Position numbers and translations under genes: made by a program. The notes beneath the pieces were generated by a model. It was not told where the DNA came from, did no database searches, and was given only the letters and a program-made list of their open reading frames with translations. Shown in pieces: positions 1 through 64,000 of a DNA stretch of 64,000 nt. Each line of letters begins with the position of its first letter. Position 1 is the first letter of the stretch. Source of the DNA: Albugo candida (Eukaryota); assembly GCA_040437565.1 (NCBI GenBank), contig JBDOQK010000031.1, positions 1 to 64,000 of the forward strand. The letters are read 5' to 3'.

Positions 1-99
1 CATCATTCGGCCCATCTTCGACTCAGATCGTCCATCGGATTCTTCCACGGTCTTGAGTGGTGGAATCTTGGTTCGGCTCATAAGCTGTTGCCAGGTAAG

Positions 100-2160
100 C
101 GAAGAATTGGCTCCACGAAATTGCCAACACTGAGGTTTTATTCTTAGGACTTTAAAATTTAATCAATCGTTTCGACCAACTACCAAGTGCGACTAGAAAC
201 CTAATACACATTCTTAAGTCCTTTCAACAATTGTGGCCTGTCTCTTGGTAGATCCGACATCTTCAGAGATCCACAGGAGCATCCAAAGTAGCTAAAAAAA
301 ATTATGGAAATCACTGCGTTGAGAGCGATGGCCAACCACATGTGTGCACTTGTACAAGATCGCGAATATATGTCTCTGGGACTGCCAAGACATAGTCTAG
401 AAGCACACGCTTAAGATTATTGGAAGCTTTCTCATACTCATCAGCTTCCTCTTCAATGCTATCTCAATTCCAATTGACATGGTCCCAGTCTCAATATGAA
501 TTGACATTGTTTGTTACAGCCACCAACGCTGATCAAAATGATTAACGGATAGTGTTACCACTTGATGACGAAAAGAATGAGAGCAAGGATAGCCCATTGT
601 AGATGTCAACAAACCTACAGGTAAATAATGTTGCAGTCAATGGCATTTGGTCACATTTACTTGCACTTAGTCACAGTCTACAAGCCTTGACAATATCGGT
701 CATCCCGAAGCCGCTACTGGTACTGCCGATAAGCTGCGCGCAGACCAGCTACTAAATTATTTCCTATCACCTTTGAGAACACGAAACCAAGCTGCATTTT
801 GGATATAGCGTGCTACTTGCATTTTACTGCACATTGACAGAAAGCTGACCTTCTCAGGCAGGATGAATTGCTGAACCCACTGAGAGTGGATCCCCTGCAA
901 TGAATGAAATCTCAGATACATTGACTTCTTCCAGCATAATCAGCATGCAATACAGCTTACCTGTCGACACAGCAATTCACTTTTTAGGGAAGCATAGGCG
1001 CTCTCCACCGGGGATATTGTTATATGCCCATAATGACGATTATTGTGCAGGAAAGCAGCAACATACCGCTCCTTGTAAACCAGCCAAGTTGTCTCAAGGT
1101 AGCTCATTTGAGCCGCAGGGAAGGTGGCATGCATTTGTGAAAGTTGTGTCCAAAAAAACTGCAATGGCTGTGGTGGCAGCAAGTTGGTTCCAGACTTGGT
1201 TAAATTCTTGCCAGACTTATGAGGTTTGGAATGCTGTTCTTTGCTTGGAAAGAATGTTCTTGCTGATCTGCCAGCGGAAAGGAAGCAAGATGCATTAGAA
1301 AACGTCTCTGACATACTTGAGTGCTTCATGTTGTGGACCATATACTTGGAAGATTTCTTTAGCATGGCGCATTGCCCATAAGTAGTCTACCGAAGTCTCG
1401 TTCTTCGTGATCAGTATGCAAATGTGAAGGAACTATTTGTTGCTGTGATGCCAATGATAGGAGAAGAAGTAGTCCATATCTGTTGGTTTTTTAGGTAGCT
1501 TCAAGAAGCCAAACACGACCAGCACTGTACCTGCTGCAAATCTCTTTTGCAGAAGGTGAGATAATCAGCAGTTGAGTTAGTCGCTGCAGAACATTGAGTT
1601 GAGATAAGAAGCAACCGAGAGCAAGACCATCTAATAAAGTTACGAGTGGAGATCGGCCTGCCGGCATCCTGTTGTGTTCTGCGTGGTGCAAGCTGTAGAT
1701 ATCTTGAGCTCTGGCTATAACATTGTTTTTTTTGGCGCAGTGAAGTGACAATTCGGCCAGGTGGCTCACCAGAACGGCCTAGAAACAAGATTGATTGCTG
1801 GCTGTTTTCTTCTTGAAGGGCGCCGTTTTGAATGCGGAGATTGGTGAGCAAAGGGAGCATGACTGTGTTCTCCATCGTCAATTTGCACTTGCCATTGACC
1901 AGATTTTTGTTTCCGTTTGCTGGCCTTATACAACACCCAGTGCTGCGGCTAGACGACACACGCTGACGAGTACCTACACCCATCACTGGGGGAGTGGATT
2001 GGGAGCAGGCAAGGATTAGAAATTTCACTTCTCCATCTGCCTTATTGCCTATCTCTTTTGTGCGTTTGTTAACAACAACTAGCCTTGTTGTAGTACATGA
2101 TCATCAATTGCGGCCTTCACCTGTCCCATGGAAGCGTAAGCAAGCTGGGGTAGCGGTGCA
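100..2160 (-). mobile_element. Decayed Mutator-like (MULE) DNA transposon transposase, with frameshifts and stops
   Basis: Minus-strand fragments occur in the expected order: FAR1/WRKY-like 'ILACSQ..STGC..GEHSHAP', then 'VWLLEAT*KTNRYG' (cf. MULE D-x-TYKTNRY), then 'TTWLVYKERYVAAFLHNNRHYGHITISPVESAYASLK' (cf. WL..KE.FV.AW...HFG..TTSR.ES.H..LK). Boundaries are approximate. Confidence 0.75.
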
Positions 2161-2332
2161 TGGCTGTTGATTGTGGTTTTTGAGGAAATAAAAAGTGTAA
2201 TATAATTGTATTTAGACCAATCAGAGGCCACGATTTCTAATTAATCCTAATTCAATACATCCGGATATAACGGAAACTGTTAACCAATGTAACTTCAGTT
2301 ACGTACTCGATTACGCTGGACCAAAGGGTAAC

Positions 2333-5300
2333 ATGAAGCAAACTCAGCAATCTCTATTTGCCTTTTTCAGCCCGTCAAGCGCGAAATCACCGCCAAATAC
2401 AATCGAGAAGAAGAAACGAAACGGTTTGTAGACGAACTTATTTGATTTATAGGTCGCTGAGAGCTTTTTTTAGATACGAACAGCTCGAAAAAACGGAACA
2501 ATTTTACCGACAAGATCAACGCTGCCGCTGCCAAGAAAGATGTAAAAGACGCGACACGAAAGAAGAGGAAGAAAAATGAGATTGACCCCGAAGGCAGATT
2601 TAAAGGAGAAGCTGTACCTGTAGAAAAAGACAGCAATCAAAAAGACAAGCGCGATCCGGGAAAAATTGGAAATAGGAAGAAGATTGTGGCGATTCTAGAA
2701 GATGATAGCAGTAGTGACGACGAATGGATGGCAAGCAAGGGCGATGATGGCTCAGATTTGGATTACACCGAAGATATACATCATATTGTTAGCTCTAGTG
2801 AGGAACCGAGTGAGCTAGATCTGGATGAGGATGAGCTAGATGGCATCAGTGGTGTGCAAGGGGATCATCTAGAAAAGATATCAGACGTTAAAGAATGCGG
2901 TAATACGAATAAAGTGGTGAGTCAAATCCCTTCACCTATGGCGAAACCACAGCAAACTGCCTCAGGAGTCTTTGGCGCAGGATGTCATCTTCATGATTCT
3001 TTTGTTTGGCTTAAATCGAATCGTCGAGATATCGATGGGAATGGACCTGATTCTCCTGATTATGATCCTCGTACACTGTACGTTCCACCAAATTTCCTGA
3101 AGAAAGAAACACCTGCAATGATACAGTGGTGGGAAGTAAAATCGAGAAATATGGACACGATATTGTTCTTCAAAGTAGGAAAGTTCTATGAATTGTTTCA
3201 TATGGATGCAGATATTGGATTCAAGGAACTAAATCTCATATACATGAAAGGAGAGAAAGCTCACTCGGGATTTCCCGAGATTGCTTATGATAAAATGGCA
3301 TCTCAGCTTGTTAGGAAGGGATATCGCGTCGCTCGTGTGGAACAGACGGAAACCCCGGAAATGATGAAAGTACGAAATGCATCCTCGAAACAAAAGTCAA
3401 AGGTTGTACGACGTGAAATCTGCTCCATGGTGTCACCTGGATTAAATACCTTTGGCTGCATTTCTTCCGATGATTATTGTGCAAAAATGCTTGTCTTGAA
3501 AGAAAAACAGATAAAGCAAGGATCTACATTCATCTCAAGATATGGCGTCTGTGTTCTAGATACCTCTACCGCATGCTTTCAACTGGGGGAATTCGACGAC
3601 ACTGTGCAAAGAGATCGCCTCAAGACACTCCTTGCGCAGTACAGAATTGTAGAGCTTATTTGCGAGCGCTCAGAGATGACAAAGGCCACAAAACAGACCA
3701 TTAAGTTTGGTGCACCAGATGCCGTGGTTACGGAACTGAAGAGCGGATCTGAATTCTGGTCAGCATCCAAGACCGTACAAGAGATCCAAATCGCGCAGTA
3801 TTTCAAAATCTTTGGCTGGCCTGCATCCATTGCTCAATATCTCACCAGTGAGAATGTCGTACGAGATGATGGTGAACTCGCATTGAGCGCACTTGGTGGC
3901 TGTATCTGGCAGCTAAGGCGAGGTATTGTGGACAAGGAGCTGCTTACAATGAACAACTTTAAAACATACATTCCTTCCGATCAAGAAACTCGTGATACTA
4001 GTCACGATCCGACAAAACAAGTGGCCACACCGGAAATAAATCAACGCTATGTTGTTCTCGATGCACAGACACTTTCCAATTTGGAGATATTGAGAAACAA
4101 CAGAAATGGGAAACGAAATGGATCATTGATAGATATTTTGGATAAAACGGTGACTAGTTTTGGCAAGCGCTTATTTCAGGAATGGGTCGTGAAGCCTTTA
4201 TGTCAGGTTGCCCACATTTCCGATAGATTGGACGCGGTGGAAGAACTTATTGCCAATATGGAAACAGTGAATGAGATTCGAGATTGCTTGAAGAAATTAC
4301 CGGATCTAGAACGAGTTCTATTTCGCATCCACACCTTGGGATCCGCTGATCGTGCCCGAGATCATCCCGACAGTCGAGCGGTCATGTACGAATCCAATAC
4401 GTACAATATTCGCAAAATACGTGACTTTGTAGCCGCATTGAACGGCTTTGAAAGTGCGATGAACCTAATCAATGCTATTACTCCGACATTTGCGCAATTT
4501 GAGTCCTCTTTGCTTCGGACTTTTGTGAGAAGATCCAATTCTGATGGAGGAAACGAGCACTCTGTGAGCCAATTTCCGGATCTGAGAAAACGACTCGACT
4601 TTTTCAAGGTCAGCTTTGATCGAGAGTCAGCTCAAAAAAGTGGAGTGATCATTCCCGAGACCGGAATCGACCCAGAGTATGATGCTGCTTGTATGGATAT
4701 CCAACGCGTAGAAAAATCTTTTGAAGAGTATTTGGAAGAGCAAAAACAGATACTTCGCTGTCAACAAATCAGTTATTGGGGTAAGAAGAAGGACGATCGC
4801 TATCAATTAGAGATTCCAGAGGAAGCGATCGCGTCAAAGCAACCGAAAGAATATGAGCTCAAGTCTCGGCGAAAAGGCTTCAAACGATATCACACACCCG
4901 AAATTCGTAAACTCTTATCAAAGCTCATTTGTACCGAAGAGAAAAGGGAAGAAGCTCTCAAAGATCAAATGCGTCGGATTTTCCACAAGTTTGATGAAAA
5001 CTACACCGAATGGCTGCAAGCTGTTCGGTACCTTGCAGTCTTGGATTGTTACCAGAGCCTCGCAGTCGTCAGCGCACACAGTGAAAATTATTGCAGGCCG
5101 CTCGTAGTGTCAGCAAAGTCTAACAATGGTATCCCATTCATTGACTTTGAAGGAGGAGTGCATGCAACGATGGCGGGCAATGAACACTTTATACCAAACG
5201 ATACGACTCTCGGTCTGGATGAAAATGGCACCTTGATGCTGCTAAGTGGGCCAAACATGGGAGGTAAGTCGACGCTTTTGCGTCAGACATGTCTCATTGC

Positions 5301-5964
5301 GCTGATGGCACAAATCGGATGTTACGTACCGGCGACGAGGTGTCGAATGAGTCCTGTTGATCGCATTTTCACACGTATTGGAGCAACAGATAATTTACTG
5401 GCTGGACAAAGTACGCTGTTTGTTGAATTGGCAGAGACTGCAACCATACTCAACCATTCCACCCAGCATTCACTTGTGATTTTGGACGAACTCGGTCGCG
5501 GAACATCCACATTTGATGGAACTGCTATCGCTTCGTCGGTAGTGGAATATCTTCTCCGTCGTGTGGGATGTCGCGCGATGTTTGCGACGCATTATCACTC
5601 TTTGGTTGAAGAGTATCAGAATGACCCTAAAGTTGCTTTAAGTCATATGGCGTGTATGGTCGACTCGGAGCAAGAACACAAAGTCACTTTTCTGTACAAG
5701 CTTTCAGCCGGAATGTGCCCGAGAAGTTATGGAACGAACGTGGCCATTCTGGCTCAATTACCCGATCAAGTGATACAGTGTGCTATTGCAAAGTCAAGAC
5801 AGTTTGAATCATCTCTACAAAACTACGCAAATTGTGTTGCTGAAACAACTCAATTACACGCCAAAGTCGAAAGGTTCATGAGCACATCGCAGCCTCAAAT
5901 GGATGTTTTATTATCATACTGGAAAGAAGCACGAAAATTGGCTCCAACACATCGTGCCTCATAG
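2333..5964 (+). CDS. MSH6: DNA mismatch repair protein MSH6 (exons 2333-2423 and 2474-5964)
   Basis: MutS domain I 'FFKVGKFYELF', 'YDPRTLYVP', Walker A 'GPNMGGKST', 'DELGRGTS' and 'FATHY'. An upstream exon MKQTQQSLFAFF (PIP box) joins in frame via a 50-nt GT..AG intron at 2424-2473. Confidence 0.95.
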
Positions 5965-5974
5965 TATCGACGAC

Positions 5975-7497
5975 TCATGCAGGTTCATTGCTGGCGTCAA
6001 ACTTTACAAAGCACAGAATACCTTCGTCATATAATGCCTTTGCAACTCCAATCTGATCATCAGAATCTTCATGCGGCAGGTCACCGACGCGGAAAGAGCT
6101 TGGATAACTCTTCAGTACGTATTCGATACATTCGGCATCATCAATTTCAAATTCCAGTGGCGAAATGGGATTCTCGTTATGTTTGCGCGAGTTCTCTTTA
6201 CAATGGTACACGACCGCTTTGTCATCTTCGATAACAAGCCGTGCGATTTCACCACGCAGTAATTTGAATTGAGTATCGACAGTGATTTTCAGTAGTGGAC
6301 AGGCTTCCACTGTGCAGTCTTCTTCATCGTCCAACAGCGCTGGAGGCAATCGATCCATTAAAAACCGCTTGGCCATTTGATCAGTGGCGGCATCCAATTT
6401 GGCCATTGCTTCCGTCATAACGACTTTCAAGTATTTCTTCGTCTCACTGATAAAGCGCTGACGCTCGGAATGCTCATTCAGATCCGAATGCATCACACCC
6501 ATATACGAGAGATAATTTCGTGGAAGTGATTTCCGCACGCTCAAATTGCTTTGGATGGCCGATTGGACAGCTTGAGGAACGAGTATTTCCAACAAGTCAG
6601 CAAATGCGTTGTGCTGACCCGCTGAGATTGTGATATGCAGAGAAGAAAGCTCTTTGGATGTATTGGCCTGATGGATGTACCCTCGAGGAAGATAAAGCAG
6701 ATCGCCGGGTCCAAGCTCTATTTCAAGTAATGGATCGCCTATATCGCTTTGCTGGAAATTTTCGCTGGAAATTCGTGGTAGAATTTGTTCCGTGCAACGC
6801 GGACTGTAGATTTTCCATTGTTTGCGTCCTTCCAACTGCAAGATGAACGCCTCAATGTCGTCATAGTGGGGTGCGAAGCCTTGCGCTCCTGGTGGTGTCA
6901 AGTATGTATTGGATCCCACCATGGTCCCAAACTCGCTTTCCAAGATGGACAATAGTCTCCACAAGCGATCGGAGAATTGTTGTGGACATAACAATCGAAT
7001 GGACCATCCTTCCGCAAATTTCCTCCAAATATCCTTTCCATTAGCGATCACCGTCTTCTCCGGGAGCCACGTCTCACGTCCGCCATCAATATATCGCGCT
7101 ACATCCACGTCGTTGGTATACTCGAGCGAATGATCTTCCAAAATACGACTCATCTCGCGTTTATCAAACCTGAAAAGGAATGTGAATGGAGAGCTGTGGG
7201 AGAGAGCGTGGCGTACCAATTGCTATAGAAGGCTTCTTTCTTACGTTTGATGACGACAGGACGTTTCTCCCAGTACTTTTGGTAAAACTCATCGACTTGG
7301 AGTGGTCCCAACATCCATTGCAGCATCATTCTGGCTTGCATAGCGCTATGTATAGAAGAGTTTGAAGCGATATCCGTATCGACCAAATCATTATCACTCT
7401 CATCGTCGATGACGAGACGCGATTTTGCGGGTTTTACGCTGTCATCGGCGCAGAGTTTTATCCGCTTTTCGGGTTGTTGGCACGCCATTTTGTCCAT
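5975..7497 (-). CDS. NO66: NO66/RIOX1-family JmjC (cupin_4) ribosomal oxygenase / histone demethylase, 2 exons
   Basis: 'EFYQKYWEKRP', 'YLTPPGAQGFAPHYDDIEAFILQLEGRKQW' and 'PGDLLYLPRGYIHQA' (HxD...H triad). A 47-nt intron at 7170-7216 joins the two ORFs. Confidence 0.9.
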
Positions 7498-7597
7498 CCT
7501 TTAGACGATATTTTCATCCAATCATTGTTTTTTCTCAGCACTTATATCCAATCAAGTTCAATTACAATTATGGAAATTTGCTACGATTTATTACGTT

Positions 7598-10500
7598 TTA
7601 CACTTGTGCCTGGATAACAGCAGTATTGGCGTCAGGAACTCGTTCCAAGACAGCTTCGTCAGCTATGGTACCCTCGTCAACTGGATCTGTATCGCTGGAT
7701 TCTCTCTGCATTCTCGTTCGTCTGTATGCGGTCCGTGAAAGCATCCCAACAAGAGCCAATATTGCAACAGCGCCCACCGCTGCGGCTGCAATTATTGCGT
7801 ACTGGATAGAATTGTACTTTTTCAGTCTCCCTCGCTCGACGTTCGCTTTCGCTGATGTACTGATAGTCATCGAGTCTTCGCCTTGTAAAACGCCATCGAT
7901 TGTGATCAAGTAGCAGTCGTAAAATGGTGCCGATTGATTCGTTACCAGTGAGGTTTTACAGAACCGACACGAGTCCGAAAAGCATCCAAGGCCTCCCTGC
8001 ACACAAGTCGAGTCATTCATCGCATATACGCCCATTTCTAGATCCCCGGAAGCCACCACATCGCCACAAGAGAATGAATCGATTGAATGATTTGGTACTT
8101 TGATTGGCTTTACTTGTTTGACGTCGGAACAGGCGAATAAATGCTCCGATTTGTTGGTGATTTTTGTATGACAAAAACGACAGTGAGATGTGAAGCATCC
8201 GAGACCGCCAAAGTAACAGTTTGGATCGTCAACGCCTTCGACTCCAACTGCTTTGTCACCTTGTGTTACGATCGCATTACAATCGTGGAGAAGAGAAGAA
8301 GCACTGGTGTTGGAATTCGAGCCGGTGAAGCTTACAAGCTCCTGGTCGGAGGTTTTGACTCCGTATGGAGTCACGAGGTAGCATGGAATGTAGGAACTCG
8401 ACTGAATTGTTTCCGATTGCTGGCAGAATCGACAAGTATCGGCGAAACATCCGAGTCCTCCAGCCTGGCAGGAAGTATCGTTCATGGCATAGATACCCAC
8501 AGCAAGATCGCCTGGGGACACAAAGGATCCACAACTGATTGTCTCTGCATCACTGACGGAGTCGACTTGAGACGGAAAGCTCTGTGACGAAGTTGTCGAG
8601 ACATTAAAGTTGTCACATGACAATAAATCAGCAGATTTTGGAGTCAATTCGGTTCTACAGAATCGACATGTTGATGTGAAACATCCCAAGCCTCCCGGTA
8701 CGCATGACGTATCATACACAGCATTTATTCCATTGTACTTGTCTCCGAACGCCACAAAGTCCTCACAATTCTCAATCACAGCAGCTGTATCATTGTCGAA
8801 TGTACCGGTTGGAGTCACAAGTGGCGAATTCGCTGTTGTCGAATTTTCTTCGCCCACGATGCCATCTTTTGTGACTCGATAGCAGTCGACAAAGTTGTGG
8901 GCTTCTGGTGTGTTTGCTGTCTTGCAGTATCGGCAATCATTTGAGAAGCATCCAATGCCGCCAGTAGCACACGTACTATCGTTCATTGCGTACACGCCAT
9001 TGGCGAGATCGTTAGCAGCAACAAGGTCGCCGCATAGTGCAACGAAATTGGAAGTACTTGGCTCATTAATGTTGTTTGTGTCACTAGCGGCTGTGGCACT
9101 TGGTTCGTTTGACGAATTGGATGGTGATTCCTGGGATCCAGCGTCTTGAACAGAAGAATTGCATGGAGCCAACTGAGCCGAAAGTTCGGTCAAATTTGAC
9201 TGACAGTAGCGGCAATCGTTTGTAAAGCATCCTTCTCCGCCGACAGCACATGTAGGATCGTGGACAGCGTTTATTCCGGCCAATCTGTCTCCGTACGAAA
9301 CAATATCGTCGCAATTTTGGATCACATCGGATGCTGAAGGATACGTTGACGAGTCCGAAGGCATACCGATAAAGCCCGAGTCGATAGGCGCGAATGATAT
9401 TCCGTTATCTTCGCCCCCTTCGATAGTGTCACATGGAACGAAGTAGGAAGATTGAACGCTTTCAAATCGCTTGCAGTATCGACAGATTCCATCGATACAA
9501 CCCGCTCCGCCATCGAGACACGAGGCATCTGTTGTGATGTCAACACCAACTAAAGCATCTCCGGCTGATACGATTTTCGTGCAAGTGGTTGGAAACGCTG
9601 GAGGTTGGGGTGTTGTTGGCTCGGGCGTTGTAGGCTCTGAGATATCGACTTCTGTGGGCTGAAAAATCATATCGTTCGCACCCGAGCTGGCGCTACTGGA
9701 AGAAGAACCCGATAAGGATGGCGACCCCATTGGGGTTTCTACTTCATGTGCTGGTTCCATGGTCGCTGAACTGCTTGTGTGTGGTACCTCATCCTCCGGT
9801 TCCGAGCTCAGGGGAGTCACATCTTTGTCGGTTGTGGGATGAGATGGCGATGGTTTGGGTGCACTTGGATTAGGTTCATCATATATTCCATGTTGCGATC
9901 CCTTTTCTCCATCATCGGGATTTGTTGTAGCAGGCGGCGTTGTTGTCGGAATCGATGGACCAGCAAGAGAGGAATCCGTATCGGAAGGTTTGGTCGGCTT
10001 GACATCGTTTGGTTCTGCTTCCGAACTGGATGCATGACTCGGCTCGACGCTCTCATCATTTAATGAAGATTCACTACTTCCTTCGGTAGCGACGTCGGTC
10101 GATTGTGTTGGGTGAATCGGCTCATCTTTCGGTGGAGCTTCAGCGCTTCCTTCGGTGGGAACGTCGATCGATAGATCCGTTTCATCATTCAAAGAACCTT
10201 CCGTCGGAGGAACAATGGCTTTAGATCCCGTCGATGGCGTCGGGTGGTTCGGCTCGACGCTCTCATCATTTAATGAAGAATCACTACTTCCTTCGGTAGC
10301 GACGTCGGTCGATTGTGTTGGGTGAATCGGCTCATCTTTCGGTGGAGCTTCAGCGCTTCCTTCGGTGGGAACGTCGATCGATAGATCCGTTTCATCATTC
10401 AAAGAACCTTCCGTCGGAGGAACAATGGCTTTAGATCCCGTCGATGGCGTCGGGTGGTTCGGCTCGACGCTCTCATCATTTAATGAAGAATCACTACTTC

Positions 10501-13500
10501 CTTCGGTAGCGACGTCGGTCGATTGTGTTGGGTGAATCGGCTCATCTTTCGGTGGAGCTTCAGCGCTTCCTTCGGTGGGAACGTCGATCGATAGATCCGT
10601 TTCATCATTCAAAGAACCTTCCGTCGGAGGAACAATGGCTTTAGATCCCGTCGATGGCGTCGGGTGGTTCGGCTCGACGCTCTCATCATTTAATGAAGAA
10701 TCACTACTTCCTTCGGTAGCGACGTCGGTCGATTGTGTTGGGTGAATCGGCTCATCTTTCGGTGGAGCTTCAGCGCTTCCTTCGGTGGGAACNNNNNNNN
10801 NNNNNNNNNNNNNNNNNNNNNNNNNNNNNNNNNNNNNNNNNNNNNNNNNNNNNNNNNNNNNNNNNNNNNNNNNNNNNNNNNNNNNNNNNNNNGGAACAAT
10901 GGCTTTAGATCCCGTCGATGGCGTCGGGTGGTTCGGCTCGACGCTCTCATCATTTAATGAAGAATCACTACTTCCTTCGGTAGCGACGTCGGTCGATTGT
11001 GTTGGGTGAATCGGCTCATCTTTCGGTGGAGCTTCAGCGCTTCCTTCGGTGGGAACGTCGATCGATAGATCCGTTTCATCATTCAAAGAACCTTCCGTCG
11101 GAGGAACAATGGCTTTAGATCCCGTCGATGGCGTCGGGTGGTTCGGCTCGACGCTCTCATCATTTAATGAAGAATCACTACTTCCTTCGGTAGCGACGTC
11201 GGTCGATTGTGTTGGGTGAATCGGCTCATCTTTCGGTGGAGCTTCAGCGCTTCCTTCGGTGGGAACGTCGATCGATAGATCCGTTTCATCATTCAAAGAA
11301 CCTTCCGTCGGAGGAACAATGGCTTTAGATCCCGTCGATGGCGTCGGGTGGTTCGGCTCGACGCTCTCATCATTTAATGAAGAATCACTACTTCCTTCGG
11401 TAGCGACGTCGGTCGATTGTGTTGGGTGAATCGGCTCATCTTTCGGTGGAGCTTCAGCGCTTCCTTCGGTGGGAACTTCGTCCGATAGATCCGTTTCATC
11501 ATTCAAAGAACCTTCCGTCGGTGGAACAATGGCTTTAGATCCCGTCGATGGCTTTTCAGAAATTGTCTCGTCTGAACGACTCGTAAATTGATCATTATAC
11601 GCATCACACTTTTCAAGGTGCTGCGATGATGGTGTGCTTTTGTACGCACAGAATCGGCATGCATTCGTGATGCATCCCAAGCCGCCATTCACACAGCTTG
11701 GATCCGCCACAATTTGAATTCCAGCGTTATAGTCGCCATCTGAGACTGTCACCGAGCATCTAGAGCCTTCTNNNNNNNNNNNNNNNNNNNNNNNNNNNNN
11801 NNNNNNNNNNNNNNNNNNNNNNNNNNNNNNNNNNNNNNNNNNNNNNNNNNNNNNNNNNNNNNNNNNNNNNNCGATAGATCCGTTTCATCATTCAAAGAAC
11901 CTTCCGTCGGTGGAACAATGGCTTTAGATCCCGTCGATGGCTTTTCAGAAATTGTCTCGTCTGAACGACTCGTAAATTGATCATTATACGCATCACACTT
12001 TTCAAGGTGCTGCGATGATGGTGTGCTTTTGTACGCACAGAATCGGCATGCATTCGTGATGCATCCCAAGCCGCCATTCACACAGCTTGGATCCGCCACA
12101 ATTTGAATTCCAGCGTTATAGTCGCCATCTGAGACTGTCACCGAGCATCTAGAGCCTTCTCCTTCAGAAGGAACAGGCTTGACAGCAGCCAAGTCATTGT
12201 CTCCCTGTAAGCTCGAGCTCTGTGTCTGTCCTTTATCATCCGTCATCGACGTAATTGGCTCCTCATTGCTGAGATCTGACTTGCCTGAGCTCTGTCCTTC
12301 ATCGGTCACTGGCGTCTCATTCAGCGGCGTAGTAGGCGACTCATTGCTGACATTCGACTTGCTCGATCCCTCAGTGCTCAGATCCGCCGTAGCTTTGGCT
12401 ACCGTCTCGTCATTCAGACTCGTGTATTGAGATCCCCAATCCGAACAGCCTTCAAGATGCGCAGAGAGTGGAGTTCGAACGTACTGGCAAAATCGACACT
12501 CTGGAGTAAAACATCCCAATCCACCGGATGCACACGAGTGATCTGTGATGATCTGTACACCAGCAAGATAATCTCCCGCTGAGATCGTCGCAGTGCAGTT
12601 GGCATTCACTGTCGGAACAGCGCTTGAACCAGAAGTCGTATCATTTTGAACCGGAGGAGAATTCGAATCTTGCGTCAGTCCAATGTCACTGGATCCATCC
12701 GTTTGAGCATTAAAGTCAGCACATTCAACAAAGTGTTGCGATAATGGTGTGTTTCTGGTCTTACAGAATCGACACACGTCCGAATAACAACCGAGACCTC
12801 CGTTGATGCACGTTGCATCAGTGAAAAGCTCGATTCCAGCATTCGTATCATCTGGTGAGACTGTCAATGCACATTCTTCATACTGAGCAACAGGTGTCAC
12901 ATCAGACGACCCCGACTGTGTGGTCAAGGGCGATGAAACAAGACGCGTATACTTCTGCCCGTAAGCATCGCAACTTCCCAAATGGGCCGAAAAAGTCGTA
13001 TTTTTATACCGACAGAATCGACAAGCACCTGAGAAACATCCCAATCCACCGTCGTTGCAGCTCGAGTCAGTGACAATTTGAATCCCGACATTATAATCGC
13101 CATCTGACACCGTTGCCGCACAGGTTTCGTCCGACAGAACGGGTACTGGGCTGGTCGTGTACTTGCCTCCATAGTCTGTACAATTGCCGAAATGCTCCGA
13201 CAACGGTGTGCTCAAGACCTTACAATACCGACAGACGCTTGCAAAGCATCCAAGTCCTCCATCCTCACACACAGTATCGGTGATGATTCGTATGCCCACA
13301 TTATAGTCGTCAATGGACACGGTCGCAGTGCATTCCAATGCGGAAGGCTCTTCGACCCCGCTGATCGAACCAGTCCGAGTGTTTGGACACAGACCGTAAT
13401 CGTGCGATTGAGGCGATTCTTCGACCTTACAAAATCGACAATTATCATTGATACATCCGAGTCCACCGCTCACACACGTCTCATCTGTGACGATGTCAAG

Positions 13501-13611
13501 CCCGACACTTGCGTCTCCAGAAGAAACTGTTATGTTACATGTGTTGGCCGAAGCATAGACGCTGCCAAAAAGGCTAAGAAAGATGATTGCTTTGCGGAGC
13601 AAAAGAAACAT
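7598..13611 (-). CDS. Giant type I membrane, mucin-like surface protein: signal peptide, 6 six-Cys modules, 70-aa S/T/P/E/D tandem repeats, 7 six-Cys modules, TM helix, short tail
   Basis: N-terminal hydrophobic MFLLLRKAIIFLSLFGSVYA and C-terminal TM YAIIAAAAVGAVAILALVGML followed by RTAYRR. The two ORFs (11749-13611 and 7598-11752) share identical sequence across the gap at 11772-11871, so they are one gene. Confidence 0.85.
10040..11552. repeat. 210-bp (70-aa) near-perfect coding tandem repeat, about 7 copies visible, interrupted by an N gap
   Basis: 'ggctcgacgctctcatcatttaatgaaga' recurs at 10041, 10251, 10461 and 10671 (period 210) and again after the gap at 10793-10892. Confidence 0.95.
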
Positions 13612-13886
13612 ATGAAAAGGTGGAATTTTCTTGAGAGATTAGAGAGTATGGATCACGTGACGCGTCCTCGCCAAAATCAAGAATGCCATCACACACAGAT
13701 AACACGATTCGAGTCTCACGACGCCTCAACTGTGCAGTTCTTTTGGAACGGTCGACTAGCCATATAGACTCTTTGTGCTCAGGATGGACGGCTACGAATG
13801 ATTCCAAGCCAATAGACACACGACGCTTCCACATGGAGACCTCTGGCCTGTGGCTCTTGAACGCACTTTCATATCAGCCATTATAT

Positions 13887-16532
13887 CTATCGAATCTGTT
13901 GAATGGCTCTTTCCACTTGCGCAAGAAACGATGTCTCAATTGCCTCTATAATCGCATGTGATCGTCCATAACCGCACTTGAGGCTATTCAGCACGCATCA
14001 ATACACTGCAAATTCCTATACAAAACGTACATAAATAGCGCCTGATGGAGCAAAGTACGCGCCGCTTCCAAAAGCGGCAGCGCATGGGACGAGTAACTTT
14101 CGAGTTGTAAAAAAAGACATAAACGCGCCGATAATTGCACGCTTTTGGATGACTTCATTTCCGCGAGAGTACTGAGAATTCTCGCAAATGACAAACATAG
14201 TAATCCTCGCGAAGGAAGAGCTCTTGTTGGCAGAATCCATTCAGTCGCTTGATATTCTTCAAACGTATAGTGCAACGCACGTAATTGACGCTCTATTTCC
14301 GAGCACGATGGGTTGGAAAGCCATGCGTTTGATAGCGCGCGGGCTGTATTGGCTCGCTCAGCGTTTTTGTAATGTACTTGTAATAATTCCGCTACTTTCC
14401 ATTGCCGTTCCAACGAAAGGAGAGACGTATCAGAGCTCTTGAGAGCGGATTGCCACTCGGAAAACAGTTTTTCAAACTCCTTATCGATGTGTGTCTCATG
14501 CGCGCACACATAACATCGGAGAACTCGCTTTTCTGAATCCAATATTCGAACGCTTTCTGATGTACCGCTGCATTGATCGCATGCAAAGCCTTCCAGAAAT
14601 GCGTCTTCATCCGGTGCATTACAATTACAACGCTCACACAAACAATCGAAAAAGTAGGATGAGCGTAAAAGATTTTTCCGTAAGGGTGTGGGTAAGAAAA
14701 CGTCCACGTATGAAATCTGCCATACAAGCTGTTTATCATCCGCAGGAGAAGGGATATACGCGTACCGTGAGCTCCTGACCTGATAGAATCTTGTCAATGG
14801 TCTGAATAACAGCTTGTTTGCTGTTCAAATCGAAACGTACGATGCAATTGGGAGCGCAGGAATGGTTCAGCATGGCAGCTTTTGGGTACAATCCGATTCC
14901 AAGAGGTTCATTAAGCGTATTGCAAATAGTGAAAACGTTGCATTGAACGATACAGAAAAGCTTTTTGATTTTCAAAAGTATGCCTCTCATACTATCACTC
15001 TTCTCGATTTCTTGAGGCTGAAGCGAATTCGATTTGATGATATTTCCACGGCAAAGGTTCAAAATCACTAATTGAGCCATTTCATGAAATTCCTGCAATT
15101 TGTCTTCGCCAAAGTCGTCTAACGCACAAAGTTCGAATCAGAGCGAAATTGCGTTCAAAAAGCGGTAAGTACGACCATAGTGATGACAGAGATCGCCTAT
15201 GGGGTCCGATGAAGCGTTTTGGAACAATCGCGTTGTTAGACGCATGACAAAGAGAATGGTTGGATACGATTGCGAACGCTTTTTGCTGTTACGTGAACGC
15301 AGTAATTGTTCGACTGTTTCCCACAAAGAGCATTNNNNNNNNNNNNNNNNNNNNNNNNNNNNNNNNNNNNNNNNNNNNNNNNNNNNNNNNNNNNNNNNNN
15401 NNNNNNNNNNNNNNNNNNNNNNNNNNNNNNNNNNTCTGAATCCAATATTCGAACGCTTTCTGATGTACCGCTGCATTGATCGCATGCAAAGCCTTCCAGA
15501 AATGCGTCTTCATCCGGTGCATTACAATTACAACGCTCACACAAACAATCGAAAAAGTAGGATGAGCGTAAAAGATTTTTCCGTAAGGGTGTGGGTAAGA
15601 AAACGTCCACGTATGAAATCTGCCATACAAGCTGTTTATCATCCGCAGGAGAAGGGATATACGCGTACCGTGAGCTCCTGACCTGATAGAATCTTGTCAA
15701 TGGTCTGAATAACAGCTTGTTTGCTGTTCAAATCGAAACGTACGATGCAATTGGGAGCGCAGGAATGGTTCAGCATGGCAGCTTTTGGGTACAATCCGAT
15801 TCCAAGAGGTTCATTAAGCGTATTGCAAATAGTGAAAACGTTGCATTGAACGATACAGAAAAGCTTTTTGATTTTCAAAAGTATGCCTCTCATACTATCA
15901 CTCTTCTCGATTTCTTGAGGCTGAAGCGAATTCGATTTGATGATATTTCCACGGCAAAGGTTCAAAATCACTAATTGAGCCATTTCATGAAATTCCTGCA
16001 ATTTGTCTTCGCCAAAGTCGTCTAACGCACAAAGTTCGAATCAGAGCGAAATTGCGTTCAAAAAGCGGTAAGTACGACCATAGTGATGACAGAGATCGCC
16101 TATGGGGTCCGATGAAGCGTTTTGGAACAATCGCGTTGTTAGACGCATGACAAAGAGAATGGTTGGATACGATTGCGAACGCTTTTTGCTGTTACGTGAA
16201 CGCAGTAATTGTTCGACTGTTTCCCACAAAGAGCATTCGGATCGATGATTTCCTTCGATCCAGTCAAGTTTCTGGCATTTTTTGCTACAGTATCGAACCG
16301 TTTTGCATCGACTGCAGCGGAATAGATACGTTGTCGATTCAGATGGAAGCAACGCAGAACATGAGCTATGGACGTGATCTGGGATGGAAGTAAAACACCA
16401 ATTGCATGCGCATAGTGATATGGAAGCATATGCGTCATCGACCAACACTGAAATACCCGCAGGAAGATTGGTATTCGCAATAACAGTACGACCTCGAATC
16501 GGCTCGTGACTCACTCGAATCAGCTCGTCCAT
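13887..16532 (-). CDS. SET and MYND domain (SMYD-type) lysine methyltransferase, multi-exon; the middle part appears twice because of the gap duplication
   Basis: 'RGRTVIA', MYND finger 'CNWC..CSRCKTVRYCSKKCQKLDW...HRSEC', 'GLYPKAAMLNHSCAPNC', 'ISYVD' and post-SET 'YFFDCLCERC'. Sequence 14532-15334 repeats at 15435-16237 (offset 903). Confidence 0.88.
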
Positions 16533-16619
16533 GCTCGTATCAGATAAACTCAGATATATATCAGACTTGTCAAGCCTCAGACATTCAGATAACCGCCATA
16601 TTGTACAAGCAACATTTCA
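16533..16619. promoter_or_regulatory. Very short bidirectional promoter region between the SMYD and TPI start codons
   Basis: Only 87 nt separate the divergent ATGs at 16532 (-) and 16620 (+). Confidence 0.55.
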
Positions 16620-17491
16620 ATGGTTTCTTCCAACTCGCAGCGAAAGCCATTCATTGGCGGCAATTGGAAATGTGTATGTATTCCTTGTACAACGATATAC
16701 GCAGCTAATTGATTTATTGGTCCAGAATGGCGTTAAAGGCTTTATCGATCAATTTTTAAAAGAAACAATCAATCCAATTGAGACAGCTAAAGTCGACGTT
16801 GTCATCGCTGTCCCTTCGGTATACATTGAGTACACATCACGCTGTATCCAGTCGGGAATTGCTGTTGCGGCTCAAAATGTGAGTGCGACGGGCTTTGGCG
16901 CGTACACGGGCGAGATTGCTGCCCAGCAATTGAAAGGTTGGATCACTCTCTTGATGAACTTTATATGAACTCAGAAATCGCGTTGTAGATGTCGGAGTCA
17001 AATGGACGCTAACAGGACACTCAGAGCGTCGTTCAAAGTACCACGAGACCGACGAGATTGTCGCGACCAAGACCAAACAAGCTTTAGATGCCGACCTCAA
17101 TGTCATTTTTTGTATTGGCGAGTCACTGGAAGAACGTGAAGGAAACAAAACGATGGACGTTTTAATACAACAGACTCAAGCATTAATTCGTCTCCTTGAT
17201 GACGAGCAACTCTGGAAGCGTATTGTGGTCGCATATGAGCCCATTTGGGCTATTGGAACCGGTAAAGTAGCGAGCCCAGCACAAGCACAAGAAACACAAA
17301 AAGCATTGCGGGAATGGATCGCACAAAATGTGTCAGCTGATATCGGAAGTAACCTTCGTATCATTTATGGGGGCTCTGTCAATCTTGGCAATTGCGAAAA
17401 GCTCATCGCTTGCGAGGATGTCGATGGATTTCTTATCGGAGGTGCGTCATTAAAGCCGGAATTCGCCGAAATTATCCAGCGTGCGAGTTGA
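16620..17491 (+). CDS. TPI: Triosephosphate isomerase (exons 16620-16673, 16726-16936, 16989-17491)
   Basis: 'KPFIGGNWKC|NG', 'AAQNVS', 'GAYTGE', 'GHSERR', 'AYEPIWAIGTG', 'IIYGGSV' and 'DGFLIGGASLK'. Both introns are GT..AG and preserve frame. Confidence 0.96.
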
Positions 17492-17597
17492 TTCTGAAAC
17501 TTTGAGCATCGAGCACTGAATGCGAGAATATCTTGCAATTTTGAAAAAAAAGTGTTTATACACTAAAAGAATCGTTGTATTCATTTTGAGCATTATC

Positions 17598-19244
17598 TCA
17601 ACATTTTGTGCGCTTGGTCCGCTTTGACCCTCGCGAGTCCTGTACCGTTGACCCTGTGATTGTGTTGCGTCGTGTGATTGACGTGCGAGCATCCCGAGGT
17701 CGTTCCTCGTGCATTTCGTCCCAAACGCATCCCAACACAGTTTGTACAAAGTTTGCCACAGGCGCCTTCTGTTCTTGAGATTGACGACGTTCCTGTACCA
17801 CAATGTTACAAGTTTTACAAACTCGTTCAGCGGTCAAACCATCATACTTGTTCCGTTTACAAATGCTCAATCGGATTGGCTCAGGAAAATGCTCACTGTC
17901 CACGGTCGTTTGCGTACACTGACCGCAACAAAGACGACCACAATGGCGACAATGATGGCGTCGGATACCGATACCAAACCGGTTGAATCGTCGAGAGCAT
18001 ATCATACACTCTTTCCGGTCCAGATCTGGAATCCATACAGGCGGATGCGATATATAGCCAATCATACGACGAAGTCGTTTACGATTGACACGATCAAACA
18101 CAGTGCGATTTTTAGCGTCTTTGGCATCCATTCGAGCGCCGTATTCCACGAGACGACAAGCAATTTCGAAAAGATCGTGATCCAAAGCAGCATGAACGGT
18201 CGAAGAGTCGTTGACAAAAACTTTGGGATTCGAACCATATTGTAGCAATAGCTCTGTGATTGCGGGATCGTCCTTCCGAGCAGTGAGAATATGAGCCACC
18301 AACGGTGTATGACCACGTGAATTTGCTTTGAAGACGGAAGCGTTGGCATTTTCAAGGAGATATTGAGTGATACGACGCGATTTTGCAGCCGCAAGATGAA
18401 GCGGAGTGTTCAAGCGCGCATCTACTGCATCAATCAATAACTTGCGATATTTCTTATCACATAGTATCTGAACACATTCCATGTGACCATATCGAACTGC
18501 AAGATGCAAAGCGTTCTGCTTGTGAATAGGATCACGTTCAGTGACGTTTGTGCTGCGGTCATCCAAATAATACTTCAAACGATGTGCATTGCCCTTTTTT
18601 GCTGCTCGTAAAAGCGAAGATAGCCCATCGTCTTCGTCGTCATCTTGGTCAAAATCAGCTCGAATGGTTGCCAAACTATCTCTTCGTGAGCTTTGCGTTG
18701 TTCGATCTGTTAGTTGCTGCGAGTAATTGGAAAGACGACGATCCTGATTCGATATTGGGTGCTTAGAGGGTACTCCAAATTGGACTTTTTTGGTACTTGG
18801 TCGTTGCTCAGGGGATACATGTGTTTCCGTGTTTGGTGAGTCTTTGACGCTAGAGTCCGTTGAGGAAGAAATTGGTGAAGGTGGTGTCTCCTCTGACGCA
18901 CTTGTGATGCTTTTTCCGTGTAAGGATTCAAATCCACCGCTTTGCGATAAACACGATGATGACGAGGGTGTCTCTTTGGAGTAAGTGGATGCGGGTGAGT
19001 CAATTCCCATTGTTTCCACAGCAGTGCATACATCGAAATCTTTATGTTTCTTTAGAATATCTTCGGGCAGAGATGGTTGGAGTTTGTCCCGCGGGGCGTT
19101 ATACCACGGCGGGTCATCGGACACGATCTCCTCTTCCTCGTCACTGAATGAGTAGACGTACTCGGATTTGGAAAGGCAACCAGATGGTTTCGCACCGTTT
19201 ACGGCTCGTGTGAGGGAAGGCGATGATATGGGACTCATGTACAA
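17598..19244 (-). CDS. Ankyrin-repeat plus C-terminal FYVE zinc-finger protein (5' part repeated after the gap at 19378-19477)
   Basis: Ankyrin motifs 'ALHLAVRYGH', 'TPLHLAA' and 'GHTPL'. FYVE signatures 'WIPD', 'CMIC', 'RRHHCRHCG..CCGQC' and 'RVCKTC'. Confidence 0.9.
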   Translation of the reverse strand: MYMSPISSPSLTRAVNGAKPSGCLSKSEYVYSFSDEEEEIVSDDPPWYNAPRDKLQPSLPEDILKKHKDFDVCTAVETMGIDSPASTYSKETPSSSSCLSQSGGFESLHGKSITSASEETPPSPISSSTDSSVKDSPNTETHVSPEQRPSTKKVQFGVPSKHPISNQDRRLSNYSQQLTDRTTQSSRRDSLATIRADFDQDDDEDDGLSSLLRAAKKGNAHRLKYYLDDRSTNVTERDPIHKQNALHLAVRYGHMECVQILCDKKYRKLLIDAVDARLNTPLHLAAAKSRRITQYLLENANASVFKANSRGHTPLVAHILTARKDDPAITELLLQYGSNPKVFVNDSSTVHAALDHDLFEIACRLVEYGARMDAKDAKNRTVFDRVNRKRLRRMIGYISHPPVWIPDLDRKECMICSRRFNRFGIGIRRHHCRHCGRLCCGQCTQTTVDSEHFPEPIRLSICKRNKYDGLTAERVCKTCNIVVQERRQSQEQKAPVANFVQTVLGCVWDEMHEERPRDARTSITRRNTITGSTVQDSRGSKRTKRTKC

Positions 19245-20493
19245 TGCAAGAAGGCCAACGTTTGGATATAATTAAGACCCGTGAAGATTTTGTCCCAAGT
19301 CTAGGCGGGATGTGGCTCTTACTCAATGAGTGCAAAGTGTACTCTCTTCAATGTAACAAAGTTTTATTGTGGTTGTGNNNNNNNNNNNNNNNNNNNNNNN
19401 NNNNNNNNNNNNNNNNNNNNNNNNNNNNNNNNNNNNNNNNNNNNNNNNNNNNNNNNNNNNNNNNNNNNNNNNNNNNNTCCGTGTTTGGTGAGTCTTTGAC
19501 GCTAGAGTCCGTTGAGGAAGAAATTGGTGAAGGTGGTGTCTCCTCTGACGCACTTGTGATGCTTTTTCCGTGTAAGGATTCAAATCCACCGCTTTGCGAT
19601 AAACACGATGATGACGAGGGTGTCTCTTTGGAGTAAGTGGATGCGGGTGAGTCAATTCCCATTGTTTCCACAGCAGTGCATACATCGAAATCTTTATGTT
19701 TCTTTAGAATATCTTCGGGCAGAGATGGTTGGAGTTTGTCCCGCGGGGCGTTATACCACGGCGGGTCATCGGACACGATCTCCTCTTCCTCGTCACTGAA
19801 TGAGTAGACGTACTCGGATTTGGAAAGGCAACCAGATGGTTTCGCACCGTTTACGGCTCGTGTGAGGGAAGGCGATGATATGGGACTCATGTACAATGCA
19901 AGAAGGCCAACGTTTGGATATAATTAAGACCCGTGAAGATTTTGTCCCAAGTCTAGGCGGGATGTGGCTCTTACTCAATGAGTGCAAAGTGTACTCTCTT
20001 CAATGTAACAAAGTTTTATTGTGGTTGTGGTTTCCCAGTACGTAGCGAGTTCCACTTTTGACACGACTGGAAAATTGTCTTGGCTTTTTGTGTCACTTGA
20101 AGTATACTCAACTACTGGCTTTTTGGAACATTTCAAATAGAAGCTACATGTGGTGCGTCCTCTACAGTCAAACTCTTTTAGTGTTGAGCCAATCAGATGC
20201 GCCCACACCAGTCGCGCAGCTGTAACAGGGTCAGCTGCGTGTAATGTTTCTAAAAGTTGCGGCTCACAGAGCCCTTAGTAACGCGTGGTTATACCACAAC
20301 CAAAAAGAATATTGCTTTTTCTATGCCCTAACAATGCGGTATAGATTATGTGTTTTATCGTACATTACGCCTAAAATACGATCGCAGGAGTCCTGAGTGG
20401 TACCAGAGAGGCCGTCTCAGAGCATGGTTCATAAATATTTGGTACACGGGGATATAGCGATTGAAACAAAATCTAAACGATATATTTCCAAAT

Positions 20494-20728
20494 TTATCTC
20501 GCATTTTGTATTGACTTAATTGCTTCTGTTATGCTCTCTAGTTGATGCTTGACGTCATCGCTGATCTAAGTAGGAAGTTTGCTACTAAACTATTGACGAG
20601 AAGTAATAAATGCGTATTGTTCTTACAGTAACGTTAGAGTCTTCACCATCTGTTTGCTGTTGCAAGAATAATTGCAATGTCTTTATGGCGTCATCCAGCT
20701 CAACCGACGCAACCTCCAAGACTTCCAT
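20494..20728 (-). CDS. Small 57-aa two-exon protein of unknown function (exons 20728-20627 and 20565-20494)
   Basis: ATG at 20728 and a phase-0, 61-nt GTAAGA..TTAG intron give MEVLEVASVELDDAIKTLQLFLQQQTDGEDSNVT|ISDDVKHQLESITEAIKSIQNAR*. It is divergent from the FAM183-like gene. Confidence 0.55.
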
Positions 20729-20927
20729 TCGTTTGGGACCACTCGCTTGATTTACTAGCGAATCAAAAGTGATCGATATAAAAATCAGATCTGAGTCATT
20801 AGACTGATTCTTCAATTGCACAATGTCGAATGCCGATGTATTTATAGTTGGTGTCAATGTAATTATAAAACATTTGCATTTTGCACTCTTTGCAAAAACT
20901 CAGATCCAAATAATATCAAACGAGTCT

Positions 20928-21544
20928 ATGAGTGTGAGAAACCCCAGAGACTCAAAACTCGCTGCATTCGATGAGGTCGCACGGAATCAGATATGGCGAG
21001 AGCAGCTACGCAAAGAGTACGAACAAGAAAGCACCCTTACGCCTTTTCAGCTCAATCTAAAATACCGTACGTCGCACGTGCATTATGTTGACGTATCTTT
21101 ACTGATTCAGCATAGTACATTCAATCCCTTTGAAGCCTACACAAGTTCATCCGGCAGCCTTTGCAGAACACGTGCAGGAGCGTCAAGATGGTTCAGAGGA
21201 AATGAAATTGAAGCTTCAGGCATACAACAAAAAACTGAATGAGAAATCAGACACACCTCTAACAGAAACTCAACGCATTGGGTGCGTCAGCGTATTTTAT
21301 CCAATTGTATTACGATTGATCTCATTTATGTTTCTGAATGTAGTTGGCATCATCAAGTCGCATTGGATGGTGTACGCAGAGAAATGCAACAACGGATGTA
21401 CAAAGGGAGAGGAAGGTAAATTTACTTGGGAACCTTCTGTTCTGAAACTAACGATTACTGTCTAGCTGCGATGTGACTAAATTTGCGAGTTCGTATTGCG
21501 CCATGGCAGGATGCAGCCCTTTTGCAGAGAAAGGTATTCGCTGA
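20928..21544 (+). CDS. FAM183/CFAP144-like flagellar protein, about 4 exons
   Basis: Spliced product contains 'DEVARNQIWREQLRKE', 'TPLTETQRIG|W' and 'CDVTKFASSYCAMAGCSPF', matching my recollection of the FAM183 pattern. Confidence 0.65.
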
Positions 21545-21667
21545 AGCGTACCGTGGGAAGGATAATAGAAGACTAATTACGTCTTGTCATAACGGTCATC
21601 GTGTTTGATTGGTCAAAATGAAAGCGGTATAGGAGTTCCTAAACGAATTGAATAATAAGAATTTGAT

Positions 21668-23128
21668 ATGAGTCGATGGCAAACAGTTTCTGCTTCAGCT
21701 GGCGAAGCACTCCGTCGACTGCGACAATATGCAGCAGTACTCGATACGGAACGCGAAGGTTCACCGAGTAACATACCCATTGTAGAATCTTCTACCACCA
21801 GGCCAGAAAGCAGCGCTCAACCTACTCGAGGTAGGTCTGTACGAGCAGACAACACACACGAGGAACGCGACAATCAGTTTATACAGGAAAACGAGATTTC
21901 GTTCTCACAGAGCTCACACGAACAAGATAATCGGGATCATAAAAGCCCAAAGGGAATGCATTCTCACGATGCGGTGGAGACCGAAGGATTCTGGATCGGG
22001 TCCGATTCCACTGACAATAACCAGAACACGTCAAACAATCACAATGTAGAAGGCGAAGCACTTCCCTTAGCGAGTGCGGATCCATGCGATCGTTATGTTC
22101 GAATCCTGGACACAAGTGGAAAGTTTTACAAAATCCAGTGCGATTTGGATTGTTCGGTTTTGGAGCTCAAGACAAAGGTGCTAGAGTGCGCAGATGTTCC
22201 AATCCCCTCACAGAGACTCATATTCCGTGGAAGAGTATTAGTCGATGAGCAAGTACTTCAGCAGTGTGAAGTGGAACACGGGCATACAATTCACTTATTT
22301 GTGCGAATACACCAATCTCCGAGTGAATTGGAAGGGCAGACTTTGATTGAAGATAGTGTTGACAGTGGGGATCGAAACAACAACAATAATGGAAGCGTCT
22401 TCTACGATGATGGTCACATGAGCATGATGCATATGTCGAATCACGGGGTCTCATCCGCCGTATACCCTTCCGATTCTATTCGTGGAATAGACCCACTGAT
22501 GCTGGATTCTCCTTTAGGCAATGCTGCTCGACGAGTAAAGCTATGGAGCTCATTTCTACTGATAATTTATACGATGAAAGTGATGGGACAATTCGCATTA
22601 TTAGCGAATGATCAACAAGCTAGGAGTCGTCAAGCCAATCACGCGCTGGATGAACGCGATGCAGAGATGGCGCATCAACAATTATATCAATATGGCGCCT
22701 ATTTCAAGCAGAGTCCGATAACCCGAGGGATAGAATTGGTTGTGCATGCGTTTGGAGTTTATATTGGCTGTATTGGATTTAAAGCTGCGCACGGAACGGA
22801 TGTCCGCCCAATTCGATTTTTTTGTCGTGGAGTGGTCTGGCTTGCGGTATTGACAGTGTTGGAACAAGTGTACATCACCATTCAGATCTCCAACTCTGAT
22901 TTGTATCCACGTGATAGAATTGAGATAGGATACGGGCAGACATCGGCTTTGGATGACGTTGTTTCCGCCAACATTTTCCAAGCGGTGATGTTGACTGTCA
23001 TGTGGGTGATCGTGATCCATCACGCATATGCGCATCAAGATGAAATTAGTCGATATAACCAGTCCTTCGCCCATGCCGCAATGAATACGATTCCTGTGGC
23101 TCACATTCCCACCGAGGTCGTGGTTTAG
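21668..23128 (+). CDS. Ubiquitin-like domain protein with about 4 C-terminal transmembrane helices
   Basis: UBL 'SVLELKTKV....VPIPSQRLIFRGRVLVDEQVLQQCEVEHGHTIHLFVR' is followed by hydrophobic segments (LWSSFLLIIY, LVVHAFGVYIGCIGF, GVVWLAVLTVL, IFQAVMLTVMWVIVI). Confidence 0.8.
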   Translation: MSRWQTVSASAGEALRRLRQYAAVLDTEREGSPSNIPIVESSTTRPESSAQPTRGRSVRADNTHEERDNQFIQENEISFSQSSHEQDNRDHKSPKGMHSHDAVETEGFWIGSDSTDNNQNTSNNHNVEGEALPLASADPCDRYVRILDTSGKFYKIQCDLDCSVLELKTKVLECADVPIPSQRLIFRGRVLVDEQVLQQCEVEHGHTIHLFVRIHQSPSELEGQTLIEDSVDSGDRNNNNNGSVFYDDGHMSMMHMSNHGVSSAVYPSDSIRGIDPLMLDSPLGNAARRVKLWSSFLLIIYTMKVMGQFALLANDQQARSRQANHALDERDAEMAHQQLYQYGAYFKQSPITRGIELVVHAFGVYIGCIGFKAAHGTDVRPIRFFCRGVVWLAVLTVLEQVYITIQISNSDLYPRDRIEIGYGQTSALDDVVSANIFQAVMLTVMWVIVIHHAYAHQDEISRYNQSFAHAAMNTIPVAHIPTEVVV

Positions 23129-23191
23129 AAATCGACAATGAAGCAGTAAATACAATCCAAAACTCCAAGTTGAATCATCCAGTCCTCACTC

Positions 23192-24751
23192 TTATTCCCG
23201 CTTTTGTGTGATTTTGGCAGTGGCTTTCAATTTGCCGTTGGCTTCCATCTCCAGCGTTTCTTTCAGATTTTGTAAAGCTTTTTTGTAAATTGGAACAAGA
23301 TTTTGCATCTCCTCGGGAGAGAGTGAAAATGACAATAATTGCTTTTTATTTGTCTTTTGTAGCATCCGTTGCAATCCTTTTGTTTGACCTCGCTTCACCA
23401 GCGTCACGCATCGACCATATCGGCCAGCTCGCGCGGCCCGACCTGCTCGATGAACATACGTCTTGATGTGCGTCGGGACGTCATAATTGATAACATTCAC
23501 AACGTCATCGAGATCCATCCCTCGCGCCATCGCATCTGAGCACACAAGAACTCGATTCAATCCTTTCTTGCATTTAGCCACTAATTTTCTTCGCTGTTGG
23601 AGCGTTAGACTGCTTGAATACTCTTGAACACCAATATCATCGCCATTTAGTTCCTTAAACATGAGTTGGAGCAGTCGAGTCAAACGATGCGTGGCATTCA
23701 CAGAGGAAGTGAAAACAAGCGTCATTTGGTCATGAAATTGCAACAGTAGTTGAACCAAACGGAGAGGTTTGGATTCGCTATCACACTCCACCAGCCATTC
23801 TTCCAACTTTTCAGGTGTCTCATACACCGGCCCAGCGTTCGAGTCATGTTTCAATTCGGGTTCTTTTGTCAAATTCTGACTCGATTGATCCAAATCTGAA
23901 TTTTTTATTTTCAAAACACGCGCGTGATGCATTCCAATCGCAGCCAATTTGCCCGGATTTTCCGTTAATGTAGCAGATAAAAGAATACGAACAAGTGGTA
24001 CACGAATTTGACTCTGGTTTTGTATTCCATTTACCGACCGAATGGTTTGAATTGCAAGTAAGTCGTCTTCCGGATGCAAGCTTGAGGCATTCGTAGCTGT
24101 ACTGTAGATACTTTGATACACTTTTGCAATCCAGTCTTGGTAGGATTGCGTCAGCAATCGATCTGCTTCATCCACGATAAGGAACTGCAAATGCTGAAGC
24201 GTGAATCCACTCGTTTGCTCCAAATGATCGACAAGACGTCCAGGTGTTGCAATTATAATATCGATTTCACTATGTCCGTCACTTGTGTGCTTTCGAGCGT
24301 GACGTTCCGAGTCGCCGACGAGAAGGTTTTGTTCGTGCCCAAAATTGGCTTGTCCTGTTATAAGTGCACATTTCAAATTTGTCGCAGCGCATAAGGCAGT
24401 GGCGATCTGATACACCTGCGTGGCCAAGTCGCGTGTAGGGACAACAATCAACGCGCGTAAGCGACAGATAATTCGCTTATGTAAATGTAGAAGAATAGGA
24501 ATCAGATACGTGAAAGTTTTCCCACTTCCAGTGGGAGCCGTGATGCAAAAGTCAGTACGGCGTTGAGTGGATCGACACGCTTGTAGGATTTCGGGAATGG
24601 CTTTTTTTTGGACTTGAAAAAAGCCATTTATTTGGAAATGGTGATGGAGAATGTCTGATAACGCATCAGTCATTGGTGTAGTAGGATGCCATTTACCAAG
24701 CGTCTGTGTAAGATCGGCATAGGCAGCTCTCATACCGATGGAATAAATCAA
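23192..24751 (-). CDS. DBP6: DEAD-box RNA helicase, DBP6/DDX51 type (5' end uncertain, possible small upstream exon near 24780-24816)
   Basis: 'FFQVQ', 'APTGSGKT', 'LRALIVVPTRDL', 'ATPGRLVDHL', 'DEADRLL', 'SAT', 'SDAMARGMD' and 'YVHRAGRAARAG'. Confidence 0.88.
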   Translation of the reverse strand: MIYSIGMRAAYADLTQTLGKWHPTTPMTDALSDILHHHFQINGFFQVQKKAIPEILQACRSTQRRTDFCITAPTGSGKTFTYLIPILLHLHKRIICRLRALIVVPTRDLATQVYQIATALCAATNLKCALITGQANFGHEQNLLVGDSERHARKHTSDGHSEIDIIIATPGRLVDHLEQTSGFTLQHLQFLIVDEADRLLTQSYQDWIAKVYQSIYSTATNASSLHPEDDLLAIQTIRSVNGIQNQSQIRVPLVRILLSATLTENPGKLAAIGMHHARVLKIKNSDLDQSSQNLTKEPELKHDSNAGPVYETPEKLEEWLVECDSESKPLRLVQLLLQFHDQMTLVFTSSVNATHRLTRLLQLMFKELNGDDIGVQEYSSSLTLQQRRKLVAKCKKGLNRVLVCSDAMARGMDLDDVVNVINYDVPTHIKTYVHRAGRAARAGRYGRCVTLVKRGQTKGLQRMLQKTNKKQLLSFSLSPEEMQNLVPIYKKALQNLKETLEMEANGKLKATAKITQKRE

Positions 24752-24922
24752 TGAGTGGTAGCCAACAACACGCGTACCGTATCGTAATCAAGACGTACGA
24801 ACAGATGATCAGCCATACATTCTATTGTCAAATTAAGTATTAATGCAAGGCGGAATGTCAACATCGCCCAATTCTATCTATCGTTCAGAAAATACATAGA
24901 CCGAATCTTTCCAGATAACCTT

Positions 24923-26894
24923 TTATGTTTGTTGAGAAGAATCTATGTTTTGTTGTGAGACGGGCAATGAATGGTGACTGCTGACTGATTGCATAATCCT
25001 ACCTGTCAAAGAAAAATCATTTAGCTCAGGCACGTGATGCCGATCGGTAATTGCGTACCTGAATGAGAGGATGGGACCATCGCTCGATTACTGGTGGTTG
25101 TAACTCCATGACGGTCGACATCTTGCATTGAGATATCGCGATTGAATGCTTNNNNNNNNNNNNNNNNNNNNNNNNNNNNNNNNNNNNNNNNNNNNNNNNN
25201 NNNNNNNNNNNNNNNNNNNNNNNNNNNNNNNNNNNNNNNNNNNNNNNNNNNGATTACTGGTGGTTGTAACTCCATGACGGTCGACATCTTGCATTGAGAT
25301 ATCGCGATTGAATGCTTGTCTGTTTGGCGCATTGTACGACATGAAGCCCGGGGCTGTATGCGAAGTCGTAGGCAGGGAGGAGGAATACATATCCGTCGGT
25401 GTTACTTTCATCTGTCGATAAAATGACGCAGAATCCATCTGACCTTGATTGCTGCCTCCAGTACATCCGCTAGAATGCAGCAAATTTGGCTGATGTTCGC
25501 GTACATAATCCATATTCTTTGACATGCCGCGTATATACGTTGCATTGGGGTCAGAAGTATTGATTGTACGCAAGTCCGGAAAAGAGTGACACGTGCGTTG
25601 ATCGAATTTGACATGCTGCTCGACAGCTGTGGAGGTGTGACGAGTTGGTCTGTAGCCTGCTATCTCACGTGAACCATACTGATCAAATGCTTTCTGATTC
25701 GACACTGAAAATAGTGATAGAATGGCTCCATGGACATTAGGCGGAAAACATAGTCGCAGTAAATCTGGATCGCTTGCAATATATTCGACAGCTTGAAGCG
25801 GTGAGGTGAACCTCGTCTCTGATAGAGCTAAGCCGGTAGACTGTGGATCTCTTGATGGTGCAATGTAGTGTTGCTTTGCGCCCTCAGGAGCTTGATCCAG
25901 CCTCCATCCTTCTCGTAACAAGACGGGAAGCGCTTCCGTCTCAAAGAGACTTTGTACAAATTGTGCTTCTCTTTCAGTAACTTGTTTATGTGAATTCTCA
26001 CGCTGATTATCGACATCCAAAGAAGCCATTGATGCGGTAGAAAAAGCCGTTTCCATCCCACTGATGTCATTGACACGATCACGAAGCGCTGCTATGGCTT
26101 TTGGATCAGGACGTTCAACATCGTCTTGAACCAGAATCTGTAGTGTATCTTCGATACTGAGCACCTCTTGATCGCCATCCGCATACGAGATAGTATACGA
26201 AAGCATTTCTTCATCGAATTTGATAACCTTCCATGAAAACATCAATACATCAGTCAGGTTCAATCAAATAATCACATTTGGTATGTACCTGCCCCAGAAA
26301 GCGACCATGTCCAACGAATGTTTTTGCAACCCGAAGACCGATTAGATCATTAGCAAGCACCCGTTGTCCGTTCAGAACAACCCAGCATGCTACGTGATTT
26401 GATGGATAACTGGGAACATTCCGATGCGAATCTTCCTTCGCGGTCGAACCAGTCGCTGCAGCCACTTCGGCAAAAGAAAGTGTGGTCTTCGGTTTTGAAG
26501 TTGGCTGAAAGTACTCTAAGGTACTAATCCTTTGTGATTGGGATGGCACCGCATTCGTTGTAGCTGTGATCGGAGGTAACATAATTGGATGACTTGCATT
26601 ACGTATCGCCTCTCCGCCTCTGCCATATATATTTGTTGAGATAGACACCGGTCGTGTAGAGTTCCTTCTTGTTTTCGAATCAAGATGATGACTGGGTGTG
26701 GTTGTACCAGACATTGTTCGAACTGGGTCACTAGAAGTACAAAAGATATTCAATGTCGAGAAGCGATTGGGTGAGTCTCGATGTGATGAGGATGTGCGTG
26801 AAGTCAGATTTCGTACATCCGGTTCATTAAAATTCGAGGACATCACAGAGGCAACGGCTGCAGAGGATAATTCAGCTGTCACAGACGACGTCAT
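24923..26894 (-). CDS. Low-complexity nuclear-type protein with a PTM/DIR17-like Tudor domain, multi-exon
   Basis: Spliced 'LIGLRVAKTFVGHGRFLGQ|VIKFDEEMLSYTISYADGDQEVL' matches the Tudor-like pattern G.RV.K.F...G.F.G.V......Y...Y.DGD.E.L. The 3' exon structure is approximate because of the gap at 25152-25251. Confidence 0.65.
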
Positions 26895-27917
26895 TGGTAA
26901 ATCATAAGAGAGGCAGCAGTCCCTTTCTGTCACTTTAGACTCGTGTACTGTACGACAAAGTAGCAGCTTGTTTATTTTTACTCGCCCGTTTTCTTTCTTT
27001 TCACCTCAGCGGCTGAAGCGATGAGTAGCTAGTCAATTAGGTTCAAGTTGCGCTTTTTTATATTTTGTCTTGCAAACGAATCGAACGATAGACGACGAGC
27101 CGAATGGAATGCTTTTTCTGTTAAGATTTCTATACGAAGCTTGAAATTACACAATCAAATGAGAAAGAATCCTGATTGTTACTATGTATTGCTGCAGCTT
27201 TTTATGCACAAAAGTAGTGTTCTTGTGCTTGGCGCTATTGGGCAGAATCAACGGTAAGCTCGTGCTCAATCGCAAAGCGTAAGGAAGGCGTTGGCAAAAG
27301 ATCAACTAATCCGTACGAGTGTACTTGATACCCTGATGAATCTGATCGTGGTTGATCGTATGACTCATATTCTATACACATGCCAGGTTGCAAATCCGTT
27401 TAAAAGTATCGTAAAGGTTACCGTGTTTATTAGCATAGATCAGACTTGACCGCATGCGNNNNNNNNNNNNNNNNNNNNNNNNNNNNNNNNNNNNNNNNNN
27501 NNNNNNNNNNNNNNNNNNNNNNNNNNNNNNNNNNNNNNNNNNNNNNNNNNNNNNNNNNGGAAGGCGTTGGCAAAAGATCAACTAATCCGTACGAGTGTAC
27601 TTGATACCCTGATGAATCTGATCGTGGTTGATCGTATGACTCATATTCTATACACATGCCAGGTTGCAAATCCGTTTAAAAGTATCGTAAAGGTTACCGT
27701 GTTTATTAGCATAGATCAGACTTGACCGCATGCGTCCGGTATCAGAAGTTTAGAAATGACGCACTTGAACGTAAAATCCGAACCAGTGAATGTCACATTC
27801 GGCAGCGCTTACATGCGTTTACATGTCTCTATGTGCGTTCACTTCGGATCTTCTGTAACAACTTAAAGACAGACGGATGTCGTGGGATCATCGATACTAC
27901 GAGTGTATAGCTCTATT

Positions 27918-30787
27918 TTACCACATAAAGCGTCCTGTAGTTCCATCGACCCAAGTGAATGGATAATGTAAAAAAATTATCATTGTGACCAGATTGATGG
28001 CACTATAGAGCACAAGAGTTGAGTACATCTGCTGCTTGCGTTGCTAATACGATAGCAAAAGGGCAAATGCACATTCAATGACTGTATCTGGGGAATATTG
28101 TCAAATTTTTGAGTGCATTGCTTACCTTGCCAGTGTTCAACTGAAAAATGATTGTCGGAATAATATAGTAGCGTGGCCTGAAAACTCCAATTTATTACAA
28201 CGAAAAAGTATCCAGAATCAAGATGGCAACGTACTCGACAAGCGGAGAGGGGACCAGAGTCAAACACACCGCAACAAAGTAAACCAGGATCCATAATGGC
28301 GATCGATTTTTTCCTGAACCAACCGTAGAATTCAGGGTATATCAAATGAAGTCGAAGCTGAGCGCACCTAATTCACGGAAACCAAACCATCCAAAATAGA
28401 TATACATGGCCAAAGGTGCGAATTTCGCCATTGAATAGCGACGGAAAAATTTCCGCCAAATATAAAACGTATAATGACGATTATCAGCCAACAGGAACGG
28501 GTGCACTGGACTGCAGTACGCAATGATTGTCAGTACAGCTGCGAGTAACGATGTCATCTGAATGATTTTGCTTCGTTTCAAGCACTGTTTTGACATGAAG
28601 CACCAGAATTGGTACAGGTTATCGGGGAGGAGGAGACTGGTGCTGAATCCGGAGGCAATCGGAAAAGTGAAGTATAGTAACTGAGCAGCGTGAAAGCTCA
28701 TTTCGTGATTGGATTTATCGCCTGGCACACCAAAACAGCGGTAGTAATGAGTCACGTGAAAGCGACGGGATCACGTACCCAGCACAATACTTCCATTTTT
28801 GATCACAAATATCATGAAGCAAATGATCACACCAGTAAACGACCACAAGTGAATCATGAGAGAGAAAATATCTGTATGACCAACACGAATAGCTCGAGAT
28901 AGGATGGACGGCAGCCTTTGAAAGCAAGCAATTCAGTTGCGTATCTGGATGATTAAATTCACTCTACCTTCCAAAAAGTGGTTCGCCATTTATTTGCCCA
29001 TGGGTACTCGCGGAACTAGCAAGCAAAATGCGTTGCAGCATGATTTGATACAAGCCTAGACGGGTCATTCACCTGTATATGAATGATGCGTGTTTTGTTT
29101 CGAGAAATCGAACCAGTGTCGTTCCTGCCACAAATCCGACCCAAATGACGTTATTTTGTCGAAAAAGCACTGCCAAAGCTCCACACTACTTCGAAAAAAA
29201 AGTATTTTGGCAATAGCGAACGTTCACTGAGCTTTCAATCGTACCAAAGCGCTGGGAAGGAATGTGAATAATGCACGTTTGTGCTTTCCAAAATCGACAC
29301 GTTCGGCCAAGTAGTACATTAAAAGCACAAAGTATATGGAGCCAACATCGGTATAGAACAAAAATGTGTCGAAGAAGAGAACGGGGAAGGACAAGAGGAC
29401 TGCAGTATAAAGGACCACATGCTGTTCACTTGGCTAGGCAGCACGGGTATCCGGTCACAACGATGCTGCAACAACAGGTGGACGTTTTACCGCACAAAGC
29501 AACCGGAGACGTGGTATAAGGAACGAAAGAGCAACCGCAAACCATAGATTCGTACGCCGAAAGTTTGTCAGAGAGCACACATCATCAAGTCGGAAGGCAT
29601 TCAGCGTCGAGCTGATGTACGCAAATAAAGTGGCAAAATAGTATAATCCAGGAAATGTGGTGATTTTTGTATTCCAGTACGCTATTCAACGGAACCGGCG
29701 CAAATGATGAGCAAACTACAAGAAAAGTCCAAAGATCCTTACCAAAGTTTCCGTTGCAGTACGCGCGTGTCTGATCAAAATGGAAGAGCTCATCCTGTCA
29801 ATTACAAATCACAGCAAAATCAAAGTCAAGAGGATGTAATAGAACACATCAGAAGCTACATGCACCATATAAGGTTGATCGACAATCTGATTTACAATTC
29901 GGGCTATTACTGCATATGAAAAGGCAATTCCGACGGCAAAACNNNNNNNNNNNNNNNNNNNNNNNNNNNNNNNNNNNNNNNNNNNNNNNNNNNNNNNNNN
30001 NNNNNNNNNNNNNNNNNNNNNNNNNNNNNNNNNNNNNNNNNNCGAACGTTCACTGAGCTTTCAATCGTACCAAAGCGCTGGGAAGGAATGTGAATAATGC
30101 ACGTTTGTGCTTTCCAAAATCGACACGTTCGGCCAAGTAGTACATTAAAAGCACAAAGTATATGGAGCCAACATCGGTATAGAACAAAAATGTGTCGAAG
30201 AAGAGAACGGGGAAGGACAAGAGGACTGCAGTATAAAGGACCACATGCTGTTCACTTGGCTAGGCAGCACGGGTATCCGGTCACAACGATGCTGCAACAA
30301 CAGGTGGACGTTTTACCGCACAAAGCAACCGGAGACGTGGTATAAGGAACGAAAGAGCAACCGCAAACCATAGATTCGTACGCCGAAAGTTTGTCAGAGA
30401 GCACACATCATCAAGTCGGAAGGCATTCAGCGTCGAGCTGATGTACGCAAATAAAGTGGCAAAATAGTATAATCCAGGAAATGTGGTGATTTTTGTATTC
30501 CAGTACGCTATTCAACGGAACCGGCGCAAATGATGAGCAAACTACAAGAAAAGTCCAAAGATCCTTACCAAAGTTTCCGTTGCAGTACGCGCGTGTCTGA
30601 TCAAAATGGAAGAGCTCATCCTGTCAATTACAAATCACAGCAAAATCAAAGTCAAGAGGATGTAATAGAACACATCAGAAGCTACATGCACCATATAAGG
30701 TTGATCGACAATCTGATTTACAATTCGGGCTATTACTGCATATGAAAAGGCAATTCCGACGGCAAAACCCGATATCGGTCGTGTCAT
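27918..30787 (-). CDS. ALG10: Dol-P-Glc:Glc2Man9GlcNAc2-PP-Dol alpha-1,2-glucosyltransferase (ALG10/DIE2), multi-exon; part appears twice around the gap at 29943-30042
   Basis: 'QPYM|DELFHFDQTRAYCNGNF', 'KITTFPGLYY', 'FLFYTDVGS', 'VHPFLLADNRHYTFYIWRK' and C-terminal 'RFMW*'. Confidence 0.9.
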
Positions 30788-30872
30788 TTACAATCCAAAA
30801 TAGTGTTCCAACAAAATTGACCCTCTTCCATCCAGCCATATCAACCTACACTAGTGTGTCTACACAATCTCA

Positions 30873-31955
30873 TCACGATGGAGATCGTCGATATGGCTCT
30901 TCCAATCGCTCTCTCATCTGATCAAGCAATTTACATTCGATACCCGCTTCCTTCTGCGCTACAAGGCGCATGAGCATAGGCTTCCACTTCCTCCCTCTCG
31001 TGTTGATGAACCAGTTATTGACTTGTTCTATTGTGATGCCTCCTTGCATTCCAAGCATATCTTTCTCATCTTCGGTTGGGTAGGGATGGTGGAGATGATC
31101 TTCAAACCATTGCTGTAGTACTTCTTTTGCTGTCTTGGATAAATTTGTGCGTTTCTTACATCCTCGACTGCAATCCATCAAAGGGGAACCCGGCGCATTG
31201 GCCGAAGCACTGCTCCATACATTGCCTTCCAGTATACCCATTGCGATACTGGAGTTATCGTCCCATGATGAAGACGCCGTCGAACTAGTGTGTCGTAAGG
31301 AAACAGCACGTGCTAATTGATGCAAATCTCGAATAGCGTGTCGATACCGTAGCGTTATGGATTGATCATTGATCATGTGGAGGACTTGTTCAAACTTGTT
31401 GAACGCTTCACCCTCATACTGCTGCTGGTATCGTTCCATGCTCCCAACAAGATCCGGCTGGCTCTTGAGTGCGTCAGAAAGCATCGAACGGACGCTGGAA
31501 TCATCCGATAATGATTGACTGGTTTCATTAGGCGATTTTGCGCCATCTTTATCGGTTTTGTATGTTTGTTTCAGACTTTCCAAGCTAATCAATTCCGCAT
31601 CTTCGGGAAGCAAATTGCAATGAGTAAATGACCAAATCAAGCTCCGATCTAATGCGTCGAATTCGCTATGTGATTGTTCCTGTAACAAATGATCACGAGC
31701 CACTTGCGCAGCGACCTGAAGCTCCATTGTGGGGAGGCACACGCCGTTTTCTTCCAACTCTTCCTCCTCATCCAAAACAAACGACAAAATCTGATGCAGC
31801 TGGAAATCAATTGCAGCAGTGTCGTCTTCCTTATCCTCCGGATCCTTGAGTGATAGTTCGTCGGAGCATACAGCCTCGGCATTCTCCTCCTCCTGCTGAC
31901 CTCGATGTCGCCGCATGCTTCCCGATTTATAATTGAATCGATTAGGGAGCGTCAT
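30873..31955 (-). CDS. TALE-class homeodomain transcription factor
   Basis: 'KKRTNLSKTAKEVLQQWFEDHLHHPYPTEDEK...QVNNWFINTRGRKWK' has the three-residue loop extension with PYP and the WFIN helix 3. Confidence 0.92.
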   Translation of the reverse strand: MTLPNRFNYKSGSMRRHRGQQEEENAEAVCSDELSLKDPEDKEDDTAAIDFQLHQILSFVLDEEEELEENGVCLPTMELQVAAQVARDHLLQEQSHSEFDALDRSLIWSFTHCNLLPEDAELISLESLKQTYKTDKDGAKSPNETSQSLSDDSSVRSMLSDALKSQPDLVGSMERYQQQYEGEAFNKFEQVLHMINDQSITLRYRHAIRDLHQLARAVSLRHTSSTASSSWDDNSSIAMGILEGNVWSSASANAPGSPLMDCSRGCKKRTNLSKTAKEVLQQWFEDHLHHPYPTEDEKDMLGMQGGITIEQVNNWFINTRGRKWKPMLMRLVAQKEAGIECKLLDQMRERLEEPYRRSPS

Positions 31956-32218
31956 TCGCACGTCTGCCAGTTAGTTTTTTTCTGCACTCAACAAACATTC
32001 TCAGAGAAAAGGGGAGTCGAAAAATGATGGAAATTGACCCGTTCGCCTTTTTGCGAGCCATAATCGTGCATACGACTCGGCAAGTGTCCGTTACATGTGA
32101 CCGAGCTGTCTCGTTTCAAGCCTGCAACATGAAGTCTAATTCGAGCTGAAAACTACCCGGCTCACCAACGACTCTGCGACTCGACTTGCATGTTAATTTA
32201 TCATATAGCGAGACAGCG

Positions 32219-35200
32219 ATGGATGTAAGACAATTGTCAAGATTCTTGGTATTCATGGCCTGGAGCGCACACGCAGCGACCATTTGGGAGGATCATGTCG
32301 AGATGGGAGATCACATTGTTGCCACTGGCAGTACCTTGGTACTACGAGGACTCAATCGTGTTGAAGGACAGCTTCTGATCCAACATGGCGCAAGTGTAAG
32401 TGTCGATCCAGGTCGAGATGCAGTTTTGATTGTGAGTGGGATTCAAGTGAATGGGTCATTTTTAATTGGGAATGCAACACATCCTTACATTCGCAAAGCA
32501 ATTATTCACATTGCGTGTAATCCAACACTTTCCAAGTGGAATGAGCAAAGAAAAGGGATTGTAGTGCATCGTGGTGGATGGATTGGACTGTTTGGTAAGA
32601 AGGGTTCCAGTCGACATACTTGGACTAGACTTTATGATCATGCGTACAAAGGCACCACAATACTCCGGTTTGATGTACCTGAAGACTGGGATATTGGCGA
32701 TGAGATTTCGATTGCCTCAACCGATTTTGATCCGCATCAAACAGAGAAAAGGACAATTAGAGAGATTGATGGAAATGTGGTGCAAGTCGACATACCGCTG
32801 GACTTTACACATTTCGGGCGGATCACTGAAAATGTAGATCAGCGAGCCGAAGTCGCTTTGCTCACTCGAAGTATTGTATTTCAAGGATGTTACGAAAAGA
32901 ATGCTGCTTTGATCGGCGTTGGAGGGCACATGATGATCATGGAGGGCTTTTACAGAGCTCAGATACAAGGTGTAGAAATTCGGAATTTTGGTCAGGCAGA
33001 CAAGATTGGACGGTACCCCATCCATTTCCATATGGCCGGGTATGTGCCTGATGGAACATTTATTCGCTACACTGCTATTCACAACTCCAACTTTCGTGCC
33101 ATCACTGTGCACGGAACTCAAAATGTTCTCGTTCAAGGAAATGTTGCGTTCAATATAACGGGTCATGCAGTCATGTTAGAGGATGGAGCCGAAAGTGAAA
33201 ACGTGTTCTCGGATAATTGTATCATGCTCGTTTTAGAGAAGACTAGCGGTGAACGCCTGGGCTCGGATACTTCAATTGCGTTGAGTGCTTTCTACATCAC
33301 AAATACGAACAACACATTCACAAGAAACACTGTAGTGGGTGTAGAAGGAAGTGGATTTTGGATCCATACGCGGCTGAATGTCAAAGGTCTTAGTTTTGCC
33401 ACAGGAATGTATGATGATGTCCATCCGTACCTCATCCCAATAAAAGAAATTCGGAACAATTTCGTGCATTCTACAAAAGTTGGCTTTCGGATCGAATCGC
33501 CTGATTTGGATGGGGATGATATACCTCGACAGATCAGTTATTCACCGCCATATACGTATATGCCAGTTCTCATCCCGTCTATAGATATGTTCACCGTTCA
33601 TCACTCACGCGAAGGCGGATGGTTTCGTATATATCGACTTATAGTCAACGAGTGGATTGTGTCTGATTGCACGGAAGGGATCCAAGTGCTGGCACAAGGA
33701 AACACACCGACTTTCATAACGGAAGCGTTTATTCGAAATTCGCTCTTTGTCGGAAGCTCTTCGAATCGCGGTAATTTACTCATGACTCCCTGGCAAAGGA
33801 TCAATTTTATCGAAAATCGATCAGAGAGCGCAATCGATCGAAGTTTGGGCGATCGAATGGGAATCAAGTTGTACGATGGACCGTTGTTTCTCGAGGACAC
33901 CAAGTTTATGAATTGGGTCTCAGCACCATGCTTGAACTATTACATCCCAGCCATTGGTGCTCGACAATACAATACATTTGCTATGTCCACCCTTACACAC
34001 TCGCGTAATGTTACTTTTGAAAAGACCGATCATCGTTATTTCATATCTGATCGTGATTCTGATGGAGGAAAGACCACGACAATGCTTGATGAAGATGGGT
34101 CCGTCACTGGCTATAGAGGATCTACGCTCCTGCCGTATTGGGAGTTCTATTCGACTATCCAATGTCGAGAAGCTTCATCGTGGAGATTAGTGTGTCCTCA
34201 TNNNNNNNNNNNNNNNNNNNNNNNNNNNNNNNNNNNNNNNNNNNNNNNNNNNNNNNNNNNNNNNNNNNNNNNNNNNNNNNNNNNNNNNNNNNNNNNNNNN
34301 NGTAATGTTACTTTTGAAAAGACCGATCATCGTTATTTCATATCTGATCGTGATTCTGATGGAGGAAAGACCACGACAATGCTTGATGAAGATGGGTCCG
34401 TCACTGGCTATAGAGGATCTACGCTCCTGCCGTATTGGGAGTTCTATTCGACTATCCAATGTCGAGAAGCTTCATCGTGGAGATTAGTGTGTCCTCATCG
34501 ATATGTGAATTTGGATGTGATCGCTACGGATATCTCTCAGGATAAAAATCGTTATGGAGAATTGATAGTCTACCGAAACAATGTAAATGAGTCTTCTAGG
34601 ACGGCACCTTTGCTGACTTTCCAAGGTCAATATATCCCCATTTCTAATGGCTGGCTGTACCATCCGATTGTATCGCCCGGGGCTTACTATACGCTTCGAT
34701 TCACAAAGATGACTCCCCAACAAATCAGTCTTATCATTTCCTGGGCCGATGCGACAGATCAAGTCGAAATTTCAATCATTTACCCATATGATACATTGAT
34801 TTTGAATCTCACCACGCAACATGGCGAATCGTTATCCACAACTACAAATCTTGGAGTGTGCAGGAACTGCTACACTTACGATTCGAATAGCCAAATACTT
34901 CGATTCAATATCGCACAAGAGTACGAGCGTCCAAGCCAAGGATCTGCCTGTCCTATCGACGGATGTGTTACCGTCACCATCCTGGCAGCTCTTCCAAACT
35001 CGGCGTACGTGACTGAAGATACGACTATTCGAACGCTGGAGAAGACGAAAAGAGTTGAAATAGAAGAGTCAACTTGGATCCAAAAACGACTACAAAGGAG
35101 AGATGCAATGGAGCAAGCTATGGAAGAAATAAAATGGTGCGCCTTAGTAGATCCTTGTATCGAGCTGGTTGATGTCGGCAATTATCGAAATGGAATCATG

Positions 35201-36964
35201 GCGTATTTTGACAATGAGTGCGTAGGTTTGGGCTGTTTTACGGCATCTTGTCGGTATTGCAAGCTGGACACAAGTATCGCTACGGTGCCCTTCTTTCCAT
35301 GTCCGTTTGAATTTCAGGTGGCCAAATCACGACTGAACAATACTCTGTCAAGTACACTTGTGGATACCTCCTCTACACAACGCAATGACTCGGATGGAAA
35401 TCCTTTGGATTATTCGTTTGGCAATGCGAAAATATCAATTCCCGGAAATGTCGATACGAATGTATTGGTTTGGAATACACTCAGCAAGAACAAAGATACT
35501 TCCTGTAGCGTTCTTGTCTCTCGTGGAGACATGCAAGTGGGTGTGAGTGCTATCAATGATTCGCTGTGTTCGCAGGGAGGTCTTGGCTGCTTTACGCTCC
35601 AGTGCCGTTTTTGTAAGACAAGAGATACTGAGCAATCGAATCACTTTTATAGCTGTTCAACAGCAACAATATTGGAGGGTGAGACTGGCAATATCGATGA
35701 GGATACGCTTCGAGATACTTGTTGGAAATTTGCATCACGAGGAGACCTGAAGGCTGGTGTCACCTGTCTAACCGATGCACGTTGTAAAACTGGTGGCTTA
35801 GGCTGTATCTCTGATTCCTGCCGCTTTTGCAGAGTTTTCAATTCGACTCAAGGAAGTCCGTATATGGCGTGTGAGCAGGTGATACAAACTCGAAATGGTT
35901 CACAAGTTGATCTCCCAATAGTGAACAAGGCAATTACAATCGATCGATGTCGTAGTCTAGTTTCCTCGGGAGACATTGCTGCTGGCATATCAGCTCTTTG
36001 GGATGAAACATGCAACTCTGGTGGTCTCGGTTGCTTCAATTCGGAATGCCGTTTCTGCGCTACGTTTCGATCCACTCAATCCGATACGTTCCATAATTGT
36101 GCTGCGTTGAAGCCTATGATCGGCAATCAGTCGACTGGCTCCTTGACAGAGACCGCAAAGGCTTCGAATCAAGTATCGCTGAATGTGGTATCACCGGTAG
36201 ATTCATGCACTCGTCTGAGCACTATTGCTCAGAAAAAGGCTGGGGTCTTTACTGTCACCGATTATACATGCTCAAACAAAGCCGAACCGATTGATCGTGA
36301 CCGGCACTGTGTGACACCTTCATGTAGGCAATGCAGGCTACCCGGACATAGATCGCATACCGCTGGCCTGGAAATTTGCCCGCTTACGGTGGAGCACTAT
36401 CTACTGAGGCGATCGGTGCGTACAAGTGAGGAGTGTGCGGATGCTGTATCGTTTGCAGACTCACGAGAAGGAGTTTCTGCACAGTATGATACCAATTGCG
36501 CTCGGAATCGAACGAGTATTCCATCCGCGTCGCAAGAAAGCTGTTTTGCAACACTTTTATGTAGATTCTGTCAATTTAGAGAAACAGCACGCAGCAGGAA
36601 ACTTGTTCATTGCTCGGATCGTGAAACTTTCCATCATCTACCCAGTTCAAGTGATATCACGCCACAAAGCATCAAAGATTCAAGTCGAGAAAGCGGTAAA
36701 GCCACATTCGATCAGCGGGTGAATGGATACGCCATATCAAATACTAACGAAAGGCGCGATAGTACGAGAGCAAATCTCCGCTTCCTTTCGGTAGTTGTGT
36801 GCGGATTAGCTGTTGGATGTGTTGTGGGTGTTTTCGCGTACAAGTTGAGAAGGTATCACTCTGCTCGACATAATCAGGTCTTTGATTTGCCGACATCCGC
36901 AGACGTCGATCAGCAGAATTGTAGTGGTGTGAATCATGAAGGTAGCACACATGTGAAGCTTTAA
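32219..36964 (+). CDS. TMEM2/CEMIP-like G8 plus parallel beta-helix protein with six C-terminal six-Cys modules and a TM anchor (~197 nt repeated around the gap at 34202-34301)
   Basis: Signal peptide MDVRQLSRFLVFMAWSAHA, G8 domain, 'TWTRL', 'WDIGDEISIASTDF', 'RAEVALLTRSI', 'GQ...GRYPIHFH', 'AITVHGT', 'GHAVMLEDGAE', 'LYDGP' and 'DEDGSVTGY'. TM FLSVVVCGLAVGCVVGVFAY is followed by KLRR. Confidence 0.85.
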   Translation: MDVRQLSRFLVFMAWSAHAATIWEDHVEMGDHIVATGSTLVLRGLNRVEGQLLIQHGASVSVDPGRDAVLIVSGIQVNGSFLIGNATHPYIRKAIIHIACNPTLSKWNEQRKGIVVHRGGWIGLFGKKGSSRHTWTRLYDHAYKGTTILRFDVPEDWDIGDEISIASTDFDPHQTEKRTIREIDGNVVQVDIPLDFTHFGRITENVDQRAEVALLTRSIVFQGCYEKNAALIGVGGHMMIMEGFYRAQIQGVEIRNFGQADKIGRYPIHFHMAGYVPDGTFIRYTAIHNSNFRAITVHGTQNVLVQGNVAFNITGHAVMLEDGAESENVFSDNCIMLVLEKTSGERLGSDTSIALSAFYITNTNNTFTRNTVVGVEGSGFWIHTRLNVKGLSFATGMYDDVHPYLIPIKEIRNNFVHSTKVGFRIESPDLDGDDIPRQISYSPPYTYMPVLIPSIDMFTVHHSREGGWFRIYRLIVNEWIVSDCTEGIQVLAQGNTPTFITEAFIRNSLFVGSSSNRGNLLMTPWQRINFIENRSESAIDRSLGDRMGIKLYDGPLFLEDTKFMNWVSAPCLNYYIPAIGARQYNTFAMSTLTHSRNVTFEKTDHRYFISDRDSDGGKTTTMLDEDGSVTGYRGSTLLPYWEFYSTIQCREASSWRLVCPHXXXXXXXXXXXXXXXXXXXXXXXXXXXXXXXXXXNVTFEKTDHRYFISDRDSDGGKTTTMLDEDGSVTGYRGSTLLPYWEFYSTIQCREASSWRLVCPHRYVNLDVIATDISQDKNRYGELIVYRNNVNESSRTAPLLTFQGQYIPISNGWLYHPIVSPGAYYTLRFTKMTPQQISLIISWADATDQVEISIIYPYDTLILNLTTQHGESLSTTTNLGVCRNCYTYDSNSQILRFNIAQEYERPSQGSACPIDGCVTVTILAALPNSAYVTEDTTIRTLEKTKRVEIEESTWIQKRLQRRDAMEQAMEEIKWCALVDPCIELVDVGNYRNGIMAYFDNECVGLGCFTASCRYCKLDTSIATVPFFPCPFEFQVAKSRLNNTLSSTLVDTSSTQRNDSDGNPLDYSFGNAKISIPGNVDTNVLVWNTLSKNKDTSCSVLVSRGDMQVGVSAINDSLCSQGGLGCFTLQCRFCKTRDTEQSNHFYSCSTATILEGETGNIDEDTLRDTCWKFASRGDLKAGVTCLTDARCKTGGLGCISDSCRFCRVFNSTQGSPYMACEQVIQTRNGSQVDLPIVNKAITIDRCRSLVSSGDIAAGISALWDETCNSGGLGCFNSECRFCATFRSTQSDTFHNCAALKPMIGNQSTGSLTETAKASNQVSLNVVSPVDSCTRLSTIAQKKAGVFTVTDYTCSNKAEPIDRDRHCVTPSCRQCRLPGHRSHTAGLEICPLTVEHYLLRRSVRTSEECADAVSFADSREGVSAQYDTNCARNRTSIPSASQESCFATLLCRFCQFRETARSRKLVHCSDRETFHHLPSSSDITPQSIKDSSRESGKATFDQRVNGYAISNTNERRDSTRANLRFLSVVVCGLAVGCVVGVFAYKLRRYHSARHNQVFDLPTSADVDQQNCSGVNHEGSTHVKL

Positions 36965-37105
36965 CGCTCCACGTTGAGGCCAATTCCAAGATGGGTCACA
37001 TAATGATGGATTGGCGACACCCCGAGACTCGCGATAGATACTTTGCGTCGATGTAAAAAAGTAAACTTTGAGAATTGAAGGCTGAGCTTGTGGATTGAAA
37101 GCAAT

Positions 37106-39408
37106 TCAAATCTTAACGTCTACAAAGTCCTGCAACTTCTTCCATACGCTACTTGGAAGCGAAAACGCTTTCATCTCATTTTGAAAAGTTGCTAGAAGAC
37201 GTGCTAATGTTTTTTCGATACCTAAAATCAGCATAGTTTTCGTTACATTAGACCACAGTTGCACCGCTACTTCACGTACCTCTCTGCAAAACAACTATAT
37301 CAGCAGTGAATTGTGTAGAGTCAAGTTGAGAGCACTCGTAGTGTGATAAATAACTTTCGAGGGCGCTTTGGCAATCCATTAAGGAGCAAAGCGCTGCCGC
37401 AATTGTATGCTATCATCAACGTGAGGCAACTGAGCAATACGAAGAAAAAAAGAGTAACAAGTTACTTTGGCACTTCCTTGTGTATCTTCTCTTCGTGACT
37501 TGATAAGAAGTGACCCCAAAGTATACTGCGTTTGCAAAACTTCCTGAGAACATTTCGATTAGCATGCAGTCCGCTACTACTGGACGAGCACGTACCTCGA
37601 TGTTGAAAAACACAGAATCTCTGGCCTGATGTAGGAGACACGCCCGAATCGCAAATTGGAGGTGATAATTAACAAACCCTCGTAGTTTGGACACTGTTTG
37701 ACACGAAGCGATTCTAAGGTTTGCAAGATGCGGATTCCGATCAAGTAAAATGAGTGGATGAATATTGCTTTGATGATTCATGAAACGAATCAGCGCCGCT
37801 ACCGACTTTTCCAGCTCCTTGGATTTTTCGTCTTCATCTTCGCCGTGTTGTCTAAACAAATCTGTGTATGTCTGCAATGAAAGTGTGAAACTATCCAGGA
37901 TACCCGTAGTGATACTAAAGCATGCATTCCACGATTCCGAATCAAGGTAAAGATCTTTACGCCAATGGGATCGAAATTGGCTGATTTTTTTTACTTCATT
38001 GATCCATACACTCGCTTCCAGATTATCAAGAGCCTGAAAATCGATTGGAGTCAAACTGAATGCTGGCTTTTGGCCTATTTCTCCGATGGCAAGTAGCCCT
38101 CTGATCTTCTTCATACGCTCTTGTAAAGCCACAACATAATGCTTTGATGGATTTTCTGTCTCTATGGCAATACCAGTGGCCCATTTCGCAATAAAGAGCG
38201 ATTGAAGCGTCGGAAATTCCTTGTTCAAGCGATAGAGATTATCACGTGCCCAATCCAGTAAAACTTGCCAGCATCTTGTGCGATCTAAATCATTATTTCT
38301 TTCAAAAGCCCAAGTCCGATAGAATGATGATTTGAGCAGCGACATTGCACAAAGCTGCGAAAAAAGTTCAAAGAAGCTGCTGAGGATGTAAGAAACACAA
38401 GAAAGCCACGTTCGAGTCGGTGCGTGCTGTGATAAAGAGCCAAAAAATACCAGAGTGGGGTATCCAATCAATGCACAACGCCAACACTGTAAAGCGTGTC
38501 GCTGCGTCTGAGCTTTCAACGTCACGAATGCATTTGCTTGCATTGGTGAAGTGCCAAAATACGTTTCTCTGCTTAGGAATAAGTAAGTAGAGATGCAGGA
38601 AGATAGTATCACACCCATGCCATCAGGCACGACAAAATCATCCGTTAGCAGGTACCGCATCGCCCATTTCCAAACCCACGAGTGCGCAATCGATAAAGCC
38701 CAAATAATCATCAGTTGTGGCTCTTGATAAAATTGCATGAAAGCATGCACGAATGAAGTTACTACAGCGTCCACAAACCCAAATTCTACCCGAATCGGTG
38801 AAAATAGAAACTCATATCTTCGAGGAGTAGGTAACACGATAAATCGCACGAGCACAAAAAGAAATGACAGGACGCCAAGAAAGGTGCACGTCAGCAAGCA
38901 TTGAATAAACTTNNNNNNNNNNNNNNNNNNNNNNNNNNNNNNNNNNNNNNNNNNNNNNNNNNNNNNNNNNNNNNNNNNNNNNNNNNNNNNNNNNNNNNNN
39001 NNNNNNNNNNNNCCGCATCGCCCATTTCCAAACCCACGAGTGCGCAATCGATAAAGCCCAAATAATCATCAGTTGTGGTTCTTGATAAAATTGCATGGAA
39101 GCATGCACGAATGAAGTTACTACAGCTTCCACAAACCCAAATTCTACCCGAATCGGTGAAAATAGAAACTCATATCTTCGAGGAGTAGGTAACACGATAA
39201 ATCGCACGAGCACAAAAAGAAATGACAGGACGCCAAGAAAGGTGCACGTCAGCAAGCATTGAATAAACTTCAAATCTTGATGCGTCATCATCGAACCAAT
39301 CCAACAAAGCAGTAATAGTGGAATTGTGACAGAACCGAGCACCAAAACGATAAGGCCACGTAATGCTTGCCGAATGTGGATCTGGAAGAACGGGTAGGGC
39401 CAAGCCAT
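37106..39408 (-). CDS. Probable transmembrane nucleoporin NDC1-like protein, multi-exon
   Basis: About 6 N-terminal hydrophobic helices, then a soluble helical domain with 'LLIKSRREDTQG' (cf. Ndc1 L...S..ED..G) and C-terminal 'IEKTLARLLATFQNEM....VWKKLQDFV'. Confidence 0.55.
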
Positions 39409-39871
39409 GTCAATCAAATCGAAGGCATTGTTACATTTTATCCCGTGAAATGTAGAGCGTTGAAAGAAATACTGAAGTGCTTGCAGAACTTCCCAAGTAT
39501 GCAAAATTCCCATGAGCTTTATTTGATTGGCAATTAACAATAGCGTATTTCTGCGTAATATACCGAAAACTCGACAGTATCATTGTAAAGCGAATAGAAA
39601 GAATTAATCGAGACGAGAGTGCCCCTTACTCGGCATTTTTTCTCAATCCGATTTATTTATACTACAATGACTGTCAGGCCACGCCAACACGGTCTGACAA
39701 CCAGAATGAGTGAAATAAGCAATGATGTACTCGAATCGTAGTCGACAATGCAGCTAAGTGACGAAGTATTGAATAAAGTTTATAGTATCCACATTTATCG
39801 CATGAACCGCTAGTAACCACCAATCTTGTGGTAGTTATTCGCAATCAGAGTCCGAGTTAGTAAAAGGTATC

Positions 39872-40450
39872 ATGAGCTACAACAAGCGAGAAAGCCATTC
39901 AGTTCAGAGATTTTGCAGATGCATACAATGCAAATACGCTCTTTATATCAACAAAACGTCAACGACATACCGCTGCAACTTTGCTGGTTGCTATTCCCAC
40001 TTTGACGACTTCTTAGACTTTCTTGAGCATCAAGAAGTAAATCATGGGTTTATTGCCCCTCATACAACTAAGACGCGATCAATTATATATAATCAACAGA
40101 CAGGTAGAGAGCCCTTACCACCTTTCACGGTGTATATAGGGCAGCAATTCATTCGTCCATGGATTCATCCAGTTCGATGGACAATGGATCGCGTGGAGGA
40201 AGAATCTGCGACGCTGATTGCCCAACTGGAGCGCACAATGAAGCCAAACCGATTTTTTATATATAGAGTATTTGAAGAGGCCAAGAAAATTGTCGAAGAT
40301 GGAGATGTATCATTAGAGTCCCAGTACCAAGCGGCTTTAGACTTTTACAATTCATCTCTGACGCATCCCACGGCAGTGACTGATGATAATGAGGAAGTGA
40401 TTGCACCTGTTGGAATGGGTCATAATTGGCTTTCGTCTCGAGTTGCATGA
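39872..40450 (+). CDS. Intronless 192-aa protein with one C2H2 zinc finger
   Basis: 'YRCNFAGCYSHFDDFLDFLEHQEVNH' gives C-x4-C-x12-H-x4-H, with a clean ATG..TGA. Confidence 0.65.
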   Translation: MSYNKRESHSVQRFCRCIQCKYALYINKTSTTYRCNFAGCYSHFDDFLDFLEHQEVNHGFIAPHTTKTRSIIYNQQTGREPLPPFTVYIGQQFIRPWIHPVRWTMDRVEEESATLIAQLERTMKPNRFFIYRVFEEAKKIVEDGDVSLESQYQAALDFYNSSLTHPTAVTDDNEEVIAPVGMGHNWLSSRVA

Positions 40451-40699
40451 TCATATACTGGTCAAATGGATGCTACCAATGTTATAGGTGATCATGAAGA
40501 AAGCTGTCTAACATACAAATATATAACCATTTGTCTGGTTTATTCGACTTACACGCACATATCCAAGCCTGACGAAAAGACGCGGTGTACTGAGTCGGCT
40601 TAAGCTAAAGAAAATTTATGCAACTGTGGGGTCTATTCGCTCAACGTCATTACATCATTCCGAAATGCATATGCGAGTGACTGTTTTAACCCTGGGGAA

Positions 40700-43450
40700 G
40701 CTGTTCGAAAATGACAATGACTAGTATCTACAGCTGCAACGGGTACATGCAAGTCATATGCATCGAGATAAAACCAACAACATAGTGGTACATGTCAGAC
40801 TTTGGTGGTGACAATAGGTGCAAGACTACTTCACATATCGACAATTCGTCGATGCTTCTTTCTGAACTTCGGCGTAGAGCGTTTGTAATATGCGGAGAAT
40901 TTTTTTGACCTTATAAAATGCCCCTTCATTTGGGCACGAAGCAGCAGCGTTAGGGACAACCCTTTCATCAAGGCACTCATTATACTAGCGCCTCCCTTGA
41001 CTTTCGGATTCTAAAACTACTACAAGAAAAAGTAAGATATGTTTGGCTCAAAAGTCCATGCTTTGGAAAACCAATCACCGCAGCTGTGTCTCCTGATTCT
41101 CAAGTACTTTACTAGCCGTATCTGGTACACATCATCCAAAATATGCGTTTTCCGGATCTGATGGTGAATCTTCCGTGTACCACAGTTGATTGCTGAGTGT
41201 GTTTGTGCTGCACTGTAGCTGGACTAAAACACGAAATCTCGAACAATCGTCAAATGTTGCAGGATGGAACTGAGAAGTGCATCTTTCAATCCTTACAAAA
41301 CTGAAGATGAATTACTCTGCATTTGTTAAATCGCTTGCACCATCTCGCTGTGCTCGAACGGGTCGAGAATGGTATTGTTCTTCTGTAATCCAGCAGAGCC
41401 GAATTCTAAGCTACTCGGCTGTTTCAATAGCACCCCAATAATACTTAAAATTCCTCTACATTCCTCTATGACTTCGATAACTTCGATGTCACAGAGCCAA
41501 TTTTTTTCCTTGTAATTTTTGGAGCATCAGGCGATGGATGGCAAGAAGTATTTCAAGAGCAAATGTAATGCATGGAGACGGTCTTTATTCGTAACGGAAT
41601 GATCTCAACCTTATTCCTGTGTGCCAATCGAGCTGTTATAGCTTTCTTTACATGCTGAGCATATATTTACCAGAAATACAACTTTATTGTGCAGTCTTTT
41701 GTCCGAACGCCGGGAAATTTACTTCTAGTTTTTACATTCGAGCTTCCCACATCTTCTACGATTCGAAGTCTTCCGTGATTGTTACATCACCGAACTCGCT
41801 TCCATCTCGATTTCTTCGACAGCTTCAGGATATTGGAATACACGTGTTGGGATAAATTTGAGACACTCGTACGGATAATATTCCACAAATCGAAAATCTG
41901 ACTAAAAACGCTAAATGATCTTTTGCATGTATACCATTTGTATAGCTCTTCTGACACGCAGAGCGAACTTGCCAGCTCCAGTTATGGTATTGAGACTAAT
42001 GTACTGAATTCCCCATCGTCTACCACACTTGATTGCGAAAACCGGTCCAAACACGCTGCTAGGCTTGATTCGTGTCGAATTATTCCACTCGAAGCACGAT
42101 AGCAAAATCGAGCGGTGTACGTTCTAAATAAGCCGCCACTGCGATTTTGAGCTAGATGCAATAAAGCTTTTTTCACGTCATTGACAGAAATATGCAACGC
42201 TCTTCTGATTGTAAAAGACTCCGGAGTGAATGTAGCTGATTGTGTTGATGAAACTTGATTTCTTACAAACAACTTTTCATGAGTTTCAATAGAATGTGTT
42301 CGATAGAAAAATATTCTCCCCGTGACCTGTGGTATCGTCCCATGTTGAAAATGTACAGATGACGCTAGCATTTACGGTAAAGTGGACCACCAACTATCAT
42401 TGTTCAATCATTGCGTATCGAGATATATCCGCAAGTAAGAATCGATGATAACTCATCGATGTTATTGCAGGGGTTCTCGTCTCATTCCCCTTCAACGATT
42501 ACATTGCTTTTGAATTGTTCTGCAACGGTCATATAATAGCTACAGAACTGATACTTGGTTTATATAATGGGCGTCATGATCGTTTGTGCACAGCTTAGAT
42601 GCCGTTCACATGAGAAGCAACTCGATCGACGCAATAGTTATTCTTAGATGGATTTCTTCGTAACTTAGCGCCGAAGCTAACTTCTACAGAGAGTAAGTCG
42701 GTAGAAGAGATGAAGTAGTTTATCTTTCTTCAACAAAACAGCGCAACAGTCCACGTCTCGCTCAGTGATCCAGAAATCCCTACTACGAGAGCGAGAAGGT
42801 GAATGGAATATGTCTAAATCATCAATCATTAGTCTAAGAATTTGGGTATGTTTATCCGATGATTGGTCCGCATTATGACTGGATTGCGTTCATAGCCGAT
42901 ATGCTCTTCATAGCCTTAATATTAGATATCAAGAAGCAAGGCAATTTCTTCCCAATCACCACCAATAAAGGAGGAAAAGATTAATTGTGGATTCCACCGA
43001 GTCGACACAAATCCCAGCTTTTGGATATGTGCAAATCGTGATGTAAGCACCCTATTGATTTTAAGTAAAACATCAGTCCCGCTGATAAAATATGAAGAAA
43101 ATTCGTTTTCATTTTTAGGTGACGTCGTCGCGAACTTGTTGCTGACATTACTATAAGGACCTAAGAGCTCATTCAAAAATCGATCAAACTGCGTTGAAGC
43201 ACCATATAAGCTCGACTTTGTTGGTTCGATTGCATTGGGCGACATATAGGACGTAACCCACGCTTAGATTGAGAAAAACTACCGGCTGCGTCATATACTC
43301 GATATGGTAGTCGCTGCAGTACATACTCTGGCCAAATGTGATTAGGAGACATAATTATTTGATGTTTTTGATTGATGACTTGGTCGCAGACATTATCTCA
43401 CAGCCAAATAATACTTTCATCGGCACTGAAGAATGAGGCACCTGCTAATT
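40700..43450 (-). mobile_element. Highly decayed non-LTR (LINE) retrotransposon remnant (APE endonuclease plus RT)
   Basis: Motif relics occur in the correct minus-strand order: 'SYMSPN' and 'FIGGDW' (APE), 'ISVNDVKKALLHLAQNRSGG' (cf. EV..AL..L...K.PG), 'PGVRTKD' (cf. GVRQGD), 'VEEF/KYYWG' (cf. FKYLG) and 'PKVKGGAS' (cf. P...GGLG). There are many stops. Confidence 0.5.
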
Positions 43451-46400
43451 TCTATCAAGTGGAACTCAGACAACTGAGTTCAACATCTGACCTGTTGGCT
43501 ACGTGTTCCCAAAAGGAGCTGGAGCACCATGGTCAGGAGAAAACCCAAATTTCGTACAGCAATGTTGACTAGTACAGGTGTCGAGTGTATGTTTGAAAAT
43601 ATCTCCAGTTTGCATGCATTAATGTCCCAAATGCTCAACTGAGATGTAATTGCAAGCGTTGGACGTACATCTCGTCTGTGAACTCAATGAGAGAAAAGTT
43701 ATGGCTTGAATGACAGCATTTTTTGGACTTGGATTATACCCGACATTTATTAAACGATTGTATCTCATTACCTAGTTGATTTTACTGGCAGATTCTATAA
43801 ATGTTGGCATGTTGCAATGTTAGCTCGCGCACGCCGTCGCCTTTTATCGAACACATGTGTGTGAGGCGGCGTATGTCTTTCTAGTCTCTGTACCGACACT
43901 CGTATTTTTTTGTAGCACACTTGACACTGTATTAATACATATACAATCAGGCCTAAAGAATAGGAGAATTACGAGCTAGATAACGCGTACCACGTCGCAC
44001 TGCAAGTTCATTACCAATAGCAGCCGGCGCGTAGAGTAGATCGTATCAATCCTGGATATCTTGGTTGAAGAACAGCTGTTTGACAGTTTATCGTCATGAA
44101 GGATGTGGTCGCCAATACGGTCGGATGCTCTCAACATCGAATTTACAGAGCCACAAGACAGGCTTTAATCAGCTCGGTAATGGTCTCATATGAGCCTCAA
44201 TTCGAGCACGTATTGGTATATGGAACAGTGCATTGCTAAGTGCTGCAAAGGCCAAAAAGAGAAAGACAAAATTATAGGTGAAAGACTATTACGACTTTCA
44301 TTTGGTAGGCATACATTACCACGCGTATTGTGTTACCAATAATATATCGTATCTTCATTTTTCGTTGATAAACTCGGCCAAGCCGATTGTGATAGCTGCT
44401 AGACGATACTTGCGGTGAGGTGAAGGAAATTTGTACTTGTACAATCATAAAGCCAAGGACATTAGTTGCTATCTTAATTCTGAGCTTTTGCTTTCACCAA
44501 TTTCCCAGTCATTATGCAAAATGGTGCTCCTCTGGTGATGTGAACATTATACATCCGGAAGCATTCAGGTATATGATGTTATGTAAGTGCTGAGGATTCA
44601 GCCGTAATCGCAGATGCTTCTAACTCTCTAAATCGACAAGACTATTGGTGCAACTCGAATAGTCCAGAAAGAAAAAACTTGAAATCGCGAAACGTGAACT
44701 TGGACCTTGGACATGATACAACACTTTACAATTCGAAATCAACATGTTCAATACAAAATCCGTCGATGGCCGCAAAGCATCCAAGAAATGAGACCTCCTG
44801 ATACATGCTTCTTCAAACTGAACCATATCACGTTTCCTCACATCACATGATATAAGGAGTGCTAATCTACCCTTCTCAGCGTTCAAAGACTCTCTTGTGA
44901 CTCAGGTAACTAGTTATGTATCTCCTGATTGAGCACTTGCGGTGGTTTGGATCGAAATGTCGGTATGGACAATCGTAATGACCGAACAAATGGGTCATTG
45001 TTGATAAGTCAAAGACTATGTGTTGAAACGAAATGCTTCACATAAACTGTACGAAAACATTCGGATGATTTGACGTCTCATCATGACCAGATCCTATTAC
45101 ACTCATTGGGCGTTGCTACTCCGCTCGGTTTTGCATTGATGTATGGACAACATTTGCTACTTCGCCATTCGAATTTTGATGTTTAGCTGTAAACATTGTC
45201 AACATACGAAATTTGACGCCTGTAGTACCAGAGAGGCAAATCGACAAAGCAGAATAATTTGCTGCTCTAGCGCTCCTTCACTGCTCTCCATAATCCATGA
45301 TTGATGCTGAATAAAAATCTTTGTATTATCGAATCTGACTCAGGTCGTTGTAAGTCGTCTGCGTGCCTTATTCTGCTCTGCTTCCGGATCATGTTGATCA
45401 TTTCGCATACAAAATGGGTCCTGTAGCAGCAAAATTTGTTCATTGGTGATCGCTAACTCGGAGATTTTATCGTTCCCATTGCTGTCTAAAGCATCGAAGA
45501 AGAGTGTACCTTAGTCATTTTCTGACTTCGGATCATTGCTTCTCCAGACCAAATGCTTGAAGCTGCGGTGTCGTTTTAAGGAAAGGAACGTACAAACACG
45601 GTCTGTAGCTTCATGCCTCATATTGGGAGTGCTGAGGCCACATGTCTTCCTCAAGCTCAGGTATCCCTCTTGATCATTCCGGCTTTCTTTTCATTCTACG
45701 GCCGATATTAGAGCGTAGGTGATGTAATTCTTGCTCTCCATCGAAGAGACTACAATCGCTTTATCTGGCTGCACATTATTCAATCCCCAAAAAATCGCTA
45801 TAATTCCTTTATGATTGCATTGACGTTTGATTCTCATTGTGAACTTTCACCATCGTGAGTTTGGTCTATGTAGTCTTCGTGACCATTTCGCTGATATCTT
45901 CGCATCGAACTTGTTCAAGACTGCACGTAGTCACTCGATCAAATACGAAACCCTCGTCATCACTCTCTTGCTATCGCACATGATCAAAGCAAGCATACAA
46001 AATGATCTCCTCTCTCAAAATGCATACTGCATGTGCATGTCTAGCCTTTTTGAAAGAGAAGCACAAGCTTCTTCATGTGCATGTACGCTTGCCGATCTTC
46101 TCAACTTGGGCTCCTTGTAAGCCCTAAAAACCTATTGCACGCAAGATTAGTCAAAGAATCTCCACGATTCTCTTGATCTGGTTCTAGTGTCCCATCCTGT
46201 GTAAGACTTGAAGTGTTTGCCGCAGAGTCTCGCTCGAATTGGCTCCTGTGGTCAATTTCTCTGTTGTTTCGCATTCCTACGAAGATTTGACAATGACGCG
46301 ACGTGATTCAAGACGAGTCCTCAATGTTTCTGTTGATTGCGACCGATTGTTCGGATGCGTTTGATTCTGACTTTCGTGCCAATCCGCTCGCACAGTATCA

Positions 46401-48247
46401 CTGATCTGTTTGTTGCTGTTCAATTTGTCAAGACGATCGTTTTAAACAAGAGGCCCAAGGACCGAGAAAGAGATGTCACGATCATCAGGTGCTACCAGTC
46501 AATAAAAGACTTTTCTATCACGACAAACTTGAACCACACTATGACCAAAGCCATAATTATACCGTTTAGATTCTCATCCGAGAAAAAATTAAAACTTGAC
46601 GCATCGCATATTACATCGACCTTTGGATGCATCAGTGTCAAAATCGTCAAGGTGAAATGCGAGATAACAGACACAAAATTGTTGAATTCTATAGCTTTCG
46701 ACATACTTGTGACTTTATTGGATATGCTGAAACGATCTTTATCTTGTGATCAGTCAGGCCATATCTTCTGCATGCCGAGTCTCAATACTTAGATGCAATA
46801 AAACGCTCATCTGCTTAGTTGGGAAAGAATTTGCTTCGGGGCGCTAGTTGGTCACTATGGCTCATTACGTAATCGAAATCTCCGAGGGTTAATTGCAGCA
46901 TCGCTGTCGGCAAGAATATTGACATGAGCGATTTTTCATCAACTTAATTTTTGAAGGGCGTGAAGTACAAATGCAACGAAGAAGGTACATCACAATGCCG
47001 CTGTGAATAAAAGGCATTACAAAATGGAATTCTTATGCTGACCTTCACACAATTGCTAAAACCATAGTAGACCAAGCTTTATTGATATTCGACCCGGACA
47101 TACTAAATTGATGTATCTGACCCGTGCAAACCAGATGGTCACTTTGCTCAGTACAAATTCCGATACCCTCCTATAGTCGCATTGACTTACCCTGCTGCTC
47201 AGCCAATTGCTTCTTTTGCACTGTAGCCAACGCAAATCCATTATAGACCTACACCATCGCTTTATAGCTATATGACTTCTTCCTACTATGCGTTCTATGC
47301 GATATTGTTCTCTCAAGATGAAGGCATTGAAATCTAAGCGTGACCTCTTATTGTTTCTTGTATCTTTCGTAGATGCTTCATGACATTGCGATGATTGCAT
47401 TTCCTTTTACTTGCAGTCAGAAGCGCAAGCTTCCTATTCGTGATTCTATTGCAGGTGAGGAGACAACATCTAATCTCCTTCTTTTCCTCCAACAAAGCCA
47501 CGAAGCAGGCTGAAGATGAGGTACTTGAATATGTGATGATTATTACAGGCTGTAGAGGCATACGGAGACAATTCGTTTTGTAGACGCACGCAAAGATGGT
47601 TACAAGTCAAGTTGATGGATGTAGGACGGCTAAAGAAGAGCCTTGCGATTTCCGGGGTACCCCAGCAGCAATATCAACAGAAGTCAGACATTCTAATTTC
47701 ATCAAGCGGTTTTATTCGATAGCGGAGATCTACCCCAACATAATAGCCACTACATCGTGAGCACCTCCTTCTTTGTTACTTTCTTTGTCAGAACTGAGGA
47801 AAATCTGACTCGGCCTTGTCTCGTTTGCATCTCACCTATGGCGATAACGACAATGAACCAAGGTGAGTCGTATTTATAGAATGCTTCAGCACTCGCCTTT
47901 CTTGATATTGGCAATTATTTCCGCCTTCTCCACAAAAAGTATTCTTCCACGTTGGATAAACGTTTGCTAAATCGAATTGATGCGTCATTGTGATCCATAT
48001 CTCGCAATAATACTGCAAGACACTCACCTTCCCAGGTCGAACAGTATCCAGTTCACTCAACGCCACTTGTAATTCACGTATCTATCCATCACATTCCTCA
48101 CATGCTCACGCATTCCGTCAGCATGGATCGAACCTGTTTGTCCAGTGTACTTGCCCGATGCATTTCTTTCCATTTCGCAGTCATCATGCGTACTTAAGCA
48201 AAATACATCAATCTCCCTTCTGATTGGATATATTATTGTCCAATCGA

Positions 48248-50103
48248 ATGGCAATGTCCGAAGAGGAAGAGTTTGGTCACATTTCAGATGATACCGAGGG
48301 TTTAGTGCATTGCGATCAAGCAATCGTGCAAGATCATCCGGATTTCAGGCTATACGATGAAGAACAAGTGCACAATGCAACTCTCCAGCCAGGAAATGCT
48401 CTCAACAATGTCCTTAAACAGCTTCCAGAGCAAAAAGACCTTCATCGTTGGAAAGTCATGACTGTCCAGCTCCGGCCGGATCGTTCCTGGCCCATCCTCA
48501 GAGACTTGATTACTACTGTATGCATGGCTCGAGGATTACTGGTCTCCTCTGAGGACTCTCATAGCGTCACATACACTCGTCGAATGGTAATCACTCCGTT
48601 TTCGCATGCAAATGTGATGGCCCAGGGCCAAAGCCGGGTCGCAAATGCTGAAGATAACGGGGGAAAAAGAGAGACACAAAATGGAACCATTATGATTCTG
48701 TATGTACACATAGGCGTCAGTGCCTCCAAACTTCGAGTTTTGACACTTTGTACGACATTTTATAACGAGAACAAATTTCTAAACACATTATCCGGTCCGC
48801 TGAAAAATGGGGAAGCCATCACCCGAGAATTATATCAAATTCTGGTGGATTTACAATCGCTTCTGATTAAGCAGTATCTCCCACTGACAAATTTGTTTAT
48901 GAAAACACCTGAAAATACAATCGCTAATCAAATCGATGGTACAAGCTGTTCTTTCAGACGGAGGCGAGTCTTATTGTTCCCATAGATATCGCGTTGGACG
49001 AAGGATACACAGCCGATGTGCGACGAATGTATCAGAGGTACCATCCGCGACGCGCTTTGTGACTCCAATTGTATCAATCGTTCACTTTGTCAGTGAGATG
49101 AAACAAAATTTGCGAGAACTTTGCATCCCGTTAGAGGAGTATGCGTATGATCAGGAGTATGCATGTGCTCTCCTTTTGGGTCTTCTAGATCCGCTTATAA
49201 AGAAGCACTCTATTGACCTTCAAGCAGCTCAAGAGATCACACAAACTACGCCCGAGAAGCTCATGGAGCAATCTCTCACGAATCAAAAGCCGGATGCCGA
49301 TACCCATGTCCTCGAGCAACAACCGACCAATCCGAACGACCCAATCTACGGTCAAATCATCAATCGCAAAGTTCATGAGCTGTGGAATCATTGTGAGCAA
49401 GAATGTAATGCAAAACTGAAGGAGAAAATCCGCGAAAAAAAAAATCAGATTTCCGCCAAAGCGAATTCCGCGAGACGCCTTCGTCGCAATGCCATCGAAT
49501 CAATCGTTCAGAGGTGAGTGATGTGTTTGACAAAAAATGCGGTTTTTGACGTTCAATGAATTCAGCGAACAAGTCGAAGTGACAACTCTGCGACCATGTC
49601 GCATTGGCGATCGGTACCACATCACAGCCTCTTGCGTTCCATACAATTACCCTGTTTCTGCAGATTGGATGTTCTCCTGTATGAATGCACTTGTATGGTC
49701 AACAGCATACCTTCCAAGCTCCATGTGACGTATGGGTACGTAGACCTCGACCACCAAGTAGTTTCTGATACTTTTTCTGCGTAGCGGTCTCATCTACCAA
49801 ACACTGATTCCTTTTTTCTCCAGGACTGTGGATGTTCCAATCACAAATGTAAAGGAGGTCGTCAAGAGTCAAACACTGGGAATTCGCATGATTTCTCTTC
49901 ATGAATGTGGTTCCGAACGAAAAACAACGACGATTGCTAAAGGCATTGAGATCGATCTTCTCTATGAATTACTCGTTGAGGTGCGTACGACGTCCAGCGA
50001 TTCATTGTGATTTACACACGGCATGCAGATCCACTCCATTCACACTGAAAAAAGTCGAAACACAAGCGTAGAGCCTGCACAAACAACACGCGAGGAATTG
50101 TAA
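48248..50103 (+). CDS. Multi-exon hypothetical protein with a coiled coil and a possible C-terminal GRAM/PH-like domain
   Basis: Long ORFs at 48224-48985 and 48936-49517 are joined by short introns. Terminal exons 'IPSKLHVTYG..LIYQTLIPFFSRTVDVPITNVKEVVK' resemble GRAM beta strands. Confidence 0.55.
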
Positions 50104-50138
50104 CACAAAATGAATGCTATATTTTTGTTTTTCTTTCG

Positions 50139-51890
50139 CTATTGCACATTAAAATTTCGCGTTTTCATTCCTAATTGTCGCATTTCATCCTCGAAATCTG
50201 GTGAGCAGCTTTTAGCGGCATGATCGAGACGTATCGTTCCGGAAGGCGAGGAATCTGAGCTTGTAGTTGAATCTTCGGCGCTGAAATCGAGATCATCGAC
50301 AATCATTTGTGGGTCTGAAGTCGGGATCAAAAATAAGAAGAAAAGCGGAACAATTTTCATCAGACTTCGAATCAAAACTGCACACCATAAATACTGATAT
50401 GATGTACGTGAGATATCGAGATACGAAGCTATAATAGCGCCCAGAAATTCACTGACGCTAAATGAAAAGTTGGAGATCGACATCAAGAGCGCAAACATTG
50501 TCCCTTCCACTCCTTTCGGACACAATTTCGAGCTCAACACCAAAACTGGCATAGCTTTCAATCGCCCAATTACGTCCACAATGACAGTATCTCCGAGTAC
50601 GAAAATCTGATCGGGAATTCCCAGCTTGAGATTCGTTCTTGTCACCAAAAGAATATCCAACGCAGAGATAGCTGCAAGACTCAATTGAGAGATGAAAAAA
50701 ATCCTCCGAAACGAAATTTGCTTGAAAAATGAATTGTACAAAAGGGTTCCAAGCAGTAAAAAGACAAATCCAAGAGCACTTATCGATCCAAGAAATTCGG
50801 GTGTGAAATGAAGTACTTCGGTCGCGTAATAAAACTGAATCTGTGAAAAGCTTGGGACCACTGCATGCGAAAGAAAGATCCAAAGTGCGCATTTCCAAAT
50901 CACAGGTGTGCCAATCGCTTCTTTCAAATGTCGAAGCTGTCGCGTTGCCGAATTCATACACATGTTGGTGGCATTTGATACCTTTTTCTCTGTCATACGG
51001 AGAGCCATTATAAAGACGAGAAGAGGGCCAACAGCAGCGAAGAAGAAGGACGCTCGAACACCAAGAGTATCGGTTGCTGGACCCGATAAGGTCGATCCTA
51101 TGACTCCGCCGATGGCCATCGCGCCCCATGAAACAGACTGAAGATCATTTGCGCCATTCACGGGATCCAAACGGGATACTTCCACCACACGGGCATCAAT
51201 GACCACATCGATGAAAGCGATTGCAAAGCTTTGAATCGTTAGCACTACCACTGATCCAAAAGGCGTTGTGATCCCATTGGGAATCGAAAGTATCAAAAAG
51301 GTCCAAAGTCCAATAAAACTGCAAATAATTATATACGATTTTCGGTGGTACTGGAAGAGAGGTAAACTGTCAGACATTATACCATATAACGGTTTGATTC
51401 CCCATGGAAATAACACGAGCGTTAATAAAGCTTGTGATTGTGCTGGTTCTAAGCCCAAATTATCTTTGAAAAAGTAGTTGAGTGCCAGTTTACTAAAGCT
51501 CATAAAACCTTGCGCGCAGTACACAGTGGCTACAAGTAGCACAAAAAACGTTCCGAATGTTCGTTGTAGTCTCTGTGTCCATTGTTGGATCTGTTCGAAG
51601 TACGTCAAGTCTCTTAATGTGGTCATGGAGCTGTCTTGAACATTTTTCTCGACATCCTTATCGAGTTCTCGTTTTTTGATGGTCGAAGGAGAAGTCTCGT
51701 CCGAGATAATAGAGTTTGTGCCGCAATTAACTGTGACTTGGGTTGCTGCAGAGTCTGCCGACACTGGGGAGCCGAAAGAAGGCTCGCGAGTGTAACTCAG
51801 TGGCGTTTGTATTTGGGACAACCGCGGTGATCGAAGGACCCGTTTTCGAGCGTTCGAAGTGGTTGGGTCCTCTATACATTCTTGCATCAT
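50139..51890 (-). CDS. Folate-biopterin transporter (FBT/BT1 family, MFS)
   Basis: 'YFFKDNLGLEPAQ', 'PWGIKPLYGIMSDSLPLFQYHRKSY', 'DVVIDARVVE' and 'KLCPKGVEGTMFALLMSISN', with about 12 hydrophobic helices. Confidence 0.92.
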   Translation of the reverse strand: MMQECIEDPTTSNARKRVLRSPRLSQIQTPLSYTREPSFGSPVSADSAATQVTVNCGTNSIISDETSPSTIKKRELDKDVEKNVQDSSMTTLRDLTYFEQIQQWTQRLQRTFGTFFVLLVATVYCAQGFMSFSKLALNYFFKDNLGLEPAQSQALLTLVLFPWGIKPLYGIMSDSLPLFQYHRKSYIIICSFIGLWTFLILSIPNGITTPFGSVVVLTIQSFAIAFIDVVIDARVVEVSRLDPVNGANDLQSVSWGAMAIGGVIGSTLSGPATDTLGVRASFFFAAVGPLLVFIMALRMTEKKVSNATNMCMNSATRQLRHLKEAIGTPVIWKCALWIFLSHAVVPSFSQIQFYYATEVLHFTPEFLGSISALGFVFLLLGTLLYNSFFKQISFRRIFFISQLSLAAISALDILLVTRTNLKLGIPDQIFVLGDTVIVDVIGRLKAMPVLVLSSKLCPKGVEGTMFALLMSISNFSFSVSEFLGAIIASYLDISRTSYQYLWCAVLIRSLMKIVPLFFLFLIPTSDPQMIVDDLDFSAEDSTTSSDSSPSGTIRLDHAAKSCSPDFEDEMRQLGMKTRNFNVQ

Positions 51891-52192
51891 TATCAGATCA
51901 CACAAACTTAAGTACAACAGCTTTTTGATTCTATGAACTCGCTATTAGGGTGAAAAGTGTGGTTGCATGAGTAACTCTCTTCATGGAGCGTTGCTAAGCC
52001 TACACCTCGCGAATTTTACTACCAATCCGTAAGCGATTAGAGCCAGACCCCTAGTTGCGGGAAGGGTAAGGATTATTTCATCCAACTGAAAGATTGGAGA
52101 TAGGTACCCCAAACGCGAGAGTTGAGTCCGCTTTTCCTCGCCCCTCGCGATACTTTAGCACCTCAAATTTCTCACGCCATTTTTCATTCGCG

Positions 52193-54115
52193 ATGCGATT
52201 TTCTGCACGTTCATGGTGTGCCTGTGCTATCCTATTTGCACGGTCGGATGCGGCATTCTATATTCCGGGCGTTGCACCAGAATCTTGGGCTGAAGGGGAG
52301 TCGATCAAGCTGGAAGTGAATAAGATCACGTCTACCAATACGTTGGTGCCATATGAGTACTATTATTTGCCTTTTTGCGCGCCGTTATCGACCAACGAAC
52401 AACATGAGAATCTGGGAGAAATCATGGCGGGGGATGCGATTATGGACTCGCTTTATATCATTGAAATGAACAAAAATACTCAATGTCGCGTTTTGTGTAA
52501 ACCTCGTGTGTATACAGCTAAAGAAAGTATGGAGTTTATCAGTAAAATTGGGGATGAGTATTATGCCCAGTGGATTGTCGATAATCTTCCCGTACTTTAT
52601 ACTAGCCCCCTTGATGCAGAGACGGCTACTGATACACAACCAATTCATCGACGTGGATTTCCAATCGGTGAAGTAGATGACAACGGTTACATGTTAAACA
52701 ATCATGTTCGTATCACACTTCTTATTAATGAAGATCCTTATGTAAGCGAATCAGACACTATGAAGTGGAGAATCGTTGGATTCGAGGTCGTACCGACGTC
52801 TATCGAGCATGATGCTGCCAAAGACCCTGTTCCAGGAGAAGAACTTGACCCAGCTGTATGTGGTGCGCACGGTAGTCCCGAATCGCATCAGTATCTAAGT
52901 CCGGAGAAACCAACTAAAGTCTTATACACATACGATGTCAACTTTGTTAAATCCGATATCTTATGGGAAGAGCGTTGGGATCGAATTATCAGCAGTAAGA
53001 GCTCCAATGACCGCATTCATTGGTTTGCCATTGTGAACTCCTCCATGATCGTTTTGTTTCTTACGGGAATGGTTGCCATGATCATGTTACGAGCCCTTCA
53101 TCGCGATATCATGAAATATAATGAGGTTGCATCGAGTGAAGACGCACAAGAAGAGACCGGATGGAAGCTCGTGCACGGCGATGTATTTCGTCCACCACTG
53201 TACTCTCCATTGCTGTTTGCAGTTACCGTCGGTAGTGGCGTGCAAGTTTGCTGTATGAGTGGATCGACAATGGTGATTGCTTTATTGGGTCTTTTATCGC
53301 CAGCAAATCGTGGATCTCTGTTGACGACATTATTGCTTCTGTTTGTCTTCATGGGAAGTTTTGCGGGGTATTTTTCGTCTCGGACATACAAAATGTTTCA
53401 CGGAAAAGATTGGAAGCGAAACACACTCATGACGGCACTTTTGTATCCCGGAATTATGTTTACAATCTTTTTCGTGCTAAACACATTTCTGTGGGGAAAG
53501 CAGTCATCTCAATCGATTCCCTTTGGGACACTATTTGCGCTGTTGGTGTTATGGTTTGGTGTATCGGTACCACTGGTATTTCTGGGAAGTTATTTTGGAT
53601 TCAAAGCTCCAGCAATCGAGCATCCAGTTCGCACGAATCAGATCGCTCGACAAATTCCAGAGCAAGTTTGGTATCTATCTCCACCGTTCAGTATTTTAGT
53701 CGGTGGTATTTTACCGTTTGGGGCGGTCTTTATCGAGTTATTTTTCATCATGTCGGCGCTATGGCTACACCAAATTTATTACGTGTTTGGGTTTTTATTC
53801 CTCGTTGTCCTGATTTTGATTGCGACGTGCGCGGAGGTAGCGATCGTTCTGTGCTACTTTCATTTATGCGCTGAAGATCATCGATGGTGGTGGAATTCGT
53901 TCCTTACGTCTGGAACTGCAGCGATATACCTCTTTCTGTACTCAATTTTATACTTTATGACCAGACTCAACATCACGTCTTTCATCTCAGGGTTCTTATA
54001 CTTTGGTTATATGGCAATGATCTCGATCACTTTCTTTTTCATGACCGGTACGATTGGATTTTTTGCTTGTTTCTGGTTTACAAGAACAATTTACAGTTCT
54101 ATTCGTATCGATTAA
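52193..54115 (+). CDS. Transmembrane 9 superfamily protein (EMP70/TM9SF2/4-like)
   Basis: Signal peptide then 'FYIPGVAP', 'YYYLPFC', 'ENLGE', 'IHWFAIVNS', 'EETGWKLVHGDVFRPP', 'GGILPFGAVFIELFFI' and C-terminal 'IYSSIRID'. Confidence 0.95.
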   Translation: MRFSARSWCACAILFARSDAAFYIPGVAPESWAEGESIKLEVNKITSTNTLVPYEYYYLPFCAPLSTNEQHENLGEIMAGDAIMDSLYIIEMNKNTQCRVLCKPRVYTAKESMEFISKIGDEYYAQWIVDNLPVLYTSPLDAETATDTQPIHRRGFPIGEVDDNGYMLNNHVRITLLINEDPYVSESDTMKWRIVGFEVVPTSIEHDAAKDPVPGEELDPAVCGAHGSPESHQYLSPEKPTKVLYTYDVNFVKSDILWEERWDRIISSKSSNDRIHWFAIVNSSMIVLFLTGMVAMIMLRALHRDIMKYNEVASSEDAQEETGWKLVHGDVFRPPLYSPLLFAVTVGSGVQVCCMSGSTMVIALLGLLSPANRGSLLTTLLLLFVFMGSFAGYFSSRTYKMFHGKDWKRNTLMTALLYPGIMFTIFFVLNTFLWGKQSSQSIPFGTLFALLVLWFGVSVPLVFLGSYFGFKAPAIEHPVRTNQIARQIPEQVWYLSPPFSILVGGILPFGAVFIELFFIMSALWLHQIYYVFGFLFLVVLILIATCAEVAIVLCYFHLCAEDHRWWWNSFLTSGTAAIYLFLYSILYFMTRLNITSFISGFLYFGYMAMISITFFFMTGTIGFFACFWFTRTIYSSIRID

Positions 54116-55388
54116 GCGGCTATACTAGAAAAAGCGTACATGCTTGTCTTTCTTGGTAAGCATTAAATGATACTCAGACCAAGTATACTATTTGTCTTTG
54201 CTTGTGTATACGTATGAAGACAGTAGTGTAGCTTCTTTGCTCAAACTCTGCATGGTATAGCCAATTTCTTGTTGTCGAACCATTTTCCGTACCGACTCAA
54301 GTATCCAATCTAGTGAGCGAACATAAGAGCGGGGCGGGTGGTGCTTCTGGCGTACCGGCGCGTATGTAATGTATGTTACTACCGTACTTTAGAAAGAATA
54401 AACTTCAAGTCAAGTGGTTTTTGGTATGAACTGACCTGAATGAGTTTATGCGTTTTGGAACCGTTCAAGTTACTCCCAATCACGTGCGTGATCTGTGCAA
54501 ATTTCATCCCTGGTCGTCTGCCACGCACTTAGCAGAATTCACACAATATTATTTATGGAAAGCGCACCTTACATTACCGCCATGCTCTTCAATGAGGTTG
54601 GCTAAAAAGTATCTGCATTGACTTAGCGAGTGTCGAAAAGTTTATCTGGTAACCTACGATGACACTTTGCCACTTCGACCATTGAAAACGACGTTACATC
54701 CCTATGTAAGCAAAACTTAGTGACCATATACTTGTTAGCTTGATGCTGCGTACTTTAAACAGCTCGGTCTTTGGTTTCGTACGTGCGATTGTCTCTTCTA
54801 CTCACAAATTATTTATAGATGTACGACACAAAAGTTTATGCAATACGTTTCTGTCGCTTGGAGTCCTTGTCAGACGCCACATTTGCACGACGTTCATATC
54901 GCTGAACAGGACCGCTCGGACCATTGATACTAAACATTAGTACTTCGCTATTAACCAATACCTCCAGGTAGCCAGATGTACTGCACACTCATACGTGCGA
55001 CGACAATTTAGGCGGGAAAAGGTCAAGTGACGCACCAGGATGACGAGATAAACGGTGTACCACCGTGTAGAAGATTATATACTTTTTTCTGCCTCTTTCA
55101 TACAGAACTTTAATCCCTTTATGCATTATTTATCCCTATTCATATCGCCTGTCTTAGCAAGCCATTACGATTGGCTTACAAAAAAGGTAGAAGCTTTTGA
55201 GTAGCATGATAGAGCCTAGTACGGAGGGTTCAACCAATTATGTGTATAGAGAGAGCTATCAGTTGCTCTGAGCCACCTACAGTGTTGATTTTTTTCCTCT
55301 CCTTTTCCTTCATTTGGTACAAGGATTAACTACGATCCGTCGACCGAAACAAATATCACTTTTCCAATTGCGCCACGAAGAATATCAG

Positions 55389-56219
55389 ATGGAAGCAGAA
55401 GAAGTGAAAGCTGTACAGGTGTTTATTCCTGCGGCTCTCAATAGGCCCACACATACGTTGTACAATATCTTTACGCTAGTGCAGCCGGTCGAGCAGGAAT
55501 GGATGGTCAATCGACGGTACTCTCAATTCTTACAGCTTCGACGAGACCTCTGCGCGTGCCTCAGTAAAAATCAAAAGTGTCCTCGATGTCCGATAGTTCT
55601 GACTCAAATCCTCAAGTTTTCATTCCCTCACAGAACTCTCTTTCGAACAAATCGAGTTGTGAGGAAGCGTGTTAAAGTTCTCCAAAAATTTCTTCATCTT
55701 TTGATTGATTTAATTTATTTGGATGATACGCCACAGTGCGTCACATGCAGCCAAAGCATCAGAAATGTCATTCGGCCATTTTTGATTCGTGGCGCCCAAC
55801 CTGTGGGAAGCTCCGAGCTGACAGTGATCCAAAGCGCATTGTCGTTGCAATCGTATAAGGTAGCGCCCCGTTCAGAAAAGTCGAAAGGTGTGGCACCGCT
55901 GAACTTTGAGGCATCCTTTTCCTCAACCATTGAATCGGATGATTCGGATCAGAAAGTAGATCGATGGGACTCCTTACGCGAGGAGGAGAAGGCAGGATTT
56001 CTCAGATCAAGAAAGTATGGTGACGAACGGTGTTATGATCCCGCGCTGCCTCTGGAGGAAGCAATGAAAGAAGTCGTACTGGCTGAAGGACTTCCTTGCA
56101 CAAAAGAAGACGTTGTGGCTCGACTAAGTACGATGTGGCTAGCATACGAATCGACACCAGTTGAAAAATCTCGTCTATCTATGTATCCCCAGTCAAAGTC
56201 AAAGTTTAACCGTATCTGA
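55389..56219 (+). CDS. PX (phox homology) domain protein
   Basis: 'HTLYNI....EWMVNRRYSQFLQLRRDL', 'FPHRTLF' and 'VVRKRVKVLQKFLHLL'. Confidence 0.75.
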   Translation: MEAEEVKAVQVFIPAALNRPTHTLYNIFTLVQPVEQEWMVNRRYSQFLQLRRDLCACLSKNQKCPRCPIVLTQILKFSFPHRTLFRTNRVVRKRVKVLQKFLHLLIDLIYLDDTPQCVTCSQSIRNVIRPFLIRGAQPVGSSELTVIQSALSLQSYKVAPRSEKSKGVAPLNFEASFSSTIESDDSDQKVDRWDSLREEEKAGFLRSRKYGDERCYDPALPLEEAMKEVVLAEGLPCTKEDVVARLSTMWLAYESTPVEKSRLSMYPQSKSKFNRI

Positions 56220-56400
56220 TGTTTCTGAATATAAATGTATAAATCCAAACAATAGAGAGAATCAGATTCTAAAGAAGATTCTGAATCGTAGACTAGCTAG
56301 GTACAGTGAACTTAATTAGCGCCCTAGCCCTCATTTATCGAATTTCCTTTCCTATCAAAGCTCTGAACGCTCTGAAACCTTGAAGCGTGCGAGTTTGATC

Positions 56401-58272
56401 ATGATCTCACGTGTACTCATTTTTATTTCACTTATTCTTTGTATATGTCAAGTCGATGGACAGGTCGCTGCTCCAATTATTGTCCGTGGTAATAAATTGT
56501 ACAATGCTAAAACTAAGGAACGATTCGTCATCGTAGGAGTAAGACGTTTTCTAACGTAATTTATGCATCAACCTCTCAAAACAAGAATGATATTTTAGAT
56601 GACATATGAGTACGCAGTGAGCGATACATATTACACCAAATACTCAAAAGAAGTCCTCCGGACCAAACTTGCCGGTCTCAAATACAACACTCTACGTTTG
56701 TATGATGTTAATCCCGAAGAATCATACGATAAGTTCATGAAAGATATGGCCGAAATTAATGTCTATGTCATCATTTCTGTCTCCCCCGACAATAATCCAT
56801 ATTATGGAAAATACCGATATTCAACTATCGATCGAACGTTACCCGCTAATGGAAAGGATATGACCAAAACATGTTATCCTGCGTTATTGTTAGAGTACGG
56901 GAAAAAGGTACTTTTTTCTAATTCCTACTCAAAAATAGACTCAACTCATTCTCTGATTCCAGATTATCAAAAAGTTTGCAGTGCATGACAATCTCTTAGC
57001 CATATTAGTCGGTAATGAAATCCTCCAAGTGAATCTTAAAGCAGCTGCATGCGTAAAGCAATATGCCGCTGATTTGAAAAATTGGATGCGCGTTAATGGG
57101 AAGAAAATCCGACTGATTCCCTTAGCGTATGCCGCAGCCGATAGCAGTTATGGTGACATCATTGAGGATGCTGATAAGTATCATCTTCTTAAAATTCAAG
57201 GATTACTTTGTGGTGATCGTATGTCGAATGGAATGATGGTCAAGAGTATTGACATCTACTTGATCAATGAGTATCGTTTTTGCCCCAGCAGCACCTTCGC
57301 GGAAGCATATGAGCGATTCCTCACACTGGCCAAAGGCATTCCAATTGTAATGGCGTTTGGCGAGTATGGATGTAAATTGTCGAAAGGGGAACCACGAACG
57401 TGGGAAATGATTTCGTATCTGTATGATCCTCCATCCAAGACAAAAGGATTCTCTGAAGTATTCTCCGGAGGACTTGCGTATTCGTATGGTGAAGCCAAAC
57501 TGAGCTCAGCATCGCTTTTTCCCATGTTTACTGGCGGGTCGTCAGAAATTACTGGGAAACCGAGTGATAAGCCTTCCAAAGACTTTTACAATCTGAAACA
57601 AGCCTTGAGTAAGCATGAACCATTCCCAGACAAGGCTGAATGGACATCAAATACAATCTGCAAATGGGTACCTCCGCTGACGTATAAGATTGATCCAAAA
57701 AGCAGCATTGCATCAACGGGATTCATCCTTCCCAACTGTAATTCTCAGCAATTGACACCTAAGAAAGGTGAAACGTGGGTCACTCAAAGTCGGGAAGGAG
57801 CCATTTGCACCGATAAAGGGGCGCCTTGCGACGTTGCCATTCATGGTAAAGTTGGTACTACGCAGGAGAGTATTTGCGGTGAGTACGAAATAGAGAGCGG
57901 TGGTGGTACTTGTTCGAGTTCGAACGATTGTGGAAGCAATGGACAATGCGTGATCAATAAAGGTGTGGGCACTTGCCACTGTCTGGCGTGTTATACAGGA
58001 GCCGACTGTAGCATCAAAGACTCCAGCTCATGTCTCGAATTGACTAGCTCACCAAATGCGCCAAAATTCATTTTTATGGGCGTTGGAGTCTTCCTCATTG
58101 TCATGCTCTTTATATTCATGGCGCTCGGAATCCTCGCAAAAAAGAAAGCAAGCGGTAGGTTCGTTTTCATCTGATGTTTTCTGTATTAATTTCGTTTCGA
58201 ATAGTGTTATCGGAACTTCGCAGCGAAATGAAATCGCGTGGTTTTGCGCACAAACCCTCTGCAGTTATGTGA
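56401..58272 (+). CDS. GH72 beta-1,3-glucanosyltransferase (Gas/Gel-like) with an EGF-like domain and TM anchor, 4 exons
   Basis: Signal peptide, 'PIIVRGNKLYN..TKERFVIVG|MTY', 'NTLRLYDVNP', catalytic 'VGNEI' and 'FGEYGC', 'VFSGGLAYSY'. EGF-like 'CSSSNDCGSNGQC......TCHCLACYTGADC' and TM 'FIFMGVGVFLIVMLFIFMALGIL'. Confidence 0.88.
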
Positions 58273-58375
58273 GGAAGCGGTAGTGGTCTAAAATTGCGTT
58301 TAATACAAGTCGCTAGTTTTTTGTACATTTGCACGTGTGTTTTTGTATATATTGATTGGTTCCTTTAATTAAGGA

Positions 58376-58894
58376 ATGTCGCGCTCGTTTTCTCGATATT
58401 TGGACCCTCTGGCTCTTGATGAGTATATGGAAAATGATGGACAAGAGCTCTCTATTACTCGTCTTGTCAAGTTGCCTCCCGATGAAGCGTTTGATGAGTG
58501 GTTTAATAGCGTGTGGTGTGCGATTGGCGAGAATGTTACTTTGGGAGAAGGATCAGGATTTCTTGGAGCAAAGCATCAGCTTCCTGGAGGCGTTCTTGAA
58601 GAGATTGTCCGTGTTGGTGTACCTTCCACTGATAGTAGATGTATACACTCGGACAGTATTCTTTCCATCTTAGTAAAAGGCACTCAAAGAGGGATTTTTC
58701 CAATACAGAATCATATTGGATATGTTCGATTTATCCCTGATACCGCATCCAAACAGACACTAATAGTCTGGAATGTGAAATGGACGCCTACTGTCCTCGG
58801 GAATGTGTTTTGTTGCGGCGGAAGTATCATTCGACTCGCTTTACGATCGACAATGACATTTTGGATGAGTCGTTTAGGTGGGACGGAAAAGTGA
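58376..58894 (+). CDS. Hypothetical protein, possibly SRPBCC/START (Bet v1-like) fold
   Basis: 172-aa intronless ORF with the pattern 'LSITRLVKLPPDEAFDEW', 'GVLEEIV', 'HIGYVRF', 'TLIVWNVKW' and a C-terminal helix. Confidence 0.55.
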   Translation: MSRSFSRYLDPLALDEYMENDGQELSITRLVKLPPDEAFDEWFNSVWCAIGENVTLGEGSGFLGAKHQLPGGVLEEIVRVGVPSTDSRCIHSDSILSILVKGTQRGIFPIQNHIGYVRFIPDTASKQTLIVWNVKWTPTVLGNVFCCGGSIIRLALRSTMTFWMSRLGGTEK

Positions 58895-59063
58895 CATTTT
58901 GAGGGGGATGTGTATAGTCGAACTGCATTTTATACAACAAGGCTTAAGGCGAACCCGTTGGACAGTGTTAAGACAGGCTTAATCGTTCGCACTGAATGCT
59001 ACTTTTACATGGAATCGTATTCAATTCAACATAGTGTATACGTATACTCTCCTACAGTGTCAA

Positions 59064-60548
59064 TTACATTCCGGATCCCATTTGTAATCCGAGTGCTTCT
59101 TGTCGAAGAGCATTGCGACGGCGTCTTACCAAAAACAAACCGATAGCAGTCAAAATGACAGTAGCAACAGAAGCCACGATAGCTATTGCAATCCAAGCTC
59201 CAGAGGTCAAACTCAGATATCGATCGTCCCCGCCACCGTCTACCGCGGCCGTACTTGCGCCGGCTTTGGCACCAGTTGGAAGCACTGGGAACACATTCAG
59301 TCCACAATTGATTTTTTTGTCCGCCAAAAGCTTAAGGAAACCTTTGTCGCCCCAATTGCTTCCATAAGAATTCTTAAGTATCCAGTAATCTCCTCGTAGT
59401 GGATCCGTTCCATAGCCAACGAGAAGTAGCGCATGATTCAAATCGTCTTTGCTCGGAAAGTTGCCGTTATTTGGACATGTGAAAAACCCGCCTTTGTAGT
59501 CATTAAAAGGATCCTCGGAGTTGATCGCTACAGCGATCGGCTGTCTCTGGAGAGCCGTACGCAATAAGACTGAGGCACTAGTACTAACCGAGCAATCTCC
59601 ACCCACAACTTGTTCCCATCCAGTGATACTTGCTGCTGTATCAGCAGCAGGCACTTTGCACACGTCAAAAGTCGCATTCACTCTCCAGCTACCGATATTA
59701 GTATCGTCATAAGGCAACTTCAACTCTGTGACTAAACCAATTGAAAGCTGTGCAGCATCCATAAAGGCTCCATGAGTCATCCCGCCATCACATCCATTAT
59801 TCTGTGACTCCCATGTCACTTCAGAGGTGAGCCAAGGAGCTCCATCAACGCCTGAATCACTTGACCAACAATATTTGAACTTTTGTGTCGTGGATCGCGT
59901 GCTACATTGTAATAATTGTTGTGGAGATAGCGCAACTGCACTCACGTTTGAGCTAACGGAAACTGCGGTCTCAATCGCATCGGTTGCAGCAAACGCCCAG
60001 CAACTACCACAGTTCTCTTGACTTTTCACACCCGAGCAAACACTCCTACCCAACGGATTGTCTTTTGTGCACCAATTGAGAAGAGCTCGTATTGGGGAAT
60101 TATTTGGTATTGATATATTCGTAGGCGAATCTGCCAATCGGCGAGTAGAGCCTAATGATGGTTGTGCCTGCATAACTCGATCCACCAACGCTTGTGGCGT
60201 GTGCTTTCGCTTTCTCCCTTCGTACAAATGACGAGCACTGACCCCCATGCGGTACGGGAACTCGTAACCGATGGATAAAGCGTACGTCATAACCTCTTCG
60301 ATATACTCAGCATGGCGCATTAAATTCTGACTCGCTTGATCACGTTCCTGCTCGCTGACACGGTGTTTCGTTAGCATTACTTTGCGCATGGTATCGCGCC
60401 CAATAAGTCGTCCATTTCCATCCGTCCACGCACAGGAAGGTGTTTCAGTATCGGAGCAGTATACAAGTGTTCCTAACGAGTGATGGTCACCCATAACAGT
60501 TCGCGATAGTAACATTATGGTCAATGAAGCCACAATGCATTGCGACAT
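59064..60548 (-). CDS. Papain-family (C1A) cysteine protease with signal peptide and C-terminal TM helix
   Basis: 'QENCGSCWAFA' (catalytic Cys), 'LSPQQLLQC', 'GCDGG', 'LNHALLLVGYG' (His) and 'YWILKNSYGSNWG' (Asn). TM AWIAIAIVASVATVILTAIGLFLV is followed by RRRR. Confidence 0.93.
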   Translation of the reverse strand: MSQCIVASLTIMLLSRTVMGDHHSLGTLVYCSDTETPSCAWTDGNGRLIGRDTMRKVMLTKHRVSEQERDQASQNLMRHAEYIEEVMTYALSIGYEFPYRMGVSARHLYEGRKRKHTPQALVDRVMQAQPSLGSTRRLADSPTNISIPNNSPIRALLNWCTKDNPLGRSVCSGVKSQENCGSCWAFAATDAIETAVSVSSNVSAVALSPQQLLQCSTRSTTQKFKYCWSSDSGVDGAPWLTSEVTWESQNNGCDGGMTHGAFMDAAQLSIGLVTELKLPYDDTNIGSWRVNATFDVCKVPAADTAASITGWEQVVGGDCSVSTSASVLLRTALQRQPIAVAINSEDPFNDYKGGFFTCPNNGNFPSKDDLNHALLLVGYGTDPLRGDYWILKNSYGSNWGDKGFLKLLADKKINCGLNVFPVLPTGAKAGASTAAVDGGGDDRYLSLTSGAWIAIAIVASVATVILTAIGLFLVRRRRNALRQEALGLQMGSGM

Positions 60549-60806
60549 AGCTCGTAACACGAGAAAAGCTTATTTTGCTATGAATCACTTTTATTTTCAA
60601 CTGGCCATAACCCGAACCGCTAGAATAAGGAGCCACGGTATACGTGTCGAATGGTATACGTTTGGGTGAAAAAGGTGCCCACTGAAGCTACTGACAGAGA
60701 TATGAAAAAAATGAAAATTGTCGAGATTCGTGTACCTTTGGCAAAAGATTCAAAGTAAACGAAAATACTATAGATTATATTACTGATACAAATGACTGTG
60801 ACATAG

Positions 60807-61433
60807 CTATCGCCCTTTGAGAGGACTCAAATGTTGCATTTGAAAGTGCCAAGTCGACCGCGGTGGATTTAAGTGACGAATGCACTCAACACTCCCTACC
60901 CTTCTTCGAAGCGCAATACGTTCCTCAGTGAAGGTCACGTGCAACTGAGGATTGTCGGCTGGAGATGTTAAAGCTGGGTATGGTGGCAATTTGACTAACG
61001 GAAGACGCTCTTTCTCTTCCACATTCCAACGCGTTCGGGAGATAACTTGCATGTTTAAACTGTTAGAGAACGAACCTCGAAGTAAGCGCCCCCGAATAGC
61101 GCCTTCCGCCGATTCAGTCTCCTCTTCATCATCGTACTCCTTACTGTGATTTTTATAGGAATCCAAAATGTAATTGCGATAGTACTCTCTCTGTGACCGT
61201 CGTTGCTCAAGCAATTCTTCCTGCGATAATTCATCTTCTTCCGGAGAATGATTCGAGTTGTTCGAAAGTTCCGTTTGTGATGAAGACAAGGTCTTGAACA
61301 TTTGCTGTAGTGCTTTAAATGTTTCATCCCGCTCGTCTTCGTCGTGGATCCTCGTTGAGTGCGCTGCTCGAGCATTAGACGCGGAATCGAAAGGATTAAG
61401 ATTGAATCGTTGGAGCACGGTCATGGTTATCAT
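60807..61433 (-). CDS. Hypothetical protein, acidic and helical, ~208 aa
   Basis: Uninterrupted ORF with protein-like composition and no recognisable family motif. Confidence 0.5.
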   Translation of the reverse strand: MITMTVLQRFNLNPFDSASNARAAHSTRIHDEDERDETFKALQQMFKTLSSSQTELSNNSNHSPEEDELSQEELLEQRRSQREYYRNYILDSYKNHSKEYDDEEETESAEGAIRGRLLRGSFSNSLNMQVISRTRWNVEEKERLPLVKLPPYPALTSPADNPQLHVTFTEERIALRRRVGSVECIRHLNPPRSTWHFQMQHLSPLKGR

Positions 61434-62054
61434 GTCGAGAGTTAGTAGATACAATTCCTGAAAGTGTCTCAATCAACAGTAACAACGAAATTTGGTTTGC
61501 TGAATTTCGGTCAGTGTAGCCTGTAAGAAGCAAGAGAAAGTAAACCTTAGAGGGATAGAGCTGACGCCGCTGTAGAGTCGACGTATTAGATTCAAGGGAA
61601 CTTTCAAGTTAGTAACGTGTATAAATAAAGCTCTGTCCCATTAGAAATGATGACTCAAGATCGAATTGCGCGAATAAATGAAATAAGTTTAATCCTACTT
61701 GCCATATAGAACCGCATTTTGGAGTACCGGAGTGAGAAGCTGTCCGTTACAAAACGTATATCCCTCAACTAATGTAACCATTTTGATCGCATGAGGGATC
61801 ATCGTCATTTCTTCCGAAAACAAATATCCTTTTAGATCCCACAAAACGCCTCACCTTTACCACCTTCAATTTGATACGCGCTCGTCGCGTAGTAATCCAT
61901 GTCTCAACCGATGGCACACCTCCATGACAGCGCGTCATTCCGCCCTCTATTGAGCGTGTCCTATCGACACACACGAAGCTGCGACGGTGCTCTGGTTTGC
62001 TCATGCGTAATTAAAGCTGAAAAGGCATACTTTAAACGCTCATTTCTCGCACAA

Positions 62055-63964
62055 ATGCGTCGCAAGCGAATACATTCTAGTATATCTCGCTCTATCAAAC
62101 GTCAGAGCGACGATATTAATGTGTTTTTCCGACCATTGACTCGATTATGCTCTCCGCTTCGAAAATATATTGCTTCATTTCTTGAAGCCAAAGATCTTGC
62201 CAGGCTTGTGACAGTACGCTCAAATGACCGCTACTCTTTTTCATACCTCAGTTTTATTGCGATAGGTTTGTTATGCTTTGAGTTTGGACGCAGAGAGCTT
62301 CGTGAAATGGAATCTACAGTCATTTCACCAAGCAGCTATGATTACCGGCACTAGCGATTTCCTTCGCACGCAGCCGAAACCGAGAAATCAATCGTGGACG
62401 GAGTACCTTCACNNNNNNNNNNNNNNNNNNNNNNNNNNNNNNNNNNNNNNNNNNNNNNNNNNNNNNNNNNNNNNNNNNNNNNNNNNNNNNNNNNNNNNNN
62501 NNNNNNNNNNNNCCGACCATTGACTCGATTATGCTCTCCGCTTCGAAAATATATTGCTTCATTTCTTGAAGCCAAAGATCTTGCCAGGCTTGTGACAGTA
62601 CGCTCAAATGACCGCTACTCTTTTTCATACCTCAGTTTTATTGCGATAGGTTTGTTATGCTTTGAGTTTGGACGCAGAGAGCTTCGTGAAATGGAATCTA
62701 CAGTCATTTCACCAAGCAGCTATGATTACCGGCACTAGCGATTTCCTTCGCACGCAGCCGAAACCGAGAAATCAATCGTGGACGGAGTACCTTCACGTAC
62801 AAACCAATTTGGTATGTGAGCATCAAAGAAATATTCGGATTGTGATTGTGACACTAGGTTTATCGTCTATTTGTATACTATACTGGGTACAAAACGAGGG
62901 AAATGCGAACAGCTAATCCACATTGGGCGTTTGGGTTTGTGGATGTGGACCCAAACGATCCGGCAAAAACCATCCTACCCAATGAATGGAAGGTTCATAC
63001 ACATGAACCGTGGAGTCGATGTCGCTTGAATGGGCAGGATGGTGAGTGGACACTCCGTGATTCCTATCAACACGCTCGAGCACCGAAAAGTTTTCATCGA
63101 CAAGTTGCGACTTGGGCNNNNNNNNNNNNNNNNNNNNNNNNNNNNNNNNNNNNNNNNNNNNNNNNNNNNNNNNNNNNNNNNNNNNNNNNNNNNNNNNNNN
63201 NNNNNNNNNNNNNNNNNTGTGAGCATCAAAGAAATATTCGGATTGTGATTGTGACACTAGGTTTATCGTCTATTTGTATACTATACTGGGTACAAAACGA
63301 GGGAAATGCGAACAGCTAATCCACATTGGGCGTTTGGGTTTGTGGATGTGGACCCAAACGATCCGGCAAAAACCATCCTACCCAATGAATGGAAGGTTCA
63401 TACACATGAACCGTGGAGTCGATGTCGCTTGAATGGGCAGGATGGTGAGTGGACACTCCGTGATTCCTATCAACACGCTCGAGCACCGAAAAGTTTTCAT
63501 CGACAAGTTGCGACTTGGGCTCACAGTCTTCGTGTTGGAAGCTTTTTGACCGTTGCGGTACGCTTTCACTCAGTTGGGGCTTGAGGATGCTTTCGTTTTT
63601 ATACTTATAATTTATAGTATCAAAACGTTGACTCGGAGGAGTGCGGTTGGTGGCAAGCACAAGCTTGGTACGTATGGAAATCAGGATGTAATGCCGGTAA
63701 GGGACTCACTGTCTCAATAGATAGCTCGAGTATCAACCTCAAGATGCGTAGAGCCTGCCAAAGTATATGGTGCTGATCACCCTAAGCATATCAGTGTACA
63801 TCCGGACGCGCTGTTAGAGCATTTTATGGTAAGTTTATGCAAGTGGCTGAGATGCAGTATGAAAAGTATCATTGTAGGCGCATCCTTTGCACACAATCGA
63901 TGCCGGATCGGTCACAGGAAAATGCTGTGTCTCATGCACCAGCCGAAAGCATTCCTTTCTTGAC
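62055..63964 (+). CDS. Multi-exon F-box-like protein, disrupted in the assembly by two gap duplications; 3' end uncertain
   Basis: 'LTRLCSPLRKYIASFLEAKDLARLVT|VC' matches the F-box consensus L..LP..l...I.sFL...dL.rl..Vc, with GT..AG introns. Confidence 0.55.
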
Positions 63965-64000
63965 TGCCATGTTAAATTCGGTCATCCAATGTTATAGATT

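What the first reader, a model, noticed from the sequence alone, without database searches (positions are those of the whole stretch)
7598..36964. An unassigned 51-aa six-cysteine module shared by two unrelated, linked cell-surface proteins: a candidate surface glycan-binding and remodelling system
Seen in sequence: the module C-x20-C-x6-C-x4-C-x2-C-x13-C, consensus C..xVSxGD...G.....DxxCxxGGLGC[FI]xxxCR[FY]C.......S....C. It occurs 13 times in the mucin-like protein (7598-13611) and 6 times (3 canonical, 1 shortened, 2 with loop insertions) in the G8/beta-helix protein (about 35155-36615). Both are signal peptide + ectodomain + single TM. The spacing does not match EGF, CBM1, hevein/CBM18, PAN/apple, Kazal or elicitin as I know them. 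Inference: a mobile disulphide-bonded extracellular domain, probably binding carbohydrate or mediating homotypic docking, that couples a non-enzymatic adhesin/scaffold to a putative glycan-cleaving enzyme. I recall similar repeats in loosely annotated oomycete proteins, so the family may be widespread but uncharacterised.
Basis: partly seen in the sequence, partly recalled or inferred. Interest (0 to 1): 0.8.

Follow-up and report, generated by a model that had tools for sequence, protein, structure and literature searches.

The report
Unnamed cysteine module on water-mould surfaces
Water moulds carry a small, unnamed six-cysteine protein module, in strings on their surface proteins and attached to several sugar-processing enzymes; it probably grips cell-wall glucan, but binding has not been shown.

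Summary
The module is real: 13 distinct copies in gene A, 6 in gene B. It is an oomycete-wide family (217 clusters) with no Pfam or NCBIfam match. It folds confidently (pLDDT 93.6) and has no PDB fold match.

Partner domains give the best functional clue. Among the 150 listed clusters, 12 carry another domain: CEMIP/TMEM2-like (5), GH72-like (3), GH17 (1), GH81 (1) and His-1 DUF7492 (2). The three glycoside hydrolase families act on beta-1,3-glucan, and the module sits where CBM43 or CBM52 sit in fungal enzymes. Best reading: an unclassified CBM-like module for wall beta-glucan (0.55). Binding is not shown, and no Trp is conserved.

A dedicated A-B system is weak. A-B modules are no more alike (0.39) than A and unlinked paralogues (0.37). 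An intervening housekeeping gene is also syntenic. Phytophthora keeps A-type proteins, with no named B orthologue found. B is a vertically inherited oomycete TMEM2 relative that lacks the lectin domain.

The parts
7598..13611 (-). Gene A: type I surface protein, 13 distinct six-Cys modules in Ser/Thr/Pro-rich linkers, one C-terminal TM
   Evidence: spans two N gaps; ungapped relatives P0001 and P0002
11986..13551 (-). A modules 1-6 (13378-13551, 13171-13344, 12961-13134, 12712-12885, 12436-12609, 11986-12159)
11483..11871 (.). Assembly artefact: 289-bp duplicate of 11872-12160 (holds a second copy of module 6 at 11597-11770) plus 100-N gap
10039..11552 (-). Mucin-like 210-bp (70-aa) tandem array, 3.6 + 3.1 copies around N gap 10793-10892; copy number uncertain (P0001 has about one unit)
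7904..9595 (-). A modules 7-13 (9422-9595, 9152-9325, 8873-9046, 8606-8779, 8372-8545, 8120-8293, 7904-8080)
7739..7801 (-). A transmembrane segment
   Evidence: hydropathy
32219..36964 (+). Gene B: CEMIP/TMEM2-like ectodomain + 6 modules + TM; only CEMIP beta-helix match in this genome
32315..32632 (+). G8 domain (PF10162)
   Evidence: E 3.9e-8
32918..33481 (+). CEMIP beta-helix (PF24606)
   Evidence: E 2.4e-54
34005..34498 (.). Assembly artefact in B: 197-bp duplicate either side of N gap 34202-34301
34643..35014 (+). CEMIP domain X (PF24605), 27.2 bits against a cut-off of 27.6
35144..36622 (+). B modules 1-6 (35144-35311 shortened; 35492-35665, 35708-35881, 35936-36109 canonical; 36194-36388, 36422-36622 with loop insertions)
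36782..36841 (+). B transmembrane segment
   Evidence: hydropathy
13612..32218 (.). 18.6 kb between the divergent genes, holding unrelated genes (TIM, ankyrin-FYVE, ubiquitin-like, DEAD helicase, Tudor, TALE homeobox and others)

Best explanation
The 51-aa module is an autonomously folding extracellular domain of oomycetes that works like a carbohydrate-binding module, most likely for the organism's own wall beta-1,3-glucan. Shown: it is a repeat with six near-invariant cysteines, it folds in prediction, and it is appended to several unrelated glycan-active cores. Inferred: three disulphides; weak binding per copy made strong by arrays; A-type proteins (modules + mucin stalk + TM) tie the plasma membrane to wall glucan; enzymes, including B, use the same module to stay on their substrate. 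B is an ancestral oomycete TMEM2/CEMIP relative in which the module array stands in for the animal lectin domains; its substrate and even its catalysis are unknown. A and B are neighbours because of an old, loosely conserved gene block, probably a relic of the local origin of the fusion, not because they form an obligate pair.
For: (1) 12 of the 150 listed clusters carry another domain above or near cut-off: CEMIP 5, GH72 3, GH17 1, GH81 1, DUF7492 2. The modules are C-terminal to the core in all 12. (2) Catalytic Glu motifs are present in the GH17, the GH81 and 2 of 4 GH72-like proteins checked (motif roles recalled, GH81 signature from PMC4176579). (3) The GH72-like profile's best PDB match is yeast Gas2 (E 1.6e-4); its model ranks Gas2/Gel4 first. 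Gas2 carries C-terminal CBM43 (PMC5478894 passages) and S. pombe GH81 Eng1 three CBM52 (PMC9609564 passage). (4) GH17, GH72 and GH81 are beta-1,3-glucan families and Phytophthora walls contain beta-1,3-glucan (PMC4176579 passages); three of three drawn from 5-7 such families among 34 has p about 0.002-0.006 (rough and post hoc). (5) 30 of 110 non-oomycete CEMIP relatives carry PA14, ILEI, WSC/C-lectin, malectin, ConA-like or CBM6 (hand count; names checked on 7); in P0260 WSC and C-lectin follow domain X, the slot the modules fill in B. (6) Modules are 91% identical to the A. laibachii orthologue, the rest 60%. (7) All 12 module-bearing CEMIP proteins form one clade (support 100) that splits Saprolegniales from the rest.
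Against: No binding data. The module has no conserved Trp: 185 of 986 copies hold any Trp, and only two aromatic-leaning columns exist (F/Y 83% and 70%), which may be core residues; I could not see model coordinates. About 138 of 150 clusters have no enzyme partner. The GH17 fusion is a one-member cluster and may be a gene-model artefact; the GH81 and DUF7492 carriers are unnamed records. In one search GH1 and GH2 enzymes score within tenfold of GH72, so the fold does not fix the substrate. DUF7492 as an LPMO rests on a His after the predicted signal peptide and a weak AA11 hit (E 0.082) that the two-sequence profile did not repeat. Human TMEM2 ectodomain showed no hyaluronidase activity or HA binding in one study (PMC10206443 passages). 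This genome has no GH72-like fusion and its best DUF7492 match showed no module in the frames read.
Confidence: 0.55

Rival explanations
1. The module is a ligand-free structural bead: a disulphide-locked, protease-resistant spacer that lifts enzymes and mucin stalks off the membrane, as EGF-like repeats do.
For: Copy number varies from 1 to 13; most carriers have nothing else; conserved non-Cys residues are Gly, Asp, Arg, Ser, Thr with few aromatics; a GH72 gene in this window has a weak EGF-like match in the equivalent slot (E 0.02-0.06).
Against: Secreted forms with no TM end in a single terminal module (GH17 P0182, DUF7492 P0196 and P0199), where a spacer has nothing to space. The enzyme partners found are all glycan-related.
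Confidence: 0.2
2. The module is a protein-docking unit: A is a membrane scaffold that recruits B and other module-bearing enzymes.
For: A and B are linked here and in A. laibachii (CCA22893, CCA22904), and module genes lie near the G8 gene in Lagenidium (N0F65_010747, _010759) and P. oligandrum (Poli38472_000765, _000740). Random placement gives p about 0.008.
Against: A-B module identity 0.39, A to the two unlinked Albugo-type paralogues 0.37, A to Phytophthora 0.46. The intervening ubiquitin gene is Poli38472_000777, also near B. In P. insidiosum the G8 gene and one repeat gene are on different contigs. B is already membrane-anchored. No named Phytophthora B orthologue among 120 listed hits.
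Confidence: 0.1
3. The module is an adhesin for host or substrate surfaces (plant callose or wall glycans, fungal or animal surfaces) rather than for the organism's own wall.
For: Long mucin-stalked arrays resemble adhesins; oomycete CBEL binds cellulose and mucin-like proteins sit at the surface (PMC3532174, PMC2248709, PMC10351607 passages). Plant callose is also beta-1,3-glucan (PMC4176579).
Against: The family is shared by plant biotrophs, root pathogens, a mycoparasite, an insect pathogen and fish-pathogen relatives (names; lifestyles recalled), which points to a common self ligand. It is strongly conserved between Albugo species.
Confidence: 0.15

Closest known systems
CBM43 / X8 Cys-box of fungal GH72 (Gas1, Gas2, Gel4) and plant GH17
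   Same: Cys-rich extracellular module C-terminal to a beta-1,3-glucan enzyme (PMC5478894 passages); the GH72-like carriers match Gas2 best.
   Different: No Pfam match in 34 of 34 alignment members; no fold match; about 51 aa against about 85-90 aa (recalled); occurs in arrays of up to 13.
CBM52 of S. pombe Eng1 (GH81)
   Same: Small module in tandem after a GH81 core: three in Eng1 (PMC9609564 passage), four in P0190.
   Different: No Pfam match; CBM52 motif and cysteine spacing differ (recalled, not aligned here).
TMEM2 / CEMIP (human cell-surface hyaluronidase, PDB 8c6i)
   Same: Gene B has G8 + beta-helix + domain X; 8c6i matches residues 152-759 at E 1.3e-42.
   Different: No ILEI/lectin domain: 96 aa between G8 and the beta-helix model against 273 aa in a fish relative. 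Six Cys modules and a C-terminal TM instead. Hyaluronan is not a known oomycete polymer (recalled).
CBEL (CBM1 + PAN) and oomycete mucin-like proteins (CAR, PPMUCL)
   Same: Surface proteins with Cys domains and Ser/Thr linkers, implicated in wall organisation or adhesion (PMC3532174, PMC2248709 passages). Databases label A-type proteins 'mucin-like'.
   Different: No CBM1 or PAN match. CAR has one N-terminal Cys region (PMC2248709 legend), not a repeated module. The PPMUCL paper could not be read and its sequences were not compared.

Membership tests
Carbohydrate-binding module (general) | Discrete, independently folding domain | tested here: met
   AF2 pLDDT 93.6, pTM 0.76, five models 89.8-93.6; prediction only
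Carbohydrate-binding module (general) | Contiguous with carbohydrate-active enzymes | tested here: met
   GH17, GH72-like, GH81 fusions; CEMIP-like and DUF7492 cores
Carbohydrate-binding module (general) | Measured carbohydrate binding | not testable with these tools
   needs a binding assay
Carbohydrate-binding module (general) | Conserved exposed aromatic residues | tested here: inconclusive
   two F/Y-leaning columns, no conserved Trp; exposure not visible
CBM43 / X8 | Profile match to the family | tested here: not met
   no such Pfam hit in 34 of 34 members at E up to 10
CBM43 / X8 | Same fold | tested here: inconclusive
   0 Foldseek hits and 0 of 48,161 chains at Z 2 or more; a 58-aa query gives low scores
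CBM52 | Profile match to the family | tested here: not met
EGF, CBM1, hevein/CBM18, PAN, Kazal, WSC, elicitin | Profile match to the family | tested here: not met
   PDB profile search gave only two C2H2 zinc-finger fragments at E 0.23
CEMIP/TMEM2 (gene B) | G8 + CEMIP beta-helix + domain X | tested here: met
   (domain X 0.4 bit under cut-off here, above it in orthologues)
CEMIP/TMEM2 (gene B) | Lectin-like (ILEI/GG) domains of the animal proteins | tested here: not met
   no PF15711 at E up to 0.1; insertion absent by spacing
CEMIP/TMEM2 (gene B) | Polysaccharide-cleaving activity | not testable with these tools
   active site unassigned even in TMEM2 (PMC10206443 passages)
PPMUCL / CAR mucin-like family | Conserved N-terminal domain followed by a mucin domain | not tested
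   no reference sequence in session; paper not in library (one search lists only citing papers)
Co-selected two-gene system (A + B) | Linkage tighter than neighbouring genes, joint presence, co-expression | tested here: inconclusive
   linkage seen in 3 of 4 other named species with both genes; a neighbour gene is also syntenic; joint presence fails in Phytophthora; co-expression not measurable

The most novel reading that the evidence does not exclude
The module is a new-fold beta-1,3-glucan-binding family that oomycetes (perhaps other stramenopiles) use as a general wall anchor, and gene B is a wall-glucan-remodelling enzyme. That would give the TMEM2/CEMIP family a non-animal member with a testable substrate and a route to its disputed catalytic site.
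Probability: 0.3. Interest if true: 0.8.

Novelty: new variant of a known kind. Interest (0 to 1): 0.58.

Why it matters
Little is known about proteins that link the oomycete membrane to its glucan-cellulose wall. An unnamed domain found in 217 clusters, with no fold match, would be a new CBM family, a probe for wall glucan and a possible wall target. It would also explain many 'hypothetical' and 'mucin-like' oomycete genes. The oomycete TMEM2 relative lacks the lectin domain and so offers a simpler system for asking what the CEMIP beta-helix does, which is disputed for the human protein (titles of PMC10474455 and PMC10276149; passages of PMC10206443).

Tried and rejected
Homodimer prediction of one module: no verdict, score 0.00, alignment not used, fold uncertain; it says nothing for or against docking. 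ESM Atlas: no usable hit for a 4-module piece or for P0026. Second-look fold alignment: nothing to compare. Sequencing-run search: no RNA holder listed on record; run X6 laid 0 contigs. Disulphide pairing from co-loss of cysteines: 594 of 604 complete rows keep all six, and the 10 exceptions look like misalignment, so no pairing was obtained. Receptor-kinase idea: P0017 (modules + TM + kinase, P. cactorum) is nearly identical to kinase-free P0006 up to the TM (87% with gaps) and is a one-member cluster, so I treat it as a gene-model fusion. P0160's unrelated N-terminus was set aside as a likely fusion too. TM/tail similarity did not pick clear A orthologues outside Albugo. No RxLR or LFLAK motif in A or B. 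The careful tree did not finish; the quick tree was used, 73 of 78 rows (P0215, P0261, P0264, P0273, P0278 left out by length). Earlier findings were not available.

Full report
Observation. The window comes from an oomycete close to Albugo laibachii: the best named hits are its mucin-like protein CCA22893 and its G8 protein CCA22904. Gene A (- strand, 13611 to 7598) shows 14 copies of C-x20-C-x6-C-x4-C-x2-C-x13/14-C, against none in 2000 shuffles, and its 84 cysteines equal 14 x 6. One copy is a 289-bp duplicate across an N gap, so 13 are distinct, as in the ungapped proteins P0001 and P0002. Gene B (+ strand, 32219-36964) has three canonical, one shortened and two loop-extended copies after a G8, CEMIP beta-helix and domain X core. 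Both end in one TM segment. A contig with spliced introns from a run guessed to be RNA covers the 3' half of A; that run also holds 0.94 of the sampled words of B's 5' part. This shows presence only, not level or timing.

The family. A profile of the 19 copies found 217 clusters at 50% identity (152 at E up to 1e-10), of which 150 were listed. Named carriers are Albugo, Phytophthora, Nothophytophthora, Plasmopara, Pythium, Globisporangium, Lagenidium, Aphanomyces and Saprolegnia. The 67 weakest clusters were not shown, so the outer range is unknown. Three protein queries found four module genes in this genome, a lower bound. Besides the cysteines, the most constant residues are two Gly, an Asp before Cys2, the Arg after Cys4, a late Ser and two F/Y/L positions. 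No Pfam family matched more than 1 of 34 alignment members at E up to 10, NCBIfam matched 0 of 8 carriers, and the PDB profile search gave only noise. AlphaFold2 gives a confident small alpha/beta domain (pLDDT 93.6, pTM 0.76). Foldseek found no PDB match at E up to 10, and VIA-align found 0 of 48,161 chains at Z 2 or more. For 58 residues this does not prove a new fold.

Function from partners. I scanned the 130 new clusters with Pfam and used precomputed domains for the other 20. Twelve of 150 carry a recognisable second domain: CEMIP-like 5, GH72 3, DUF7492 2, GH17 1, GH81 1; two further hits (PT repeat, DHHC) were below cut-off. Three more proteins align with the GH72-like group as fragments or a degenerate copy. 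The modules always follow the core. GH17, GH72 and GH81 are beta-1,3-glucan families and Phytophthora walls contain this polymer (PMC4176579, passages). The GH72-like group matches yeast Gas2 best by profile and by fold, though GH157, GH158, GH1 and GH2 follow closely and the model is weak overall (pLDDT 52.6). Gas2 carries CBM43 in this position (PMC5478894, passages) and S. pombe Eng1 carries three CBM52 (PMC9609564, passage). Both DUF7492 carriers have a His just after the predicted signal peptide, as LPMOs do (recalled), with only a weak AA11 hit (not repeated). Against a CBM reading: no conserved Trp, most carriers are non-enzymatic, and the GH17 case rests on one gene model.

Gene B. Its core matches human TMEM2 (8c6i, E 1.3e-42) but lacks the lectin-like insertion (domain layout from PMC10206443 passages). 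Other relatives of this core carry sugar-binding domains in 30 of 110 listed cases, 12 of them animal ILEI entries with much redundancy (hand count). All 12 module-bearing cores form one clade with support 100, with Saprolegnia and Aphanomyces sister to the rest (quick tree, 73 of 78 rows). B's first module is closest to modules of its own orthologues (all five top matches, 0.53-0.65). The fusion is therefore old and vertically inherited. Whether B is catalytic is open; one study found no activity for purified TMEM2 ectodomain (PMC10206443, passages), and two others disagree with each other (PMC10474455, PMC10276149; search listing only).

The linkage. Two of four module genes within 25 kb is unlikely by random placement (p 0.008). 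By accession or locus tag and equal contig length, a module gene lies 11 numbers from the G8 gene in A. laibachii, 12 in Lagenidium giganteum and 25 in Pythium oligandrum. In P. insidiosum the G8 gene and the repeat gene seen are on different contigs of a fragmented assembly. I did not read the DNA of these genomes. The ubiquitin-like gene between A and B is 12 tags from the G8 gene in P. oligandrum but on another contig in Lagenidium, so the block is loosely conserved and one neighbour cannot settle whether A-B is kept more tightly. Module identity shows no special A-B bond (0.39, against 0.37 to unlinked paralogues and 0.46 to Phytophthora). Phytophthora has many A-type proteins and no named B orthologue among 120 listed hits (a word-based search, so absence is not proven). 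The simplest account is an old neighbourhood in which B gained the module from a nearby repeat gene (inference).

Mechanism. Most likely each module binds wall beta-glucan weakly. Arrays on mucin stalks anchor membrane to wall (A), and arrays behind catalytic cores hold enzymes on their substrate (B, GH72-like, GH81). Shown: repeat, conservation, predicted fold, fusions, ancient origin. Inferred: disulphides, ligand, role. Odds: CBM-like for own wall 0.55, inert spacer 0.2, host adhesin 0.15, protein docking 0.1.

Prior description. Ten library searches turned up no description of this repeat; the motif plus 'oomycete' gave 0 papers. I saw keyword passages only, not whole texts or supplements, of PMC3091767, PMC10206443, PMC7285336, PMC3532174, PMC10351607, PMC2248709, PMC3174193, PMC4176579, PMC5478894, PMC9609564 and PMC3681718. 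The PPMUCL paper and the Phytophthora wall proteomes appeared only as citations, and CAZy, InterPro, CDD and AlphaFold DB were not available, so an earlier name cannot be excluded.

Verdict. It works like CBM43 or CBM52 by architecture but fails membership of both by profile. Novelty: new variant of a known kind. Interest 0.58.

Noticed in passing
window N gaps (11 runs of 100 N): Every gap is flanked by duplicated sequence of 66-803 bp, so repeat counts and ORF lengths in this assembly are inflated.
   Followed up: yes
window 56957-58174 (+): A canonical GH72 glucanosyltransferase with a weak EGF-like domain and a C-terminal TM lies about 20 kb beyond gene B; it has no module.
   Followed up: partly
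L017:4645-5694 (G000:C64) and L018:4507-5523 (G000:C30): Two more module genes in this genome: 5 modules with no TM (349 aa) and 3 modules + TM (338 aa).
   Followed up: partly
L024 (G000:C5 near 516578-517177): A DUF7492-like protein with His right after the likely signal peptide, possibly an unclassified LPMO; no paper in the library names DUF7492.
   Followed up: partly
P0147, P0166, P0180, P0169, P0148, P0162: An oomycete family of divergent GH72-like TIM barrels with 3-4 modules and usually a TM; P0169 has lost the catalytic motifs.
   Followed up: partly
P0183, P0190: Unnamed carriers with divergent modules; P0183 has an N-terminal Cys motif that I recall from diatom proteins, so the family may reach beyond oomycetes. 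Taxon not shown by any search.
   Followed up: no
window 2314-10000, run X1: One contig with two spliced-out introns (2422-2473, 7167-7215) runs across MutS, JmjC and the 3' half of gene A with no joint inside A; transcripts of neighbouring genes probably overlap.
   Followed up: partly
window 10039-11552: The 70-aa mucin unit has 3.6 + 3.1 copies here and about one in P0001: a length polymorphism or a collapsed contig.
   Followed up: no
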